Part shown: positions 1-32,000 of the stretch, one piece after another
Layout of the letters: each line of letters opens with the position of its first letter
Numbering within the stretch: the stretch's first letter is position 1
Assembly (NCBI GenBank): GCA_965231145.1
Contig: OZ246420.1
Span: forward strand, 960,001 to 992,000
Length of the DNA stretch: 32,000 bases
Direction of reading: 5' to 3'
From: Candidatus Saccharimonadota bacterium
GTDB taxonomy: Bacteria; Patescibacteriota; Gracilibacteria; Absconditabacterales; Absconditicoccaceae
Translations under genes and position numbers: made by a program
Notes under the pieces: model-generated
Told to the model about the DNA's origin: nothing
The model's database searches: none
What the model saw: the letters and a program-made list of their open reading frames with translations, nothing else

Positions 1-247
1 CAGACCACATTTCGAGTATCGTAATCTGTGATGCCTGAGCAAGATCTTCGACTGTGGGAAATTTCTCCAGCCGAGCTTTGTATTTGGTCTTTACTCTTTC
101 TACCTGTGTTTGCTGCGACATAATCTCCGAAACTAAAATCTTGTAAGGATCGGTTGTCCTACGCCATGGTAAATCACGAGCATTGGTTTCATATCGTGAG
201 AGTATCTTTGTCTGTAGCGCTTTTTTCTTTGTTGCATTGATTATCAT
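1..247 (-). CDS. mutY: A/G-specific adenine glycosylase MutY (HhH-GPD family), N-terminal 82 codons; the gene runs off the window start
   Basis: ATG at 247 on the minus strand. The translation MIINATKKKALQTKILSRYETNARDLPWRRTTDPYKILVSEIMSQQTQVERVKTKYKARLEKFPTVEDLAQASQITILEMWS carries the MutY/Nth N-terminal signature LPWR..DPY..VSEIM.QQTQV..V...Y..F...FPT...LA. It is missing from the ORF track because there is no stop inside the window. Confidence 0.75.
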   Translation of the reverse strand, partial: MIINATKKKALQTKILSRYETNARDLPWRRTTDPYKILVSEIMSQQTQVERVKTKYKARLEKFPTVEDLAQASQITILEMWS

Positions 248-672
248 ATCCTGATAATAGTAAAATACACATGAAGAACAATTTATTTTTATAGTCTATT
301 GTTTTTCTTCGTCCTGCCGGACGGGCGTTACTTTTTAGCATATCCCTAAAACCCCCGTAGTAAATACGGGGAAAAAGGTCTAGCAGATTTTAGCACTACG
401 AGCCTGTGAGTTATTCACATATTGACTACTAAAGCCTTTCGTTCTCACGAACTCAATGCTCTTCGCATGAATCATTATTCACGGACTGGCTAAAGGAGAC
501 GCAGGAAAAATCGGCATGTGAGAAACTTTTACCCCATCTCCGGCAGGAGAAAAGAAAATGCAAAATCCAGAGCAATAATATCATCTTCTGCCTTTATCAG
601 AGCCGTTTTTGCGCTACGCCTTGCATCAAAAAGGCTAATCTGTATAGTGGTGACTACGTTTAGCTTATTACT

Positions 673-1014
673 ATGGTAACTATGGATTTTACAGGAAAGA
701 TCATCTACAAAGGAGCAAAAGAGACTGTTGGACAAAATGGTTTTGAAAAACTTTCAATCGTACTCGAAGAAGTTACAGATAAAGATTATAAATCATCTCT
801 TATGATAGAGTTCTTCAAGGATAAAATTGAACTTGCGGCACCTTTGAAGATGGGAGACACTATTAAAGCGTATGTTAACCCACGCGCAAAAGAATACAAT
901 GGTCGTTGGTATAACAGCGTATCATGCTGGAAGATTGATATGATCTCTCAAGGATCTGGAAAAGCTACAAGTTCTGAAGACTCATATGATGACAATGAAG
1001 ATCTTCCGTTTTAA
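673..1014 (+). CDS. DUF3127-family OB-fold-like protein with an SSB-type acidic C-terminal tip
   Basis: Uninterrupted ORF (alternative ATG at 682). FTGKIIYKG...FEKLSIVLEE...KMGDTIKAYVNPRAKEYNGRWYNSVSCWKID matches my recollection of DUF3127 (..sREYNGRWYt.v.aWk.). The tail ends DSYDDNEDLPF, like the SSB tip DDDIPF. The stop is TAA. Confidence 0.8.
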   Translation: MVTMDFTGKIIYKGAKETVGQNGFEKLSIVLEEVTDKDYKSSLMIEFFKDKIELAAPLKMGDTIKAYVNPRAKEYNGRWYNSVSCWKIDMISQGSGKATSSEDSYDDNEDLPF

Positions 1015-1023
1015 TGGTAGAAC

Positions 1024-2592
1024 GTGAAAACGTTTTATCGTTTGATCGTATCATCCATCTCTATGAAATTACTTAAAGTTTCTTTCCCATACGAAAAGAT
1101 AACGCCACTTGCCATCAAAAGCATCACGGCTGCATATTTTCGCGGACATAAGAATCGCCCTTCTATGCAAGAGGCGTTTCTTTTTTCGCACATACAGAAA
1201 CACGCCGATACAGCCTTTGGAAGTGTGCATGATCTCTCCAGAGTCGACTCTGTTGAAGCTTTTCAAAGAGCAATTCCTCTCCAGCATTATGAAAGCATCT
1301 ATCCGCGGATCGAGCGCTGCCTGCGTGGAGAAAAAGATATACTTGTACGTGGAAAGATAGACCGGTTTGCTACATCATCGGGAACAACAGGGAAAAACAA
1401 GTATATTCCTGTGACGAAAGCTGCATTGAAATATAATCACTATCGTGCTGGAACGGATATGATTATGGCGTATGCAAGGGAAAATCCGACGACGAAAATG
1501 TGGCCTGGACAGGCGCTTGGCATTGGCGGATGATTTTCGTACAACCCATTTACCGGTAAGAAAAACGTTGGTTTCATCTCTGCCATACTGCAGCGCAATA
1601 TGCCACTACTCGTAAGGATGATGAAACAGCCTAAGGCAAATATTTCATACTTGAGTGACTGGCAAAAGAAAGTAGAGAAGATGATCGAGGTCACGAAAGA
1701 GAAAAATATTACCTCAATCTCCTGACAACCATCGCGATGCTCTGCGTATCTTGAGAAGATGCTCGCACATACAAAGAAAAAAAACATATTGGAAGTATGG
1801 CCGAACTTTGAGCTCGTCATACGATGAGGCATGGCAATAGACCTTTACAAGCCTATTTTCGAGCGTCTGCTCCCTTCGGAGCAAGTAAGATATTGCCAAG
1901 TCTACAACGCAAGTGAATGATTTTTTGCAGCCCAGCATGAAAACAATCGTGACGACATGCTTCTGTTTGTTGAGCATGCAGTATTTTATGAGTTTATACC
2001 TTTTGAAAATTACCTTCGCAAGTGCTATGAGACAGCATTGACGATCTATGAAGTAGAAGTAGGAAAGCCGTATGTTATCGTCATTACGAACAATGCTGGC
2101 CTCTGGAGATATGTGCTCGGTGACGTTGTTGAATTTACCGGTACTGAGCCACATACCATTAAAATCACCGGAAGAACGAAATATTACATTGATGTTGCTG
2201 GCGAGTGTACTCCTCTTGAGCCTATTAATGCAGCACTGCGTGAGGCTTCGATACAAACTCAAGGTATCATAAAAGAATATACGGTCGGTCCTGGAAAGCT
2301 TACTGCGCCTGATCAGTGACACTATGAGCTTATTATTGAACGAGAGCAAAAGCCTGCATGCGATGAAAAAGCTTTTGCTACGCTTTTCGATGACCTTCTC
2401 TGTAAAAAATGGTCGTACTATCACGATGAGAGGCACGATACGCACATGTTACAAGTTCCTGTGGCCCATTTTGCTCCTCCTAAGACATTTTATCGCCGGC
2501 TGGAACAAAGAGGGAAGCTTGGAGGCCAGCATAAAGTACCGAAAATCAGCTCAGAAAGGACGATCATAGCGGAGGTATTTCGTCTGCTGTAA
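1024..2592 (+). CDS. GH3-family acyl-acid amido synthetase-like protein (GH3 auxin-responsive promoter family)
   Basis: Track pieces 1024-1533 and 1957-2319 plus the gaps form one frame with 5 in-frame TGA and no TAA/TAG. It ends on TAA at 2590-2592. Motifs: FATSSGTTGKNKYIP, EVWPNFELVIR[TGA]G (family HGG), YNASE[TGA]FFA (family SEGFF) and SIS[TGA]QPS (family SGVPS). Confidence 0.8.
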
Positions 2593-2594
2593 AT

Positions 2595-2622
2595 TTGACA
2601 AAATACATATTTATGATATAAT
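2595..2622 (+). promoter_or_regulatory. Consensus sigma70-type promoter TTGACA-N16-TATAAT
   Basis: TTGACA at 2595-2600, a 16-nt spacer, then TATAAT at 2617-2622, directly after the GH3 stop. The only thing downstream before the bidirectional terminator at 2817-2850 is a short ORF or RNA. Confidence 0.45.
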
Positions 2623-2655
2623 ATAAACATATAATTTTTATTGTATCGAATATGC

Positions 2656-2799
2656 ATGGTTCGCCACTTCTCTGTTATGTCCCATATATCACATTTCTTC
2701 ATCCACTATACGCATCATCATGTTTCGATGATACCGGAGGTTGTTATCTTTGGAAAGCACTTTGCATTGGCATTAGCTACATCTATGGGAGCAACATAA
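2656..2799 (+). CDS. Hypothetical 47-aa ORF between an orphan promoter and a terminator (could be a small RNA instead)
   Basis: The ORF runs from ATG at 2656 to TAA at 2797-2799 and encodes MVRHFSVMSHISHFFIHYTHHHVSMIPEVVIFGKHFALALATSMGAT. I recognise no family. The only support is the promoter/terminator bracketing. Confidence 0.2.
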   Translation: MVRHFSVMSHISHFFIHYTHHHVSMIPEVVIFGKHFALALATSMGAT

Positions 2800-2816
2800 A
2801 CAATACTAATTTCTCT

Positions 2817-2850
2817 AATAAAAAATGAGGCCTCTATGACCTCATTTTTT
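2817..2850. terminator. Bidirectional rho-independent terminator
   Basis: The hairpin AATGAGG-(9 nt)-CCTCATT at 2824-2846 has an A-run on the left and a T-run on the right. It abuts the tsaC stop (2850-2852). Confidence 0.6.
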
Positions 2851-3434
2851 TATGCTCTTAAAATTTCTATAGCTCCGTCTTCGCCTATGCGCACAATTTG
2901 CGACGGCTCCCCTGCGCTATCTGCTATGTCGGACGACAGATACGCATCTGCTCATGAGATAATCTGCTCATCTACCACAGCAAATGATGTTGGCGATGGC
3001 TGTCCGCTCAGATTTGCTGACGTCGATACAATCGGCTTTCCATATGCAACAAGCATCTCATGACATCGCTTTGCTCATACATTGTTTTCTCTTTCAGTCA
3101 CAATGCGCACCGCGAGTGTTCCATCGCTATAATATACATTGTCAGCGAGTCACTGTACGCCTGACAAGACGAGCGTTACTGGCTTTGGGGCTGCAGCAAT
3201 ATATGATTTCTGTTCATCAGTTAAAGCGACTCCATATGCTGCGAGCATCTCTTCTGAAGCAAATAATACTACCATACTTTTTTCTTTCGGGCGCTGCTTC
3301 AATGCATAGACTTTTTCTACTGCATCAAAATTTCACGCATCACATCCGATGCCTCGGATAGTATCCGTCGGATACACTATCGTTCATCAGTCAGTAAGCA
3401 CCTGTAACAATCACTCTGTATCAGTTTTCAGCAT
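2850..3434 (-). CDS. tsaC: L-threonylcarbamoyladenylate synthase (TsaC/YrdC family)
   Basis: Found only under table 25: 195 codons from ATG at 3434 to TAA at 2850-2852. Translation: MLKTDTE[G]LLQVLTD[G][G]TIVYPTDTIRGIGCDA[G]NFDAVEKVYALKQRPKEKSMVVLFAS...GKPIVSTSANLSGQPS. These are the YrdC signatures GG.v.yPTDT.yGlGcda, K.R...KP and STSAN.SG. The plus-strand track ORFs 2836-3063 and 2984-3361 are antisense shadows. Confidence 0.85.
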
Positions 3435-3439
3435 GGAAT

Positions 3440-6244
3440 TTATTTAATGATAAGATTGATAATTTTATCTTGGACAAAGATGATTTTTGCGATTTCCTTT
3501 CCTGCAAGAGACGAAGCAAATCTGTCATCACTCTGTATAAGATTCATGATTTCTTCTTGCGATGTTCATGCATTAATTTCCAATGTTCATTTCATCTTAC
3601 CGTTGATCTGTACTGGCAGATTTATGCTATCTGCTGCGATTTTTGAGGCATCATATTGTGGCCATGCAGAGAAATGAATAGTTGATTCGTTGCCGATTTG
3701 TTCCCATATTTTTTGTGTTACTCTTGTAGCAAATGGTGAAAGCAATTGAAGGAACATGCTGAGCTGTTGTTTGGTAATGGTCTTCTTATCGTAGACCTCA
3801 TTAACAAACACCATGAGTTTTGAAACCGCTGTGTTTCATTTTATCTTTTCTATATCCTCACTTACTCACTTGATCGTCTTATGAAGTATCGGCTCAAGAA
3901 CAGTACTTTCTGATGAAGTATCTAAGAATTGAGTAAGGCGTTCTACTCTCTCTAAGAATTTTTTCACTCCCATCATAGAGCTCACATTCCATACTTTCTC
4001 CTGTTCAATTGGTCACATGAACATGACATATGTTCTGAGCGTATCTGATCCGTGCTCCAGCGCAACTTCACTTGGGTTGATGACATTTCCCCAACGCTTT
4101 GACATTTTACGTCCGTCTGGCCCAAGGATAAATCACTGATGGACAAGCTTTTGAAATGGCTCTGCGCATGAAACATATCCCTGATCAAAGAGGAATTTAT
4201 GGATAAAACGAGAGTACAAGAGATGTCCATACGTATGCTCTTTCCCACCAATATAGAAATCTACAGGCAGCGTCTTGTCTGCAAGTTCTTTGCTGATAAG
4301 TTCTTTCTCGTTCTTCGGATCAATGAAACGCAAGAAGTAGAACGAGCTACACATAAATGTATCGAGCGTATCGCACTCGCGGAGATATGTTTTCCCGTCT
4401 TTTGCTGTATAATGTGGAAATGTTGGATGATCTGCGAGCGGAGACTTCCCTGCTGGCTTATAGTCCTTTACATCTAAAGGAAGAAGTACAGGAAGTTCAT
4501 CTTCAGGAATAAGCTGGGGATTTCCTGCTTCATCGTAATAGACCGGTATTGGAGAGCCCCAGTAACGCTGACGAGAAACAGACCAGTCGCGGAGTTTATA
4601 TGTTACCTTCGACCTTCCAACTCACTGCTCTTCCAGATATTCGGTTATTTTTTTCTTCGCTTCAACATTATCCATGCCATCAAACCTATCTGAATTGATA
4701 AGCTTTCCTGTTCATGTATATGCTTTATTTGCGTCTCTATGTCTTCTAAAGAAAACTAAATTAGAGTTGGCGGCTCCTGGTGTCTTTGAAAGGAAGGCGT
4801 CTACCTCCTCTACTGACACCCATACAAGTGCATGTACATCTGCACCCTCAATCTCTCAGGTATTATCCTGAGATTTTAAGCGATAAACAGCGCAATTTTC
4901 ACAACTATATCTATTGATATCTTTATGTGCTACATAATACTCAGCATGTATTTCTCAAGGAATCATCTCGACAAATTCCACATCTGAATATCCTGTTTCT
5001 TCTAATATCTCTCTTGCTCAGGCTGCTACAATATCCTCTCACTCTTCCACTCCTCACATCACAAACGACTTTCGGTCTTGCGTCTTTCGATCAATACACA
5101 ATACATTCTCCATTTTTTCATCGTAAAGCATCGCCAAGACATTGCGTCTTACACTATTTTGCTTCCCTTCTACCGGAGGATTTCACGAAATATAGTGCAT
5201 CGCTATAACGTCTTTCACTGCAAGATCGTGCTTTTTCGCAAAAGCCCAATCTCTTTCGTCGTGCGCAGGCACACACATGACCGCTCCTGTTGCGTAGTCA
5301 GGAAGCACGTAATCTGCAAACCAGACTGGAACTTGTTCATTGGTCAATGGATGTTTTGCGTAGACTCCTGAGAAAAATCCTGATCTTTCTTGTGCGTCTT
5401 GTTGTCTTTCGAGCGCGGTTTTCTTTCCTGTTACCTTGCGATATTCTACAAGCTCTGATTTCTTTTCAGCAGAAAGTAGTGAGTCCATAAGCTCATTTTC
5501 AGGCGCAAGCACGATAGCTGTTACTCCGTAGATCGTATCTGGTCTTGTCGTAAATACAGTTATTGAGGACTGAGCATTGAGAATTGAGAATTGAATTTCA
5601 GCGCCTTCAGACTTACCGATCCAGTATTTCTGCTGTGTCTTCGTTTCTTCCGGCCAATCGACAAGATCTAAGTCGTTGATAAGTCTTTCTGCGTAGTCGG
5701 TAATTTTGATAAACCACTGCATATGTTTTTTCTGTACGACTTCTGTCCCACAACGCTCACACTTTCCATCAACTACCTGGTCGTTTGCAAGTACCGTCTG
5801 GTCTTGTGGACACCAGTTTACAAAAGCTTCTTTACGATACACAAGTCCTGCTTTAAAAAGCTGCTGAAAAATCCACTGCGTCCATTTGTAGTATTCTGGC
5901 GACGAAGTCGCAAATTCGCGGTCCCAGTCGTAGCTCCAGTCCATGAGTCTACACTGTTCAATGAAGCTCGCAATATTTTCTTTTGTTACATCAACTGCAG
6001 GTTTTCCAACTTTCATAGCGTATCCTTCTGTTGGCAATCCAAAAGAGTCCCAACCGATAGGATTGAGCACTGAAAATCCATTCATGCGCTTGTAGCGAGC
6101 GATGATATCATTCGCCGTATATGGTAATGCATGTCCAACATGAAGCCCAGCCCCACTTGGATACGGAAACATCGCAAGCGAATAGAATATTTTATCTTTC
6201 GCTGCTTTTGTCAGATCAACTTTGAAAGGATTGTCTTTGTTCAT
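3440..6244 (-). CDS. leuS: Leucyl-tRNA synthetase with an embedded Nudix-like domain
   Basis: Track pieces 5183-6244, 4133-4354 and 3587-3814 plus the gaps form one frame of 2805 nt, with 14 in-frame TGA and no TAA/TAG by my reading. Motifs: HIGH as [24 protein letters not shown], [G][31 protein letters not shown] as [10 protein letters not shown], and C-terminal VQINGKMK[G]TLEI. TAA at 3440-3442 lies 5 nt before the tsaC ATG. Confidence 0.92.
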
Positions 6245-6313
6245 AGCCGGTATAAAGTGGATAAACTCGTGTTTCTATGTAATGAATTTGCCTCAAAATG
6301 TCAATGTAGAATG

Positions 6314-6338
6314 AAAAAAACAGCCTGCGTACAGGCTG
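6314..6338 (-). terminator. Rho-independent terminator of the 159-aa gene
   Basis: Hairpin CAGCCTG-CGTA-CAGGCTG at 6321-6338. The A-run at 6314-6320 is a T-run on the minus strand, about 25 nt after the TAA at 6364-6366. Confidence 0.6.
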
Positions 6339-6363
6339 CGCTATTATATCCTATCATCTCATA

Positions 6364-6843
6364 TTATGCAACATACTGGACAAGTATCTTCTGCTTGTGC
6401 TTATTGATATCGAAAGTAAACACATTACCAAGCTCCTCACATATTTTCCGCAGGATTGTCTTAAGATAACCAAGAAAACCTTTGTTCTTCGTAAGCCATC
6501 GGGGTTCCTGCTTATAGAAACTTTGTAATTGATGAAATGCGATATCATGATGGCGTTTTGTAATGTGTTTCTTGATCCACGATTCAACTCTTGAAGCTTG
6601 CAACTCACCAGATAGGTAGCCAAATATTTCATTTCGAGGAGTGGTTTCTATACGAACCTTTACTCCTTTAAAATGGTTTTCTATGGCTGACTTCGCGAAC
6701 TGAATTGTGAGAGGAATATCGGACTCATCACTACTGTATTTCCATAGGCTCGTTAAATCGAGCTTCTTATCATCAGTCTTAAGTGCCGCCTCGCATGCGC
6801 GTAATATTCCTTCATAGTTCGTCTTTGTAGTTCTGTTTTTCAT
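6364..6843 (-). CDS. Hypothetical protein (159 aa)
   Basis: Uninterrupted ORF with a TAA stop and its own terminator. I recognise no family (MKNRTTKTNYEGILRACEAALKTDDKK...). Confidence 0.6.
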   Translation of the reverse strand: MKNRTTKTNYEGILRACEAALKTDDKKLDLTSLWKYSSDESDIPLTIQFAKSAIENHFKGVKVRIETTPRNEIFGYLSGELQASRVESWIKKHITKRHHDIAFHQLQSFYKQEPRWLTKNKGFLGYLKTILRKICEELGNVFTFDINKHKQKILVQYVA

Positions 6844-6983
6844 AACGTATTATTTTATTAGGTATTCGTTTATAATAGGTACCACTAGTATGAAAACTTT
6901 ATTTTCCTTTCATACCTTCAAGCTCCTTCACGGCGGAGTTGCCTTAGAAGAATGTTAACTATTCAACAGATTGTGTCAATAAT

Positions 6984-7010
6984 AAAAAATCCCGCTATTT
7001 CTAGCGGGAT
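6984..7010 (-). terminator. Rho-independent terminator downstream of pyk
   Basis: Hairpin ATCCCGC-(8 nt)-GCGGGAT at 6989-7010, with an A-run at 6984-6988 (a T-run on the minus strand). Confidence 0.6.
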
Positions 7011-7034
7011 TCTTGATACTGATATGGTCGAAAG

Positions 7035-7070
7035 ATACTGTATCTGTATCTCGTATCTGTATCTATACAG
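7035..7070. repeat. Short tandem GTATCT x4 framed by the inverted repeat ATACTGTAT/ATACAGTA
   Basis: The sequence reads gatactGTATCTGTATCTcGTATCTGTATCTatacagta, between the pyk stop and its terminator. Confidence 0.4.
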
Positions 7071-7075
7071 TAGGC

Positions 7076-8509
7076 TTATAAGACGTCGCTTACAGCAACT
7101 ACCTCGAGGATTGGGAACTCCTTTCCATCGCGGAGGATATCTGAAACTACTACTACCTTATCTCCCTTTGCAACATTTCCTGTAGAAGCGATCTTCTCAA
7201 TTGCTTCCTTCAAGACCTCAGCATGGTGAGTAAACGGCAGGTATCTTGCTACAATACCGAAGAGGATCGTTGTGTTCGTAAATGTTCTTTCATTGTTAGT
7301 AAATGCATACACTGGCACAGTAGGTCTGTAAGCAGCAGCAAGTCTTGCGAGTCTTCCTGTCTTTGTGAAGACAACAATACCCTTTGCTCCTAGTGCTTCT
7401 GCTGTTTGCACCGCAGACTTAATGAGGAGTTTCTTCTCTTCATCTCTTGGAGTTAAACCAATTCCTTCATAGTCTTCATGTTTGTACTCAATAACTGATT
7501 CTGCCTGAAGAGCAACTTTTTTCATCATATCTACCGCTTGGATAGGATACTTACCAATTGTTGTTTCTCCTGAAAGCATGATCGCGTCAGCCTTCTGTAC
7601 TACTGCATTGAAGATGTCGCTTACTTCAGCTCTTGTTGGAAATGGATTTTCAATCATAGACTCAAGCATGTGTGTTGCAACGATAACATATTTACCATTT
7701 GCTCTACACATCTTTACGATATTTCTTTGGTATACTGGAAGTGTTTCAATCTCGATCTCAATACCAAGATCTCCACGAGCAACCATCACTCCATCTGAGT
7801 TAAGTACGATCTCTTCTACATTATCGAGCGCCTCCTGATTTTCAATCTTTGAAATAATCTGAATATGAGACGCGTTGTTCTCCGCAAGAAGATCACGAAG
7901 CTCCTTGATGTTGTCCTTGTTTCTTACGAAACTCATGGCAATATAGTCGAATCCATGCTCGATAGCGAAAAGCGTATCTTTCTTATCCTGAGGAATAAGA
8001 CCTGGAAGTCTGAGCTTCACACCTGGAAGATTTACGTGTCTGCGCTGTTTTACATTTTTCATAGAGTGAAGCGCTTCTACCACGAGATGGTCTGCAGCTT
8101 TTTCTTTCACGATAACATCTAAGAGTCCAGACTCAATCTTAATGATGTGACCTACTGTCAAATCTTCTACAAGATATGGATAGTCACATGAAAGATCTTG
8201 TTCACCTGTTGCTTTTGCAGGGTCTACGAAAATCTTAAATACATCTCCTTTCTCATAGTTTTTGAGACCTTCATAGTCTCCTGTTCTCATCTCAGGTCCT
8301 TTCGTATCGAGAAGAAGTCCGAGCTTTGTTGTTCCTGCTTTATTGAGCTTATGTACGATAGCAGCAACTTTTGCTGTATTGTCATAATCTGCATGAGAAA
8401 AGTTGAATCTCAATACATTTACTCCTGCCTTATAGAGAGCGATGATCTGATCCTCTGCCCATGTTACCGGACCAACAGTAGCAATAATTTTCGTTCTTTT
8501 CATAGCCAT
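7076..8509 (-). CDS. pyk: Pyruvate kinase
   Basis: Intact 477-aa ORF with no TGA. MKRTKIIATVGP..., LRFNFSHADY, LLDTKGPEMRTG, MVARGDLGIEIE and ATHMLESM are canonical PK motifs. The stop is TAA. Confidence 0.95.
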   Translation of the reverse strand: MAMKRTKIIATVGPVTWAEDQIIALYKAGVNVLRFNFSHADYDNTAKVAAIVHKLNKAGTTKLGLLLDTKGPEMRTGDYEGLKNYEKGDVFKIFVDPAKATGEQDLSCDYPYLVEDLTVGHIIKIESGLLDVIVKEKAADHLVVEALHSMKNVKQRRHVNLPGVKLRLPGLIPQDKKDTLFAIEHGFDYIAMSFVRNKDNIKELRDLLAENNASHIQIISKIENQEALDNVEEIVLNSDGVMVARGDLGIEIEIETLPVYQRNIVKMCRANGKYVIVATHMLESMIENPFPTRAEVSDIFNAVVQKADAIMLSGETTIGKYPIQAVDMMKKVALQAESVIEYKHEDYEGIGLTPRDEEKKLLIKSAVQTAEALGAKGIVVFTKTGRLARLAAAYRPTVPVYAFTNNERTFTNTTILFGIVARYLPFTHHAEVLKEAIEKIASTGNVAKGDKVVVVSDILRDGKEFPILEVVAVSDVL

Positions 8510-8547
8510 AGTAGCGTCATAATTACAAATTTAAATCAACCCTACCA

Positions 8548-8575
8548 ATTATAGGGATACCAAGCTTTTTTACAA
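8548..8575 (-). promoter_or_regulatory. Putative sigma70-like promoter for pyk (TTGTAA-N16-TATAAT on the minus strand)
   Basis: The reverse complement of 8570-8575 is TTGTAA and that of 8548-8553 is TATAAT, with a 16-nt spacer, about 40 nt upstream of the pyk ATG. Confidence 0.4.
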
Positions 8576-8586
8576 GGTGAAAACTC

Positions 8587-9870
8587 TTATCTTTTACCAT
8601 ATTGTGCTTTGCTTCCGAGCGCTCTTTCTATTCTCAGGAGCTGATTGTACTTCGCGATTCTATCGGTTCTGCTGAGCGAACCGGTCTTAATGTAACCAGC
8701 ATTTGTGGCTACAGCCAGATCGGCAATAAATGTGTCCTCTGTCTCTCCCGATCTATGTGAGATAATGCATGAAAGATTGTTTTTCTGCGCCAAAGCGATC
8801 GTATCGAGCGTCTCTGAAACTGAGCCGATCTGGTTGAGCTTAATAAGAATAGCATTTGAAAGATGTTGGTCAATTCCCATTTGGAGTCTTTTTACATTTG
8901 TCACATAGAGGTCATCTCCTACGGTGCGAACGCTCTTCTCGAGTCCTTTTTCTGCAAGAAGCTTTTCAAAATGTGCCCATCCTGCAAAGTCATCTTCTGC
9001 AAATCCGTCTTCAATACTCACGATCGGATAACGAGCGATAAGATCCATATAATACTCAGCCATCTCTTCTGAAGTCAAACTTTTTCCTTCTCCCGAAATT
9101 TCATATTTCCCTTCTTTGAAAAACTCTGACGATGCAACATCGAGACCGATCTTGATTTGCTCTGTCGTATATCCCGCATCACCAATAGCTTTTACGACTG
9201 TGTCTAATGCGATCGTATTGCTTGAAAGATTTGGAGCGTATCCTCCTTCGTCTCCTACACCTGTTGCAAGACCCTGTGACTTAAGGATCTTCTTGAGCGT
9301 ATGAAATACTTCTGCACCCATGCGAAGCGCCTCGCTAAATGAAGGAGCTCCCTGCGGGATGATCATAAATTCCTGAAAGTCTAAGCCGTTATCTGCATGC
9401 TCTCCTCCATTGATAATATTCATGTATGGAATCGGCAATACATATCCTTGTCCTTCTGAAAGGTACTCGTGAATAGCTTTTCCAGCCTCTTTTGCACACG
9501 CATCGATATATGCCATAGAAACAGCAAGGATTGCATTTGCACCAAGGTTCGATTTGTTTTCTGTAGCATCGAGCGTGAGCAATGCACTGTCGTGCTCGCG
9601 GAATGATGAAAATTCTTTTCCGACAATCGCCGCGCTGATCGTTGTATTAATATTATTCACAGCTTTTGTTGTACCCTTTCCAAGATATCTTGCTTTATCT
9701 CCATCGCGAAGTTCAAGAGCCTCGTGTGTTCCAGTCGACGCACCCGATGGCACAAGCCCTCTTCCTGTATGTCCTGACGCAAGCGTCACATTAGCTTCTA
9801 CCGTAGGGTTTCCTCTACTATCCATAATTTCTAGTCCTCGTACGTGTGTTATTTTTGTCATCGTTTTCAT
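8587..9870 (-). CDS. eno: Enolase (phosphopyruvate hydratase)
   Basis: Intact 427-aa ORF with no TGA. Motifs: [60 protein letters not shown]. The stop is TAA. Confidence 0.95.
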
Positions 9871-9961
9871 CTCAAAAAAAGTAAATCATCCAAGAGTTCA
9901 CACTATCGAAAACCACCTTCAATATCAAGCTCGACCCTCTCACAAATATATTTTTTTTTAC

Positions 9962-9988
9962 AAAAAAAGCCCCCGGAAACCCGGGGGC
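9962..9988 (-). terminator. Rho-independent terminator of ppdK
   Basis: Hairpin GCCCCCGG-AAAC-CCGGGGGC at 9969-9988, with an A-run at 9962-9968 (a T-run on the minus strand), 30 nt after the ppdK TAA. Its stem is identical to that of the icd-like terminator at 26047-26066. Confidence 0.7.
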
Positions 9989-10019
9989 TATATTTACAAC
10001 TATCTGTAAAAACAGTAGC

Positions 10020-12752
10020 TTAGTTCTTCGCAGCATCCTGCTGTTCGCGCAGCCTGATTGCAGACTGAGCAGCAGCGAAGATCGCCACAGGGATACGGAA
10101 TGGGCTACAGCCGACATAATCCAGGCCTATCTTATCGAATTCGTAGATAGACTTAGGATCGCCGCCATGCTCACCACATACACCGATCTGGATATCTGCA
10201 CCTTTTTCTGCACGCAAGCGTTTTACACCTATATGCATCATCTCCAGCACCAGCGGGTTTATCGTCTGGAACGGATCTGTAGGCAGTATCTTCTTCTCCA
10301 CATAGAAAGGAAGGAAAGTTGATGCGTCATCACGGGAGATGTTCATCACCGATGATGTCAGGTCATTGGACCCAAAGCTTGCAAATTGTGAAGGACGTGC
10401 CAAGTTAGTGCCGTCCAGGCAGGCTGCTGTGCATTCCATCATTGGTCCTACAAGGTAGTCTTTTTCTGCCACCAGATTGTATTCACTGGCTACTTCGTGC
10501 ACGATAGAAATTTGATTTTCATACTCTTTGGTGTTGAATACGAAAGGAACCTCTATTTCTACATGCGGATCGTAGCCGGCCGCTCTCAGTTCTACAATAG
10601 TTTCACATAAGGCCTTTATCTGTGCGCGGGCAATATCTGGGAACATAACGCCTAAGCGAGAGCCCCTCAGTCCAGAACCAGGATTGACCTCATGTAAACT
10701 TTCAATACGGCGTTCCAACTCATCGAGTGTAATACCCAGGTCGTTGGCAAGCCTTACCTTCTCATTCATTTGTGCCACTGCCTCCTCATGGTTGGAAGGT
10801 TTCGCAAAACTTACGAATTCATGGCGAGGAGGATCAAGCTCCCGCACCGTTACAGGCAAGCCATTCATTTCCACTAACGTGTTATAGAATGACCGCTTAA
10901 ACGCAGGCAGGAGTTTGCCAAGGGCATCGTTTGCTTCATCAGGTGATGTACTCAGAATGAGTTTTTTCATCATATAAAGCGACTCTGCGCCATCTTCACC
11001 ATAGAACATATGCTCTGTACGGAAGAGAGAAATACCTTCTGCGCCGAACTCGCGAGCACGGCGTGCATCTTCAGGTGTTTCTGCGTTTGCACGCACTCCC
11101 ATACGCTTGAGCGACATGGCCCAGGACATTACTTCCCTGAACGCATCAGTCTGCTCAGCAGGGCTCAGTTCGTGCTCTCCGAGGATCACCTCACCTGTAG
11201 TACTGTTGACCGATATCACATCACCTTCGCGCACTGTATGTTCACCTACGGTAAACAAGCGTTCAGCAAGGTTAATGGATATAGCGCCAGCTCCTACGAT
11301 ACATGGTTTACCCCAGCCGCGCATTACTACGCCAGCATGAGAAGACAGACCGCCTACCACTGTAAGCACTGCCTGTGAAACCCACATACCCTTTATATCT
11401 TCGGGCGAAGTTTCTCTGCGAACAAGTATTACTTTATGTCCTTCTGAAGCCAGCCTTACAGCAGTCTCCTTATCGAAAACTACCATACCACTGGCAGCGC
11501 CAGGAGAAGCAGCCAGGCCTTTTGCGATAACAGCCTTTGCTTCGCGGTATTCGTTCATAGTCAGCTCATTGAAGCGAGGAAGCAGCATCTGCAGTACATG
11601 ATCGGGCGCGATAAGCTTAGTGATGGCACGTTCTTTTGTTACCAGTCCTTCGTTTACCATTGCCACTGCTATTTCAAAAGCAGCCGTACCGTTGCGCTTA
11701 CCATTACGGGTTTGCAGCATAAACAGTTGGCCATCTTCGATAGTGAATTCAATGTCCTGGATATCTTGACGACTTCTTTCCAGGCTTTTCACTATGGTTA
11801 ACAGTTGCTCATATACTTCAGGCATGCGCTCTTTCAGCACACTTATAGGTTCGGGGGTTCTGATACCAGCAACAACGTCTTCACCCTGTGCATTGAAAAG
11901 TACTTCACCGTACAGTTCGTCCACACCTGTTGAAGGATTGCGCGTAAAGAGAACTCCGGTACCGGAACGCTCATTGAGGTTACCAAATACCATGGCCATC
12001 ACCACTACAGCAGTACCCAGAAGGTCATCCAGCTTCTCTATCTTACGATAGTCTATCGCCTTCTGGCCGTACCAGGACTTGAACACTGCTTCTACAGCAG
12101 GGAACAGTTGATCCCATACATCCTGCGGGAATGGCATGCCGGCATTTTCTTCGAACACTTCTTCATAAATAGCACAAAGCTGTTCCATATCTTTCGCAGC
12201 CATGTCATGGTCGCTGGCGATGTTGTGGTCGTTCTTATATTGGGCGAATGCATGTTCGAAAACCTCGTGGTCAATATTCATGACGGTTTCACCCCACATG
12301 TCTATCAACCTTCTATAGCAGTCCCAGGCAAAGCGCTCATTATTGAACTGCTCTATAAGTCCAGGTATTGTTGCGCGGCTTGTACCAACATTGAGTATTG
12401 TTTTGAGCATACCAGGCATGCTTACGGCAGCGCCAGAACGAGAACTCAGCAACAGTGGGTTATTAGAGTCTCCGAATGTGCGGCCCACCTTTTCACCTAC
12501 TTTGCCAACATACTCGCGTATCAGCTCTTTTTGCTGATCTATCATATATCCCCTTTCGAGGTACGGCTTACACTCAGTAGTGGGTATGATAAACCCCGGT
12601 GGTACTGGCACGCCATCTATGCTTGCCATTTCCATAAGGCCAAAGCCCTTTCCACCAAGGACATCCGCTTTGAGTCCTGCACCATTGGTTTTTCCCAGGC
12701 CAAAATGATATACTATCATTGCCTGAACTGTTGTTGCTACATTTGTCTCCAT
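10020..12752 (-). CDS. ppdK: Pyruvate, phosphate dikinase
   Basis: Intact 910-aa ORF. Motifs: LGGKGFGLMEM, VPVPPGFIIPTTEC, phospho-His loop GGLSSHAGVVMRGWGKPCIVG, SLFRTEHMF, CGEHGGDP. The stop is TAA. An alternative start is M12 (MIVYHF...). By eye it is more GC-rich than its flanks. Confidence 0.95.
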   Translation of the reverse strand: METNVATTVQAMIVYHFGLGKTNGAGLKADVLGGKGFGLMEMASIDGVPVPPGFIIPTTECKPYLERGYMIDQQKELIREYVGKVGEKVGRTFGDSNNPLLLSSRSGAAVSMPGMLKTILNVGTSRATIPGLIEQFNNERFAWDCYRRLIDMWGETVMNIDHEVFEHAFAQYKNDHNIASDHDMAAKDMEQLCAIYEEVFEENAGMPFPQDVWDQLFPAVEAVFKSWYGQKAIDYRKIEKLDDLLGTAVVVMAMVFGNLNERSGTGVLFTRNPSTGVDELYGEVLFNAQGEDVVAGIRTPEPISVLKERMPEVYEQLLTIVKSLERSRQDIQDIEFTIEDGQLFMLQTRNGKRNGTAAFEIAVAMVNEGLVTKERAITKLIAPDHVLQMLLPRFNELTMNEYREAKAVIAKGLAASPGAASGMVVFDKETAVRLASEGHKVILVRRETSPEDIKGMWVSQAVLTVVGGLSSHAGVVMRGWGKPCIVGAGAISINLAERLFTVGEHTVREGDVISVNSTTGEVILGEHELSPAEQTDAFREVMSWAMSLKRMGVRANAETPEDARRAREFGAEGISLFRTEHMFYGEDGAESLYMMKKLILSTSPDEANDALGKLLPAFKRSFYNTLVEMNGLPVTVRELDPPRHEFVSFAKPSNHEEAVAQMNEKVRLANDLGITLDELERRIESLHEVNPGSGLRGSRLGVMFPDIARAQIKALCETIVELRAAGYDPHVEIEVPFVFNTKEYENQISIVHEVASEYNLVAEKDYLVGPMMECTAACLDGTNLARPSQFASFGSNDLTSSVMNISRDDASTFLPFYVEKKILPTDPFQTINPLVLEMMHIGVKRLRAEKGADIQIGVCGEHGGDPKSIYEFDKIGLDYVGCSPFRIPVAIFAAAQSAIRLREQQDAAKN

Positions 12753-12821
12753 AATTGTTCTTTGTTTTTTGAATTGTTTTTAATTGATTGTTTAATTGAT
12801 TTATTGTTTGTTTTAAGTCGG

Positions 12822-12917
12822 CTAGTATGCCGGGATGCCTTCATCGATATAGTAAATAGATGTTGCATCGGGGTCTGTGCCCAGTGTCAGTTCGAATTGT
12901 TTGAATGTGTTTTTCAT
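12822..12917 (-). CDS. Hypothetical 31-aa ORF between the 215-aa gene and ppdK
   Basis: The ORF runs from ATG at 12917 to TAG at 12822-12824 and encodes MKNTFKQFELTLGTDPDATSIYYIDEGIPAY. It is preceded by an ACAATCAAT-N-AAAAA leader similar to the one before ppdK. It is too short for the ORF track. Confidence 0.25.
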   Translation of the reverse strand: MKNTFKQFELTLGTDPDATSIYYIDEGIPAY

Positions 12918-12953
12918 AACTGTTGGTTTTTGATTGATTGTTAGTAATTGTTT

Positions 12954-13601
12954 TTACTTTGAAGTGTTAATTTGTGCGACAGATAGTTCATAAGTATTCG
13001 TCGCAGGCAGATGCAATGTAAGCTTACATTCGCGGTAAGAAACCTTTACTTCCTCACCATCACGGCTAGAAAGATCGGCCCATACATCAGGATAAGCATG
13101 CGCTATTTTTATGAACATACGCATTTGCGCATGAGAAACGCGGTTACGCAACCACACATCCAAAGGGCCATCATGATCTTTTATTTCACCATAGTCCTTG
13201 TTTACACCTTGTGTTTGATCATGACGCATGTCATGCTCACACAAAACGAGATCCCATAGCCCAGAATGTCCAGGATATGTACTGCGTTTATAAGTGTTCA
13301 GAGAAAGTCGGTCCGTCAGAAGCAAAAGCTTCTTTCCTTCGTTTTTCATTTGCATGGCTAAATAGAGCCACGGCCTTACTTCCACCTCAAGCTTTAAGGC
13401 TTCCAGGTCGCGCCTAAGCGCATCATGCTGGTCGCCTGGCACAGGAGACAGTTCGTCATAGTGCTTGGCTTTACTGTAAATCGTAAAGGTGTCTTCAAAG
13501 GCTGCTTGCGAAAACAAAGTTGTATATACCTTTGTTTTTTTAGTTTCAGTTACCACGGTAACTGCTTCTTCTTTCTGATCTTGTAACAATTGTGAATTCA
13601 T
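12954..13601 (-). CDS. Hypothetical protein (215 aa), first gene of the ppdK-containing unit
   Basis: Uninterrupted ORF with a TAA stop, same strand and composition as ppdK. I recognise no family. Confidence 0.6.
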   Translation of the reverse strand: MNSQLLQDQKEEAVTVVTETKKTKVYTTLFSQAAFEDTFTIYSKAKHYDELSPVPGDQHDALRRDLEALKLEVEVRPWLYLAMQMKNEGKKLLLLTDRLSLNTYKRSTYPGHSGLWDLVLCEHDMRHDQTQGVNKDYGEIKDHDGPLDVWLRNRVSHAQMRMFIKIAHAYPDVWADLSSRDGEEVKVSYRECKLTLHLPATNTYELSVAQINTSK

Positions 13602-13810
13602 AAAATTGTCTTTGGTTTTAGAATAATTGATAATAATTTATTTGTATGTTAAGGTTCGATTCCCGCTCTTTTTTTCGCGGGAAGTTCATTTATAGTAAAT
13701 GTCAAACATCTCTCAATGAAAAAAGATACAAATGTCATTGCTTATTGTGTGTATTTCTGTATACTTTATAAATTACCTGTGTATTTTTTACATTAACCAG
13801 AAATTCACAC

Positions 13811-15088
13811 ATGATTATCAAGAGGGAAAGGTATGTAAAAAGGCTGAAAGACGCTATTTACGACCCCAAAGTAAAGTGTATTGTGCTTGATGGACCAAGA
13901 CATGCAGGAAAGACAACACTCCTGAAACACATCTATCACGATGACACAATTGAAGAAAAAAAATACTATTTCGCGTTTGACGATCAGATCAGCACGAAAC
14001 AATTTAAGGATAGTCAGGAGTTTATGTCATTTATGCAAATTAGATTTGGTATAGATTTTTCTGTTCCTAGCCTCCTCTTTCTCAATGAGATCCAGTATAG
14101 TAAAAATATCGGGAGCATCATTCATGATCTTATCAATGTACATAAGATCCGTACAAAAATCGTAGCGACCGGTATCACGCAGTGAGATTATAAGGAGTTT
14201 CTGGGATTACGTGAAAAAGATTTTGCGGTGATAAATATCTATACGCTGGATTTTATGGAGTTTTTAGAGTTTAAATGAATCCACACAGAACACCTGGATC
14301 CTATGAAACTCAGCCGCATTTTATTCGATGAGATACAGCCTCTCCTCTTGGAATTTTTGAAGCGATGAGGGTATCCGAGCGTCGTTGTTGCGAAGACCGA
14401 AGAAGAAAAGAAAGAAGCGTTGAAACATATTATCCAGACGGTGATTGCGAAAGATGTGAACTTTTGGTTTCGTAAAGAAGAGATCCACTACTTTGAAGAT
14501 ATCCTACATATCATCAACGACCAACATGCGCGCATACACAATAAATGGTCAATCAAAAAATCACACGATATCCCCGCAACCATCATCAATAAATATACTC
14601 GTTTTCTCGAAAATCATTTTCTTATCGTCACGCTCTCTCATTTTTTTTCAGACAAAACGAAAGAGGTTTCTCATAAGAAAAAATCGATCATCATGGATAT
14701 GGGCATAAAAAATTATCTCAACAATACTTTTTCAGTATCGGTACACGACCCAAGAATTATGAGTTATGTTGCGCTCCAGGAAATAGAGAAGAATACGAAC
14801 CCATTGCACCATATATTCACCTATAAAAAGATCAATGGTTCGGAGATTGATTTTCTTATCACAGATACTGCCACAAATATCCCGGTAGTGATCGGAGACA
14901 AAAATACCGACAGCGTTCCAAAAGTATTTGCTGGCTTCGAAGAACTCTACGGCAAACATACGCCGGAATACATTAAAACATCTCTTTCGACGAGCAGCGT
15001 CAATTACATTGAAGGGAAGCCCGTGTACATCATGCCGTATTTTCTTATCGGGAAATACTTAGCGATGAAATCAAAAAATGGCTTGTAA
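13811..15088 (+). CDS. AAA_14/DUF4143-family ATPase
   Basis: Track pieces 13811-14185 and 14420-15088 share a frame and are bridged by 3 TGA with no TAA/TAG. Motifs: Walker A LDGPRHAGKTTLL, LFLNEIQ, LDFMEFLEFK[G], EFLKR[G]GYP (family GGyP). The stop is TAA. Confidence 0.8.
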
Positions 15089-15110
15089 AGGACATTCACG
15101 TCATTATCAT
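15083..15110 (+). promoter_or_regulatory. Putative promoter TTGTAA-N16-TATCAT for the 144-aa ORF
   Basis: TTGTAA at 15083-15088 overlaps the ATPase TAA. TATCAT is at 15105-15110. The TTATCATTTCGG box and A/C-rich leader (CACAAATAAAAAAC) resemble the cassette junctions at 27195-27226 and 28111-28144. Confidence 0.35.
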
Positions 15111-15137
15111 TTCGGAACACAAATAAAAAACTCCCTT

Positions 15138-15572
15138 ATGATACAAATAATATTTTTCCTCATCATTATTAAATTACTACTCAAACCTCGATCACATTTC
15201 TATCATGCAATAACTATCGATATAGAAGACCGTATTGATAAACTATGCAATAAGTGGCACACTCTATCAGAAGAAAAGAGAATAATAGAGATACGAAAGT
15301 TAACGCGCCACGTAGACGCATATATGGGAAAGCTCCCATACTACCATAAAAACATGAAATGGAATGATGTATGTTGTCGTTATGTCTTAGAGTATATCAA
15401 AAGGCTTTTGCAGGATAAGCAATTGGTATATCAAGCCGACCTCTCCGACTTCTATCAGGATGTCATCAATAGCATCAACCAACACTATCCTCCATACGCA
15501 GAGAAAGTAGTTAGCAAATATGTCTACTTTTCTATGGAAGAGAGCAAAGAAATTTCGACTACTGCAGAATGA
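15138..15572 (+). CDS. Hypothetical protein with an N-terminal hydrophobic segment (144 aa if TGA stops it)
   Basis: The ORF has no TAA, TAG or internal TGA in AT-rich DNA (MIQIIFFLIIIKLLLKP...). It ends on TGA at 15570-15572, 25 nt before a terminator hairpin. Under table 25 the frame stays open to TAA at 15921-15923. Confidence 0.5.
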   Translation: MIQIIFFLIIIKLLLKPRSHFYHAITIDIEDRIDKLCNKWHTLSEEKRIIEIRKLTRHVDAYMGKLPYYHKNMKWNDVCCRYVLEYIKRLLQDKQLVYQADLSDFYQDVINSINQHYPPYAEKVVSKYVYFSMEESKEISTTAE

Positions 15573-15592
15573 TGCGGTAGTTTTTTTATAAG

Positions 15593-15617
15593 AAAAAACG
15601 GCCGTGAGGCCGTTTTT
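15593..15617. terminator. Bidirectional terminator (AACGGCC-GTGA-GGCCGTT)
   Basis: Hairpin at 15597-15614 with an A-run before and a T-run after. It abuts the ABC exporter TAG (15618-15620). The 24-nt core is identical to 17774-17797. Confidence 0.7.
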
Positions 15618-17390
15618 CTACAACGATTGTTCATCTTTCATATGTATCTGATACTCTTTCCGCATATGAGCAAATCTTCCGTCGTTCTTAATAAGTTCTT
15701 CAAATGTTCCTGACTCAATTATTTTACCCTGATCAAAGACATGTATAGTTTCGAACATAGGAAGAAGATGCAATTTATGAATCGCAGCAACGATAGTCTT
15801 GTGGGGATATGCTTCAAAGATATTTTGATAGATCTTCTTTTCATTGATACTATCAACACTACTTGTTGACTCATCCAGAAGCAAGATGTCGCTATCATGA
15901 GATACCAGCAATCAACGAGCTAATGCTAAACGCTGCTTCTGCCCTCCTGATAAATTTACGCCTTTCTCTTTGATACTTGTCTCATAGCCATGAGCTAACG
16001 AGATCGCAACATCATGAAAACACGCCATGCGTGAAAACTTTTCAACTGTCGCGTCGTCTGTATCCAATCCTACAGTAATATTGTAACGCATCGAGTCTTC
16101 AAAGATCTCTGGCTCTTGCGGAATAAGTGATGTATTGTGAGAGAGAATATGCAAATGATCATAGTTCTTCTTATCAATCTGCACCTCTACATGATCAACA
16201 TCATACAGTCCGCGAAGAAGAGAAAGAAATGTTGATTTACCACTTCCACTTTCTCCAACAACTGCAATCTTCGCTCCATGATGAAGCGTCATATCAATAT
16301 GTTCAAGCGTGTGCGAGCGTTTATGCGAGTCCTTGTAGGTAAATTTCAATCCGCGAATAGCAATATTTTTTCGATTTTTTAAAGGAGCGAGCGTATTAAC
16401 TGCTGGAAGTGAAACATACTCCTGTATAATGTCTTCAGCTGCTTGCACATTTGCATGACTTTGTACTACGGCTGAATATTGCCATGCAAAGTTATAAAAA
16501 GAATTGGATACTTCCTGCATATACTGAAAGATCATCGTTAAGCTTCCTATAAGGATAACACCTGTAGCTGACCGCTGTATGTAAGCATATCATCCGATCA
16601 TAAGACCAATAGTAAGGGCAAGAATAATGCTTACAATAAACCGTTTCCACTCATTGATAATAATACGTTTTTTGAACAATAGGTATCTGTCTTCCAGCTT
16701 ATCTTTCACCACCCTCCATGTACTCTCCACAAATCTCAGCGTAATGATAGTTTTTATATTAGAAAGATAATCATAGATCAAACTACTTACTTTGTGATCT
16801 TTTTTGTGCTTCTGCTTTGTGAGATCTACAATACGAATATCAAAGCGTCGAATAATAAGAAAAATAGCAGCGGCCATGACCGGTAAGATAATAGCAGCAA
16901 AAGGCCATATCAGTATCAATGCTACAAACGAACCAACAAGTCATATAAATGTACCAAGATACATAAACATGTTTCCTGAGAAATCATAGACTCCAGACAC
17001 TGCTTTTGCTATCTTATCAATAGTCTCTCCTGAATGATTCTCGGTATGCCATGGTATGCCAAATGAAGTCACAGCCTTGAACAAATATAGCTTATAAGCG
17101 GCCTCTGTCTTAAATTGTAGCTTTTGTTCCCAGATACGAGAAGTTCCATGAAAGAGCCATGACACGAAAGGAACGAGCGTATAGAGTCCAAGATACGTGA
17201 TCATACTTCTTCGCATATCTGCGCCTCCTAACTGGATAGCATTGATCATCTTTCCCACAAAATATGGCGCAAGCAAGTTAACCATTTGTGATATAAATGA
17301 GAACGTCCGCATCAGAAGAGCCCATAGTCTGTTCGGCACAAAACGCCGATACAAACGTATCATCTGGATATAAGGATTCTTTTTAAACAT
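15618..17390 (-). CDS. ABC transporter, fused permease/ATP-binding exporter (type I exporter fold)
   Basis: Four track pieces (15618-15911, 15912-16535, 16590-16919, 16941-17390) form one frame of 1773 nt joined by 3 TGA. Motifs: Walker A GESGSGKST, signature LSGGQKQRLALAR[G]LL, Walker B ILLLDESTSSVD. The stop is TAG. Confidence 0.88.
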
Positions 17391-17420
17391 GAGAAAAATA
17401 ATAACTAAATGTATTATATA

Positions 17421-17711
17421 CTACCCACCTACTTGTTGTTTCCAATAGCTGCTTCCATCGATCTTACGATCGATATATTCTTTTATATATAGTTCTCTAC
17501 GAAGTAATGCCTCATCACCAAAGTGATGTCGTTGGCTCAATAATTCATTAAACTCTTTTTCAGAATATATTTTTTCAGGATCTATTTTCTCCGCAAGATA
17601 TGCTAATACGACCAATTGTTTACTTTGTTTTGAGGGTCGTTTTATCAGTTTACCATGCTCATCGAGAATTCACTTTATCAGAAAATAAGGATTTTCAGGT
17701 GTTAGAAACAT
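17421..17711 (-). CDS. DUF2087 domain protein
   Basis: The ORF runs from ATG at 17711 to TAG at 17421-17423 with one TGA: MFLTPENPYFLIK[G]ILDEHGKLIKRPSKQSKQLVVLAYLAEKIDPEKIYSEKEFNELLSQRHHFGDEALLRRELYIKEYIDRKIDGSSYW. It fits the DUF2087 pattern (G.l..fP.K.k....vL.yl...f.....Y.EkEvN.ll.....D.a.lRR.L). It lies 30 nt upstream of the ABC exporter. Confidence 0.65.
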
Positions 17712-17770
17712 TGAGATAAGTGAATAGGTATATAACTACCCCTATATACGAGCGACTTGACATTTTGTGA

Positions 17771-17797
17771 CAAAAAGAAAAAACGGCCGTGAGGCCG
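17771..17797 (-). terminator. Rho-independent terminator downstream of the PspC-domain gene
   Basis: Hairpin ACGGCC-GTGA-GGCCGT at 17782-17797, with an A-rich run at 17771-17781 (a T-run on the minus strand). Confidence 0.6.
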
Positions 17798-17875
17798 TCT
17801 TTTAAATACTGAATTAGTCCTTTTTTTCTCGCCTCCTCAATATGTGGTTTTCAAGTTTGAGTTTTAAGTTTTCAG

Positions 17876-19300
17876 TTAATTTTCTGGATACATAGGAGGC
17901 ACTCTATCAAGACCTTCTCTTTTTATCCTATCTTCAACAATTCACTCCATATCTATGTTATCATATGCGCGGTCATCCCGCACTCTATCGTTGCATGTAA
18001 ATTCATTTTGTTGACGATCATATACATAGACCTTTGCATCGCAGTATGATACTCTGACATTGGAAGCATCATTTTGCACTGACATATTTACTCTTCGGTT
18101 CTTATGGATGTAGACTTCTTTATCTGCGGGAATTGAGATGATAATATGTCTTTGCGTCATCCCAAGCGGTACTTCTTGTGAGAAAAGTTTTGCATTAGGC
18201 TGACGACCAACAGTAATATGATTTGCATCACCCGTCATAAGAAGTGGAACTAATTTTGATGCGCTATCCTGAAGCTGTGCATCGGACATGCCCTTGATAG
18301 TTGTTTCTACCTTAACTTCCATATTAGTTCCTGTTGTACGGATCAATATGACATCTGCATTTCCAAATCCGAAATCCCAGAAGTCACCATTGCTATTTAT
18401 CTTTGTCAGATCTATCGTCACACGATCTCCTGACACTGGAGATACCGGAAGTGTCATGTTTTCTGTCACTATGGTTTGATGTGACATGGCAAGCACCACC
18501 GTCTTGTAACCTGTTCCTATGGTCGCTACAACACCAAAAAGGATAACAACCCCTGCAAGCAAACCGAGCGCTTTATGGAGCCACCTCTGTTTGAAGAGAG
18601 ATCCGATCGCTCAGACAGACAGCAGAAGAAGTGCAACACTCATCAGTACTCCTACCAGATACATATACTGCGGAATCCAGGCAGCGATGGATTGGTTGTC
18701 TATCACTGGTGTAAAGAACATAAGCCCTGTTACGACAATAGTAGTAACAGTAGCTGGTACTAGAGCACTCAAGATGAAGAGCCAGAAAATCACACGAATA
18801 ATTTCAAACACTACATTTCCTATCGCTCATGTTGTTTTCCTTTTATCTTTGTAAGGAACAAACAATGCGAGGATAGCATACACGATCAATCACGTTCCAT
18901 TGAGCAATACAAGTATGAGGAAAATGATACGCATGATTCTGACTGATACGTTCATCGACTTTGCAAGCCAGTAACAAACTCCCCATATCATAGGTTTCTG
19001 TTTATCGATCCAGAGCGTTCTTTTAAATCTTGATGGTTGGTCTGTTAACTCATCGCTCTCGTCGAACATCACCTCAGGTTCACCAAGACTATTAGCGATC
19101 TCTATCACCTGTTTTTCAGTGATAGGTGTCTCATGACGATACAGTTTTTCAATGATACTGTATTTGATATCATCAATAACTTCACGCGAAATTTGATGCT
19201 CTGTCGCATAGCTTTCGATGCGTTCAATATATCTTGTAAGAAAATGATGAGCAGTATCTTCGAGCTCAAACAGGTGTCATAAAAGTGTATATTTTTTCAT
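17876..19300 (-). CDS. Membrane stress-signalling protein: N-terminal HAAS/DUF1700-like domain, PspC domain, TM segments, C-terminal beta-rich (toastrack/DUF4097-like) domain
   Basis: Track pieces 18890-19108, 18611-18811 and 17942-18562 share a frame (1425 nt) with 5 TGA. It runs from ATG at 19300 to TAA at 17876-17878. The PspC motif reads FKRTLWIDKQKPMIWGVCYWLAKSMNVSVRIMRIIFLILVLLNGT[G]LIVYAILALFVP. The HAAS-like N-terminus ends ...ITEKQVIEIANSLGEPEVMF. Confidence 0.8.
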
Positions 19301-19326
19301 GGCTGAACGATAATATATAAAAGGTA

Positions 19327-19656
19327 CTATTTCTGACGATCAATTTTCTTTACAGCACTAGCAAGCGTTCCCCATGTTTCACGCATAGCCCCAAGGATAT
19401 CTTTTCCCTTACTAGTAAGCGCATAATATTTTCTTGGAGGTCACTGTACTGACTCCACCCACGAATAGGTCACAAGCTTGTCGTCCTTCAAACGCGAGAG
19501 TAATGGATAAAGTGTTCCTTCCACGATAAGTAGACTACTCTCTTTGAGCGTCGCAAGAATATCTGATGCATACACTTCTCCCGCAGAGATGATAGCAAGT
19601 ATCAGATACTCGAGCACTCATTTTTTCATCTGCGTGCTTATTTTTTCGTATTCCAT
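19327..19656 (-). CDS. PadR-family transcriptional regulator
   Basis: Visible only under table 25 (110 codons, 2 TGA): MEYEKISTQMKK[G]VLEYLILAIISAGEVYASDILATLKE...VEGTLYPLLSRLKDDKLVTYSWVESVQ[G]PPRKYYALTSKGKD. These are the canonical PadR motifs GtlYp.L.rLe..Gl and RkyY.lT..G. The stop is TAG. Confidence 0.85.
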
Positions 19657-19995
19657 GTTTATACACTTACTTACTAAAATAATGTTAAATTCGAAATGCT
19701 GAATTCTAAATATAGTATGGTTTCAATTAATGATACCCTCCTTATTATATTTAAAATTTAAAATCTAGAATTTCGAATTATTATAGTACTATGTAACACA
19801 AGGTACTATAAGAACAAATATTATTTTTTCAAGAGAAAATGAAAAAATCACTTTGTAGTAGTACCGTTGCACGATAATATCTGGCTTATTTAAGCCGCTC
19901 TTATTGCATCCACTCTTTTTACGATTATAAGCGCGAACGTTATCTCGTTGGTCATTCACAATTCAAAAATAATCACAATTTAAAAACTTGAAACA

Positions 19996-20814
19996 ATGAA
20001 ACAGACAATTATTGCACTTCTTATTTTCACGCTCAGCGTGACATCATGCACCAAGCGTGACCCTTTTCCTGAAGGCGCGGTTGAGCCTTCGGCTCCCGCA
20101 AGCGAGACAAGCACACCCAATACACAGGCTAAAATAAGCGTCTCTGGCAGCAATGTGGAGTATCGTATCAACACAGTATACGAAAACAACTATGTACATT
20201 GCTGCCAGCTTGGCGTGAGCAATGGCGGCAACGCATGTGGCCCGGCTTCATATATGCTCGCAGCGCATATGGTTGCCGCCGGCAACGGCTGGAGTTTTAT
20301 GCCAAGCAATACGACTAAGCTGACGGCTATTGTGAATAACATCGGAGCGATGCCTATCGACATGGGGCAGATTAGCACCTATGTCTCTCGCTACGATGGT
20401 ACCTACCTGAAAACGACGACACGCATTACCACAGACCGGAATAACTTTAAAAGTTTTCTGGAAAACAGCCTGGCCACAGGCGACCCGGTAATAGTACCGA
20501 TACGCATCAGCGGAAGTTCTCGTGCAAATGATAGTCGCTATACGACGGAAAATAGTTCAAACAATTATGACTTGGATGGAAGCGATCAGTACGGACGACC
20601 AAACTATATAAATACGTCTGGCATCGGACACTTTGTTGTGGTGATAGGTATCAAAGTAATAGGTTCGACAGGCAACGGATACGTCTACTACAAAGATCCA
20701 CTCGCCTCCGGCGGTGCAACGAAAGTATGTGTCTATGGCCGCTTCCTCAACTCCGCCCTGGCAAATGGTGCCAGTAGTAGTTACTATGATGCCATCACTA
20801 TTAGTAAAAAATAA
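19996..20814 (+). CDS. Lipoprotein, papain-fold cysteine peptidase of the C39-like (C39_2-type) kind
   Basis: Intact ORF. The signal peptide plus Cys (MKQTIIALLIFTLSVTSC) marks a lipoprotein. The putative nucleophile is in GGNACGPASYMLAA and the His in IGHFVVVIG. The stop is TAA and there is no TGA. By eye it is GC-richer than its flanks, with an A/C-rich leader (CAATTCAAAAATAATCACAATTTAAAAAC). Confidence 0.7.
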   Translation: MKQTIIALLIFTLSVTSCTKRDPFPEGAVEPSAPASETSTPNTQAKISVSGSNVEYRINTVYENNYVHCCQLGVSNGGNACGPASYMLAAHMVAAGNGWSFMPSNTTKLTAIVNNIGAMPIDMGQISTYVSRYDGTYLKTTTRITTDRNNFKSFLENSLATGDPVIVPIRISGSSRANDSRYTTENSSNNYDLDGSDQYGRPNYINTSGIGHFVVVIGIKVIGSTGNGYVYYKDPLASGGATKVCVYGRFLNSALANGASSSYYDAITISKK

Positions 20815-20903
20815 CCCATCGATCAACGAGATACACAAAACAAAAACAAAAGTCTTCTGTTCCCAGGAGACTCCTTAGCGATTTAGCTTCTTATATATGT
20901 TCT

Positions 20904-21563
20904 ATGAAAAAATATATATTTGTACTTATTGCCTGCATCTCTTTCTCTTTAGCGTGATGCAGTATGCAAAGTGACACGGCAGAGGTGGTTGGCAAGAAAC
21001 GATATAAGCCCACTCACCCTCTCAGTGATGGTATGTGAGGAGATAGTTCATGAAGACTCTATGGAGAGTTTTCACGTTATAGCTCGCAAGAGTTATGAGT
21101 TTCTTTTGAGTACATTTCCGATGCATCAGTGAAATCAACTATTGATAGCGAAACAGTTATTGTTCGTAGCGGCAATACGCTCTCGACAAAAGATCAGTTT
21201 GGATCTCGTATTCTCATGCTCGTCTTTTCCGGAGCAAATATATGATGAGATACGGGAACTCTTGAAAAGCATTTTCGTCTTGCTGAGTATCCTTTGTGCA
21301 GGCTCACTGCTACTTCACCTATCACGAAACAAGAATGAACAAAAGCTAATAATAATTTCACATATTACGAATTACTCTTTTCCTGAACAGATTTTCCTCA
21401 AGACGGAAGCTCTTTTTGTCCTTATCAGAATCGCAGTAGCATAGTACCATTACTTATCACAGACAAAAAAATACCTAATAAAATAGTTATGACCTTTCTG
21501 TGTGAAGGTTGCGGCCCTGATCCAGACTTATCATGGATAGAAACTTTACAGATAGTAAAATAA
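20904..21563 (+). CDS. Lipoprotein of unknown function, readable only with TGA=Gly
   Basis: 219 codons free of TAA/TAG, with 8 in-frame TGA. The N-terminus MKKYIFVLIACISFSLA[TGA]CS gives a textbook lipobox L-A-G-C. The stop is TAA at 21561-21563. Track ORF 21142-21444 is in a different frame. Confidence 0.65.
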
Positions 21564-21573
21564 TTTTTTGTAT

Positions 21574-21597
21574 AAAAAAATCCTAGGAAACCCTAGG
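21574..21597. terminator. Bidirectional terminator (CCTAGG-AAAC-CCTAGG)
   Basis: Hairpin at 21582-21597, preceded by an A-run that is a T-run on the minus strand. It sits between the convergent genes 20904-21563 (+) and 21593-21808 (-). Confidence 0.55.
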
Positions 21598-21808
21598 GAG
21601 TAGTTGCGTAAGGTGGTTGATACTTTTTGCGTTTCTTTACATCGCGCTGAGCAATTGCTGCTTCTCGCTCTACATAATACTTATTTTCCGCATAGTACGG
21701 ATCGCCTGGTATATCCCCTCCTTCAGCATATTTGCTTTTATGAAGGCAAACAATAATGCTGAATAGCAGCATAGCTGCGAATGCTTGAAATATTTCTTTT
21801 TTGTTCAT
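21593..21808 (-). CDS. Hypothetical small membrane-anchored protein (71 aa)
   Basis: Intact ORF with a TAG stop and a hydrophobic N-terminal segment (AFAAMLLFSIIVCL). I recognise no family. Confidence 0.45.
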   Translation of the reverse strand: MNKKEIFQAFAAMLLFSIIVCLHKSKYAEGGDIPGDPYYAENKYYVEREAAIAQRDVKKRKKYQPPYATTP

Positions 21809-21914
21809 AGCGGACTTATTTATTGTTTTGTTTACGCGTAAATGATACGCACAAAATACTACTTTTCAAGTGTTTTTATCGCACCATAAAAAAGCTCGCG
21901 GAGTACCAACGGTC

Positions 21915-22103
21915 CTACGTGAATGACATACGAAAAAGGACAGGAATAACATTCCTACCGCAGGCAGGTCCTGTCCCCACCAAAATGGATCTAAAATATT
22001 ACGTCCCTACAACCCAACATATTAAACGGACGCATTATTGATGCGTCCCTACAAACGATTCTACGTGAATTATATACGCAAAAGGACAGGAATAATCCTG
22101 TCC
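21915..22103. repeat. Cluster of REP-like palindromic elements (two hairpin types, each followed by CTAC)
   Basis: A 35-nt direct repeat occurs at 21915-21949 and 22061-22095 (4 mismatches). Hairpin GGACAGGA..TCCTGTCC occurs at 21938-21976 and 22084-22103. Hairpin GGACGCAT-TATTG-ATGCGTCC at 22028-22048 is followed by CTACAA. The GGACGCA/TGCGTCC palindrome recurs at 31543-31849 next to and inside the RAYT-like gene. Confidence 0.6.
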
Positions 22104-22122
22104 CTACCATATCAAATATTTA

Positions 22123-23670
22123 TTATTTCTCATCTCTTATTTCATCTAATACCTTCTGATAAATACATACCATCGCCCATGTATCTTGTTTACAGTACTC
22201 TAACAGATCCTGAATATGTTTGTTGCATACATCTGTTTCATACCTACCCTGGACGATCCCGGCCAGCAGCTCTGCTGCGATGGCGCCGTGTAGGACTGCG
22301 AGTCCGTCGTATGAGATGTCAGTGAGCACCGGTAAGACTTTTTTGATAGATGATGATCCGTGAAATTTACGATGGAAATATAATTGTTCGCTGAAGATTT
22401 CCATGAGGTCGAAAGTTTTTTCATTGATCTTTGCAAACACTTCTGCATATTGCGGATAGTGTTTCGCCATCTCGTCGTTTCTTGCATTTTCAAATCCCTT
22501 GAACCAGACAACGTACGTTCCTTCACCCCCTTCCAGATCTTGCACAAGCTGCTCCACGATCGTCTCGTTATCCTTCGCGCCCGCACCCACAATCGCCTCT
22601 TTATGCGAGATCGTTCCATCTTCATCCATGCGATGCACAGAGTACTGCACCACGCACTGCTGCCATGGAGATGTTCATTCAAGCAGCGGCACCGGCCATG
22701 CGATCGTTTCATAGTCGTAGAAAAATATCGGAAAATGGATGCTCTCCATTTTTTGTTTGATGCCATCGACATTAACAACTTTCTCTCACTGTTGCCATAG
22801 CGATACGTAATTACTCGCTCTTGTTTCATCGCCGCTCGCCGCGAAAAGCACCGCCCTCTCATCTTCCGTAAAATGATCAATCAGTTGTTTTCCTATCTCA
22901 TACAGATCTTTTTTCTTATTTCTAATCTGCGGGATATACCACATCGTTCCCTTTTCAGCCTCCTTCCCAAAAAACGTTAGATGATCTTCGTTATCGTATG
23001 GATAAAGCTTGGTGAACTCCTCTCTTTCCAGCTTGATTGTCTTCGTCATCGAGTCGATGATATTGAGCATCGCTTCTTCTTTTTTGAGTTCCGCACTCAC
23101 GTCTTCACGAAGCAACAGCTCTTCAGGATTTATCTCTCCGTGTCTGACATACTCTTTATTCATATATACCAAAAATATTTTTCCTGAATATTTTTCTTTC
23201 AATACTCTCCTCACGATAAAATCCTGAAAACTCACATCCGCTTGTAGATCATCTAATAGCTCCGCTGACTTCGTCTTTTTTCTTACGCCGTTTTTTGCTT
23301 TCACCTCCCGGATGTCATACGTTCCTTCTGCATTTTTTACGAGAAAATCACACTTTGCAAAAAGATTATCCAACAGAAATGCTGGTTGATAGATCACATC
23401 CGGAGACTGTGCAATGGCTTCGAGCGTGACATTATGAAATCACTGATACCAGTCAGGATGCTTACGCTGGATCTTATCGACATTCACAATATTTTTTCAT
23501 GCAAAAAGACGACAGACCTGTTCCTCAGCAGCTCTTCCGACCGCCAAACCATCCATCTCTCCATAGAGCTTTTCCATAATTTTCTCATACACGTTTTTAT
23601 CATGCACATGCCACCACGCAACATGTGGTGCTGTGACGAATTCGACGAAGAGGGATTTGGTAAGTTTCAT
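22123..23670 (-). CDS. DUF2779-family protein (PD-(D/E)XK-like nuclease N-domain + RNase H-like/exonuclease-like C-domain)
   Basis: Track pieces 22786-23397 and 22123-22653 plus the gaps form one frame of 1548 nt with 4 TGA. It runs from ATG at 23670 to TAA at 22123-22125. Family hallmarks: HFPIFFYDYETIAWPVPLLE[G]TSPWQQCVVQYSVH and FHGSSSIKKVLPVLT..SYDGL. Confidence 0.8.
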
Positions 23671-23705
23671 AGATAGCGATAGTAATTAATAATAAACTCT
23701 ATTTC

Positions 23706-24584
23706 TTATAATGCTACTACTCTTAATAAAACCTCTTTCCAATTTGATGACATCCTCATATGTGAGATTTGGACATGAGAATGTTTTTTTAATAACACTT
23801 CTAGCTTCTTTATAAAGTTCTTAGGTTTTGAATTAGCATGTTTTAAAAGCACGACAATTACTATAGCGTATGAAAAGAAGGAATCAGCATCCTGAAAAAA
23901 ACTAGTGTAATTATTATTGCTTACTTTTAATTTTCACGTCATTGTTTTGTTCCAAAGCCTATCATGATGAGCACAAATATTTCTCATATGAGCTAAACAT
24001 CGCATTCGATTTTCATAGACGAGAAAGTATAATTGCGACACACTACTAATCTGCATCTGATATTGTGGATTGAGGCATTTGTAAATCGACACAGCCTCAC
24101 CAAATGACGCTATCTGTAGAATAATCCAAATAGGTGGATATGGCGGCGCGTTATAAGTTTTGTAATAATGCCTAACGGTATAATGATCTTTATTTTTTTC
24201 TACGATATCTTTTATTTTTTTCTCTAAACGAGGGAAGTCTTTAAAGAGTTGTGAATTAAGGTGATAAAAAGATCCATCTAATTCTCAGATTTCACGTATT
24301 AATGCGGATTTAAAAGAATTTTCTATGATTTCAAGATACTCTACACACAAAGATCTTAATTTTTTATCAAACTCATAAAGCTCTACGAGGTGATCAAAAG
24401 TAACATCTTTTTGAAAACTATCATCGCTGTTTTGATAAGCTTTTGCATAAATAGAAATACGATAGTATCCCACATTTTTCAAATACCACACTACTTTTTT
24501 AGTCTTGGATATTATCAATCACCTACTATGAAATAGGCTTATTTGCTGGTCAACTGTAAGTATTGGCTTTATATAGTCAGTCAT
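23706..24584 (-). CDS. Abi_2 family (AbiD/AbiF-like) abortive-infection-type protein
   Basis: 293 codons in one frame with 3 TGA, from ATG at 24584 to TAA at 23706-23708. Motifs: LKNVGYYRISIY, LYEFDKKLRSL, and the family signature MRNICAHHDRLWN. Confidence 0.8.
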
Positions 24585-24766
24585 ATCTTTATATTTTCCT
24601 TTTTAAAAACTTGCAATATGAATAATATTCATTAATATAGTTACATCAATATCTGCCAGCCTCTGCTTAACGGCATGCCAACCGGGCAGATTTTTGTTAT
24701 ATAAATTTTTACGTTATCACTTATTCTACCCATTCCCATTAAAATAACAATCTCACACTACAGTTC

Positions 24767-24794
24767 TTGACATTTATTGGAAGAAGATTATCAT
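24767..24794 (+). promoter_or_regulatory. Cassette promoter 1: TTGACA-N16-TATCAT
   Basis: TTGACA at 24767-24772 and TATCAT at 24789-24794, then the leader TCATCAAAAAAC, with ATG at 24824. Confidence 0.5.
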
Positions 24795-24823
24795 ATCGGT
24801 TCATCAAAAAACATAACTAATTT

Positions 24824-26002
24824 ATGAAAAGAAAATTATTTGTACCCCAAACCATTACGGTTCCTACTGTAGCAGGAGATGGCATTGGCAAAGAAATTAT
24901 GCCCGCTATTATCGCCATACATATGGCAGCAAGCTCCCCCATCCACTTTGCAACCGGCTATATGCTCGGCCAGCAGTCTCTGGATATGGGCGGTATGCTT
25001 ATACCAAAGGAACTGACAGATGCCTTTACGAAGCATAAAATTCTGTTCAAAGGCCCTCTGGCAACACCTAAAGGGAAAGGCCATAAAAGCATCAACCTGA
25101 CTCTCAGGGACATGTTCAACCTGCATACCAACTTCCGGCCAGTTACTTCACTACCCGGTATCACTACCAGGTTCAGCCAACTAACAGGCGCCATTATGGA
25201 CCTTATCCCCTGGCGTAATCAGAGCGTGGACATCGTAGTATTCCGCGAGAATACGGAAGATCTTTACAAGAACACTGAAGAGTTTTCCGGCGACAATGAA
25301 GATGCTACCATCACATTTAAGCTTTCGAAGGCGGCTGCGCGCAAGATACTTACTTCAGCAGCAGAATATGCTATAAAGGCCGGGCGCAAAAAGATAACCT
25401 TCATCCACAAGTCAAACATCATAAAGGCATATGGCCTCTATATAGATGTGATGACCAAAGAGATAGCGCCTCAATACCCTGACCTACAGTTCGAGGAATA
25501 TGTAGTGGATGCTTACTGTGAGAAAGTGGTAATGGATCCTACCAGGTTCGATATTGTTGTTGCCCCGAACCTTTTTGGCGACATCGTGTCTGACCTGCAT
25601 TTGGGCCTCATCGGCGGTCTTGGCTTTGGCCCTGGCGCCAACCTCGGCGACGAATACGCTATGTTCGAGGCCATACATGGCTCTGCTGACGGCACAGATG
25701 GCATAGCCGGCAAAGGCATTGCAAACCCTACCGGCATGCTCCTTTCCAGCGTACTTATGCTGGAACATGTGGGCGACTACATCACAGCAGAACGCATAAA
25801 AAGTGCGTTGTTCTATGTGCTGGAGCACAAGAAAGACGCCTGTACTCCGGACTGTCTGGGCGATGTGGACAAAGCCGTAAAAGCCGCTCATCCCGGCACT
25901 ACTGCCACGATGGAAGCGGCCATCATCGCTGCTCTCGCAGATACCCACCGCACCTTCAACCAGGAGTGGCTGGAAGCAAGCGGCGCTGCAGTGACGGCAT
26001 AA
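24824..26002 (+). CDS. icd: Isocitrate dehydrogenase-like protein (isocitrate/isopropylmalate dehydrogenase family)
   Basis: Intact 392-aa ORF. IDH-type substrate motif KSINLTLRDMFNLHTNFRP (cf. E. coli SLNVALRQELDLYICLRP). Other motifs: VVFRENTEDLY, IHKSNIIK, NLFGDIVSD, GANLGDEYAMFEAIHGSA...AGKGIANP. The stop is TAA and there is no TGA. It looks GC-richer than the backbone. Confidence 0.85.
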   Translation: MKRKLFVPQTITVPTVAGDGIGKEIMPAIIAIHMAASSPIHFATGYMLGQQSLDMGGMLIPKELTDAFTKHKILFKGPLATPKGKGHKSINLTLRDMFNLHTNFRPVTSLPGITTRFSQLTGAIMDLIPWRNQSVDIVVFRENTEDLYKNTEEFSGDNEDATITFKLSKAAARKILTSAAEYAIKAGRKKITFIHKSNIIKAYGLYIDVMTKEIAPQYPDLQFEEYVVDAYCEKVVMDPTRFDIVVAPNLFGDIVSDLHLGLIGGLGFGPGANLGDEYAMFEAIHGSADGTDGIAGKGIANPTGMLLSSVLMLEHVGDYITAERIKSALFYVLEHKKDACTPDCLGDVDKAVKAAHPGTTATMEAAIIAALADTHRTFNQEWLEASGAAVTA

Positions 26003-26046
26003 CTTTTTGCCATTGGTACCTATAATATCCTATTATGCCCCCGGAA

Positions 26047-26071
26047 ATCCGGGGGCTTTTTCTTATGTTAC
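26047..26071 (+). terminator. Rho-independent terminator of the icd-like gene
   Basis: GCCCCCGG-AAAT-CCGGGGGC at 26047-26066, followed by TTTTT. Confidence 0.75.
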
Positions 26072-26254
26072 AATTACTTTAGTTCTCGGATAGAATACAC
26101 AGACACAACCAAAAACTATCATTATGCAAGCAGCCCCAATACCTACCTGCTACCTTATATCCAATCTCCTTTGTGAATTAAGGTACCAAGCGACCAACTT
26201 ATGGGCATAGCCCACCCACAGTAAAGCCTGTATTGTACGTGCCTTTTCTTATGG

Positions 26255-26283
26255 CTGACATTTCAGCACAAATTTCTTACAAT
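26255..26283 (+). promoter_or_regulatory. Cassette promoter 2: cTGACA-N17-TACAAT
   Basis: CTGACA at 26255-26260 and TACAAT at 26278-26283, then the leader TCAAACAAAA at 26292-26301. Confidence 0.45.
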
Positions 26284-26317
26284 TCTTCTCGTCAAACAAA
26301 ATGATCACCCATAAAAT

Positions 26318-27127
26318 ATGCTATGTATGGAAATGAAAATCAAAATAACGGGGAAACCACTTGTACTTAACACATTAGACAATCTCCAGCCAAACAAAAA
26401 GGTATGGTTGTCGCATGAGTCTTTGCTCTTTACCAAAACAAACGATTTCTACATCTATAAGAAAGCCCAATTTGTAGGCCGGGCATCTCCGGATAATGGC
26501 TATATTGTTCCTGTCGAGCTTGACGAAGAAGGATATCTGAACGTATGCTTTAAAGAAATACGCTTTGCCTTTAACATGAGCGATGACAAAGAGCTCAAAG
26601 ATGTTGATATCAATGAATATCTCCATCTTAGCAATGTAGAAATGGAAAAACAAAAAGACGACAGGGATTGGATTAGAAGATCAATGATAGACGACTTGTT
26701 CCAGTCTTTCAGTCTTTGCCTTCTCAACGATCTTTGTCCCATGGAGAACTTACTTTGTATCCATGAGACATTGTTGGATCGCATAGTGAGTTGTGAAGAT
26801 AAGGATTTATTAGAAGACCTTGTCGAATTCTGCTCACGAAATTTCAAGGAAGAAAGCCTTATTGCATCATCAGATGAACAAGCTGAAGCTTTGGAACAAA
26901 ACCTGGAATTGCTCACTGCCAAATTACACAAAAGAGTCGATGAAGTCCAAAATTTATTAGACTCTTTAAAAGTCGTCGCCACAGAACGTGTCGCCCTTTT
27001 GCCTCAGGAAGAGACAGAAGAGAGCATGCAAAAAGATCTCGATACAGCAATAGCACAAGAAGACTACAACAAAGCTGTTGATATAAGAAATAACATGCTG
27101 GGAAAGGGGTTTAAGCCTAACAGTTGA
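26318..27127 (+). CDS. Hypothetical protein (about 266-269 aa) with a C-terminal UVR-like motif; stops on TGA
   Basis: Intact ORF with possible starts at 26318, 26327 and 26333. The C-terminus MQKDLDTAIAQEDYNKAVDIRNNM resembles the UvrB/UvrC/McsA UVR motif (M..A....dfE.AA.lRD.i). The stop is TGA at 27125-27127, 20 nt before the terminator. Confidence 0.7.
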   Translation: MLCMEMKIKITGKPLVLNTLDNLQPNKKVWLSHESLLFTKTNDFYIYKKAQFVGRASPDNGYIVPVELDEEGYLNVCFKEIRFAFNMSDDKELKDVDINEYLHLSNVEMEKQKDDRDWIRRSMIDDLFQSFSLCLLNDLCPMENLLCIHETLLDRIVSCEDKDLLEDLVEFCSRNFKEESLIASSDEQAEALEQNLELLTAKLHKRVDEVQNLLDSLKVVATERVALLPQEETEESMQKDLDTAIAQEDYNKAVDIRNNMLGKGFKPNS

Positions 27128-27146
27128 AATAGAACAAGTTATTACA

Positions 27147-27170
27147 AGCCCCGTTATTCGGGGTTTTTCT
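27147..27170 (+). terminator. Rho-independent terminator of cassette 2
   Basis: CCCCG-TTATT-CGGGG at 27149-27163 with extending A-T/G-U pairs and a T-run, running into TTTTTCTTTTA and the next -35. Confidence 0.7.
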
Positions 27171-27174
27171 TTTA

Positions 27175-27203
27175 TTGACATTTCCTAATATAAAAGTTAT
27201 CAT
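27175..27203 (+). promoter_or_regulatory. Cassette promoter 3: TTGACA-N17-TATCAT
   Basis: TTGACA at 27175-27180 and TATCAT at 27198-27203, then the leader TCAAACAAAAAGACAAACCT, with ATG at 27227. Confidence 0.5.
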
Positions 27204-27226
27204 TGCTCAAACAAAAAGACAAACCT

Positions 27227-28030
27227 ATGGAAAAAAATGGTATATTAGCTCGACCTTTTATAAAGGATATTTCTAAGGGAAAGGTATTTTACTGCAATCC
27301 CGACATCTCTGTAGTAGTATTCCCTGAGGATAAATTAGTGTATTTGTGCCCTTATGGAGAAGCTTCACAAACATACAATAAGGAACTAAACCTTATTTGT
27401 CCTATCCAAAAAATTGATGGTAGCGTTATTCTCATGCCAGATACTGTGTATGTGCATACCGCATATCATAAAAGCCAAAAGAAAATCATGGAAAGCATTA
27501 TTGATTGGTATCAGCTACCTACTCACATCACTATCACCGGTAATATACCGTCACCAATAGACTTACCTTATGAAGCAATGGACGTACTCTCTCTCGAGAG
27601 CTATCTAACAGATTGGCTGACAATTTGTGAAGACAATAAAAGAAAACCTGTAAAAGTAGAAGAAGTTCTTACTATTAAAAAAGTTTTTCTGAAAAAGATC
27701 GAGACTGAAACGAACAAACAAACACTCATCGAAACATGGAACAATGTAGAAGTATCTCTAAACGAATTCAATGACGAATCCACGCAAGCGCTACTACATG
27801 AGATACACCAATCACTATCAAACAGGCTTTTGACTCTCGGTAGTAGAAAGGCATCTAGAAACGCAAAAGATAAAATTCCTTTAGAAGAATCCTCTCTATC
27901 TGATCTAAAGACGAATTTTAATGCCTACACTAAAGAAGAATTTGACGCTTTTCTAAGCGGATTAGATGGAGACGCAAGCGAAACTGCATTAGCAATAGCC
28001 CAATACATACGAGACCATCGCCCAAATTAG
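27227..28030 (+). CDS. Hypothetical protein (267 aa)
   Basis: Intact ORF. The track starts it at TTG 27203, but ATG 27227 fits the leader spacing of the other cassettes. The stop is TAG. I recognise no family. Confidence 0.7.
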   Translation: MEKNGILARPFIKDISKGKVFYCNPDISVVVFPEDKLVYLCPYGEASQTYNKELNLICPIQKIDGSVILMPDTVYVHTAYHKSQKKIMESIIDWYQLPTHITITGNIPSPIDLPYEAMDVLSLESYLTDWLTICEDNKRKPVKVEEVLTIKKVFLKKIETETNKQTLIETWNNVEVSLNEFNDESTQALLHEIHQSLSNRLLTLGSRKASRNAKDKIPLEESSLSDLKTNFNAYTKEEFDAFLSGLDGDASETALAIAQYIRDHRPN

Positions 28031-28060
28031 ATCAACAAAATTTTATTATCACAACATCTT

Positions 28061-28085
28061 AAAACCGGTCATGTACCGGTTTTTC
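28061..28085 (+). terminator. Rho-independent terminator of cassette 3
   Basis: AAAACCGGT-CATGT-ACCGGTTTT at 28061-28083, then TTTTTCTTATTC. Confidence 0.7.
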
Positions 28086-28091
28086 TTATTC

Positions 28092-28119
28092 TTGACATCT
28101 TTTTTTAAAAAATTATCAT
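28092..28119 (+). promoter_or_regulatory. Cassette promoter 4: TTGACA-N16-TATCAT
   Basis: TTGACA at 28092-28097 and TATCAT at 28114-28119, then the leader TCAAACAAAACCAATCGT, with ATG at 28145. Confidence 0.5.
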
Positions 28120-28144
28120 TTCCGGGTCAAACAAAACCAATCGT

Positions 28145-28714
28145 ATGAGCAAAACACTATTTAACATATTTCCTCTAGGAGGAAATGGCTCTGTGAGCTT
28201 TATATGCGCTGATGCAGACGCATCCGCAGACGTGATAGACATTGCCAATAGCAACGGTCAATCACCTTTTACTATATCCATGATAGGATGTCAACCCATG
28301 TGGTATGTCATACCGATATGTGCTTGTAACCCTATCATAGCAGTTACACATGAATACGCACTAGAAACCAACCAGGTTGGTTCTCTCTTTGCTCTGGTTG
28401 AATCTCTGTTGTCAGCGGGAGAACAACTGTATAACAAAAAACAGCGTTGCTTTGATGATGCTGTTCCCGGACATCGTGTTCTGATAGAAAATGGTAAGAG
28501 CAAAATCATCCGGAGCGAGGCGAGATTCACAAAAAATATAGTGGACGAATGTCTGTCTATAAAAAGCGTTCGAACATTCTATGAGAAACTACAGACGCAG
28601 GTATTAACTTCTGCAGATATAGATGCATTTGTACATACGTTTGTAGATTGTGGAGAAAAGGTAACAGGTCGTCTCATGGAGCAATCTGGCAATGCTGTAG
28701 TTGCGCAGAACTAA
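28145..28714 (+). CDS. Hypothetical protein (189 aa)
   Basis: Intact ORF with a TAA stop. I recognise no family (MSKTLFNIFPLGGNGSVSFICADADASADVID...). Confidence 0.7.
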   Translation: MSKTLFNIFPLGGNGSVSFICADADASADVIDIANSNGQSPFTISMIGCQPMWYVIPICACNPIIAVTHEYALETNQVGSLFALVESLLSAGEQLYNKKQRCFDDAVPGHRVLIENGKSKIIRSEARFTKNIVDECLSIKSVRTFYEKLQTQVLTSADIDAFVHTFVDCGEKVTGRLMEQSGNAVVAQN

Positions 28715-28732
28715 GAAAATATATGTCTATCT

Positions 28733-28760
28733 AAAAGCCCCGACATCTCGGGGCTTTTTT
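28733..28760. terminator. Bidirectional terminator shared by cassette 4 and mutS
   Basis: AAAA-GCCCCG-ACATCT-CGGGGC-TTTTTTTT. The hairpin ends 6 nt before the mutS TAA (28761-28763), separated only by the T-run. Confidence 0.75.
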
Positions 28761-31448
28761 TTATTTATCTATCTCGTCTTTCAACTTATTGAGCAGCAGC
28801 AATGCTTGCATCGGAGTCATGTTATTCGCATCGATCGAATCAATGATTCTCTTCATCTTATCGTACTTTGCTTTCGTCTCGATCGCTTCAAAGTCTACTC
28901 ATCAAAATAATCCTTCGACTTTTAATTTTGCACTCTGATTTTTGGATTCTGAATTTTCGAGCGAAGCAAGATATCTCTTCGCCTGATCAGTGATCACCGT
29001 CGGGATTCATGCGATCTTAGCTACATCGAGTCCATAACTCTTACTCGCTCCTCCAGCAACAATTTTTTTCATAAAGACAACTTCTTTGTCTGTTTCATAT
29101 ACAGAGACAGAATAATTTTTCACTCACGGAAGTTGTCACTCTAAAGAAATCAACTCATGATAGTGTGTTGCAAACAAGGTCTTTGCACCTGTCTTTTCTG
29201 CGATATACTGGACGATAGCCTGTGCGAGCGCAAGTCCGTCATACGTTGAGGTTCCACGCCCAAGCTCATCTAAAATAATAAATGATTTTGATGTCGCATT
29301 GTGCAAGATATTTGCCATCTCGATCATCTCTGTCATAAACGTCGATTGATTTTTCGCGATCACGTCTCCACTTCCCACGCGAGCAAAGAGTCCATCTACG
29401 ACTGGCACAGATGCTTCGGTCGCAGGGACATAGAGACCGCATTGAGCAAGAAGAATGATAAGAGCGTTTTGCCTCAGATAGGTCGACTTACCTCACATAT
29501 TCGGTCATGTGATAATATGCAGACTGCCAGTGTCACCCGATCCTATTTGCAGATCATTTGCTATGAACTGCTCATGCACCGGCAGATATTCTTCAATAAC
29601 TGCATGACGTCCTCCGACAATACGTAGTTCTCCATTTGTCATAAGCTTTGGCCTCGTCCATCTTTTCTCTGCGACAAACAACGCATGTGTGACATACAGA
29701 TCGAGCCACGCAATCCCATCGGCGAGCTGTGTCAGCACTTTTGCTGCGTCAATAATTTTTTCTTTTGCGATAAGAAGCTGTGCCTGCTCTTTTGTCTTGA
29801 GCTGAAATTGTGCAGCGAGGATCTTATGCTGCAGCTCTTCGAGATATGGCGTGATATAACGCTCACCCGTTTTGAGTGTCTGGCGACGGATGAAATCAAA
29901 CTTCGGATCGCCCTTCACACATCCCGCTTCAAAAGCCGCTATATCCTTCGGAGTCACTTCAAGAAAATATCACTGATTGCTCACGTACTTCACTTTCACG
30001 TTGGCAACATTTGTATGAGTCACCACTTCCTGCTGATACGCGATCAACATCTCATCACTATGATACGCTATCTTTCTCAGCTCATCGATCTCCGGATCAA
30101 ACCCATCTCTAATATAATCTATTTCATCATTCAATCCTTCTTCCTTCAAAAGTTGATACAAATATTCATATAACTCTTCTCCTTTCTTCAATACTTCGTC
30201 TTCGACTCAGAGCACTTTCAGTGCTGATTTTATCCCTTGCCCCTTATCCCTTGTCAATGATTCCTCCAACCTTAACTCCGCTCTTTGCTCTCTGCTCTCT
30301 CAGTTTGATGGCGAATTAAATATAAGCGACAAAGCATATCTGAGCTTTCCTAGCGTTGTCGGATTGTGTTTCTTGTAGATAATAAGCGACATGATTTTTG
30401 GGATATCAAGCATGTGACCGAGCGTCTGTGCGATACTTTGTGCATCATCGCGATGAGAGATATAGTAGTCGACATGCTGTTGACGCTCGGAGATGACAGA
30501 AAGATTTTTTGTCGGACGTGTCAGCACTTCGCGAAGAAGCCTTGCGCCAAGTGATGTTTTTGTCTGATCGATAACGCCGAGCAATGAGTATTTTTTTGCA
30601 CCATCGTAGTGCGAGGCGAAAAGCTCGAGGTTTTTTATCGTCACGTTATCGAGCAGCACCGCGTCGGTTGAGTTATCGTACGAGACAGAGATAATAGTAT
30701 GGATGCTTCATTTTTGTACGCCGCGAAGATAGTGGACGAGTAAGCTGAATGCATATTTCCTACCGTCCTCAAGCGCCTTTCCAAACGAATTCAATGACTG
30801 CACACCAAAGACAGACTGCAGCAATAAGTCTGCATCTGATGGCTGATCGTATGTCGAAACAAGGCAGTGGGAAAAATTGTGCATATGATTTTCGAGTTCT
30901 CACTTCTGGGGAAAATCAATATCGACGACGATCTCCGCAGGAGACAGATTCAGTAAAAATTTTAAGAGTTCATCGATAGATGAAAAACTTTGCGTCCAGT
31001 ACTGCCCGACCGAAAAGTCACCCCACGCGAGGTGATAGTTTTGGAGATCTCCTCCGGAGTATGCAACCGCCGTGATGTATGAAAATTGTTTCTGTGACTC
31101 CTGAATATACGTTCCCGGCGTGATAACTGCCGTCACCTCACGCTCAACAATCTGCCCCGGCTTTGGCTCACTCACCTGCTCACCTATAGCAACTTTGTAG
31201 CCATGCGCCACCAGTTTCGCGATATACTTCTCTGCACTATGATATGGCAATCCCGCCATAGGAACTGGATTTGCACTATTTTTATCACGAGACGTGAGCG
31301 TCAGATCTAAGAGCTTTGAACAGATCTTTGCATCTTCATAAAACGTCTCATAAAAATCTCCCATACGAAAAAAAAGAATGCAGTCTTTATACTGCGTCTT
31401 CATGTCCATATACTGCTTTTGTGCCGGCGTCAGCTTCTCCGTATTCAT
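28761..31448 (-). CDS. mutS: DNA mismatch repair protein MutS
   Basis: Five track pieces (30900-31448, 30300-30659, 29970-30191, 29505-29957, 29136-29408) plus the gaps form one frame of 2688 nt, with 12 TGA and no TAA/TAG. N-terminus: [36 protein letters not shown]. Walker A: IIT[G]PNM[G]GKSTYLRQ. Also [14 protein letters not shown] and FATHYHEL. The stop is TAA. Confidence 0.92.
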
Positions 31449-31514
31449 GCCCTGATTGTACGGAAATAGCGGGTAAGCTCAATATTAAAAAATCCAATGA
31501 AATTATGCATATAA

Positions 31515-31530
31515 GCGCATTATAATGCGC
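31515..31530. repeat. Perfect 16-bp palindrome GCGCATTATAATGCGC
   Basis: It lies just downstream (on the minus strand) of the RAYT-like stop. It may be a terminator or a REP-type hairpin. Confidence 0.3.
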
Positions 31531-31535
31531 CTTCT

Positions 31536-32000
31536 TTAGAGAGGACGCAAAATATTGCGTCCGTACAATTCTCGCCATTTCATCGGATTTTCCTGGATAT
31601 ATTTTTTTATACGATCATATTCGATTTCATTTCTAATAATATGGTCGTGGTAACGACCATGCCGGGCGAATGAAATATGATTATTTTTCGCGTATTTCAT
31701 TACACCAATTTTAAACCCACGAATAATTGCTCACAACGATCATGATGCACATTCATATTTATTTTTTTCTCGGTATTGTACGGACGCATTATCATGCGTC
31801 CTTTTTATTTTATTTATTTTTTTATCATTGGACGCAAAATATTGCGTCCCCACATCGCACCTATTTACTATCAATATCCCATGGACGTGATTGGGCATAC
31901 AAATAAATTCATCTATTTCAACATACGGATAATGGGTCGGAATATCCTTTCGACACTTCCAAGCCACGCGACCCAATTCATTCAACCTCATCACCCCATT
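31536..32000 (-). CDS. IS200/IS605-like HUH (Y1) transposase family protein, REP-associated tyrosine transposase (RAYT)-like, COG1943-type; the 5' end is outside the window
   Basis: One frame with 2 TGA: ..NGVMRLNELGRVAWKCRKDIPTHYPYVEIDEFICMPNHVHGILIV...CAS[G]SL[G]AIIRGFKIGVMKYAKNN..FARHGRYHDHIIRNEIEYDRIKKYIQENPMKW. It has the HUH motif (HVH), GSLGAIIRGFK, and YDHIIR...Y(I)..NP. The stop is TAA at 31536-31538. Confidence 0.8.
31543..31562. repeat. REP-like palindrome GGACGCAA-AATA-TTGCGTCC followed by GTACAAT
   Basis: It lies inside the last codons of the RAYT-like CDS, where it is read as GRNILRP. Confidence 0.6.
31782..31801. repeat. REP-like palindrome GGACGCAT-TATC-ATGCGTCC, preceded by GTAC (ATTGTAC) on the plus strand
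   Basis: It lies inside the RAYT-like CDS, where it is read as RTHDNAS. On the minus strand it is followed by GTACAAT, as copy 31543-31562 is on the plus strand. Confidence 0.6.
31830..31849. repeat. REP-like palindrome GGACGCAA-AATA-TTGCGTCC (20 nt identical to 31543-31562)
   Basis: It lies inside the RAYT-like CDS, where it is read as GTQYFAS. Confidence 0.6.

Follow-up and report, generated by a model that had tools for sequence, protein, structure and literature searches.

The window, by which we mean the whole 32,000-nucleotide stretch analysed here, has a GC content of 41% and holds 21 complete genes that span 82% of its length when only TAA and TAG are taken as stops (Table 1). It is chromosomal DNA, and the bacterium it comes from is an uncultured relative of SR1/Absconditabacteria (Patescibacteria). 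Sequence comparisons point directly to this phylogenetic neighbourhood, with the closest homologues of MutS, leucyl-tRNA synthetase (LeuRS) and GH3 labelled candidate division SR1, Absconditabacterales or Absconditicoccaceae, and the window is matched by a 1.1-Mb NCBI contig. For the two genes cut by the window ends, the full MutY-like gene was taken from the same contig (L015) and the full RAYT-like gene from L012; the RAYT-like protein gave no match to solved structures. Two near-identical hairpins flank the ABC exporter gene, and REP-like palindromes (GGACGCAAAATATTGCGTCC) lie near the right end, with a degenerate copy at 21987-22011. No tRNA genes were found in the window and the ~48 kb retrieved from the surrounding 50-kb contig.

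Table 1. Genes and features of the window, with in-frame TGA and CGA/CGG codons (counts, or positions where given).
Feature	Position	Strand	TGA	CGA/CGG	Basis and remarks
MutY-like adenine glycosylase (HhH-GPD), N-terminal part	1..247	-		CGA 194-196, CGG 71-73	runs off left end
DUF3127 gene, 113 aa	673..1014	+	0		stop TAA; Pfam match on identical Logan contig
GH3-family gene, 509 aa	1063..2592	+	5	3 CGA, 3 CGG	Pfam GH3 N, M and C domains
GH3 key TGA codons	1723-1725, 1825-1827, 1918-1920, 2317-2319	+			
GH3 key CGA/CGG codons	CGA 1735-1737; CGG 1363-1365, 2497-2499	+			
TsaC/YrdC/Sua5-domain gene, 194 aa	2850..3434	-	7, including tandem 3384-3389	CGA 3354-3356, 3066-3068	PF01300
LeuRS, 934 aa	3440..6244	-	14, including 4622-4624, 5054-5056	2 CGA	Pfam
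NUDIX domain within LeuRS, after editing domain	approx. 4790-5149	-			Pfam
Hypothetical, 159 aa	6364..6843	-	0	2 CGA, 1 CGG	ORF; weak orthologue in L023 (29% identity)
Pyruvate kinase (PK), 477 aa	7076..8509	-	0	0	Pfam PK and PK_C
Enolase, 427 aa	8587..9870	-	0	1 CGA	Pfam
Pyruvate phosphate dikinase (PPDK), 910 aa	10020..12752	-	0	CGG 10842-10844, 10893-10895	Pfam; GC 48%
Hypothetical upstream of PPDK, 215 aa	12954..13601	-	0	1 CGA	
AAA_14/DUF4143 ATPase, 425 aa	13811..15088	+	3	1 CGA	Pfam
Hairpins, near-identical	15590-15617, 17775-17802				flank ABC exporter gene
ABC exporter, transmembrane and nucleotide-binding domains, 590 aa	15618..17390	-	3	3 CGA, 5 CGG	Pfam
PspC-domain membrane protein, 474 aa	17876..19300	-	5	1 CGA, 1 CGG	Pfam
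PadR regulator, 109 aa	19327..19656	-	2		
Predicted lipoprotein (hypothetical), 272 aa	19996..20814	+	0 (25 Gly codons)	1 CGA, 1 CGG	GC 48%
Lipoprotein, 219 aa	20904..21563	+	8		lipobox L-A-[TGA]-C, 20955-20957
REP-like palindromes	31543-31567, 31830-31854				degenerate copy 21987-22011
DUF2779 protein, 515 aa	22123..23670	-	4	1 CGG	Pfam
Abi_2 abortive-infection-like, 292 aa	23706..24584	-	3	CGA 24006-24008, 24000-24002	Pfam; GC 31%
Isocitrate/isopropylmalate dehydrogenase-family (IDH), 392 aa	24824..26002	+	0	CGG 25136-25138	Pfam; GC 50%
Hypothetical, 288 aa	26327..27193	+	2, near C-terminus		ORF
Hypothetical, 267 aa	27227..28030	+	0	2 CGA	ORF
Hypothetical, 189 aa	28145..28714	+	0		ORF; identical protein in public collection on 1,107,293-bp NCBI contig
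MutS, 895 aa	28761..31448	-	12, including P-loop 29505-29507, 29493-29495	0	Pfam domains I-V
RAYT/IS200-like tyrosine transposase, C-terminal part	31536..32000	-	2	4	runs off right end

In-frame TGA codons are widespread in the window, with 68 of them in 12 of the 21 complete genes and two more in the partial transposase gene. A sequence-only reading had reported that genes are broken only at TGA and that each ends on TAA or TAG, and both statements are borne out: we found no TAA or TAG interruption, and the 21 complete genes terminate with TAA (18) or TAG (3) and never with TGA. After the first TGA of each gene, 4,081 codons follow without a single in-frame TAA or TAG; at the off-frame rate of TAA plus TAG in these genes (3.4%), the chance of finding none is ~1e-60. 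Pfam domains run on across the TGA positions. The sequence thus shows directly that TAA and TAG alone serve as stop codons, and gene callers using table 11 split the TGA-containing genes into fragments, as had been foreseen.

To which amino acid TGA corresponds can be read directly from comparisons with homologues. The assignment to glycine is strongly supported, and tryptophan or stop is excluded: homologue columns, exchanges of TGA with GGN among relatives and Pfam scores all point the same way. Public protein databases hold many table-4 translations of the SR1/Absconditabacteria lineage. In homologues translated in this manner, the window's TGA columns are mixtures of G and W without F or Y, as are its GGN columns, and G is never present at the window's TGG columns. 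When MutS was aligned by codon with seven recoded relatives, TGA was frequently swapped with GGN and never with TGG, and two standard-code Clostridiales outgroups have GGN at the TGA columns; E. coli MutS has G at five TGA positions, including both in the P-loop. Across orthologous genes, TGA stands opposite GGN ~85 times and opposite TGG not once. Such TGA-GGN pairs occur in the AAA_14/DUF4143 gene (five, against the orthologues in the related assemblies L023 and L004), the PspC gene (five, L023) and the DUF2779 gene (four, L004, 75% identity), and the L023 pyruvate kinase (77% identity) has one TGA facing a GGA of the window. In homologue sets without W at mixed G/W columns, which are partly non-independent because some members are NCBI table-25 translations of relatives that have G at their own TGA, LeuRS columns 704 and 744 are G in 42 of 43 sequences and column 397 in 39 of 39, the summed LeuRS log-odds are +18.9 bits for G (next-best A, -11.5; W, -24.7), and four of the five GH3 TGA columns are G in 46-47 of 47 bacterial homologues, mostly standard-code Bacteroidota. 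In the alignment of Abi_2 to six standard-code plasmid homologues, TGA22 is G in 5/5. Reading TGA as G instead of W raises the Pfam score in every family tested: MutS_V gains 11.9 bits (264.0 vs 252.1), MutS_IV 5.3, TsaC 8.2, PadR 3.6 (67.3 vs 63.7), GH3 2.0 and 3.7, and DUF2779 3.6.

The sequence-only reading had located TGA on invariant glycines of several motifs. All of its coordinates for MutS, TsaC, LeuRS, the Nudix box and the lipobox are correct (Table 1), and the assignment holds for both MutS P-loop positions (IIT-x-PNM-x-GKST), for PadR (both TGA codons face Gly in each of the four solved structures compared), for the LeuRS EEQ-x-VGRSK site and for the Nudix-box glycine, the box being inside LeuRS. 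At the LeuRS TGA sites 541, 704 and 886, the T. thermophilus enzyme has G. Invariance was overstated elsewhere: at the ABC site LALAR-x-LL, the solved ABC transporters that were compared have Ala, and the TsaC TGATGA pair is variable (E-R in E. coli YrdC, G-E in a Sua5). The GH3 ASE-x site is Gly in 47 of 47 bacterial GH3 proteins but Cys in plant GH3. Lipoboxes follow the rule [LVI][ASTVI][GAS]C; a homologue search with the lipoprotein at 20904..21563 found none, and its lipobox TGA is read as Gly because of this rule.

CGA and CGG depart from the standard code as well. In the backbone genes, alignments show directly that both behave as tryptophan rather than arginine codons: they stand opposite TGG 22 times in orthologues and opposite Arg codons once. 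Eight of the 22 pairs are TGG<->CGG columns between the window's LeuRS and that of L023, in which CGG makes up 8-9 of roughly 18 Trp codons; the PspC gene (against L023) and the DUF2779 gene (against L004) have four pairs each, and the AAA_14/DUF4143 gene (against both) has two. At LeuRS columns that are ~95% W in standard-code bacteria, 17-59 of 72 sequences from relatives show 'R'. All six CGA/CGG codons of GH3 fall on W or aromatic columns (CGA225, W in 47/47; CGG101 and CGG479, W in 44/47 each; CGG82, Y/W; CGA427, F). In alignments of the MutY-like protein to solved structures, CGA 194-196 faces the W of E. coli MutY ('vldWyd'), CGG 71-73 faces F and a second CGA faces W/F. TsaC CGA 3354-3356 faces the conserved aromatic residue in the PTxxV[F/Y]G motif of both Sua5 and E. 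coli YrdC, and Abi_2 CGA193 is W in six of six standard-code plasmid homologues. Pfam scores are higher with W at CGA/CGG for GH3 (+8.5 and +5.3 bits), TsaC (132.4 bits with TGA as G and CGA as W, against 126.0 when CGA is instead R and 124.2 when both codons are W), the MutY-like HhH-GPD domain (60.6 vs 55.1 with R), Abi_2 and DUF559, and marginally for AAA_14 (+0.4 bits). A Y1_Tnp match in the RAYT-like protein (16.9 bits, below the cut-off) is seen only with W.

Four genes look different. PPDK, IDH, the hypothetical upstream of PPDK (12954-13601) and the predicted lipoprotein at 19996-20814 avoid TGA and keep CGA/CGG at arginine positions, as if they were evolving under the standard code. 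Nine complete genes are TGA-free (pyruvate kinase, enolase, PPDK, IDH and five hypotheticals); given the 22% share of TGA among Gly codons of TGA-using genes, its absence has P ~1e-8 for PPDK (74 Gly codons), 3e-5 for enolase, 3e-4 for IDH and 7e-4 for pyruvate kinase. PPDK CGG637 lies in a column that is R in 139 of 139 family members, and reading it as W costs 6.7 Pfam bits. Between PPDK and its L023 and L004 orthologues, CGA/CGG stand opposite Arg codons (six times) or Lys/Thr and never opposite TGG, and they occupy conserved Arg positions at differing sites (637 in the window, 144 and 843 in L023, 236 in L004). The 69 Gly-Gly columns of PPDK contain 40 codon changes, none to TGA, and the L023 gene has a TGA at the exact site of the window gene's TAA stop. 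The hypothetical at 12954-13601 has one CGA/CGG-Arg pair and no TGG pair with L023 (51% identity); that at 19996-20814 has one CGA/CGG-Arg codon pair with L004, whose orthologue is also without TGA. With these two genes and PPDK taken together over three genomes, the count is eight opposite Arg codons and none opposite TGG. In each of the three solved IDHs compared, the residue facing IDH CGG105 is the invariant Arg of the 'N-x-R-P' motif; W at this codon costs 4.6 Pfam bits, and 27 of the 33 Gly codons are GGC; the gene is not present in the syntenic region of L004.

Two single codons go against the main reading. Abi_2 CGA195 faces R/K/K/G/T/R in the six plasmid homologues. LeuRS codon 803 (3836-3838, minus strand) is a TGA within the conserved motif 'K-[F/Y/L]-NTA(V/I)S', in a column with F 90, Y 15, L 14 and neither G nor W among 120 homologues; the same codon is found in two other assemblies.

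Several other readings of the window can be weighed against these data. A standard code, with the TGA codons put down to many pseudogenes, to errors in sequencing, to selenocysteine or to programmed read-through, would fit the fragmented output of table-11 callers, but it is refuted by the unbroken frames and Pfam domains, the Gly columns and the like pattern in independent relatives from other samples; for selenocysteine, 68 sites are also far too many, and they align to Gly, not Cys. We give this explanation the least credence of all. Tryptophan at TGA (table 4, as in Mycoplasma) is hardly more credible: it is how public databases translate relatives, and at LeuRS codon 803 it would be a conservative change, but the column data refute it, with Gly in standard-code homologues of the MutS P-loop, PadR and GH3 and with the pair counts, LeuRS log-odds and Pfam scores given above. 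Plain table 25, with TGA as Gly and CGA/CGG as Arg throughout, was the proposal of the sequence-only reading. It is the official NCBI table for the clade, and the CGG codons on invariant Arg in PPDK and IDH agree with it, as do the mostly R/K residues at Abi_2 CGA195. Nevertheless the column data contradict it, and we consider it very improbable: arginine would fall on the near-invariant W columns of GH3 and on conserved W of MutY and Abi_2, against the 22-to-1 pairing with TGG, and would lower the Pfam score in seven backbone families, six of them by at least 3.3 bits and AAA_14 by 0.4. Table 25 as the key to the window thus stands for TGA but is incomplete, since backbone CGA/CGG behave as Trp.

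A gene-dependent or ambiguous decoding, in which CGA/CGG (and perhaps TGA) are read differently from one message or one time to another and PPDK, IDH and the two hypotheticals are kept standard-compatible, is unlikely, though more probable than the other three. Possible causes are coexisting Arg-type and Trp-type tRNAs, exchange of these genes with a standard-code background or their expression in one, or new codons too poorly read for very highly expressed genes. The opposite pairing of the two gene groups (8:0 against 1:22), the shifting Arg sites of PPDK, the lack of TGA at its Gly columns, the L023 TGA at the site of the window gene's TAA stop, and the report of TGA-free, code-11-compatible phages for these hosts (PMC10746230) favour it; on the other hand, it would harm proteins such as the CGG-rich L023 LeuRS, and its base is four genes in three genomes, two of the genes with one codon pair each.

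We therefore propose that the window very probably uses the Absconditabacteria variant code, in which UGA is Gly, UAA and UAG are the only stops and CGA/CGG are Trp in most genes. It amounts to table 25 with CGA/CGG as Trp, because in the backbone genes these two codons occupy conserved Trp or aromatic positions and orthologues exchange them with TGG. The code is not uniform across genes, PPDK and IDH scoring better with R and containing no TGA. From published work on the lineage, UGA would be decoded by a tRNA-Gly with anticodon UCA, RF2 would have been lost, and CGA/CGG would be decoded by tRNA(UCG)/tRNA(CCG) with an acquired tryptophan identity.

The recoding itself is known, though rare, biology. 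Table 25, the candidate division SR1/Gracilibacteria code (Campbell et al. 2013 and Rinke et al. 2013, as cited in PMC8629427; Hanke et al. 2014, PMC4032931), shares UGA as Gly and the two stops with the window and fits its nearest named homologues (SR1/Absconditabacterales), but leaves CGA/CGG as Arg. The 21 complete genes have 41 CGA/CGG codons, most of which it would translate wrongly, so that Arg would stand where much of the Trp belongs. Table 4 (Mycoplasmatales/Entomoplasmatales and some insect endosymbionts) resembles the window's code in its sense UGA, small genome and expected RF2 loss, but UGA is Trp there. Phages that are compatible with code 11 and are predicted to infect Gracilibacteria/Absconditabacteria (mBio 2023, PMC10746230) have genes which, like the window's PPDK, IDH, pyruvate kinase and enolase, lack in-frame TGA and yet function in a code-25 host; those are phage genomes in which TGA alone was examined, whereas the window's TGA-free genes are chromosomal, syntenic across three genomes and also retain Arg-like CGA/CGG. 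The window's code matches the one that Shulgina & Eddy (2021, eLife, PMC8629427) predicted with Codetta for Absconditabacteria, UGA as Gly and CGA/CGG as Trp: all three reassignments are seen in the window, with both CGA and CGG affected. The parts of that paper used here make no mention of per-gene heterogeneity such as the CGA/CGG on invariant Arg in PPDK and IDH. In the window, TGG is still the main Trp codon (85 vs 41 CGA/CGG), and its GC content is above the 26-38% quoted there for CGA/CGG-reassigned clades. CGA (24) and CGG (17) in 8,752 codons correspond to 27 and 19 per 10,000, close to the 30 and 24 in the most advanced genome given in that paper.

With TAA and TAG as the only stop codons, the 32 kb window (GC content 41%) yields 21 complete genes and two edge-cut genes, and more than 82% of the window is covered. 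Pfam identifies GH3, TsaC/Sua5, a leucyl-tRNA synthetase (LeuRS) with an inserted NUDIX domain, pyruvate kinase, enolase, PPDK, an AAA_14/DUF4143 ATPase, an ABC exporter, a PspC protein, PadR, DUF2779, Abi_2, an isocitrate/isopropylmalate dehydrogenase (IDH), and MutS. We found 68 in-frame TGA codons across 12 complete genes and two more in a partial transposase gene, and Pfam domains run uninterrupted through the TGA positions. There is no TAA or TAG in the 4,081 codons located 3' of each gene's first TGA (off-frame, TAA and TAG together occur in these genes at a rate of 3.4%, and the chance of finding none in-frame is approximately 1e-60). The complete genes terminate on TAA (18) or TAG (3) and never on TGA, indicating that only UAA and UAG terminate translation. 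The sequence-only reading had described at least 12 genes broken solely at TGA, each ending on TAA or TAG; both descriptions hold, and all of its TGA coordinates were exact when re-checked. Copies that are 100% identical to the window sequence occur in two Logan assemblies (ERR4405439 and ERR4405440), where the gene calls on the matching contigs (L001 and L002) were made with table 11 and are fragmentary.

The proposal that TGA encodes glycine is borne out by homologue columns, exchanges between TGA and GGN codons, and Pfam scores. Public homologues of the lineage are table-4 translations and thus display TGA as W. In these homologues, both the TGA columns and the GGN columns of the window are mixtures of G and W (with no F or Y at the TGA columns), and G is never present at the TGG columns. 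A codon alignment of MutS from seven related recoded genomes contains many exchanges between TGA and GGN, with GGN at the MutS TGA columns in two Clostridiales outgroups, and over all orthologous pairs TGA lies opposite GGN approximately 85 times and opposite TGG in no case. Among 43 LeuRS homologues in which no mixed column carries W (most are Patescibacteria that use the standard code), the summed column log-odds at TGA sites are +18.9 bits for glycine, -11.5 bits for alanine (the next-best residue), and -24.7 bits for tryptophan. The corresponding MutS sequences without W were excluded as independent evidence because they are table-25 translations of relatives. Glycine is also found in 46-47 of 47 bacterial GH3 sequences at four of the five TGA columns, at both P-loop TGA positions and three further sites in the E. 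coli MutS structure, at both TGA sites in the solved PadR structures of four proteins, and at three TGA sites in the T. thermophilus LeuRS structure. In every Pfam family tested G scores above W, by approximately 41 bits in total. A table-4 reading (UGA as tryptophan) is thus rejected by the LeuRS log-odds, the absence of TGA-TGG pairing, and the lower Pfam scores with W; the window differs from table 4 in that its UGA columns are glycine, not tryptophan or aromatic, in standard-code homologues. We regard the assignment of TGA to glycine as established to the extent that comparative data allow.

The sequence-only reading had further placed the TGA codons on invariant glycines. This description fits the MutS P-loop and the PadR sites, and applies to the GH3 ASE-(TGA) site in bacterial enzymes only, since plant enzymes carry cysteine there. 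Single-structure alignments rule it out for two others: the residue of the ABC motif LALAR-(TGA) is alanine in the solved ABC transporters examined, and opposite the tandem TGA of TsaC, E. coli YrdC has E-R and a Sua5 has G-E. The RAYT-like protein had no match among solved structures. A further site, LeuRS codon 803, is TGA in a column occupied by F (90), Y (15), and L (14) among 120 homologues, and is unchanged in two other assemblies. Glycine at this position would be a radical change within the motif K-F-NTA(V/I)S.

Table 25 had been put forward as the key to reading the window. Its assignment of UGA to glycine and its UAA and UAG stops stand; its standard meaning for the other 61 codons does not, as CGA and CGG are not arginine in the backbone genes, that is, the window genes written in the recoded dialect. 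Shulgina & Eddy (PMC8629427) predicted a code for Absconditabacteria in which CGA and CGG mean tryptophan and UGA means glycine. The window contains 24 CGA and 17 CGG codons. In GH3, all six fall on tryptophan or aromatic columns (W in 47 of 47 sequences at CGA225, and in 44 of 47 at both CGG101 and CGG479). In the MutY-like gene at the left edge, one CGA lies opposite a tryptophan of E. coli MutY, and a CGG and a second CGA lie opposite F/W; the TsaC CGA occupies the conserved F/Y of PTxxV[F/Y]G, and all six plasmid homologues of Abi_2 have W at CGA193. CGA columns are therefore W or F/Y in GH3, Abi_2, the MutY-like gene, and TsaC. CGG is aromatic or TGG-facing in GH3, the MutY-like gene, and LeuRS, but lies on arginine columns in PPDK and IDH. 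Between the window and its relatives, CGA or CGG in backbone genes lies opposite TGG 22 times and opposite an arginine codon once, eight of these being TGG-CGG columns in LeuRS. In the table-4 translations of relatives' LeuRS, 'R' appears in 17-59 of 72 sequences at columns that are approximately 95% W in standard-code bacteria. Placing W at CGA and CGG raised the Pfam scores of GH3, TsaC, Abi_2, the MutY-like gene, and DUF559 (marginally for AAA_14, +0.4 bits), and only with this substitution did the RAYT-like gene give a match, sub-threshold, to Y1_Tnp. C-to-U editing of these codons is rejected, as it would turn CGA into UGA, read as glycine, yet the CGA columns are tryptophan. Together, the tryptophan and aromatic columns, the TGG exchanges, and the Pfam gains mean that table 25 alone mistranslates the window, and these comparisons indicate that its backbone genes are correctly read with table 25 amended so that CGA and CGG stand for tryptophan.

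Four genes, PPDK, IDH, and the two hypothetical genes hyp12954 and hyp19984 (a predicted lipoprotein gene), depart from this reading. All four lack TGA and have CGA or CGG at arginines that are either invariant or conserved in the clade; PPDK lies at 10020-12752 of the window and IDH at 24824-26002. PPDK (GC content 48%) uses TGA for none of its 74 glycine codons, and IDH (50%) for none of 33, 27 of which are GGC. The column of PPDK CGG637 is arginine in 139 of 139 family members, IDH CGG105 is the arginine of N-x-R-P in three solved IDHs, and the Pfam scores of both enzymes are higher with R than with W at CGG. Syntenic PPDK orthologues with approximately 70% identity are present at L004 and L023, two loci from related recoded genomes, so that the gene is found in three genomes overall. 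The orthologues carry CGA or CGG on conserved arginines at differing sites (144 and 843 in L023, 236 in L004). Between the window and L023, 69 Gly-Gly columns include 40 codon changes, none of them to TGA; all six Trp-Trp columns are TGG; and four of the five columns with CGA or CGG lie opposite arginine codons. Across PPDK, hyp12954, and hyp19984, CGA or CGG pairs with arginine codons eight times and never with TGG, compared to one and 22 times in the backbone. These exchange patterns, together with the absence of TGA, suggest that the genes evolve in the manner expected of standard-code genes, within genomes that otherwise use the new code. All outgroup PPDKs that we checked use the standard code. 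In L023, a PPDK TGA lies exactly at the site of the window's TAA stop and is followed nine codons on by TAG and then by a terminator hairpin; read as glycine, this TGA would add a 9-residue tail, whereas by the standard code it would be the stop.

A recent import of PPDK by horizontal transfer is rejected because the gene is syntenic and approximately 70% identical in three genomes, while sequences outside the clade reach at most 47% identity: in a set of 1.84 billion proteins the top representative from outside the clade has 46% identity, and apart from one clade member a metagenome scan returned standard-code PPDKs of no more than 47% identity. Decay into a pseudogene is likewise rejected, as none of the three genomes has an interrupted reading frame. 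Of the 59 columns conserved to 95% or more, the window PPDK deviates in a lineage-specific way at only two, one of them the CGG, and there is no sign of decay apart from the L023 TGA at the stop-homologous site. Our tentative interpretation, which we regard as possible but doubtful, is that a standard-code dialect has been kept over long evolutionary time in a few conserved chromosomal genes of three-codon-recoded genomes. Under this interpretation, which we hold no more firmly for its parts, the dialect might comprise PPDK with its upstream ORF, the lipoprotein gene, and in the window genome IDH, with no TGA for glycine and TGG as the sole tryptophan codon, and CGA and CGG might drift synonymously with arginine codons in these genes even at invariant arginines. 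Several candidate explanations could lie behind such a dialect. CGA and CGG (and UGA) may be decoded ambiguously or conditionally; selection against poorly read new codons may combine with some residual arginine reading; selection may keep the genes portable into or out of partners that use the standard code, for instance hosts or prey; or the dialect messages may be read with a different tRNA pool. The nearest precedent for the dialect genes is the TGA-free, code-11-compatible phages reported for Absconditabacteria/Gracilibacteria hosts (PMC10746230), with the difference that this study considered TGA only.

The homologues point to a place within the Absconditabacteria/SR1 clade. For MutS, LeuRS, and GH3, the best homologues that carry a taxon name are from SR1, Absconditabacterales, or Absconditicoccaceae (approximately 45-50% identity), and closer relatives (70-77% identity) are metagenome-assembled genomes with the same recoding. 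The window shares with table 25 UGA as glycine and UAA and UAG as sole stops, and differs from it in that backbone CGA and CGG are not arginine. The table-25 system also features a tRNA-Gly with anticodon UCA (G1:C72, C2:G71, G3:C70, U73) and the absence of release factor 2 (prfB), and the Absconditabacteria code of PMC8629427 includes tRNA(UCG) and tRNA(CCG) of tryptophan identity (G73 present, A20 absent) that lack an Arg-type counterpart. By analogy with this clade literature, the window genome would carry tRNA-Gly(UCA) and a Trp-type tRNA(UCG/CCG) and would lack release factor 2. ARAGORN found no tRNA gene in the window, in four loci that together span approximately 48 of the 50 kb of the source contig, or in nine related loci. 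In addition, two loci labeled 'uncultured Candidatus Peribacteria bacterium' (L008 and L009) have MutS genes with 23-28 in-frame TGA codons opposite GGN of relatives; these genomes are therefore recoded, and their taxonomic label, or the code expected from it, is doubtful.

The recoding itself is known biology, with UGA as glycine known since 2013 and CGA/CGG as tryptophan predicted in 2021. The TGA finding is thus of modest interest, adding a 41%-GC member to the Absconditabacteria code clade, and the per-gene difference in dialect is the part that deserves follow-up. To our knowledge, Absconditabacteria are the sole bacterial clade with both stop-to-sense and sense-to-sense reassignment. If the heterogeneity between genes is true, it would offer a concrete and testable handle on code evolution, touching on whether reassigned codons go through, or remain in, a state of ambiguity and on the degree to which an altered code cuts a genome off from gene exchange. 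For annotation, table 11 yields fragments of this region, as in the public Logan gene calls; table 4 places tryptophan at glycine sites, as in many public protein entries of the lineage; and table 25 places arginine at roughly a third of tryptophan sites. Most lineage proteins in the databases (public homologues P0001-P0360) were translated with table 4, which gives W at TGA and R at CGA and CGG, and others are table-11 fragments, so that artificial G/W and W/R mixed columns arise. Domain searches, structure prediction, and phylogenies that are based on these translations inherit their errors.

Coordinates of features in the window and at two loci from related recoded genomes
Feature	Locus	Coordinates	Strand	Remark
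LeuRS gene	Window	3440-6244	minus	
NUDIX hydrolase domain	Window	approx. 4790-5149	minus	Inserted in LeuRS, 3' of editing domain
LeuRS codon 803 (TGA)	Window	3836-3838	minus	
G+C-rich hairpin GCCCCCGG-loop-CCGGGGGC, then T run	Window	9964-9988; 26037-26061		
PPDK CGG637	Window	10842-10844		
hyp12954	Window	12954-13601		Hypothetical gene
Near-identical hairpin pair	Window	15590-15617; 17775-17802		Either side of ABC exporter gene
ABC-PspC-PadR block	Window	approx. 15600-19700		Absent from L004
hyp19984	Window	19996-20814		Predicted lipoprotein gene
TGA-rich lipoprotein gene	Window	approx. 20900-21560		Absent from L004
Abi_2-IDH-three-hypotheticals block	Window	approx. 23700-28750		Absent from L004
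IDH CGG105	Window	25136-25138		
RAYT/IS200-like tyrosine transposase gene	Window	31536-32000	minus	
REP-like palindromes GGACGCAAAATATTGCGTCC	Window	31543-31567; 31830-31854; 21987-22011		
MutS-to-PPDK region	L004	12605-22604		
PPDK orthologue	L004	20934-22604		
PPDK orthologue	L023	6001-8724		
Stretch with the PPDK TGA (stop-homologous site) and the TAG after it	L023	8722-8751		

Inserted domains such as the NUDIX hydrolase of LeuRS are frequent among its best 120 homologues, many of them from Patescibacteria, and include NUDIX, alpha/beta hydrolase, DUF559, PDDEXK_3, and HAD. The REP-like palindromes lie within and beside the transposase gene, and one of them encodes the transposase C-terminal 'GRNILRP'. 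The two enzymes of the standard dialect, PPDK and IDH, have the same G+C-rich hairpin on their 3' side. At L004, DUF2779 comes immediately after MutS, and then the 19984-type lipoprotein gene, AAA_14, and PPDK; the two blocks and the TGA-rich lipoprotein gene missing there thus represent insertions or losses. At L023, PadR-PspC adjoins AAA_14.

What the first reader, a model, noticed from the sequence alone, without database searches (positions are those of the whole stretch)
4712..5185. A complete Nudix hydrolase domain embedded inside leucyl-tRNA synthetase
The insert lies between the [20 protein letters not shown] block and the conserved [G][22 protein letters not shown] block. E. coli LeuRS has about 55 residues there; this gene has roughly 190 codons.

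About 140 of those codons look like a whole Nudix fold. They contain a perfect Nudix box GX5EX7REUXEEXGU, read as [23 protein letters not shown] (4988-5056). The box is preceded by [26 protein letters not shown] and followed by ..[19 protein letters not shown].

Several key glycines are TGA codons, so the domain is invisible to standard-code callers. I am not aware of a described LeuRS carrying a Nudix module. One plausible role is clean-up of adenylate or Ap4A-type by-products of aminoacylation. Another is a moonlighting nucleotide-sanitising activity in a reduced genome. Both are speculation.
Basis: partly seen in the sequence, partly recalled or inferred. Interest (0 to 1): 0.8.

Follow-up and report, generated by a model that had tools for sequence, protein, structure and literature searches.

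The report
Nudix hydrolase domain inside leucyl-tRNA synthetase
The enzyme that loads leucine onto tRNA here carries a complete, apparently active Nudix (nucleotide-pyrophosphate-cleaving) module inside its proofreading domain; the feature is real, but it is a widespread, old and experimentally unstudied trait of the ultra-small Patescibacteria, not a one-off.

Summary
**Observation: confirmed.** complement(3440..6244) is one 934-codon leuS gene when TGA is read as Gly. It scores 900.9 bits on NCBIfam leuS_bact (cut-off 548). A ~150-residue insert (aa 351-502, nt 4739-5194) replaces a 10-residue loop of the CP1 editing domain.

**The insert is a Nudix domain.**
- Pfam NUDIX: 49.1 bits against a cut-off of 21.1.
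- It has a perfect Nudix box at 4988-5056.
- An ortholog's insert folds with pLDDT 95 into a Nudix fold. The nearest solved structures are RppH and Ap4A hydrolases.

**It is not unique.**
- 86 of the 121 closest LeuRS carry this Nudix subfamily.
- The subfamily sits at four different loops, in site-specific lineages, with up to three copies per protein.
- At least 153 clusters at 50% identity match the subfamily profile at E<=1e-30.
- IMG already auto-names some of these proteins "leucyl-tRNA synthetase/MutT".
- I found no paper that describes the fusion.

**The subfamily is linked to tRNA synthetases in general.**
- It is also inserted in a ProRS.
- 5 of 11 free-standing copies lie within two genes of a synthetase gene. 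Two sit directly upstream of leuS.

**Function.** The catalytic glutamates are nearly invariant. The best reading is an active synthetase-tethered pyrophosphohydrolase, probably clearing Ap4A-type by-products. The substrate is unproven.

The parts
3440..6244 (-). leuS: leucyl-tRNA synthetase, 934 codons plus TAA, read with TGA=Gly (14 in-frame TGA)
   Evidence: translation. TIGR00396 900.9 bits against cut-off 548.4; tRNA-synt_1, tRNA-synt_1_2, Anticodon_1. TGA at aa 397, 704 and 744 aligns with Gly that is invariant or nearly so (32/32, 31/32, 31/32) in 32 standard-code orthologs.
6131..6142 (-). HIGH motif (HVGH, aa 35-38) of the class I catalytic site
5195..5626 (-). N-terminal three quarters of the CP1 editing domain (aa 207-350). 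Includes the T-rich TTRPDT motif (5534-5551) and HDERD (5249-5263).
   Evidence: PF13603 aa 207-350 = profile positions 2-143 of 185, with the remainder of the profile matched in a second stretch..
4739..5194 (-). Inserted module (aa 351-502) that replaces a 10-residue CP1 loop
   Evidence: core-LeuRS HMM breaks at h345/h349. T. thermophilus 363|374 and E. coli chain 381|392 flank the insert.
4790..5149 (-). Nudix hydrolase domain (Pfam envelope, aa 366-485)
   Evidence: PF00293 49.1 bits, E 7e-13; 143 bits on the subfamily HMM; the ortholog's insert folds with pLDDT 95.4 and Foldseek matches RppH and other Nudix structures.
4988..5056 (-). Nudix box [23 protein letters not shown] (aa 397-419), with TGA codons at 5054-5056, 5039-5041 and 5018-5020
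   Evidence: Across 82 LeuRS-embedded copies: E16 82/82, E20 82/82, E19 80/82, E7 75/82, R15 72/82.
4910..4927 (-). Subfamily signature HKDINR (H-K-x2-N-R) on the hairpin after the Nudix helix
   Evidence: K and N invariant, H and R at 90% or more, in 20 orthologs. K 97%, N 87% over 124 domains from all contexts.
4598..4738 (-). C-terminal remainder of CP1 and return to the catalytic core (aa 503-549, YTGTGKLINS...), immediately before KLRDW (4583-4597)
4097..4108 (-). KMSKS-type motif (KMSK, aa 713-716)
3557..3886 (-). Anticodon-binding domain (aa 787-896)
   Evidence: PF08264, E 1.7e-16.

Best explanation
What it is. This is the organism's leuS gene, from a genome that reads TGA as glycine (Absconditabacteria/Gracilibacteria-type Patescibacteria). 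A surface loop near the C-terminal end of its CP1 editing domain is replaced by a ~150-residue Nudix domain. The domain is discrete and carries a full catalytic Nudix box. It belongs to a distinct Nudix subfamily: Nudix box plus a downstream H-K-x2-N-R motif.

History of the subfamily.
- It has been inserted into LeuRS at four different loops, forming old, site-specific lineages. The window carries the commonest one, site B.
- It is inserted into a ProRS.
- It also exists as a free-standing gene that often lies next to synthetase genes.

Most likely mechanism (inferred, not shown). The synthetase and the Nudix module are two independent active sites on one polypeptide. LeuRS makes Leu-AMP. Like other synthetases it can transfer the adenylate to ATP or other nucleotides, giving Ap4A/ApnN. 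The tethered RppH/Ap4A-hydrolase-like Nudix site cleaves such nucleoside-polyphosphate by-products, or closely related pyrophosphate-linked species, back to mononucleotides at the place where they arise.

Shown: gene, genetic code, insertion site, Nudix identity, conservation of catalytic residues, distribution, and synthetase linkage.
Inferred: that the domain is active, and what its substrate is.
For: Identity and anatomy.

Fold.
- AF2 model of the P0105 insert: pLDDT 95.4, pTM 0.88.
- Full-length P0105: pLDDT 89.1, pTM 0.79, with the Nudix blocks at 88-94.
- Foldseek best hits are E. coli RppH 4s2w (E 2.5e-8, TM 0.68), 2azw (TM 0.72), and the Ap4A hydrolases 4mpo, 4ijx and 3i7u.
- The best PDB profile hit is lupin Ap4A hydrolase 1f3y.
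- The NCBIfam RppH models are the most consistent weak matches, 20 of 20 members.

Selection for catalysis.
- E16 and E20 are invariant in 82/82 copies, E19 in 80/82, E7 in 75/82, R15 in 72/82.
- This holds although the domain is only ~31% identical between the window and standard-code orthologs, against 48% for the LeuRS core.

Age and spread.
- 86 of 121 closest LeuRS carry at least one copy.
- Copies group by insertion site: B to B 65/67, C to C 22/25.
- 153 clusters at 50% identity score E<=1e-30 on the profile. Of the best 148, 115 have LeuRS flanks.
- 18 GTDB species loci carry it, all with an intact or near-intact box.

Link to synthetases in general.
- The same subfamily is inserted in a ProRS between the anticodon-binding and C-terminal domains (P0227; L094).
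- Free-standing copies lie directly upstream of leuS: P0160, and P0229 in L087, which sits 2 nt before a LeuRS that has no insert.
- Another lies between argS and ileS, and another upstream of a tRNA_SAD (ThrRS/AlaX-type) gene.
- In all, 5 of 11 lie within two genes of a synthetase gene. The binomial tail is P = 0.003, with an assumed 10% background.

Chemistry from the literature. Aminoacyl-tRNA synthetases are a main source of Ap4A/ApnN, and Nudix enzymes including RppH hydrolyse them (PMC10148737, PMC7705103).
Against: - No assay exists, and no curated Nudix family is matched. All NCBIfam equivalogs score far below their cut-offs. Structural neighbours are only 15-23% identical and include MutT1, NudB, NudI and ADP-ribose pyrophosphatases at similar scores. 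The substrate is therefore open.
- The same LeuRS loops in relatives host unrelated guest domains: alpha/beta hydrolase, HAD, AAA_33 kinase, methyltransferase, and DUF559 and PD-(D/E)XK nucleases. LeuRS may simply tolerate insertions.
- 6 of 11 free-standing copies are not next to synthetase genes. One sits beside Fpg, which hints at a MutT-like role.
- A few lineages, including the ProRS copies, have lost box residues E7 and R15.
- The position of the Nudix site relative to the synthetic site, the editing site and the tRNA could not be measured, because no coordinates are returned.
- All structure models are of an ortholog that is ~47% identical overall, not of the window protein itself.
Confidence: 0.5

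Rival explanations
1. Hitch-hiking housekeeping enzyme. The Nudix domain is an ordinary nucleotide-pool sanitiser (MutT/NudB/NTP-pyrophosphatase-like) with no functional relation to aminoacylation. It sits in LeuRS because the CP1 and neighbouring loops tolerate insertions, and because fusion to an essential, constitutively expressed gene guarantees expression in a tiny genome.
For: - The same loops hold many unrelated guest domains in relatives.
- A syntenic relative at ~72% core identity has a different set of guests.
- One free-standing copy lies 4 nt after fpg, which fits a GO-system context.
- IMG's COG-based names are MutT or YjhB.
- The fold matches MutT1, NudB and NudI about as well as it matches RppH.
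Against: - This one subfamily was fixed in LeuRS independently at four sites, in tandem copies, and also in ProRS.
- Free-standing copies are enriched next to synthetase genes (5 of 11).
- A generic sanitiser would not be expected to show this partner preference.
- The MutT equivalog scores 19 bits against a cut-off of 97.9.
Confidence: 0.25
2. RNA/tRNA-end enzyme. The RppH-like module acts on the tRNA held by the synthetase. It could remove a 5'-triphosphate or an Np4 cap, or a pyrophosphate-type lesion on the acceptor end, so that only correctly ended tRNA is charged.
For: - RppH is the best structural match and the most consistent weak sequence match.
- The domain sits in CP1, which handles the acceptor end.
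- Association with LeuRS, ProRS, and genes next to ArgRS, IleRS and a ThrRS-type protein fits a substrate they all share, namely tRNA.
Against: - Similarity to RppH is low: 15-18% identity, and about 28-35 bits against cut-offs of 116-259.
- No RNA-binding residues could be tested.
- Mature tRNA 5' ends are normally monophosphate and base-paired.
- The Nudix occupies four different LeuRS loops and a distant position in ProRS, which argues against a fixed geometry toward tRNA.
Confidence: 0.17
3. Non-catalytic module. The Nudix fold serves only as a structural, regulatory or ligand-sensing appendage of the editing domain.
For: Some lineages have lost box residues E7 and R15 (P0002, L018, P0138 and the ProRS copies).
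Against: The metal-binding glutamates E16, E19 and E20 are kept in 80-82 of 82 copies, and the window's box is perfect. That is the pattern of an active site under selection.
Confidence: 0.06
4. Artefact. The insert is an assembly chimera, or the gene is a pseudogene interrupted by stop codons.
For: 14 in-frame TGA under the standard code. No reads were available.
Against: - TGA falls on glycines that are invariant or nearly so in orthologs.
- The insert uses the same recoding as the rest of the gene.
- The same architecture is present in dozens of independent assemblies.
- The insert's GC content is close to that of the rest of the gene (0.397 against 0.416).
Confidence: 0.02

Closest known systems
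Bacterial leucyl-tRNA synthetase (TIGR00396; solved: T. thermophilus 2bte/1h3n, E. coli 4aq7)
   Same: Full catalytic core with HIGH and KMSK motifs, a CP1 editing domain with the T-rich and HDxRD motifs, and an anticodon-binding domain. An ortholog model superposes on 4aq7 with target TM 0.83.
   Different: A ~150-residue Nudix domain replaces the 10-residue loop T. thermophilus 364-373. No solved LeuRS has a domain there.
E. coli RppH / NudH (RNA pyrophosphohydrolase, also an ApnA and Np4-cap hydrolase)
   Same: Nudix fold. Best Foldseek match (E 2.5e-8, TM 0.65-0.69) and the most consistent weak NCBIfam match. Perfect Nudix box.
   Different: 15-18% identity. Scores are about 28-35 bits against cut-offs of 116-259, so this is not an RppH ortholog. 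It has its own H-K-x2-N-R signature. It is embedded in a synthetase instead of free-standing.
Asymmetric Ap4A hydrolases of the Nudix family (lupin 1f3y, human NUDT2 4ijx, Chlamydia CT771 4mpo, Aquifex 3i7u)
   Same: The best PDB profile hit is 1f3y (E 3.6e-8). Structural matches have TM 0.61-0.66. The substrate class is made by aminoacyl-tRNA synthetases.
   Different: The similarity rests mainly on the Nudix box. No family-specific residues could be tested and no assay exists.
Aminoacyl-tRNA synthetases with an extra catalytic guest domain (e.g. NCBIfam NF040702, IleRS with an N-acetyltransferase domain)
   Same: A class I synthetase carrying an additional, unrelated enzyme domain. NF040702 appears among the window protein's partial hits.
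   Different: The guest (Nudix) and the host (LeuRS CP1 loop) are different. No curated model or paper for LeuRS plus Nudix was found.
Fused Nudix enzymes such as NadM-Nudix (NMN adenylyltransferase/ADP-ribose pyrophosphatase)
   Same: A Nudix domain joined to an adenylyl-transfer enzyme. Weak hits of some subfamily members to PRK05379 models.
   Different: Those are end-to-end fusions in NAD metabolism. Here the domain is inserted inside another domain of a translation enzyme.

Membership tests
Nudix hydrolase superfamily (Pfam PF00293) | Profile score above Pfam's gathering threshold | tested here: met
   49.1 bits in the whole protein and 53.5 bits for the insert alone, against 21.1.
Nudix hydrolase superfamily (Pfam PF00293) | Nudix box GX5EX7REUXEEXGU | tested here: met
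   [23 protein letters not shown] at aa 397-419. Every fixed position is present. U = I and Y.
Nudix hydrolase superfamily (Pfam PF00293) | Alpha/beta/alpha Nudix fold as a discrete domain | tested here: met
Insert: pLDDT 95.4. Foldseek probability 1.00 to many Nudix structures. The domain stays at pLDDT 88-94 in the full-length model. The window insert scores 143 bits on the orthologs' HMM.
Nudix hydrolase superfamily (Pfam PF00293) | Metal-dependent pyrophosphohydrolase activity | not testable with these tools
   Only inferred, from near-invariant E16, E19 and E20.
Bacterial LeuRS (NCBIfam TIGR00396) | Equivalog score above cut-off, HIGH and KMSKS motifs, CP1 editing motifs | tested here: met
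   900.9 bits against 548.4. HVGH at aa 35, KMSK at 713, TTRPDT at 232, HDERD at 328.
RppH (NCBIfam PRK00714 equivalogs) | Score above the curated cut-off | tested here: not met
   26-30 bits for the window, and a best E of 4.7e-9 among 20 orthologs, against cut-offs of 116-259 bits. It may work like RppH but is not a member.
MutT 8-oxo-dGTPase (TIGR00586 / PRK10776) | Score above the curated cut-off | tested here: not met
   19.4 bits against 97.9. Only 5 of 20 orthologs match at all.
ADP-ribose pyrophosphatase (TIGR00052, PRK10729, NudE) | Score above the curated cut-off | tested here: not met
   NudE 25 bits against 169. TIGR00052 matches 8 of 20 weakly.
Asymmetric Ap4A hydrolase (NUDT2/lupin type) | Family-specific substrate-binding residues and Ap4A hydrolysis | tested here: inconclusive
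   Best PDB profile hit is 1f3y, but E is only 3.6e-8 over the box region. Structural TM is 0.61-0.66. No residue-level superposition is available.
Synthetase-associated Nudix subfamily (defined here) | High score on the subfamily HMM, downstream H-K-x2-N-R motif, and insertion at core-LeuRS position ~349 (site B) | tested here: met
   143 bits. HKDINR at aa 440-445. HMM break at h345/h349. Nearest neighbours are site-B copies of the code-25 relatives P0036, P0033, P0039 and P0032.
Intein or other self-splicing/mobile in-frame element | Hint/splicing domain, or flanking repeats at the borders | tested here: not met
   No such Pfam hit. Only chance-level short repeats and no inverted repeats around 4500-5400.

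The most novel reading that the evidence does not exclude
Patescibacteria, and a few ProRS genes of which one relative is labelled DPANN archaeon, possess a dedicated synthetase-associated Nudix hydrolase family. It has been wired into aminoacyl-tRNA synthetases repeatedly as a third catalytic site. The forms seen are up to three copies in LeuRS at four loops, one copy in ProRS, and operon partners of leuS, proS, argS/ileS and a thrS-like gene. On this reading it coordinates aminoacylation with destruction of Ap4A/Np4N alarmones or caps, or with repair or maturation of tRNA ends. That would be a previously unrecognised layer of translation quality control in ultra-small symbionts.
Probability: 0.35. 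Interest if true: 0.8.

Novelty: new variant of a known kind. Interest (0 to 1): 0.6.

Why it matters
LeuRS is one of the best-studied enzymes of translation and is a drug target through its CP1 site. A conserved extra hydrolase inside CP1, present across a large bacterial radiation, has never been examined.

If the Nudix site destroys Ap4A-type products, or acts on tRNA, it would be the first case of a synthetase carrying its own by-product or alarmone hydrolase. It would also give a direct experimental handle on how organisms with minimal genomes control dinucleoside polyphosphates.

Even if the domain only hitch-hikes, the pattern is informative. In 121 LeuRS there are 149 in-frame guest domains at four main loop sites (a single further insert lies at a fifth position). 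That shows how minimal genomes pack functions into essential genes. It also shows that callers using the wrong genetic code miss or mistranslate them.

Tried and rejected
All models and the big profile search therefore use standard-code orthologs (P0105 and alignments A4, A5).
2. Curated Nudix families. NCBIfam gives no equivalog: RppH, NudB, NudE, YtkD, MutT and the rest are all far below their cut-offs. PDB sequence and profile searches give only box-driven weak hits. Filing the domain as RppH, MutT or ADPRase is rejected.
3. Mobile element or intein. No Hint domain and no meaningful flanking repeats. Rejected for the window. Some relatives do carry DUF559 or PD-(D/E)XK nuclease inserts.
4. 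Recent domain hopping between sites. Rejected, because copies group by insertion site and not by host lineage.
5. Adjacent stand-alone copies near insert-free LeuRS. None were found in loci L019-L080, including four CPR loci.
6. tRNA-Gly(UCA) or any tRNA, and any Rfam family, in the window. None found.
7. Literature. Six searches combined LeuRS, leucyl-tRNA synthetase or aminoacyl-tRNA synthetase with Nudix, Patescibacteria or CPR. None returned a paper on such a fusion.
8. Geometry. Distances between the Nudix site, the editing site and the tRNA could not be obtained, because the tools return no coordinates.
Full report
**1.

On the minus strand, 6244..3440 is one frame of 934 sense codons ending in TAA, with 14 in-frame TGA. 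Read with TGA=Gly, the product scores as follows.
- NCBIfam leuS_bact: 900.9 bits, cut-off 548.4.
- Pfam: tRNA-synt_1, the LeuRS editing domain PF13603 (split in two stretches), Anticodon_1, and PF00293 NUDIX at aa 366-485 (49.1 bits, cut-off 21.1, E 7e-13).
- The insert alone scores 53.5 bits on NUDIX.

All fixed positions of GX5EX7REUXEEXGU are present. Three of its codons are TGA.

**2. Genetic code**
- In an alignment with 32 standard-code orthologs, the TGA codons at aa 397, 704 and 744 fall on Gly that is invariant or nearly so (32/32, 31/32, 31/32). Those at 402, 430 and 511 fall on majority Gly.
- In the closest database relatives, the Nudix-box glycines read 'W'. Those entries were translated with TGA=Trp, and the W's sit on glycine positions of the Nudix box that read G in the other copies.
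- Position 793 alternates between G and W(TGA) within the clade.
- One TGA (aa 803, nt 3836-3838) sits where all relatives have F or Y. This is unexplained.
- Seven of the 14 TGA lie in or at the insert, and its GC (0.397) is close to the rest of the gene (0.416). The insert is therefore native to this code-25 genome and not a mis-join.

**3. Where the insert sits**
- A profile of 21 insert-free relatives aligns to window aa 9-350 and 503-933, with the break at profile positions 345/349. The insert is thus aa 351-502 = nt 4739-5194.
- Against solved LeuRS, the flanks match T. thermophilus residues up to 363 and from 374, and E. coli chain residues up to 381 and from 392. About 150 residues replace a 10-residue loop.
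- The loop lies inside CP1, about 20 residues after the HDxRD motif. Pfam's editing-domain profile is interrupted at position 143 of 185.
- HIGH (HVGH), KMSK, the T-rich TTRPDT and HDERD are all intact. The protein looks like a working synthetase with a working editing site.

**4. What the insert is**

- The insert of P0105, with 20 orthologous inserts as its alignment, folds with pLDDT 95.4 and pTM 0.88.
- In the full-length P0105 model (pLDDT 89.1, pTM 0.79), the Nudix blocks stay at 88-94.
- The rest of that model superposes on T. thermophilus and E. coli LeuRS. None of those structures has a domain at this loop.
- Foldseek on the insert gives Nudix structures only. E. coli RppH is first (E 2.5e-8, TM 0.65-0.69), followed by 2azw, the Ap4A hydrolases (4mpo, 4ijx, 3i7u), MutT1, NudB, NudI and ADP-ribose pyrophosphatases, all at 15-23% identity.
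- The PDB profile search is led weakly by lupin Ap4A hydrolase.
- Every NCBIfam equivalog is far below its cut-off. The RppH models are the most consistent weak hits, 20 of 20.

The domain is therefore a Nudix of its own subfamily, nearest to the RppH/ApnA-hydrolase region of the superfamily.

Its signature is the box plus a downstream H-K-x2-N-R motif (HKDINR, nt 4910-4927). K is kept in 97% and N in 87% of 124 domains.

**5. It is not a one-off**
- A search with the insert found two fragments with the same insert at the same site.
- A scan of one genome per GTDB species returned 18 loci with it. Their record titles name Saccharibacteria, Taylorbacteria, Parcubacteria and 'Patescibacteria group', plus a few MAGs labelled otherwise. 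All 18 have a recognisable box, and 17 of 18 have the complete box.
- Of the window protein plus its 120 best full-length relatives, 86 carry at least one copy of this subfamily. 16 carry two and 2 carry three.
- A profile search of 1.84 billion cluster representatives gave 153 hits at E<=1e-30 and 475 at E<=1e-10. Of the best 148, 115 have LeuRS sequence on one or both sides.
- Public entries include MCE9628660.1, MDD4271436.1, MFA6131881.1 and MDP3954111.1. They are named 'leucine--tRNA ligase' or 'class I tRNA ligase family protein'.
- IMG's pipeline names some 'leucyl-tRNA synthetase/8-oxo-dGTP pyrophosphatase MutT (NUDIX family)'.
- Six literature searches found no paper on such a fusion.

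**6. Several sites, old lineages**

Relative to the core profile, guest domains cluster at four loops, with one further insert at ~554:

| Site | Core-profile position |
|---|---|
| A | ~190-220 |
| B (the window's site) | ~349 |
| C | ~420 |
| D | ~464 |

- The Nudix subfamily occupies B 67 times, C 25, D 9 and A 7.
- Copies group by site: the nearest neighbour of a B copy is another B copy in 65 of 67 cases, and C to C in 22 of 25. These are old, separately fixed insertions with later losses, not recent hopping.
- The window's copy groups with the site-B copies of its code-25 relatives.
- A syntenic relative, GCA_030429145.1, has the gene order PPDK-PK-hyp-hyp-LeuRS-Sua5-Sua5-GH3-DUF3127. 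It is ~72% identical in the aligned core. Its LeuRS is 1521 aa, with two alpha/beta hydrolases at site A and its Nudix at site C, not B.
- Catalytic residues are kept throughout: E16 82/82, E20 82/82, E19 80/82, E7 75/82, R15 72/82. The domain has meanwhile diverged to ~31% identity with the window, against 48% for the core.

**7. The subfamily goes with synthetases in general**
- P0227 is a ProRS (tRNA-synt_2b, HGTP_anticodon, ProRS-C_1) with this Nudix between the anticodon-binding and C-terminal domains. One relative of that lineage is labelled Candidatus Pacearchaeota.
- About 19 of the best hits look like free-standing 160-200-residue genes. I looked up 11 of them:

| Free-standing copy | Neighbourhood |
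|---|---|
| P0160 | 1 nt upstream of a LeuRS that also has an embedded copy |
| P0229 | 2 nt upstream of a LeuRS with no insert |
| P0235 | between argS and an IleRS that carries a His_Phos_1 insert |
| P0263 | 49 nt upstream of a tRNA_SAD (ThrRS/AlaX-type) gene |
| P0206 | two genes upstream of the Nudix-bearing ProRS |
| other six | Fpg/SpoU; a second Nudix; PRK; RNase Y/HU; MarR; HAD/GH77 |

- Five of 11 within two genes of a synthetase gene has a binomial tail of about 0.003, if the background is 10% (my estimate).
- Fusion in some genomes and adjacency in others is the classical sign of a functional link.

**8. How it most likely works**

Shown: a complete LeuRS and a complete Nudix active site on one chain. 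The Nudix catalytic residues are under long-term selection, and the subfamily is tied to several synthetases of both classes.

Inferred: those enzymes share ATP, aminoacyl-adenylate and tRNA.
- Synthetases are a main cellular source of Ap4A and other adenylylated nucleotides.
- Nudix enzymes, RppH among them, split these into mononucleotides (PMC10148737, PMC7705103).

The best-supported reading is therefore a tethered pyrophosphohydrolase that removes such by-products where they form. I put about 0.5 on this family of mechanisms. I put well over 0.9 on 'active-looking Nudix domain inserted in CP1 of a genuine LeuRS'.

Rivals:
- A generic sanitiser hitch-hiking in a permissive loop (0.25). It is supported by the many unrelated guests in the same loops.
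- An RppH-like action on tRNA or RNA ends (0.17).
- A non-catalytic appendage (0.06).
- An artefact (0.02).

**9. Comparison with what is known, and novelty**
- The host is a member of bacterial LeuRS, and the guest is a member of the Nudix superfamily.
- The guest is not a member of RppH, MutT, NudB, NudE or ADPRase by their curated thresholds.
- Synthetases with extra enzyme domains are known (for example NCBIfam's IleRS with a GNAT domain, which appears). Nudix fusions are also known (NadM-Nudix).
- A Nudix inside the LeuRS editing domain has no curated model and no paper that I could find.
- I rate it a new variant of a known kind. The sequences are public and partly auto-labelled, but the biology is unstudied.

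**10. Limits**
- There are no assays, no coordinates and no reads.
- Structure models are of a ~47%-identical ortholog.
- The neighbourhood statistic rests on 11 look-ups and an assumed background.
- Taxon labels are record titles.

Noticed in passing
window 3836-3838 (aa 803 of LeuRS): One in-frame TGA falls where all relatives, including close code-25 ones, have Phe or Tyr (K-[FY]-NTA[VI]S). The other informative TGA fall on Gly. This could be a real F-to-G change, a sequencing error, or context-dependent decoding.
   Followed up: partly
relatives P0029-P0148 (LeuRS); sites at core-profile positions ~190-220, ~349, ~420, ~464: LeuRS in this clade is a hot spot for in-frame guest domains: 149 inserts of at least 60 aa in 121 proteins. 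Besides 108 Nudix copies there are alpha/beta (Ser) hydrolases, a HAD phosphatase, an AAA_33/zeta-toxin-like kinase, a SAM methyltransferase, DUF559 (Vsr-like) and PD-(D/E)XK nucleases, and small 'H.DLD' inserts that look nucleotidyltransferase-like. Proteins reach 1559 aa.
   Followed up: partly
L081:4001-8566 (GCA_030429145.1, JAUIDC010000001.1): A genome syntenic with the window (PPDK-PK-hyp-hyp-leuS-Sua5-Sua5-GH3-DUF3127) has a 1521-aa LeuRS with a different guest set: two alpha/beta hydrolases at site A, Nudix at site C, and another insert at site D. Insert content therefore turns over between fairly close relatives.
   Followed up: partly
site-B inserts of P0059, P0075, P0079, P0083, P0097, P0099: The DUF559 endonuclease inserts are bracketed by Pro/Gly-rich strings such as PLPSPLPKGEG and GEGQGEG. 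These look like translated palindromic repeat DNA, which suggests mobile endonuclease cassettes that landed in frame in the same loop the window's Nudix occupies. The link to repeat DNA is my own inference.
   Followed up: no
L089:4094-6498: An IleRS-type gene (tRNA-synt_1, Anticodon_1, DUF5915) carries an inserted histidine-phosphatase (His_Phos_1) domain. It lies next to argS, a free-standing copy of the Nudix subfamily, a second Nudix gene and a dUTPase.
   Followed up: no
L094:2762-4693 and P0227; P0298: A ProRS has the same Nudix subfamily inserted between its anticodon-binding and C-terminal domains, with a free-standing copy two genes upstream. One relative is labelled Candidatus Pacearchaeota (DPANN archaea). 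In this lineage box residues E7 and R15 are often replaced, while E16, E19 and E20 are kept.
   Followed up: partly
P0149, P0150, P0155: Some LeuRS carry three copies of the Nudix domain, two in tandem at site A plus one at site B. One fragment is made almost entirely of tandem copies.
   Followed up: no
window 22123-24584 and 13811-15088: A DUF2779 protein lies next to an Abi_2 (abortive-infection-like) protein. Elsewhere there is an AAA_14/DUF4143 ATPase. These are possible defence or mobile-element genes in an otherwise housekeeping stretch.
   Followed up: no
window 1063-2592, 673-1014, 2850-3434: A GH3-family adenylate-forming enzyme, a DUF3127 protein and a Sua5/YrdC (threonylcarbamoyl-AMP synthase) gene flank leuS. 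The same neighbours are kept in the syntenic relative.
   Followed up: no
window 31536-31991: The product of this ORF begins MRLNELGRVAWKCRKDIPTHYPYVEIDEFICMPNHVHGIL, which from memory resembles IS200/RAYT-type Y1 transposases. It was not scanned.
   Followed up: no

Follow-up and report, generated by a model that had tools for sequence, protein, structure and literature searches.

The plus-strand gene block between the minus-strand Abi_2 and mutS genes is probably the local version of an old hyperplastic array that is specific to one lineage, a clade of candidate-phyla-radiation bacteria in which TGA is read as glycine (code 25), and that is built on composite terminator/promoter modules. Conservation of the modules far exceeds the silent-site level, the gene content of the array differs between relatives by whole cassettes with the joints inside a shared TTTTTCTT..TTGACAT core, and at least one pair of gene families arose via duplication of a complete unit. 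Below, the window denotes the whole stretch of 32,000 nt that was analyzed, and coordinates are counted from its first nucleotide.

Organization of the array and its predicted expression signals

The block consists of four plus-strand ORFs, and the features of the locus are collected in Table 1. A first-pass annotation of the window had described stand-alone promoter-leader-ORF-terminator units with near-identical junctions, and at the sequence level this description was borne out. The promoter pattern TTGACA-N16/17-TATCAT occurs exactly three times in the 32 kb (at 24767, 27175, and 28092), always within the block, against an expectation of 0.06 occurrences, and three matches were reached in 0 of 100 shuffles of the sequence. 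The order within a module is a GC hairpin, TTTTTCTT(W)T, a putative -35 element TTGACAT, 15 to 17 nt, a putative -10 element TAYCAT and, 3 to 9 nt later, an A/C-rich leader that begins (T)CAAACAAAA and carries no Shine-Dalgarno sequence. The leader element TCAAACAAAA is found as exact copies at 26292, 27207, and 28127; a further copy, located on the minus strand at 22751, is unrelated.

Table 1 Features of the array locus in the window (promoters, leaders, and terminators as predicted).
Feature	Position	Strand	Evidence or remarks
DUF2779 gene, conserved left anchor	22123..23670	-	Pfam DUF2779 1e-36; 4 in-frame TGA = Gly
AbiD / Abi_2 abortive-infection gene	23706..24584	-	Pfam Abi_2 1.8e-44; PADLOC AbiD 1.7e-60
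Head promoter TTGACA-16-TATCAT and A/C-rich leader (TCATCAAAAAAC), now ahead of icd	24767..24823	+	Sequence pattern
icd-like beta-decarboxylating dehydrogenase	24824..26002	+	Pfam Iso_dh 4.9e-75
icd terminator hairpin (8 GC pairs) and TTTTTCTTAT	26037..26066	+	-19.4 kcal/mol
Decayed F155 cassette	26067..26252	+	Weak promoter, leader CAACCAAAAAC, 28-codon ORF 26124-26210, stop and terminator relic 26222-26233, T-run
F269 promoter CTGACA-17-TACAAT and leader with TCAAACAAAA	26255..26317	+	Sequence pattern
F269 family gene	26318..27127 (probable start 26333)	+	Homologues P0002 (49%), L130, L131
Junction: F269 terminator hairpin, TTTTTCTTTTA, F288 promoter TTGACA-17-TATCAT, leader TCAAACAAAA	27146..27226	+	
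F288 family gene (267 aa)	27227..28030	+	Aligns with L001 288 aa, L131 279 aa, L132 277 aa
Junction: F288 terminator hairpin, TTTTTCTTATTC, F189 promoter TTGACA-16-TATCAT, leader TCAAACAAAA	28061..28144	+	
F189 family gene, F226 paralog by profile comparison	28145..28714	+	hhalign vs F226: 94.7%, E 6e-8
Terminal hairpin between A-run and T-run, touching the mutS stop	28733..28760	.	-15.5 kcal/mol
mutS, conserved right anchor	28761..31448	-	12 in-frame TGA; Walker A reads ITgPNMgGKS

The hairpin and T-run sites at 26037, 27146, 28061, and 28733 rank among the best terminator-like sites in the region 14000-32000. In the arrays as a whole, 22 of 24 genes end with a hairpin and T-run, the stems being 5 to 9 bp GC, and the stems of orthologous terminators differ yet keep their pairing by compensatory changes. 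The last hairpin has equivalents in three relatives (L130, L131, and L132) and is probably a two-way terminator. Collectively, these patterns suggest that each cassette is transcribed monocistronically from its own promoter. A further hairpin at 24651-24696, taken in the first-pass annotation as the tail of a lost unit and as the left border, folds no better than shuffled sequence (z = -1.09) and has no counterpart in the relatives; neither reading of it is supported.

Two of the cassettes need comment. Since the homologues of the F269 gene begin MKIKI, MNIRI, or MQIKI, the downstream start given in Table 1 is the more likely one. The gene ends in TGA at a position where the homologues have TAA or TAG, and because TGA is a glycine codon in this genome, the product would continue for 22 codons to the TAA ending at 27193. 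The second case is a degenerate fifth unit, already noticed in the first-pass annotation, which proved to be a decayed F155 cassette. Its promoter and leader align locally to the F155 cassettes of the relatives L001 and L130, the N-terminus of its 28-codon ORF (MQAAPIPTCYL) resembles METPNVLFTCYL, and the relic TAAAGCCTGTAT equals the stop codon and terminator start of F155 in L001; only the two ends of F155 remain in the window.

Conservation of the junctions in related genomes

When the synteny of the interval was compared, the order DUF2779 (minus strand), 3 to 7 plus-strand orphan genes, and mutS (minus strand) was found to be retained in four code-25 relatives (L001, L130, L131, and L132), and in each of them the DUF2779 gene lies next to the array. 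The five genomes hold the array at the same chromosomal position, their backbone proteins being 79-94% identical. Junctions in the relatives read hairpin-TTTTTCTT-TTGACAT-N-TAYCAT-(C)AAACAAAA, as in the window, and a sixth, short contig (L003) has one such junction between F226 and F269. The gene families follow a mostly fixed order across the arrays. L131 carries F226a and F226b in tandem, and in L132 two array genes are merely 10 nt apart, showing that self-containment is not obligatory.

The junction cores of the window are 0.86-0.95 identical to those of L001 and 0.82-0.95 identical to those of L130, compared to 0.61 and 0.51-0.53, respectively, at the four-fold degenerate sites of DUF2779 and MutS. 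Upstream of icd the conservation begins at the -35 element: the head promoter is 86% identical to L001 from -35 to ATG, and the 60 nt upstream are 67% identical. The F269/F288 junction (hairpin and core) is 95% identical to L130, and the F288/F189 junction is 95% identical to L001 from the hairpin to the -10 element. Even spacer and hairpin-loop bases are kept, CTTTTTTTAAAAGAC in three genomes and CCCCGTTATTCGGGG in two, where the silent-site identity of the flanks is 0.51-0.61.

The ORFs between these modules change 5 to 20 times faster than the flanks while their reading frames stay open. Between the window and L001 the dN is 0.039 for DUF2779 versus 0.33 for F189, 0.38 for icd, and 0.84 for F288 (28% identical), and between the window and L130 it is 0.12 for DUF2779 and MutS versus 0.63 for F189 and 0.55 for F269. 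Silent-site identity is 0.37-0.41 in the ORFs versus 0.61 in the flanks. The divergence of the array scales with that of the backbone, a pattern consistent with vertical descent and without any direct indication that lineages have exchanged cassettes.

The F269-F189 junction of L130 equals the F269 terminator of the window followed by its F189 promoter, in L001 the F226 terminator leads into the F288 promoter, and three independent joints between cassettes map to one and the same core of 18-20 nt. Three or four joints, rather than observed events, suggest that cassettes are lost by recombination. As a mechanism we propose that the modules make every gene a separately and strongly transcribed unit, where the T-tract may also serve the following promoter as an upstream element, and that the 20-40 bp of shared module sequence could act as portable homology for RecA-type recombination, which would delete, duplicate, or exchange cassettes and leave DUF2779 and mutS untouched. 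The general codon usage of the three orphan genes shows no shift towards that of PK and enolase and thus gives no support for high expression.

The regularity could also be without any special role, if it merely reflects the standard strong promoter and intrinsic terminator of the genome, tightly packed in 1.1 Mb; the cassette appearance would then be a run of short, separately transcribed genes on the same strand, and the indels between relatives would be plain deletions. The first-pass annotation had allowed for such a generic signal, and this holds in part, since a hairpin/T-run/TTGACA[T/C] also precedes LeuRS and the gene at 6364-6843, so that part of the grammar belongs to the ordinary intergenic signals of the genome. 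In addition, mutS has its own sigma70-like promoter (TTGAGC-16-TACAAT), and single occurrences of TTTTTCTT-N-TTGACAT-N-TATYAT are found in at least 119 unrelated genomes. However, 13 of 14 matches to the strict composite pattern in approximately 80 kb from five genomes fall within the arrays, which make up approximately 17 kb, and only one lies outside. Generic signals need not keep their spacer and hairpin-loop bases, which are conserved here, and the shared position of the three joints also speaks against this explanation. We therefore regard an explanation by generic signals as unlikely.

Protein families and origin of the block

Apart from icd, the array genes constitute five new families, F155, F226, F269, F288, and F189, with at most about 5 relatives per family among 1.8-5.8 billion proteins; for F189, only 4 true relatives were found among 1.84 billion representatives. 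The first-pass statement that the three orphan proteins of the window belong to no known family therefore stands, and none of them matched a housekeeping family. Profile searches detected no enzymatic or nucleic-acid-binding domains in the orphan array proteins, and two AlphaFold models of low confidence (pLDDT 65.6 and 59.4) gave no PDB match. The UVR-like motif suggested for the 269-aa protein is sub-threshold (14 bits against a Pfam cut-off of 21.5, E 0.042) and present in 1 of 4 family members; the confident part of the model of this protein is a C-terminal helical hairpin only. The five families appear to combine a beta-rich N-terminal part with a helical C-terminal part, and they are presumably cytoplasmic, as no signal peptide or membrane segment was seen by eye. 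By profile comparison F189 and F226 are paralogs, and F269 and F288 are possibly so (hhalign 37%, E 3.5e-4, where 38 other pairs, controls included, gave at most 2%).

Two kinds of genes differ from this picture. The icd-like gene is found in two of the five arrays only, the window and L001, and looks like a later addition under the head promoter in one sub-lineage. Its best PDB match is the NAD-IDH 6m3s (2.7e-73, alignment over residues 10-346), compared with which it keeps the conserved catalytic motifs SIN..R, RENTE, HK.NI, NLFGDI.SD, and HGSA. It scores 253 bits with Pfam Iso_dh against a gathering cut-off of 27, and it reaches no NCBIfam equivalog cut-off. GGC makes up 27 of its 33 glycine codons, its codon usage correlates with the backbone at 0.445, and its GC content is 0.50. 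The slot between DUF2779 and the head of the array is likewise variable, being occupied by AbiD in the window, as the first-pass annotation had noted, by an AbiA-type RT in L001, and by nothing in L130-L132, and the neighboring Abi genes look like later additions.

From the speed of change and the Abi genes accumulating alongside, we would guess that the array proteins most likely act in some conflict, with a phage or with a host cell. A related but different explanation is a multi-gene anti-phage defence, counter-defence, or immunity system, in which the proteins act together in an arms race and the cassettes are incidental. The Abi genes in the adjacent slot, the paralogy of the families, and the elevated dN with open reading frames all agree with such a system, but the array occurs in all relatives found and is not sporadic, a gene number of 3 to 7 would be odd for an obligate complex, the lack of detectable enzymatic or nucleic-acid-binding domains speaks against it, and PADLOC-DB gave no match for the four block proteins at E values up to 0.1. 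We find this explanation quite improbable.

The first-pass annotation had also considered a phage-moron-like or recently acquired block. Foreign DNA, in the form of phage morons, of the remnant of a prophage or satellite, or of a block taken up from a donor with the standard code or from a code-neutral phage, would account for both the orphan genes and the TGA-free state, which was confirmed: the block has 0 TGA in 1,117 codons, whereas TGA makes up 21% of the glycine codons in backbone genes. TGA-free, code-11-compatible phages predicted to infect Gracilibacteria/Absconditabacteria have been described (Liu et al. 2023, PMC10746230), and the array genes resemble these in reading the same in both codes within a code-25 setting. 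The TGA found where F269 homologues have a stop codon, the foreign codon usage and GC content of icd, and the Abi gene next door point in the same direction. However, approximately half of the neighboring chromosomal genes (PK, enolase, PPDK, nrdA, nrdB, and others) are equally TGA-free, so TGA absence is not special to the array. Both this and the use of TGA as glycine in the backbone had gone unnoticed in the first-pass annotation. The array lies in a chromosome, close to LeuRS, PK, enolase, PPDK, and MutS, and the genes annotated in the window and the related loci include neither an integrase nor a phage structural gene. IMG/VR held no relatives of F269, F189, and F288, and PHROGs none of the block proteins; INPHARED was queried with icd only. 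The codon usage of the three orphan genes correlates with the backbone at 0.80. Together with the shared position in five genomes and the scaling of divergence, this makes a foreign origin of the block very unlikely; the idea of lateral acquisition fails for the three orphan genes, and only icd and the Abi genes look added later.

The rise in GC content in icd and the lack of the TGA codons seen in the neighbors might also be expected from an assembly chimera of DNA from two organisms. This is refuted by two assemblies from other sequencing runs (L005 and L006), which show 0 mismatches to the window over 13,856 and 6,123 nt, spanning both borders of the block, and the same flanks recur in the five related genomes, leaving a chimera with practically no probability.

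Comparison with known cassette systems

Phage morons are autonomous promoter-ORF-terminator units of unknown or accessory function in lambdoid prophages, where they are single, sporadic insertions between phage genes, often with deviant composition. At the sequence level every array gene is such a self-contained unit, but the array is chromosomal, syntenic in five genomes, and backbone-like in codon usage apart from icd. With no phage genes in the window or the related loci and an array in all relatives, identity with morons was rejected.

Integron cassettes are mostly promoterless and depend on attC recombination sites and an integron integrase. The array shares with them short genes on the same strand, repeated hairpin-forming junctions, and cassette-wise gain and loss; its hairpins, however, appear to be short terminators with T-runs rather than attC sites, and every cassette has its own predicted promoter. 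The annotated neighbors are DUF2779, AbiD, and MutS and include no integrase gene; an integron array was rejected as well.

Among known systems, the array comes closest to the PeSL (promoter-early stem-loop) cassettes that T4-type phages carry in their hyperplastic regions (Arbiol et al. 2010, PMC2839356, where integron gene-cassette arrays are also discussed; Comeau et al. 2014, PMC4122927), but it resides in a cellular chromosome. The composite PeSL-type motif, a stable GC stem-loop, an A/T-rich tract, and a consensus sigma70-type -35/-10 in the same order, is found at 26037-26106, 27146-27203, and 28061-28119 in the window as well as in L001, L130, L131, L132, and L003. As in the phages, short orphan genes are clustered between conserved core genes (here DUF2779 and mutS in five genomes), the modules are conserved and the ORFs variable, and insertions, deletions, and replacements between close relatives are joined in the module, although few joints are available here. 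Recombination between neighboring PeSL motifs yields circular molecules of one ORF plus motif, and reporter assays have demonstrated promoter and terminator activity (PMC2839356, PMC4122927); such mini-circles and measured activities are features of the PeSLs, and the array modules are predicted from sequence. Further differences are that PeSL promoters are phage early promoters, that the array sits in a code-25 CPR chromosome at one locus across the clade with the same five families in mostly fixed order, and that its module also bears the conserved A/C-rich leader. A bolder version of the analogy, to which we give little credence, is that the junction modules are a cellular counterpart of PeSLs, a dedicated recombination-and-expression scaffold by which a parasitic code-25 bacterium turns over a set of fast-evolving conflict proteins. 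If so, cassettes strictly free of TGA would be readable in both codes and could be exchanged with, or expressed from, standard-code phages or host cells, and the higher silent-site divergence of the ORFs than of the flanks would stem from alleles imported via the conserved junctions.

Single-gene cassettes between Abi_2 and mutS

The first-pass annotation had described four plus-strand genes wedged between the minus-strand genes Abi_2 and mutS, each built as a self-contained cassette of promoter, leader, ORF and terminator, and both the genes and this build are present in the window. The sigma70-like promoter TTGACA-N16/17-TATCAT occurs exactly three times in the 32-kb window, always within the block (0.06 copies expected; 0 shuffles reached three), and the second gene is preceded by a fourth promoter, CTGACA-17-TACAAT. 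The element TCAAACAAAA sits downstream of three -10 boxes in the block, and every block gene has a 3' GC hairpin and T-run that stands near the top of the terminator-like sites in the scanned region 14000-32000. No Rfam family or tRNA was found in the window. That the block is an assembly chimera is excluded, because two contigs from other sequencing runs match the window without a difference across both borders, L005 over 13,856 nt and L006 over 6,123 nt.

Coordinates of the features discussed (window unless another contig is named; array families in brackets)
Feature	Contig	Position	Strand
Array gene 1 (icd)	window	24824-26002	+
Array gene 2 (F269)	window	26318-27127	+
Array gene 3 (F288)	window	27227-28030	+
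Array gene 4 (F189)	window	28145-28714	+
AbiD	window	23706-24584
Match to F155 stop and terminator start	window	26222-26233
F269 TGA and extension	window	27125-27193
icd tail region	window	25870-26002
icd tail region	L001	4670-4798
Strict junction match outside arrays	window	6850-7075
TGA-free gene, 159 aa	window	6364-6843
TGA-free class, further examples	window	7076-12752; 12954-13601; 19996-20814
TGA-using class, examples	window	3440-6244; 28761-31448
PPDK leader and short upstream ORF	window	12753-12953
Repeated ~60-bp unit	window	21904-22110
Hairpin upstream of mutS	window	31782-31801
AbiA-type reverse transcriptase	L001	1630-3540
F226 tandem and split F269	L131	2261-4593
Altered gene order	L132	5152-5733

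Junctions common to several genomes run in the order hairpin, TTTTTCTT(W)T, -35 TTGACAT, 15-17 nt, -10 TAYCAT, and then, 3-9 nt past the -10, (T)CAAACAAAA or a near variant followed by the start codon. Since the spacing of this A/C-rich motif is constant relative to the -10 and not to the ATG, we assign it to the promoter/initial-transcript module. Of 24 array gene ends, 22 have a hairpin (-8 to -19 kcal/mol) with a T-run, and orthologous hairpins from distant genomes differ in sequence while keeping their pairing, as in the F226 stems GCCCGCA/TGCGGGT, CCTGGT/ACCAGG and CTCGGT/GCCGAG.

The earlier concern that the junction motif might simply be generic is answered in two parts. The grammar itself is the generic one of sigma70 promoters and intrinsic terminators: looser versions also occur upstream of LeuRS, and a scan of 185,579 reference genomes with TTTTTCTT-N2-4-TTGACAT-N14-17-TATYAT gave single chance-like matches in at least 119 unrelated genomes, the source genome not being among the matches listed. 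Yet the strict composite pattern, run against some 80 kb of sequence from five genomes, matched 13 array junctions and only one other site. This sole outside match has the hairpin CCCGCTAGAAATAGCGGG, then TTTTTTATTA and TTGACAC-17-TAACAT; it lies upstream of the 6364-6843 gene, which is TGA-free and by hhalign unrelated to the five array families. The array junctions are thus special by density, uniformity and conservation, and generic signals only are the weaker explanation.

Some further intergenic features were observed. The intergenic stretch ahead of DUF2779 has two copies of a ~60-bp unit at a spacing of 146 bp (identity 87% over 46 nt and 93% over 14 nt); the unit contains the hairpin GGACGCATTATTGATGCGTCC, a near-identical version of which (GGACGCATTATCATGCGTCC) lies upstream of mutS, and the L001 contig has 21 nt exactly in common with this repeat region. 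Upstream of PPDK there are a long A/C-rich leader (AAAACAAACAATAAATCAATTAAACAATCAATTAAAAACAATTCAAAAAACAAAGAACAATT) and a short ORF, and the leaders of TGA-free genes are generally A/C-rich without a Shine-Dalgarno sequence.

A conserved locus with conserved junctions and fast ORFs

Relatives of the array proteins are few. The 269-, 267- and 189-aa proteins gave 1-2 matches each among 5.8 billion proteins, and the 189-aa protein four true matches among 1.84 billion representatives; a 1,724-aa repeat protein (P0013) also matched the F189 profile but was not counted, its match being repeat-amplified. In JGI metagenomes the F189 and F269 alignments recovered nothing new, the sole match being the already known short contig L003. 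All contigs with a relative carry three to seven plus-strand genes between DUF2779(-) and mutS(-), a layout that speaks against the proposed lateral acquisition; judged from this comparison of five or six genomes, the block is an old resident and no insertion. The order is icd, F155 relic, F269, F288, F189 in the window; icd, F155, F226, F288, F189 in L001, with an additional 332-aa gene of no assigned family before mutS; F155, F269, F189 in L130; F155, F226a, F226b, F269 (split), F288, F189 in L131; F155, F189, F288 in L132; and F226, F269 in L003.

It is clear from a comparison of rates that junctions and reading frames behave differently. Between the window and L001, DUF2779 is 94% identical in protein (dN 0.039, dS 0.83), and the array proteins icd, F189 and F288 are 55%, 57% and 28% identical (dN 0.33-0.84); against L130 the values are 81% for DUF2779 and 84% for MutS versus 38% for F189 and 41% for F269. 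The array ORFs change 5-20 times faster than neighbouring genes with their reading frames kept open, and silent-site identity of icd (0.41) and F189 (0.37) is lower than in the flanks. Junction-core identity is 0.86-0.95 with L001 and 0.82-0.95 with L130, compared with 0.61 and 0.51-0.53 at four-fold sites of the flanks, which argues that the junctions are under purifying selection reaching even spacer and loop bases. Upstream of icd, similarity starts at the -35.

Gains and losses follow cassette borders. L130 has the same F269 terminator as the window (CCCCGTTATTCGGGG), linked by TTTTTCTTTTGTTGACAT to an F189 promoter (CTTTTTTTAAAAGACTATCATTTCCG) that is also that of the window and L001; in the window these two are separated by F288. 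L001 has a joint between the F226 terminator and the F288 promoter. The degenerate fifth unit noted earlier in the window aligns at one end to the F155 promoter and leader and at the other to the F155 stop and terminator start, and is therefore an F155 cassette that has lost its middle. The orphan hairpin previously read as the tail of another lost unit was rejected as a cassette relic. In L131 one hairpin and promoter spacer are common to two junctions, which points to homogenisation within this array. Paralogy over the full length links F189 to F226 (hhalign 94.7%, E 6e-8) and possibly F269 to F288 (37%, E 3.5e-4), while the remaining 38 pairs, controls included, reached at most 2%; these comparisons also led us to reject paralogy of F155 with F226 or F189. 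As L131 moreover has its F226 copies in tandem, the array grew by duplicating complete cassettes.

Two arrays have irregularities of their own. In L131 a stop interrupts F269, and the annotated F226a start falls within the F155 terminator, the true start probably being at about 2338, behind a normal junction. The genes of L132 stand in altered order, with a gap of only 10 nt between F189 and F288, so these two are probably co-transcribed.

The interval that separates DUF2779 from the array head is occupied by AbiD in the window (PADLOC 1.7e-60). L001, whose DUF2779 is 94% identical to the window's, has an AbiA-type reverse transcriptase there (1.4e-54), and in L130, L131 and L132 the interval is empty. 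This slot is a hot spot for defence genes. That the array is itself a defence system is a weaker reading: the proteins, which the first-pass annotation could not place, belong to no known family, and all five families gave only sub-threshold noise in profile searches of Pfam, NCBIfam, PHROGs, PADLOC and PDB. AlphaFold models of F189 (pLDDT 65.6) and F269 (pLDDT 59.4) have a beta-rich N-terminal and a helical C-terminal part, and Foldseek found no match to them at E <= 0.001 and no solved fold alike. The UVR-like helix motif reported before was a sub-threshold match in one member of F269, and a UVR domain was rejected.

TGA use and the icd gene

Read with table 11, the backbone genes are interrupted by TGA, and they are intact once TGA is sense; because the MutS Walker A then reads ITgPNMgGKS, we assign TGA to glycine (code 25). 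Reassignment of CGA/CGG to Trp was rejected since CGG sits at conserved Arg positions of icd and PPDK, and further reassignment is not evident. The reported absence of TGA from the block extends to the array ORFs of six genomes (0 in 4,505 codons, with 181 Gly codons; icd excluded), whereas TGA makes up 21% of Gly codons in the flanking genes (74 in 5,867 codons), and with silent sites near saturation this absence needs selection. In the window the genes fall into two sharp classes, with TGA at about 21% of Gly codons or none: LeuRS, MutS, DUF2779, AbiD, an ABC transporter and others, like every gene examined outside the TGA-free class, have at least three TGA each, while PK, enolase, PPDK, icd, the array genes and the three unknown genes at 6364-6843, 12954-13601 and 19996-20814 have none, as do DUF4407, nrdB and nrdA in L005.

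Such hosts are known to have TGA-free phages (PMC10746230), but a foreign or phage origin of the array is the weaker explanation, since ordinary neighbours such as PK, enolase, PPDK, nrdA and nrdB have the same trait. Moreover, IMG/VR scans with the F269, F189 and F288 alignments, the icd C-terminal pattern and the 20-nt junction core gave no relatives, one chance match (L126) and three single matches (L127-L129).

In the F269 gene a TGA stands precisely where homologues have TAA or TAG, and in code 25 the product should gain 22 residues (GNRTSYYKPRYSGFFFYGHFLI). The predicted extension would be read across the F269 terminator hairpin and the -35 of the gene that follows.

Among the arrays compared, icd is found in the window and L001 only. 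Its codon usage is foreign (GGC in 27 of 33 Gly codons; correlation with backbone 0.445), and its product clearly belongs to the isocitrate/isopropylmalate dehydrogenase family, nearest to small NAD-dependent IDHs, with an insertion and a C-terminal tail of some 45 residues that solved IDHs lack. The final 14 codons (NQEWLEASGAAVTA) are near-identical in DNA between the two genomes, despite 55% overall protein identity.

Comparison with T4-type phage cassettes

The best-supported interpretation, as far as sequence can tell, is a chromosomal hyperplastic array with composite terminator/promoter modules. Such modules would insulate and drive each array gene, and could provide short common homology for deletion, duplication and perhaps exchange of cassettes. 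The five new fast-evolving families are marked as likely players in the organism's interactions, the junctions offer candidates for strong promoters, leaders and terminators in a lineage without genetic tools, and the split into TGA-using and TGA-free genes bears on how a code-25 genome tolerates a reassigned stop codon.

Shuffling-type terminator/promoter cassettes have so far been described for T4-type phages, where promoter-early stem-loop cassettes (PeSLs) are regarded as such insulating and recombining modules (PMC2839356, PMC4122927). If an uncultured, small-genome, recoded bacterium has a conserved counterpart in its chromosome, the design arises in cells too. Because its setting is cellular and its families have no phage relatives in IMG/VR, we do not count the array as a PeSL member; what the two have in common is an identical module order, the tie to orphan genes and the tie to indel joints.

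Follow-up and report, generated by a model that had tools for sequence, protein, structure and literature searches.

The ORF1 locus and the code of its host

The window (the whole 32,000-nucleotide stretch of DNA under consideration) encodes an orphan protein, ORF1, as part of an array of genes that adjoins those for Abi_2, DUF2779 and MutS. Its frame is opened by an upstream stop at 26315, and the first ATG (26318) gives a protein of 269 aa; the starts of the homologues correspond to 26327 or 26333, i.e. 266 or 264 aa. The 3' end reads ...CCT AAC AGT TGA (27116-27127), which confirms the terminal AAC AGT TGA described in an earlier, sequence-only reading of this DNA. The features in and around the gene are as follows:

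26255..26283, plus strand: promoter-like site of ORF1, CTGACA-17-TACAAT; the -35 element in the sister strain L001 is TTGACA
26327..27124, plus strand: ORF1 coding sequence to the family-conserved C-terminus ...KGFKPNS (266 aa), with alternative starts at 26318 and 26333
27125..27127, plus strand: TGA in the stop position of all examined homologues, which have TAA or TAG there; Gly under code 25
27128..27190, plus strand: predicted readthrough tail of 21 further codons (NRTSYYKPRYSGFFFY-G-HFLI), absent from the homologues; 38 aa in all in the sister strain
27146..27176, plus strand: intrinsic terminator, an 8-bp hairpin (27146-27166) and a T-tract (27167-27176), inside the extended ORF1 frame
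27175..27203, plus strand: ORF2 promoter TTGACA-17-TATCAT, with 11 of 12 consensus matches; left break point of an ORF2 allele swap between strains
27191..27193, plus strand: TAA, at which the ORF1 frame meets its first stop under this genome's code

The terminator shows the canonical intrinsic layout: the hairpin AAGCCCCG-TTATT-CGGGGTTT, with a stem of 8 bp (five of them G-C pairs) and a loop of 5 nt, is followed directly on its 3' side by the T-tract TTCTTTTATT. The centroid structure has an energy of -12.3 kcal/mol, and against shuffles the full fold reaches a z of -3.1. The stem as defined by the folding tool begins 18 nt past the TGA and its G/C core 20 nt past it, the figure of 20 nt in the sequence-only reading being right for the core. 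If TGA is taken as sense, the frame continues as G-NRTSYYKPRYSGFFFY-G-HFLI, i.e. 22 codons to the TAA at 27191-27193, and crosses both the hairpin and the next promoter's -35 element, as had been claimed; the second in-frame TGA of the extension sits within that element, TTGACA (27175-27180). An Rfam search of the window found no family. The spacer from TGA to hairpin has 15 extra bases; a tandem duplication was considered as their source and was dropped, the repeat being too weak.

The ORF1 protein begins with an N-terminal beta domain, is helical in its middle part and closes with a UVR-like helical hairpin at the C-terminus; its AF2 model is confident (pLDDT 89.5), with helices at 231-243 and 247-259. 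Across the family this hairpin carries the motif EDYxKAxxIR; four of the ten members match the UVR motif PF02151 (best E 4.5e-5), with ORF1 itself at 14 bits (E 0.043) against a Pfam gathering cut-off of 21.5. Whereas the hairpin likens the family to UVR-motif proteins, the rest of ORF1 has no detectable relative in the databases searched: neither ORF1-3 nor other array genes could be assigned to a family with Pfam, NCBIfam or PADLOC, Foldseek of the AF2 model against the PDB gave no match below E 0.5, and the sole BFVD match was weak, pairing the N-terminal beta domain with an uncharacterised phage protein (E 0.002).

In-frame TGAs occur in half of the window's genes (ten of 20), at 2-14 per gene. 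The Walker A motif of MutS reads IIT#PNM#GKST (# = TGA), opposite IITGPNMGGKST in the E. coli protein, and TGAs encode the two Walker A glycines; when G#PNM#GKS is set against GPNMGGKS of E. coli, four of the five TGAs of the segment align to Gly. Likewise, DUF2779 orthologues interchange TGA and GGN at identical positions. Among named organisms, those closest in their pyruvate kinase are Candidatus Gracilibacteria, Candidatus Vampirococcus lugosii and Candidatus Altimarinota. The alignments show that the host genome reads TGA as Gly, and the two Walker A codons bear out the earlier statement that the flanking mutS needs this assignment. All BD1-5 genomes have been reported to lack prfB (PMC6851277), and the reading of UGA as Gly has been confirmed by proteomics, with zero peptides unique to a database built with UGA as stop (PMC4032931). 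Neither the window nor seven related loci contain tRNA or tmRNA genes; hence, the gene for tRNA-Gly(UCA) must sit elsewhere.

The ORF1 family and its conserved end

An exhaustive profile search of 1.84 billion representative proteins yielded an ORF1 family of ten members, and the DNA of nine relatives was inspected, P0011 being left out. All nine lie on contigs with TGA as sense, as seen from their in-frame TGA load, e.g. 14 in MutS (L010), 37 in a helicase (L011), eight in MutS (L019) and seven in DUF2779 (L018). Their gene order is either DUF2779, the array and MutS or IDH followed by ORF1, with syntenic orthologues, located between DUF2779 and MutS or past IDH, in L010, L011, L017, L018 and L019. 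Scanning 185,579 species genomes with a two-sequence alignment found no ORF1 homologue, while a five-sequence alignment found a single contig, L017, labelled Woesebacteria yet TGA-sense. A scan of metagenomes re-found L003 and nothing else. P0005 and P0010 had been considered as fragments parted by an in-frame TGA, which was rejected as the parting codon is TAA.

In the family alignment (A3) all members end right past the UVR-like motif, with the signature KGFxPxx and the pattern P-x-x-stop. The stop at the position of the ORF1 TGA is TAA in six cases (L010, L017, L018, L019, L020 and L022) and TAG in two (L003/L004 and L011). The sequence-only reading had pointed to the C-termini of homologues, and to a possible conservation of the extension in other table-25 genomes, as informative: the relatives end exactly at the ORF1 TGA position, no homologue is extended and the tail of the sister strain is different. 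The alignment thus places the TGA at the ancestral stop position of ORF1. In all eight other loci a TAA or TAG precedes the hairpin, i.e. the layout with an in-frame terminator is not conserved. The hairpin itself is identical in the orthologous locus L010, where it lies 3' of the ORF1 orthologue.

Orthologues of ORF1 are 27-43% identical; the flanking MutS and DUF2779 are 78-84% identical. The orthologue in L018 contains a premature in-frame TAA. That locus also has extra array genes, of which the interval between IDH and ORF1 in the window (26003-26326) retains no remnant. The inspected relatives, all in TGA-sense contigs with a shared neighbourhood and TAA or TAG ends, show that ORF1 is native rather than imported, and the comparisons mark it as lineage-specific and fast evolving.

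The sister strain L001 keeps the TGA and reads a different tail, GNRTSYYKPRYTGFFFYGHCLFKAYNIITSKNTSYEI (38 versus 22 aa), its extended frame running to a TAG that shares bases with the ORF2' start. ORF1 is identical in the two strains (0 differences in 801 nt) despite a divergence of their IDH genes at 25 of 741 sites (3.4%), which suggests a recent spread of the TGA allele by recombination or a sweep.

Interpretation of the terminal TGA

We consider it probable that the terminal TGA arose by ordinary stop-loss in a native, fast-evolving gene of a Gracilibacteria-type bacterium with TGA as Gly, and that it is read through as Gly. Under the host code the TGA would have to be read through here, in line with the continued frame of the earlier reading; for the decoding at this particular codon, the direction and nature of the mutation, and the fate of transcript and protein, we infer the following course. 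The original stop, most simply a TAA, would have become TGA by a single A-to-G transition. As these bacteria are reported to be without release factor 2 and use UGA for Gly, ribosomes would be expected to insert Gly and carry on past the ORF1 end. The terminator and the promoter that follows it would thereby come to encode an unselected tail of 22 residues on the protein, or of 38 residues in the sister strain. Transcripts ending at the in-frame terminator would be stop-less and need ribosome rescue of the tmRNA or ArfB type, while transcription would be more apt to continue into ORF2 when ribosomes run into the hairpin. The net effect is likely neutral to hypomorphic.

That L001 retains the TGA with another tail suggests that the tail is not under selection. 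The terminal TGA is sporadic: across about 37 gene-end/terminator pairs in roughly 130 kb of related TGA-sense DNA, ORF1 is the sole real gene without a TAA or TAG before its terminator, and a terminal TGA is found in one of 22 array genes. Its singularity among the gene ends and its exact match to the stop position of the relatives set this TGA apart from a chance occurrence. A relaxed constraint on ORF1 is plausible given the low identity between orthologues and the broken copy in L018. Counting against stop-loss are the TGA avoidance of the whole array and the recent spread of the allele, as a clearly deleterious mutation would hardly be expected to spread in this way.

An unlikely alternative is that the stop-loss inactivates the gene: most transcripts would end at the terminator as non-stop mRNAs, the product would be tmRNA-tagged and degraded, and ORF1 would be in early pseudogenisation. 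In recoded E. coli without RF1, genes ending in UAG have their products tagged by tmRNA and degraded (PMC6207430). The location of the terminator within the extended frame, the in-frame TAA of the L018 orthologue, and the patchy distribution and fast evolution of the family are all consistent with such decay. However, ORF1 is without further lesions, and an identical allele in two strains so divergent in IDH suggests recent spread. Moreover, a hairpin usually terminates less well when ribosomes move into it, and weakened termination would return the TAA at 27191 to the mRNA. Inactivation amounts to a stronger version of the consequences predicted for simple stop-loss.

It is quite improbable that the extension is useful, with the tail serving as a new functional C-terminus or with anti-termination coupling ORF1 to ORF2 expression. 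The retention of the TGA in two strains, the TAG overlapping the ORF2' start in L001 and a geometry compatible with ribosome-dependent anti-termination would fit this; however, the tail varies between the strains in both sequence and length, its first 17 residues are translated terminator, conserved as DNA in L010 and untranslated there, the arrangement is absent from other family members, and ORF2 has its own promoter with 11 of 12 consensus matches.

The sequence-only reading had taken gene geometry to mean that the TGA is the intended stop, of standard-code ancestry, and had offered a recently acquired gene from a standard-code donor, now carrying a C-terminal extension, as one explanation. 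What stands of these claims is the ancestral stop position, given by the homologue ends, and the extension across the terminator and the -35 element; the standard-code ancestry and the recent acquisition are not supported, given the TGA-sense syntenic relatives and the native composition. A recent import of ORF1 or of the whole island, with TGA as the original stop, is highly improbable and already largely refuted. It would account for the TGA at the conserved C-terminus and for zero in-frame TGAs in ORF1 and its island neighbours, but all nine inspected relatives lie in TGA-sense genomes with conserved synteny and TAA or TAG stops, and the one contig found among the species genomes is TGA-sense too. 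The composition of ORF1 (GC 0.39, GC3 0.41) is like that of neighbouring native genes, and its codon usage (RSCU) correlates better with native TGA-containing genes (0.44) than with the GC-rich class represented by IDH and PPDK (0.21); for ORF1-3 together the values are r = 0.52 and 0.27, respectively. The lack of internal TGA was rejected as proof of foreign origin: ORF1 has merely six Gly codons, so that zero TGA is expected with P of about 0.24 and is not significant alone, and the native genes for pyruvate kinase and enolase are TGA-free as well.

Extremely improbable is a TGA acting as a real, conditional stop, in an array readable in both codes, with ORF1 terminating in the presence of RF2 (e.g. 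phage-encoded) or in a standard-code partner. The 22 array genes from ten loci use 231 GGN codons for Gly and no TGA, versus about 21% TGA among the Gly codons of the flanking genes, and the array lies beside Abi_2 and DUF2779 with its alleles swapped between strains, all of which would suit such a system. However, just one of the 22 array genes has a terminal TGA, and one or fewer would be expected only about 5% of the time if TGA stops have the frequency of about 20% assumed for genomes of this GC content. Genes of central metabolism lack TGA just as the array does, a pattern that points to codon choice tied to expression. The sole published proposal of a phage RF2 acting against a TGA-recoded host has since been reassigned, the phage being a crAss-like one of Bacteroidetes (bioRxiv 10.1101/2021.08.26.457843). 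For the related suggestion of the sequence-only reading, DNA meant to be read in a different cell, there is nothing in favour, and the scarcity of terminal TGAs in the array speaks against it. We know of no mechanism for such expression in another cell.

Finally, an assembly chimera or sequencing error, which the sequence-only reading had also raised and which would fit only the apparent conflict of two codes, can practically be dismissed, as the assembly is sound and the contig not chimeric: contigs from three independent assemblies (ERR4405439, ERR4405440 and ERR4405441) show 100% identity over stretches of 6-17 kb that take in both island borders, the same TGA is present in a second strain, the window's proteins are found on an NCBI contig of 1,107,293 bp, and the gene order is repeated in other genomes.

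Parallels and biological significance

The locus shares with the code 25 reassignment of UGA to Gly in Gracilibacteria/Absconditabacteria the TGAs at conserved Gly positions of MutS and DUF2779 and the affinities of its pyruvate kinase to Gracilibacteria and Vampirococcus. The ORF1 TGA differs in that it replaces a stop rather than a Gly position, and would lengthen the protein without encoding a conserved residue. Context-dependent codons which serve as both stop and sense are known from Condylostoma, Parduczia and Blastocrithidia, where they are eukaryotic and genome-wide. The likeness is a triplet that is sense inside genes yet stands at a gene end near the mRNA 3' end, but a TGA that closes one gene in about 37 gives no hint of a context-dependent stop/sense system here. 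A further parallel is arfA, which is expressed from a non-stop mRNA in a conserved, regulatory arrangement. The ORF1 hairpin (27146-27166), lying between the TGA at 27125 and the TAA at 27191, could similarly yield stop-less transcripts whose product could depend on tmRNA activity; however, the arrangement is found in one allele and is absent from all orthologues. An analogy for a terminal codon unusable for termination is RF1-deleted recoded E. coli (Ma et al. 2018, PMC6207430), where readthrough, extension and rescue by tmRNA, ArfA or ArfB are likewise to be expected. There, UAG is unassigned and ribosomes stall, whereas UGA in this host would have a cognate tRNA-Gly, for which smooth readthrough would be expected, with stalling only at the mRNA 3' end; also, the ORF1 case is natural and concerns a single gene.

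If stop-loss is correct, ORF1 would be a natural case of stop-codon reassignment acting on one gene: a change from TAA to TGA, silent under the standard code, would here drive translation across the gene's own terminator. It is also a caution for annotators, ORF1 looking normal under code 11 and odd under code 25. Its importance is modest, there being no sign of foreign DNA, a second genetic code or an assembly error.

The array is more interesting than the TGA. Its avoidance of TGA leaves room for a code-related constraint on its genes, and one conjecture, to which we give hardly any credence, is that the array adjoining mutS is kept TGA-free so as to be translatable under any UGA state, such as the presence of RF2 from a phage or partner cell or the loss of tRNA-Gly(UCA), with the ORF1 TGA as a conditional switch. 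In that case a normal cell would read the TGA through, giving a terminator-truncated, stop-less mRNA and a degraded product, while restored UGA termination would leave ORF1 properly terminated and active. The promoter form TTGACA...TATCAT with 11 of 12 matches occurs in this window only at array genes, by which it was rejected as a genome-wide feature. These are conserved orphan genes without any TGA, every one of them with a consensus promoter and a terminator of its own, which evolve several times faster than their flanks and swap alleles between strains.

Glycine decoding of TGA and the end of ORF1

When only TAA and TAG are taken as stops, long genes of the window contain in-frame TGAs, e.g. 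those for leucyl-tRNA synthetase (14), MutS (12-13), DUF2779 (4), Abi_2 (3) and others. Four of the five TGAs in the MutS Walker A segment align with glycines of E. coli MutS, the Walker A codons (IIT-TGA-PNM-TGA-GKST) matching its IITGPNMGGKST, and TGA and GGN are exchanged at identical positions between the DUF2779 orthologues of the window and L018, a locus with an ORF1 relative. Among named lineages, the pyruvate kinase is closest to those of Candidatus Gracilibacteria, Candidatus Vampirococcus lugosii and Candidatus Altimarinota. prfB is reported to be absent from every BD1-5 genome (PMC6851277), and proteomics recovered 40 stringent peptides with glycine at UGA but none specific to a database with UGA as stop (PMC4032931). 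No tRNA genes were found in the window or related loci. TGA is decoded as glycine in this genome, as the sequence-only reading had required for the flanking mutS and Abi_2.

The synthetase gene (3440-6241, minus strand) carries a NUDIX domain inserted after the editing domain (~4717-5197; residues 366-485, Pfam E 7e-13; Nudix box 4988-5056), and its TGAs are absent from the first ~380 codons, all 14 lying in the remainder. DUF2779, with a hint of a RecB-like/RNase H fold, and Abi_2 (22123-24584, minus strand), both with in-frame TGAs, are immediately upstream of an array of small genes that extends towards mutS and includes ORF1.

Features of the array and the ORF1 3' end (window positions, then other loci)
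24760-28760, plus strand: array of small genes IDH, ORF1, ORF2 and ORF3
27146-27166: terminator hairpin AAGCCCCG-TTATT-CGGGGTTT, then TTCTTTTATT, 18 nt 3' of the ORF1 TGA
27175-27180 and 27198-27203: near-consensus ORF2 promoter, TTGACA, spacer 17, TATCAT
L010 5566-7584; L018 1784-6223; L019 1014-2577; L011 8613-10783: corresponding arrays

The ORF1 frame opens past a stop at 26315, with the first ATG at 26318 giving 269 aa (homologue starts align with 26327 or 26333), and ends CCT AAC AGT TGA (27116-27127). With TGA as sense it continues as G-NRTSYYKPRYSGFFFY-G-HFLI to TAA at 27191-27193, its second in-frame TGA falling within the -35 hexamer of the ORF2 promoter. A canonical terminator (centroid energy -12.3 kcal/mol; full fold z = -3.1 against shuffles) thereby sits between the ORF1 TGA and the next valid stop; all these elements, as originally described, are present in the sequence.

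The ORF1 family and its ancestral stop

A word-indexed search with ORF1 recovered only two proteins, its identical copy and one with 49% identity. When 1.84 billion representative proteins were searched exhaustively with an HMMER profile, the family came to 10 members in all. ORF1 has no significant match among Pfam, NCBIfam or PADLOC families. Its AF2 model is confident (pLDDT 89.5) and starts with an N-terminal beta domain (~1-101); a helical middle segment leads to a C-terminal helical hairpin at 231-259, which is followed by a short coil up to residue 266. The hairpin is predicted to be UVR-like: PF02151 matches four of the 10 members (best E 4.5e-5), ORF1 itself being under the cut-off. 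Foldseek found no match to the model in the PDB, and just one weak match to the N-terminal part in BFVD, an uncharacterised phage protein.

In the alignment, all full-length members end a few residues past a C-terminal EDYxKAxxIRxxM, typically with KGF-x-P-x-x. The DNA of nine relatives was compared at the position of the ORF1 TGA.

Codons of ORF1 relatives at the position of the window's ORF1 TGA
L003/L004: TAG
L010: TAA
L011: TAG
L017: TAA
L018: TAA
L019, L020, L022: TAA

Because the relatives' TAA or TAG stand at this position, the TGA is a replaced stop at the ancestral stop position, most simply derived from TAA by a single A-to-G transition. The 21-codon extension, whose conservation in other code-25 genomes (TGA as glycine) would have marked it as genuine protein, occurs in none of the relatives with inspected DNA. 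The L018 orthologue (3817-4593) is interrupted at codon 51 by an in-frame TAA and is therefore recorded in the protein database as two separate fragments, P0010 and P0005.

Origin of the array and its avoidance of TGA

Each array gene has its own promoter, an A/C-rich leader (CAAACAAAA) and its own terminator adjoining the next -35. The IDH, ORF2 and ORF3 promoters (TTGACA-N16/17-TATCAT) show 11/12 matches and that of ORF1 10/12. The array proteins are orphans, 27-43% identical between loci as against 78-84% for the flanks. Apart from gains and losses of members, orthologous families recur in unchanged order between DUF2779 and MutS in other TGA-sense genomes.

Across 22 array genes from 10 loci (window, L001, L003, L010, L011, L017-L020 and L022), 5548 codons hold 231 GGN glycines and no in-frame TGA. 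The avoidance is real: array neighbours not picked via protein search have 106 GGN and no TGA (P ~1e-11 at a 21% TGA share). Our leading guess is expression-linked avoidance of a minor codon, the economical explanation since TGA is just as absent from pyruvate kinase (29 Gly), enolase (42), PPDK (74) and others. TGA use in the window is bimodal (7076-12752, 19996-20814, 24824-26002), with pyruvate kinase, enolase, PPDK, a C39-like peptidase and IDH being Gly-rich and TGA-free; atypical composition is seen in IDH (GC 0.50, 27 of 33 glycines GGC), PPDK (0.48) and the peptidase (0.48).

The TGA-free array might instead have been built for a standard-code reader, i.e. as DNA meant for another cell; against this, TGA is the terminal codon of just one of the 22 genes, at most one being expected ~5% of the time if TGA made up an assumed ~20% of permitted stops. 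A code-state-dependent switch in the array is highly improbable.

Standard-code ancestry through recent acquisition also fails. The ORF1 relatives reside on contigs with TGA as sense: L010 has a MutS with 14 TGAs, L019 one with 8, L011 a 1192-codon helicase with 37, L020 long ORFs with 10-12, L018 a DUF2779 with 7 and L017 one TGA-containing ORF, while L003 is too short for a direct call, its upstream gene sharing 71% identity with a gene of the L018 array. The order DUF2779, array, MutS is common to L010, L017, L018 and L019, and in L011 IDH immediately precedes the ORF1 homologue. GC (0.39) and GC3 (0.41) of ORF1 are as in native neighbours, and its RSCU correlates better with native TGA-containing genes (r 0.44; 0.52 for ORF1-3) than with the GC-rich IDH/PPDK class (0.21; 0.27). 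With TGA making up ~21% of glycine codons in flanking genes (59/284), the six glycine codons of ORF1 would lack TGA 24% of the time, so a terminal without an internal TGA does not indicate standard-code ancestry. ORF1 is native, not imported. L017 (JAGORW010000095.1), labelled Candidatus Woesebacteria, is probably mis-binned, because it carries in-frame TGAs, an ORF1 homologue and a Gracilibacteria-type DUF2779 orthologue.

A chimeric contig or sequence error is excluded by separately assembled contigs from ERR4405439 (49.9 kb), ERR4405440 and ERR4405441, matching the window at 100% identity for 6-17 kb and spanning both island borders, by the 269-aa and IDH proteins recorded on a 1,107,293-bp NCBI contig, and by the same TGA in a second strain (L001, ERR7850080).

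Strain comparison and predicted consequences of the lost stop

L001 is near-identical to the window through the ORF1 terminator and -35 and diverges completely beyond, because ORF2 has been exchanged for another allele; its extended frame reads GNRTSYYKPRYTGFFFYGHCLFKAYNIITSKNTSYEI (38 aa, 22 in the window). Since ORF1 differs at 0/801 nt between the strains and IDH at 25/741 sites (20 synonymous), the ORF1 allele, TGA included, has spread recently via recombination or a sweep. The ORF2 swap (window 27175-28090, L001 1915-2874) is bounded by the -35 TTGACAT on one side and the following terminator on the other; the L001 allele is 48% identical to the L018 gene and matches window ORF2 in no more than the final ~50 aa. 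Together with the ORF1 and IDH counts, the swap points to a recombination hot spot. The ~200-nt non-coding spacer from the IDH terminator to the ORF1 promoter (26057-26254) has a single strain difference, at 26143, and neither an Rfam match nor a detectable array-gene remnant.

The first 17 residues of the readthrough tail merely translate the terminator, whose DNA is kept, untranslated, 3' of the TAA in L010 (CCCCGTTATTCGGGGTTTTTCTTTT-G/A-TTGACAT); the tail thus appears to be under no selection. In a scan of ~130 kb, made up of the window and related loci with TGA as sense, for long reading frames that end at most 60 nt upstream of a hairpin and T-tract, we found 33 gene ends at TAA and five at TAG; frames lacking either before the hairpin were the ORF1 allele (window and L001) and one spurious alternative frame. 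Nothing in these ~130 kb suggests that TGA serves as a stop in a position-dependent manner across the genome.

Ribosomes would place glycine at the ORF1 TGA and continue; ribosomes entering a hairpin should weaken termination, and part of the transcripts may reach the TAA and run into ORF2. Transcripts ending at ~27170 would be stop-less and subject to tmRNA or ArfB rescue, with tagging and degradation, as has been demonstrated in E. coli lacking RF1 for genes that end in UAG (PMC6207430). Relaxed constraint on ORF1 would fit the premature TAA in L018 and an orthologue identity of just 27-43%, against 78-84% for the flanking MutS and DUF2779; the lack of differences between strains beside the 25 in IDH speaks against it.

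Of the original interpretation, the ancestral stop position and the C-terminal extension stand, and standard-code ancestry, a foreign reader and a chimera fall away. The TGA of ORF1, a member of a new orphan family, is most likely an ordinary stop-loss substitution that the reassigned code has exposed; overall it probably ranges in effect from neutral to hypomorphic.
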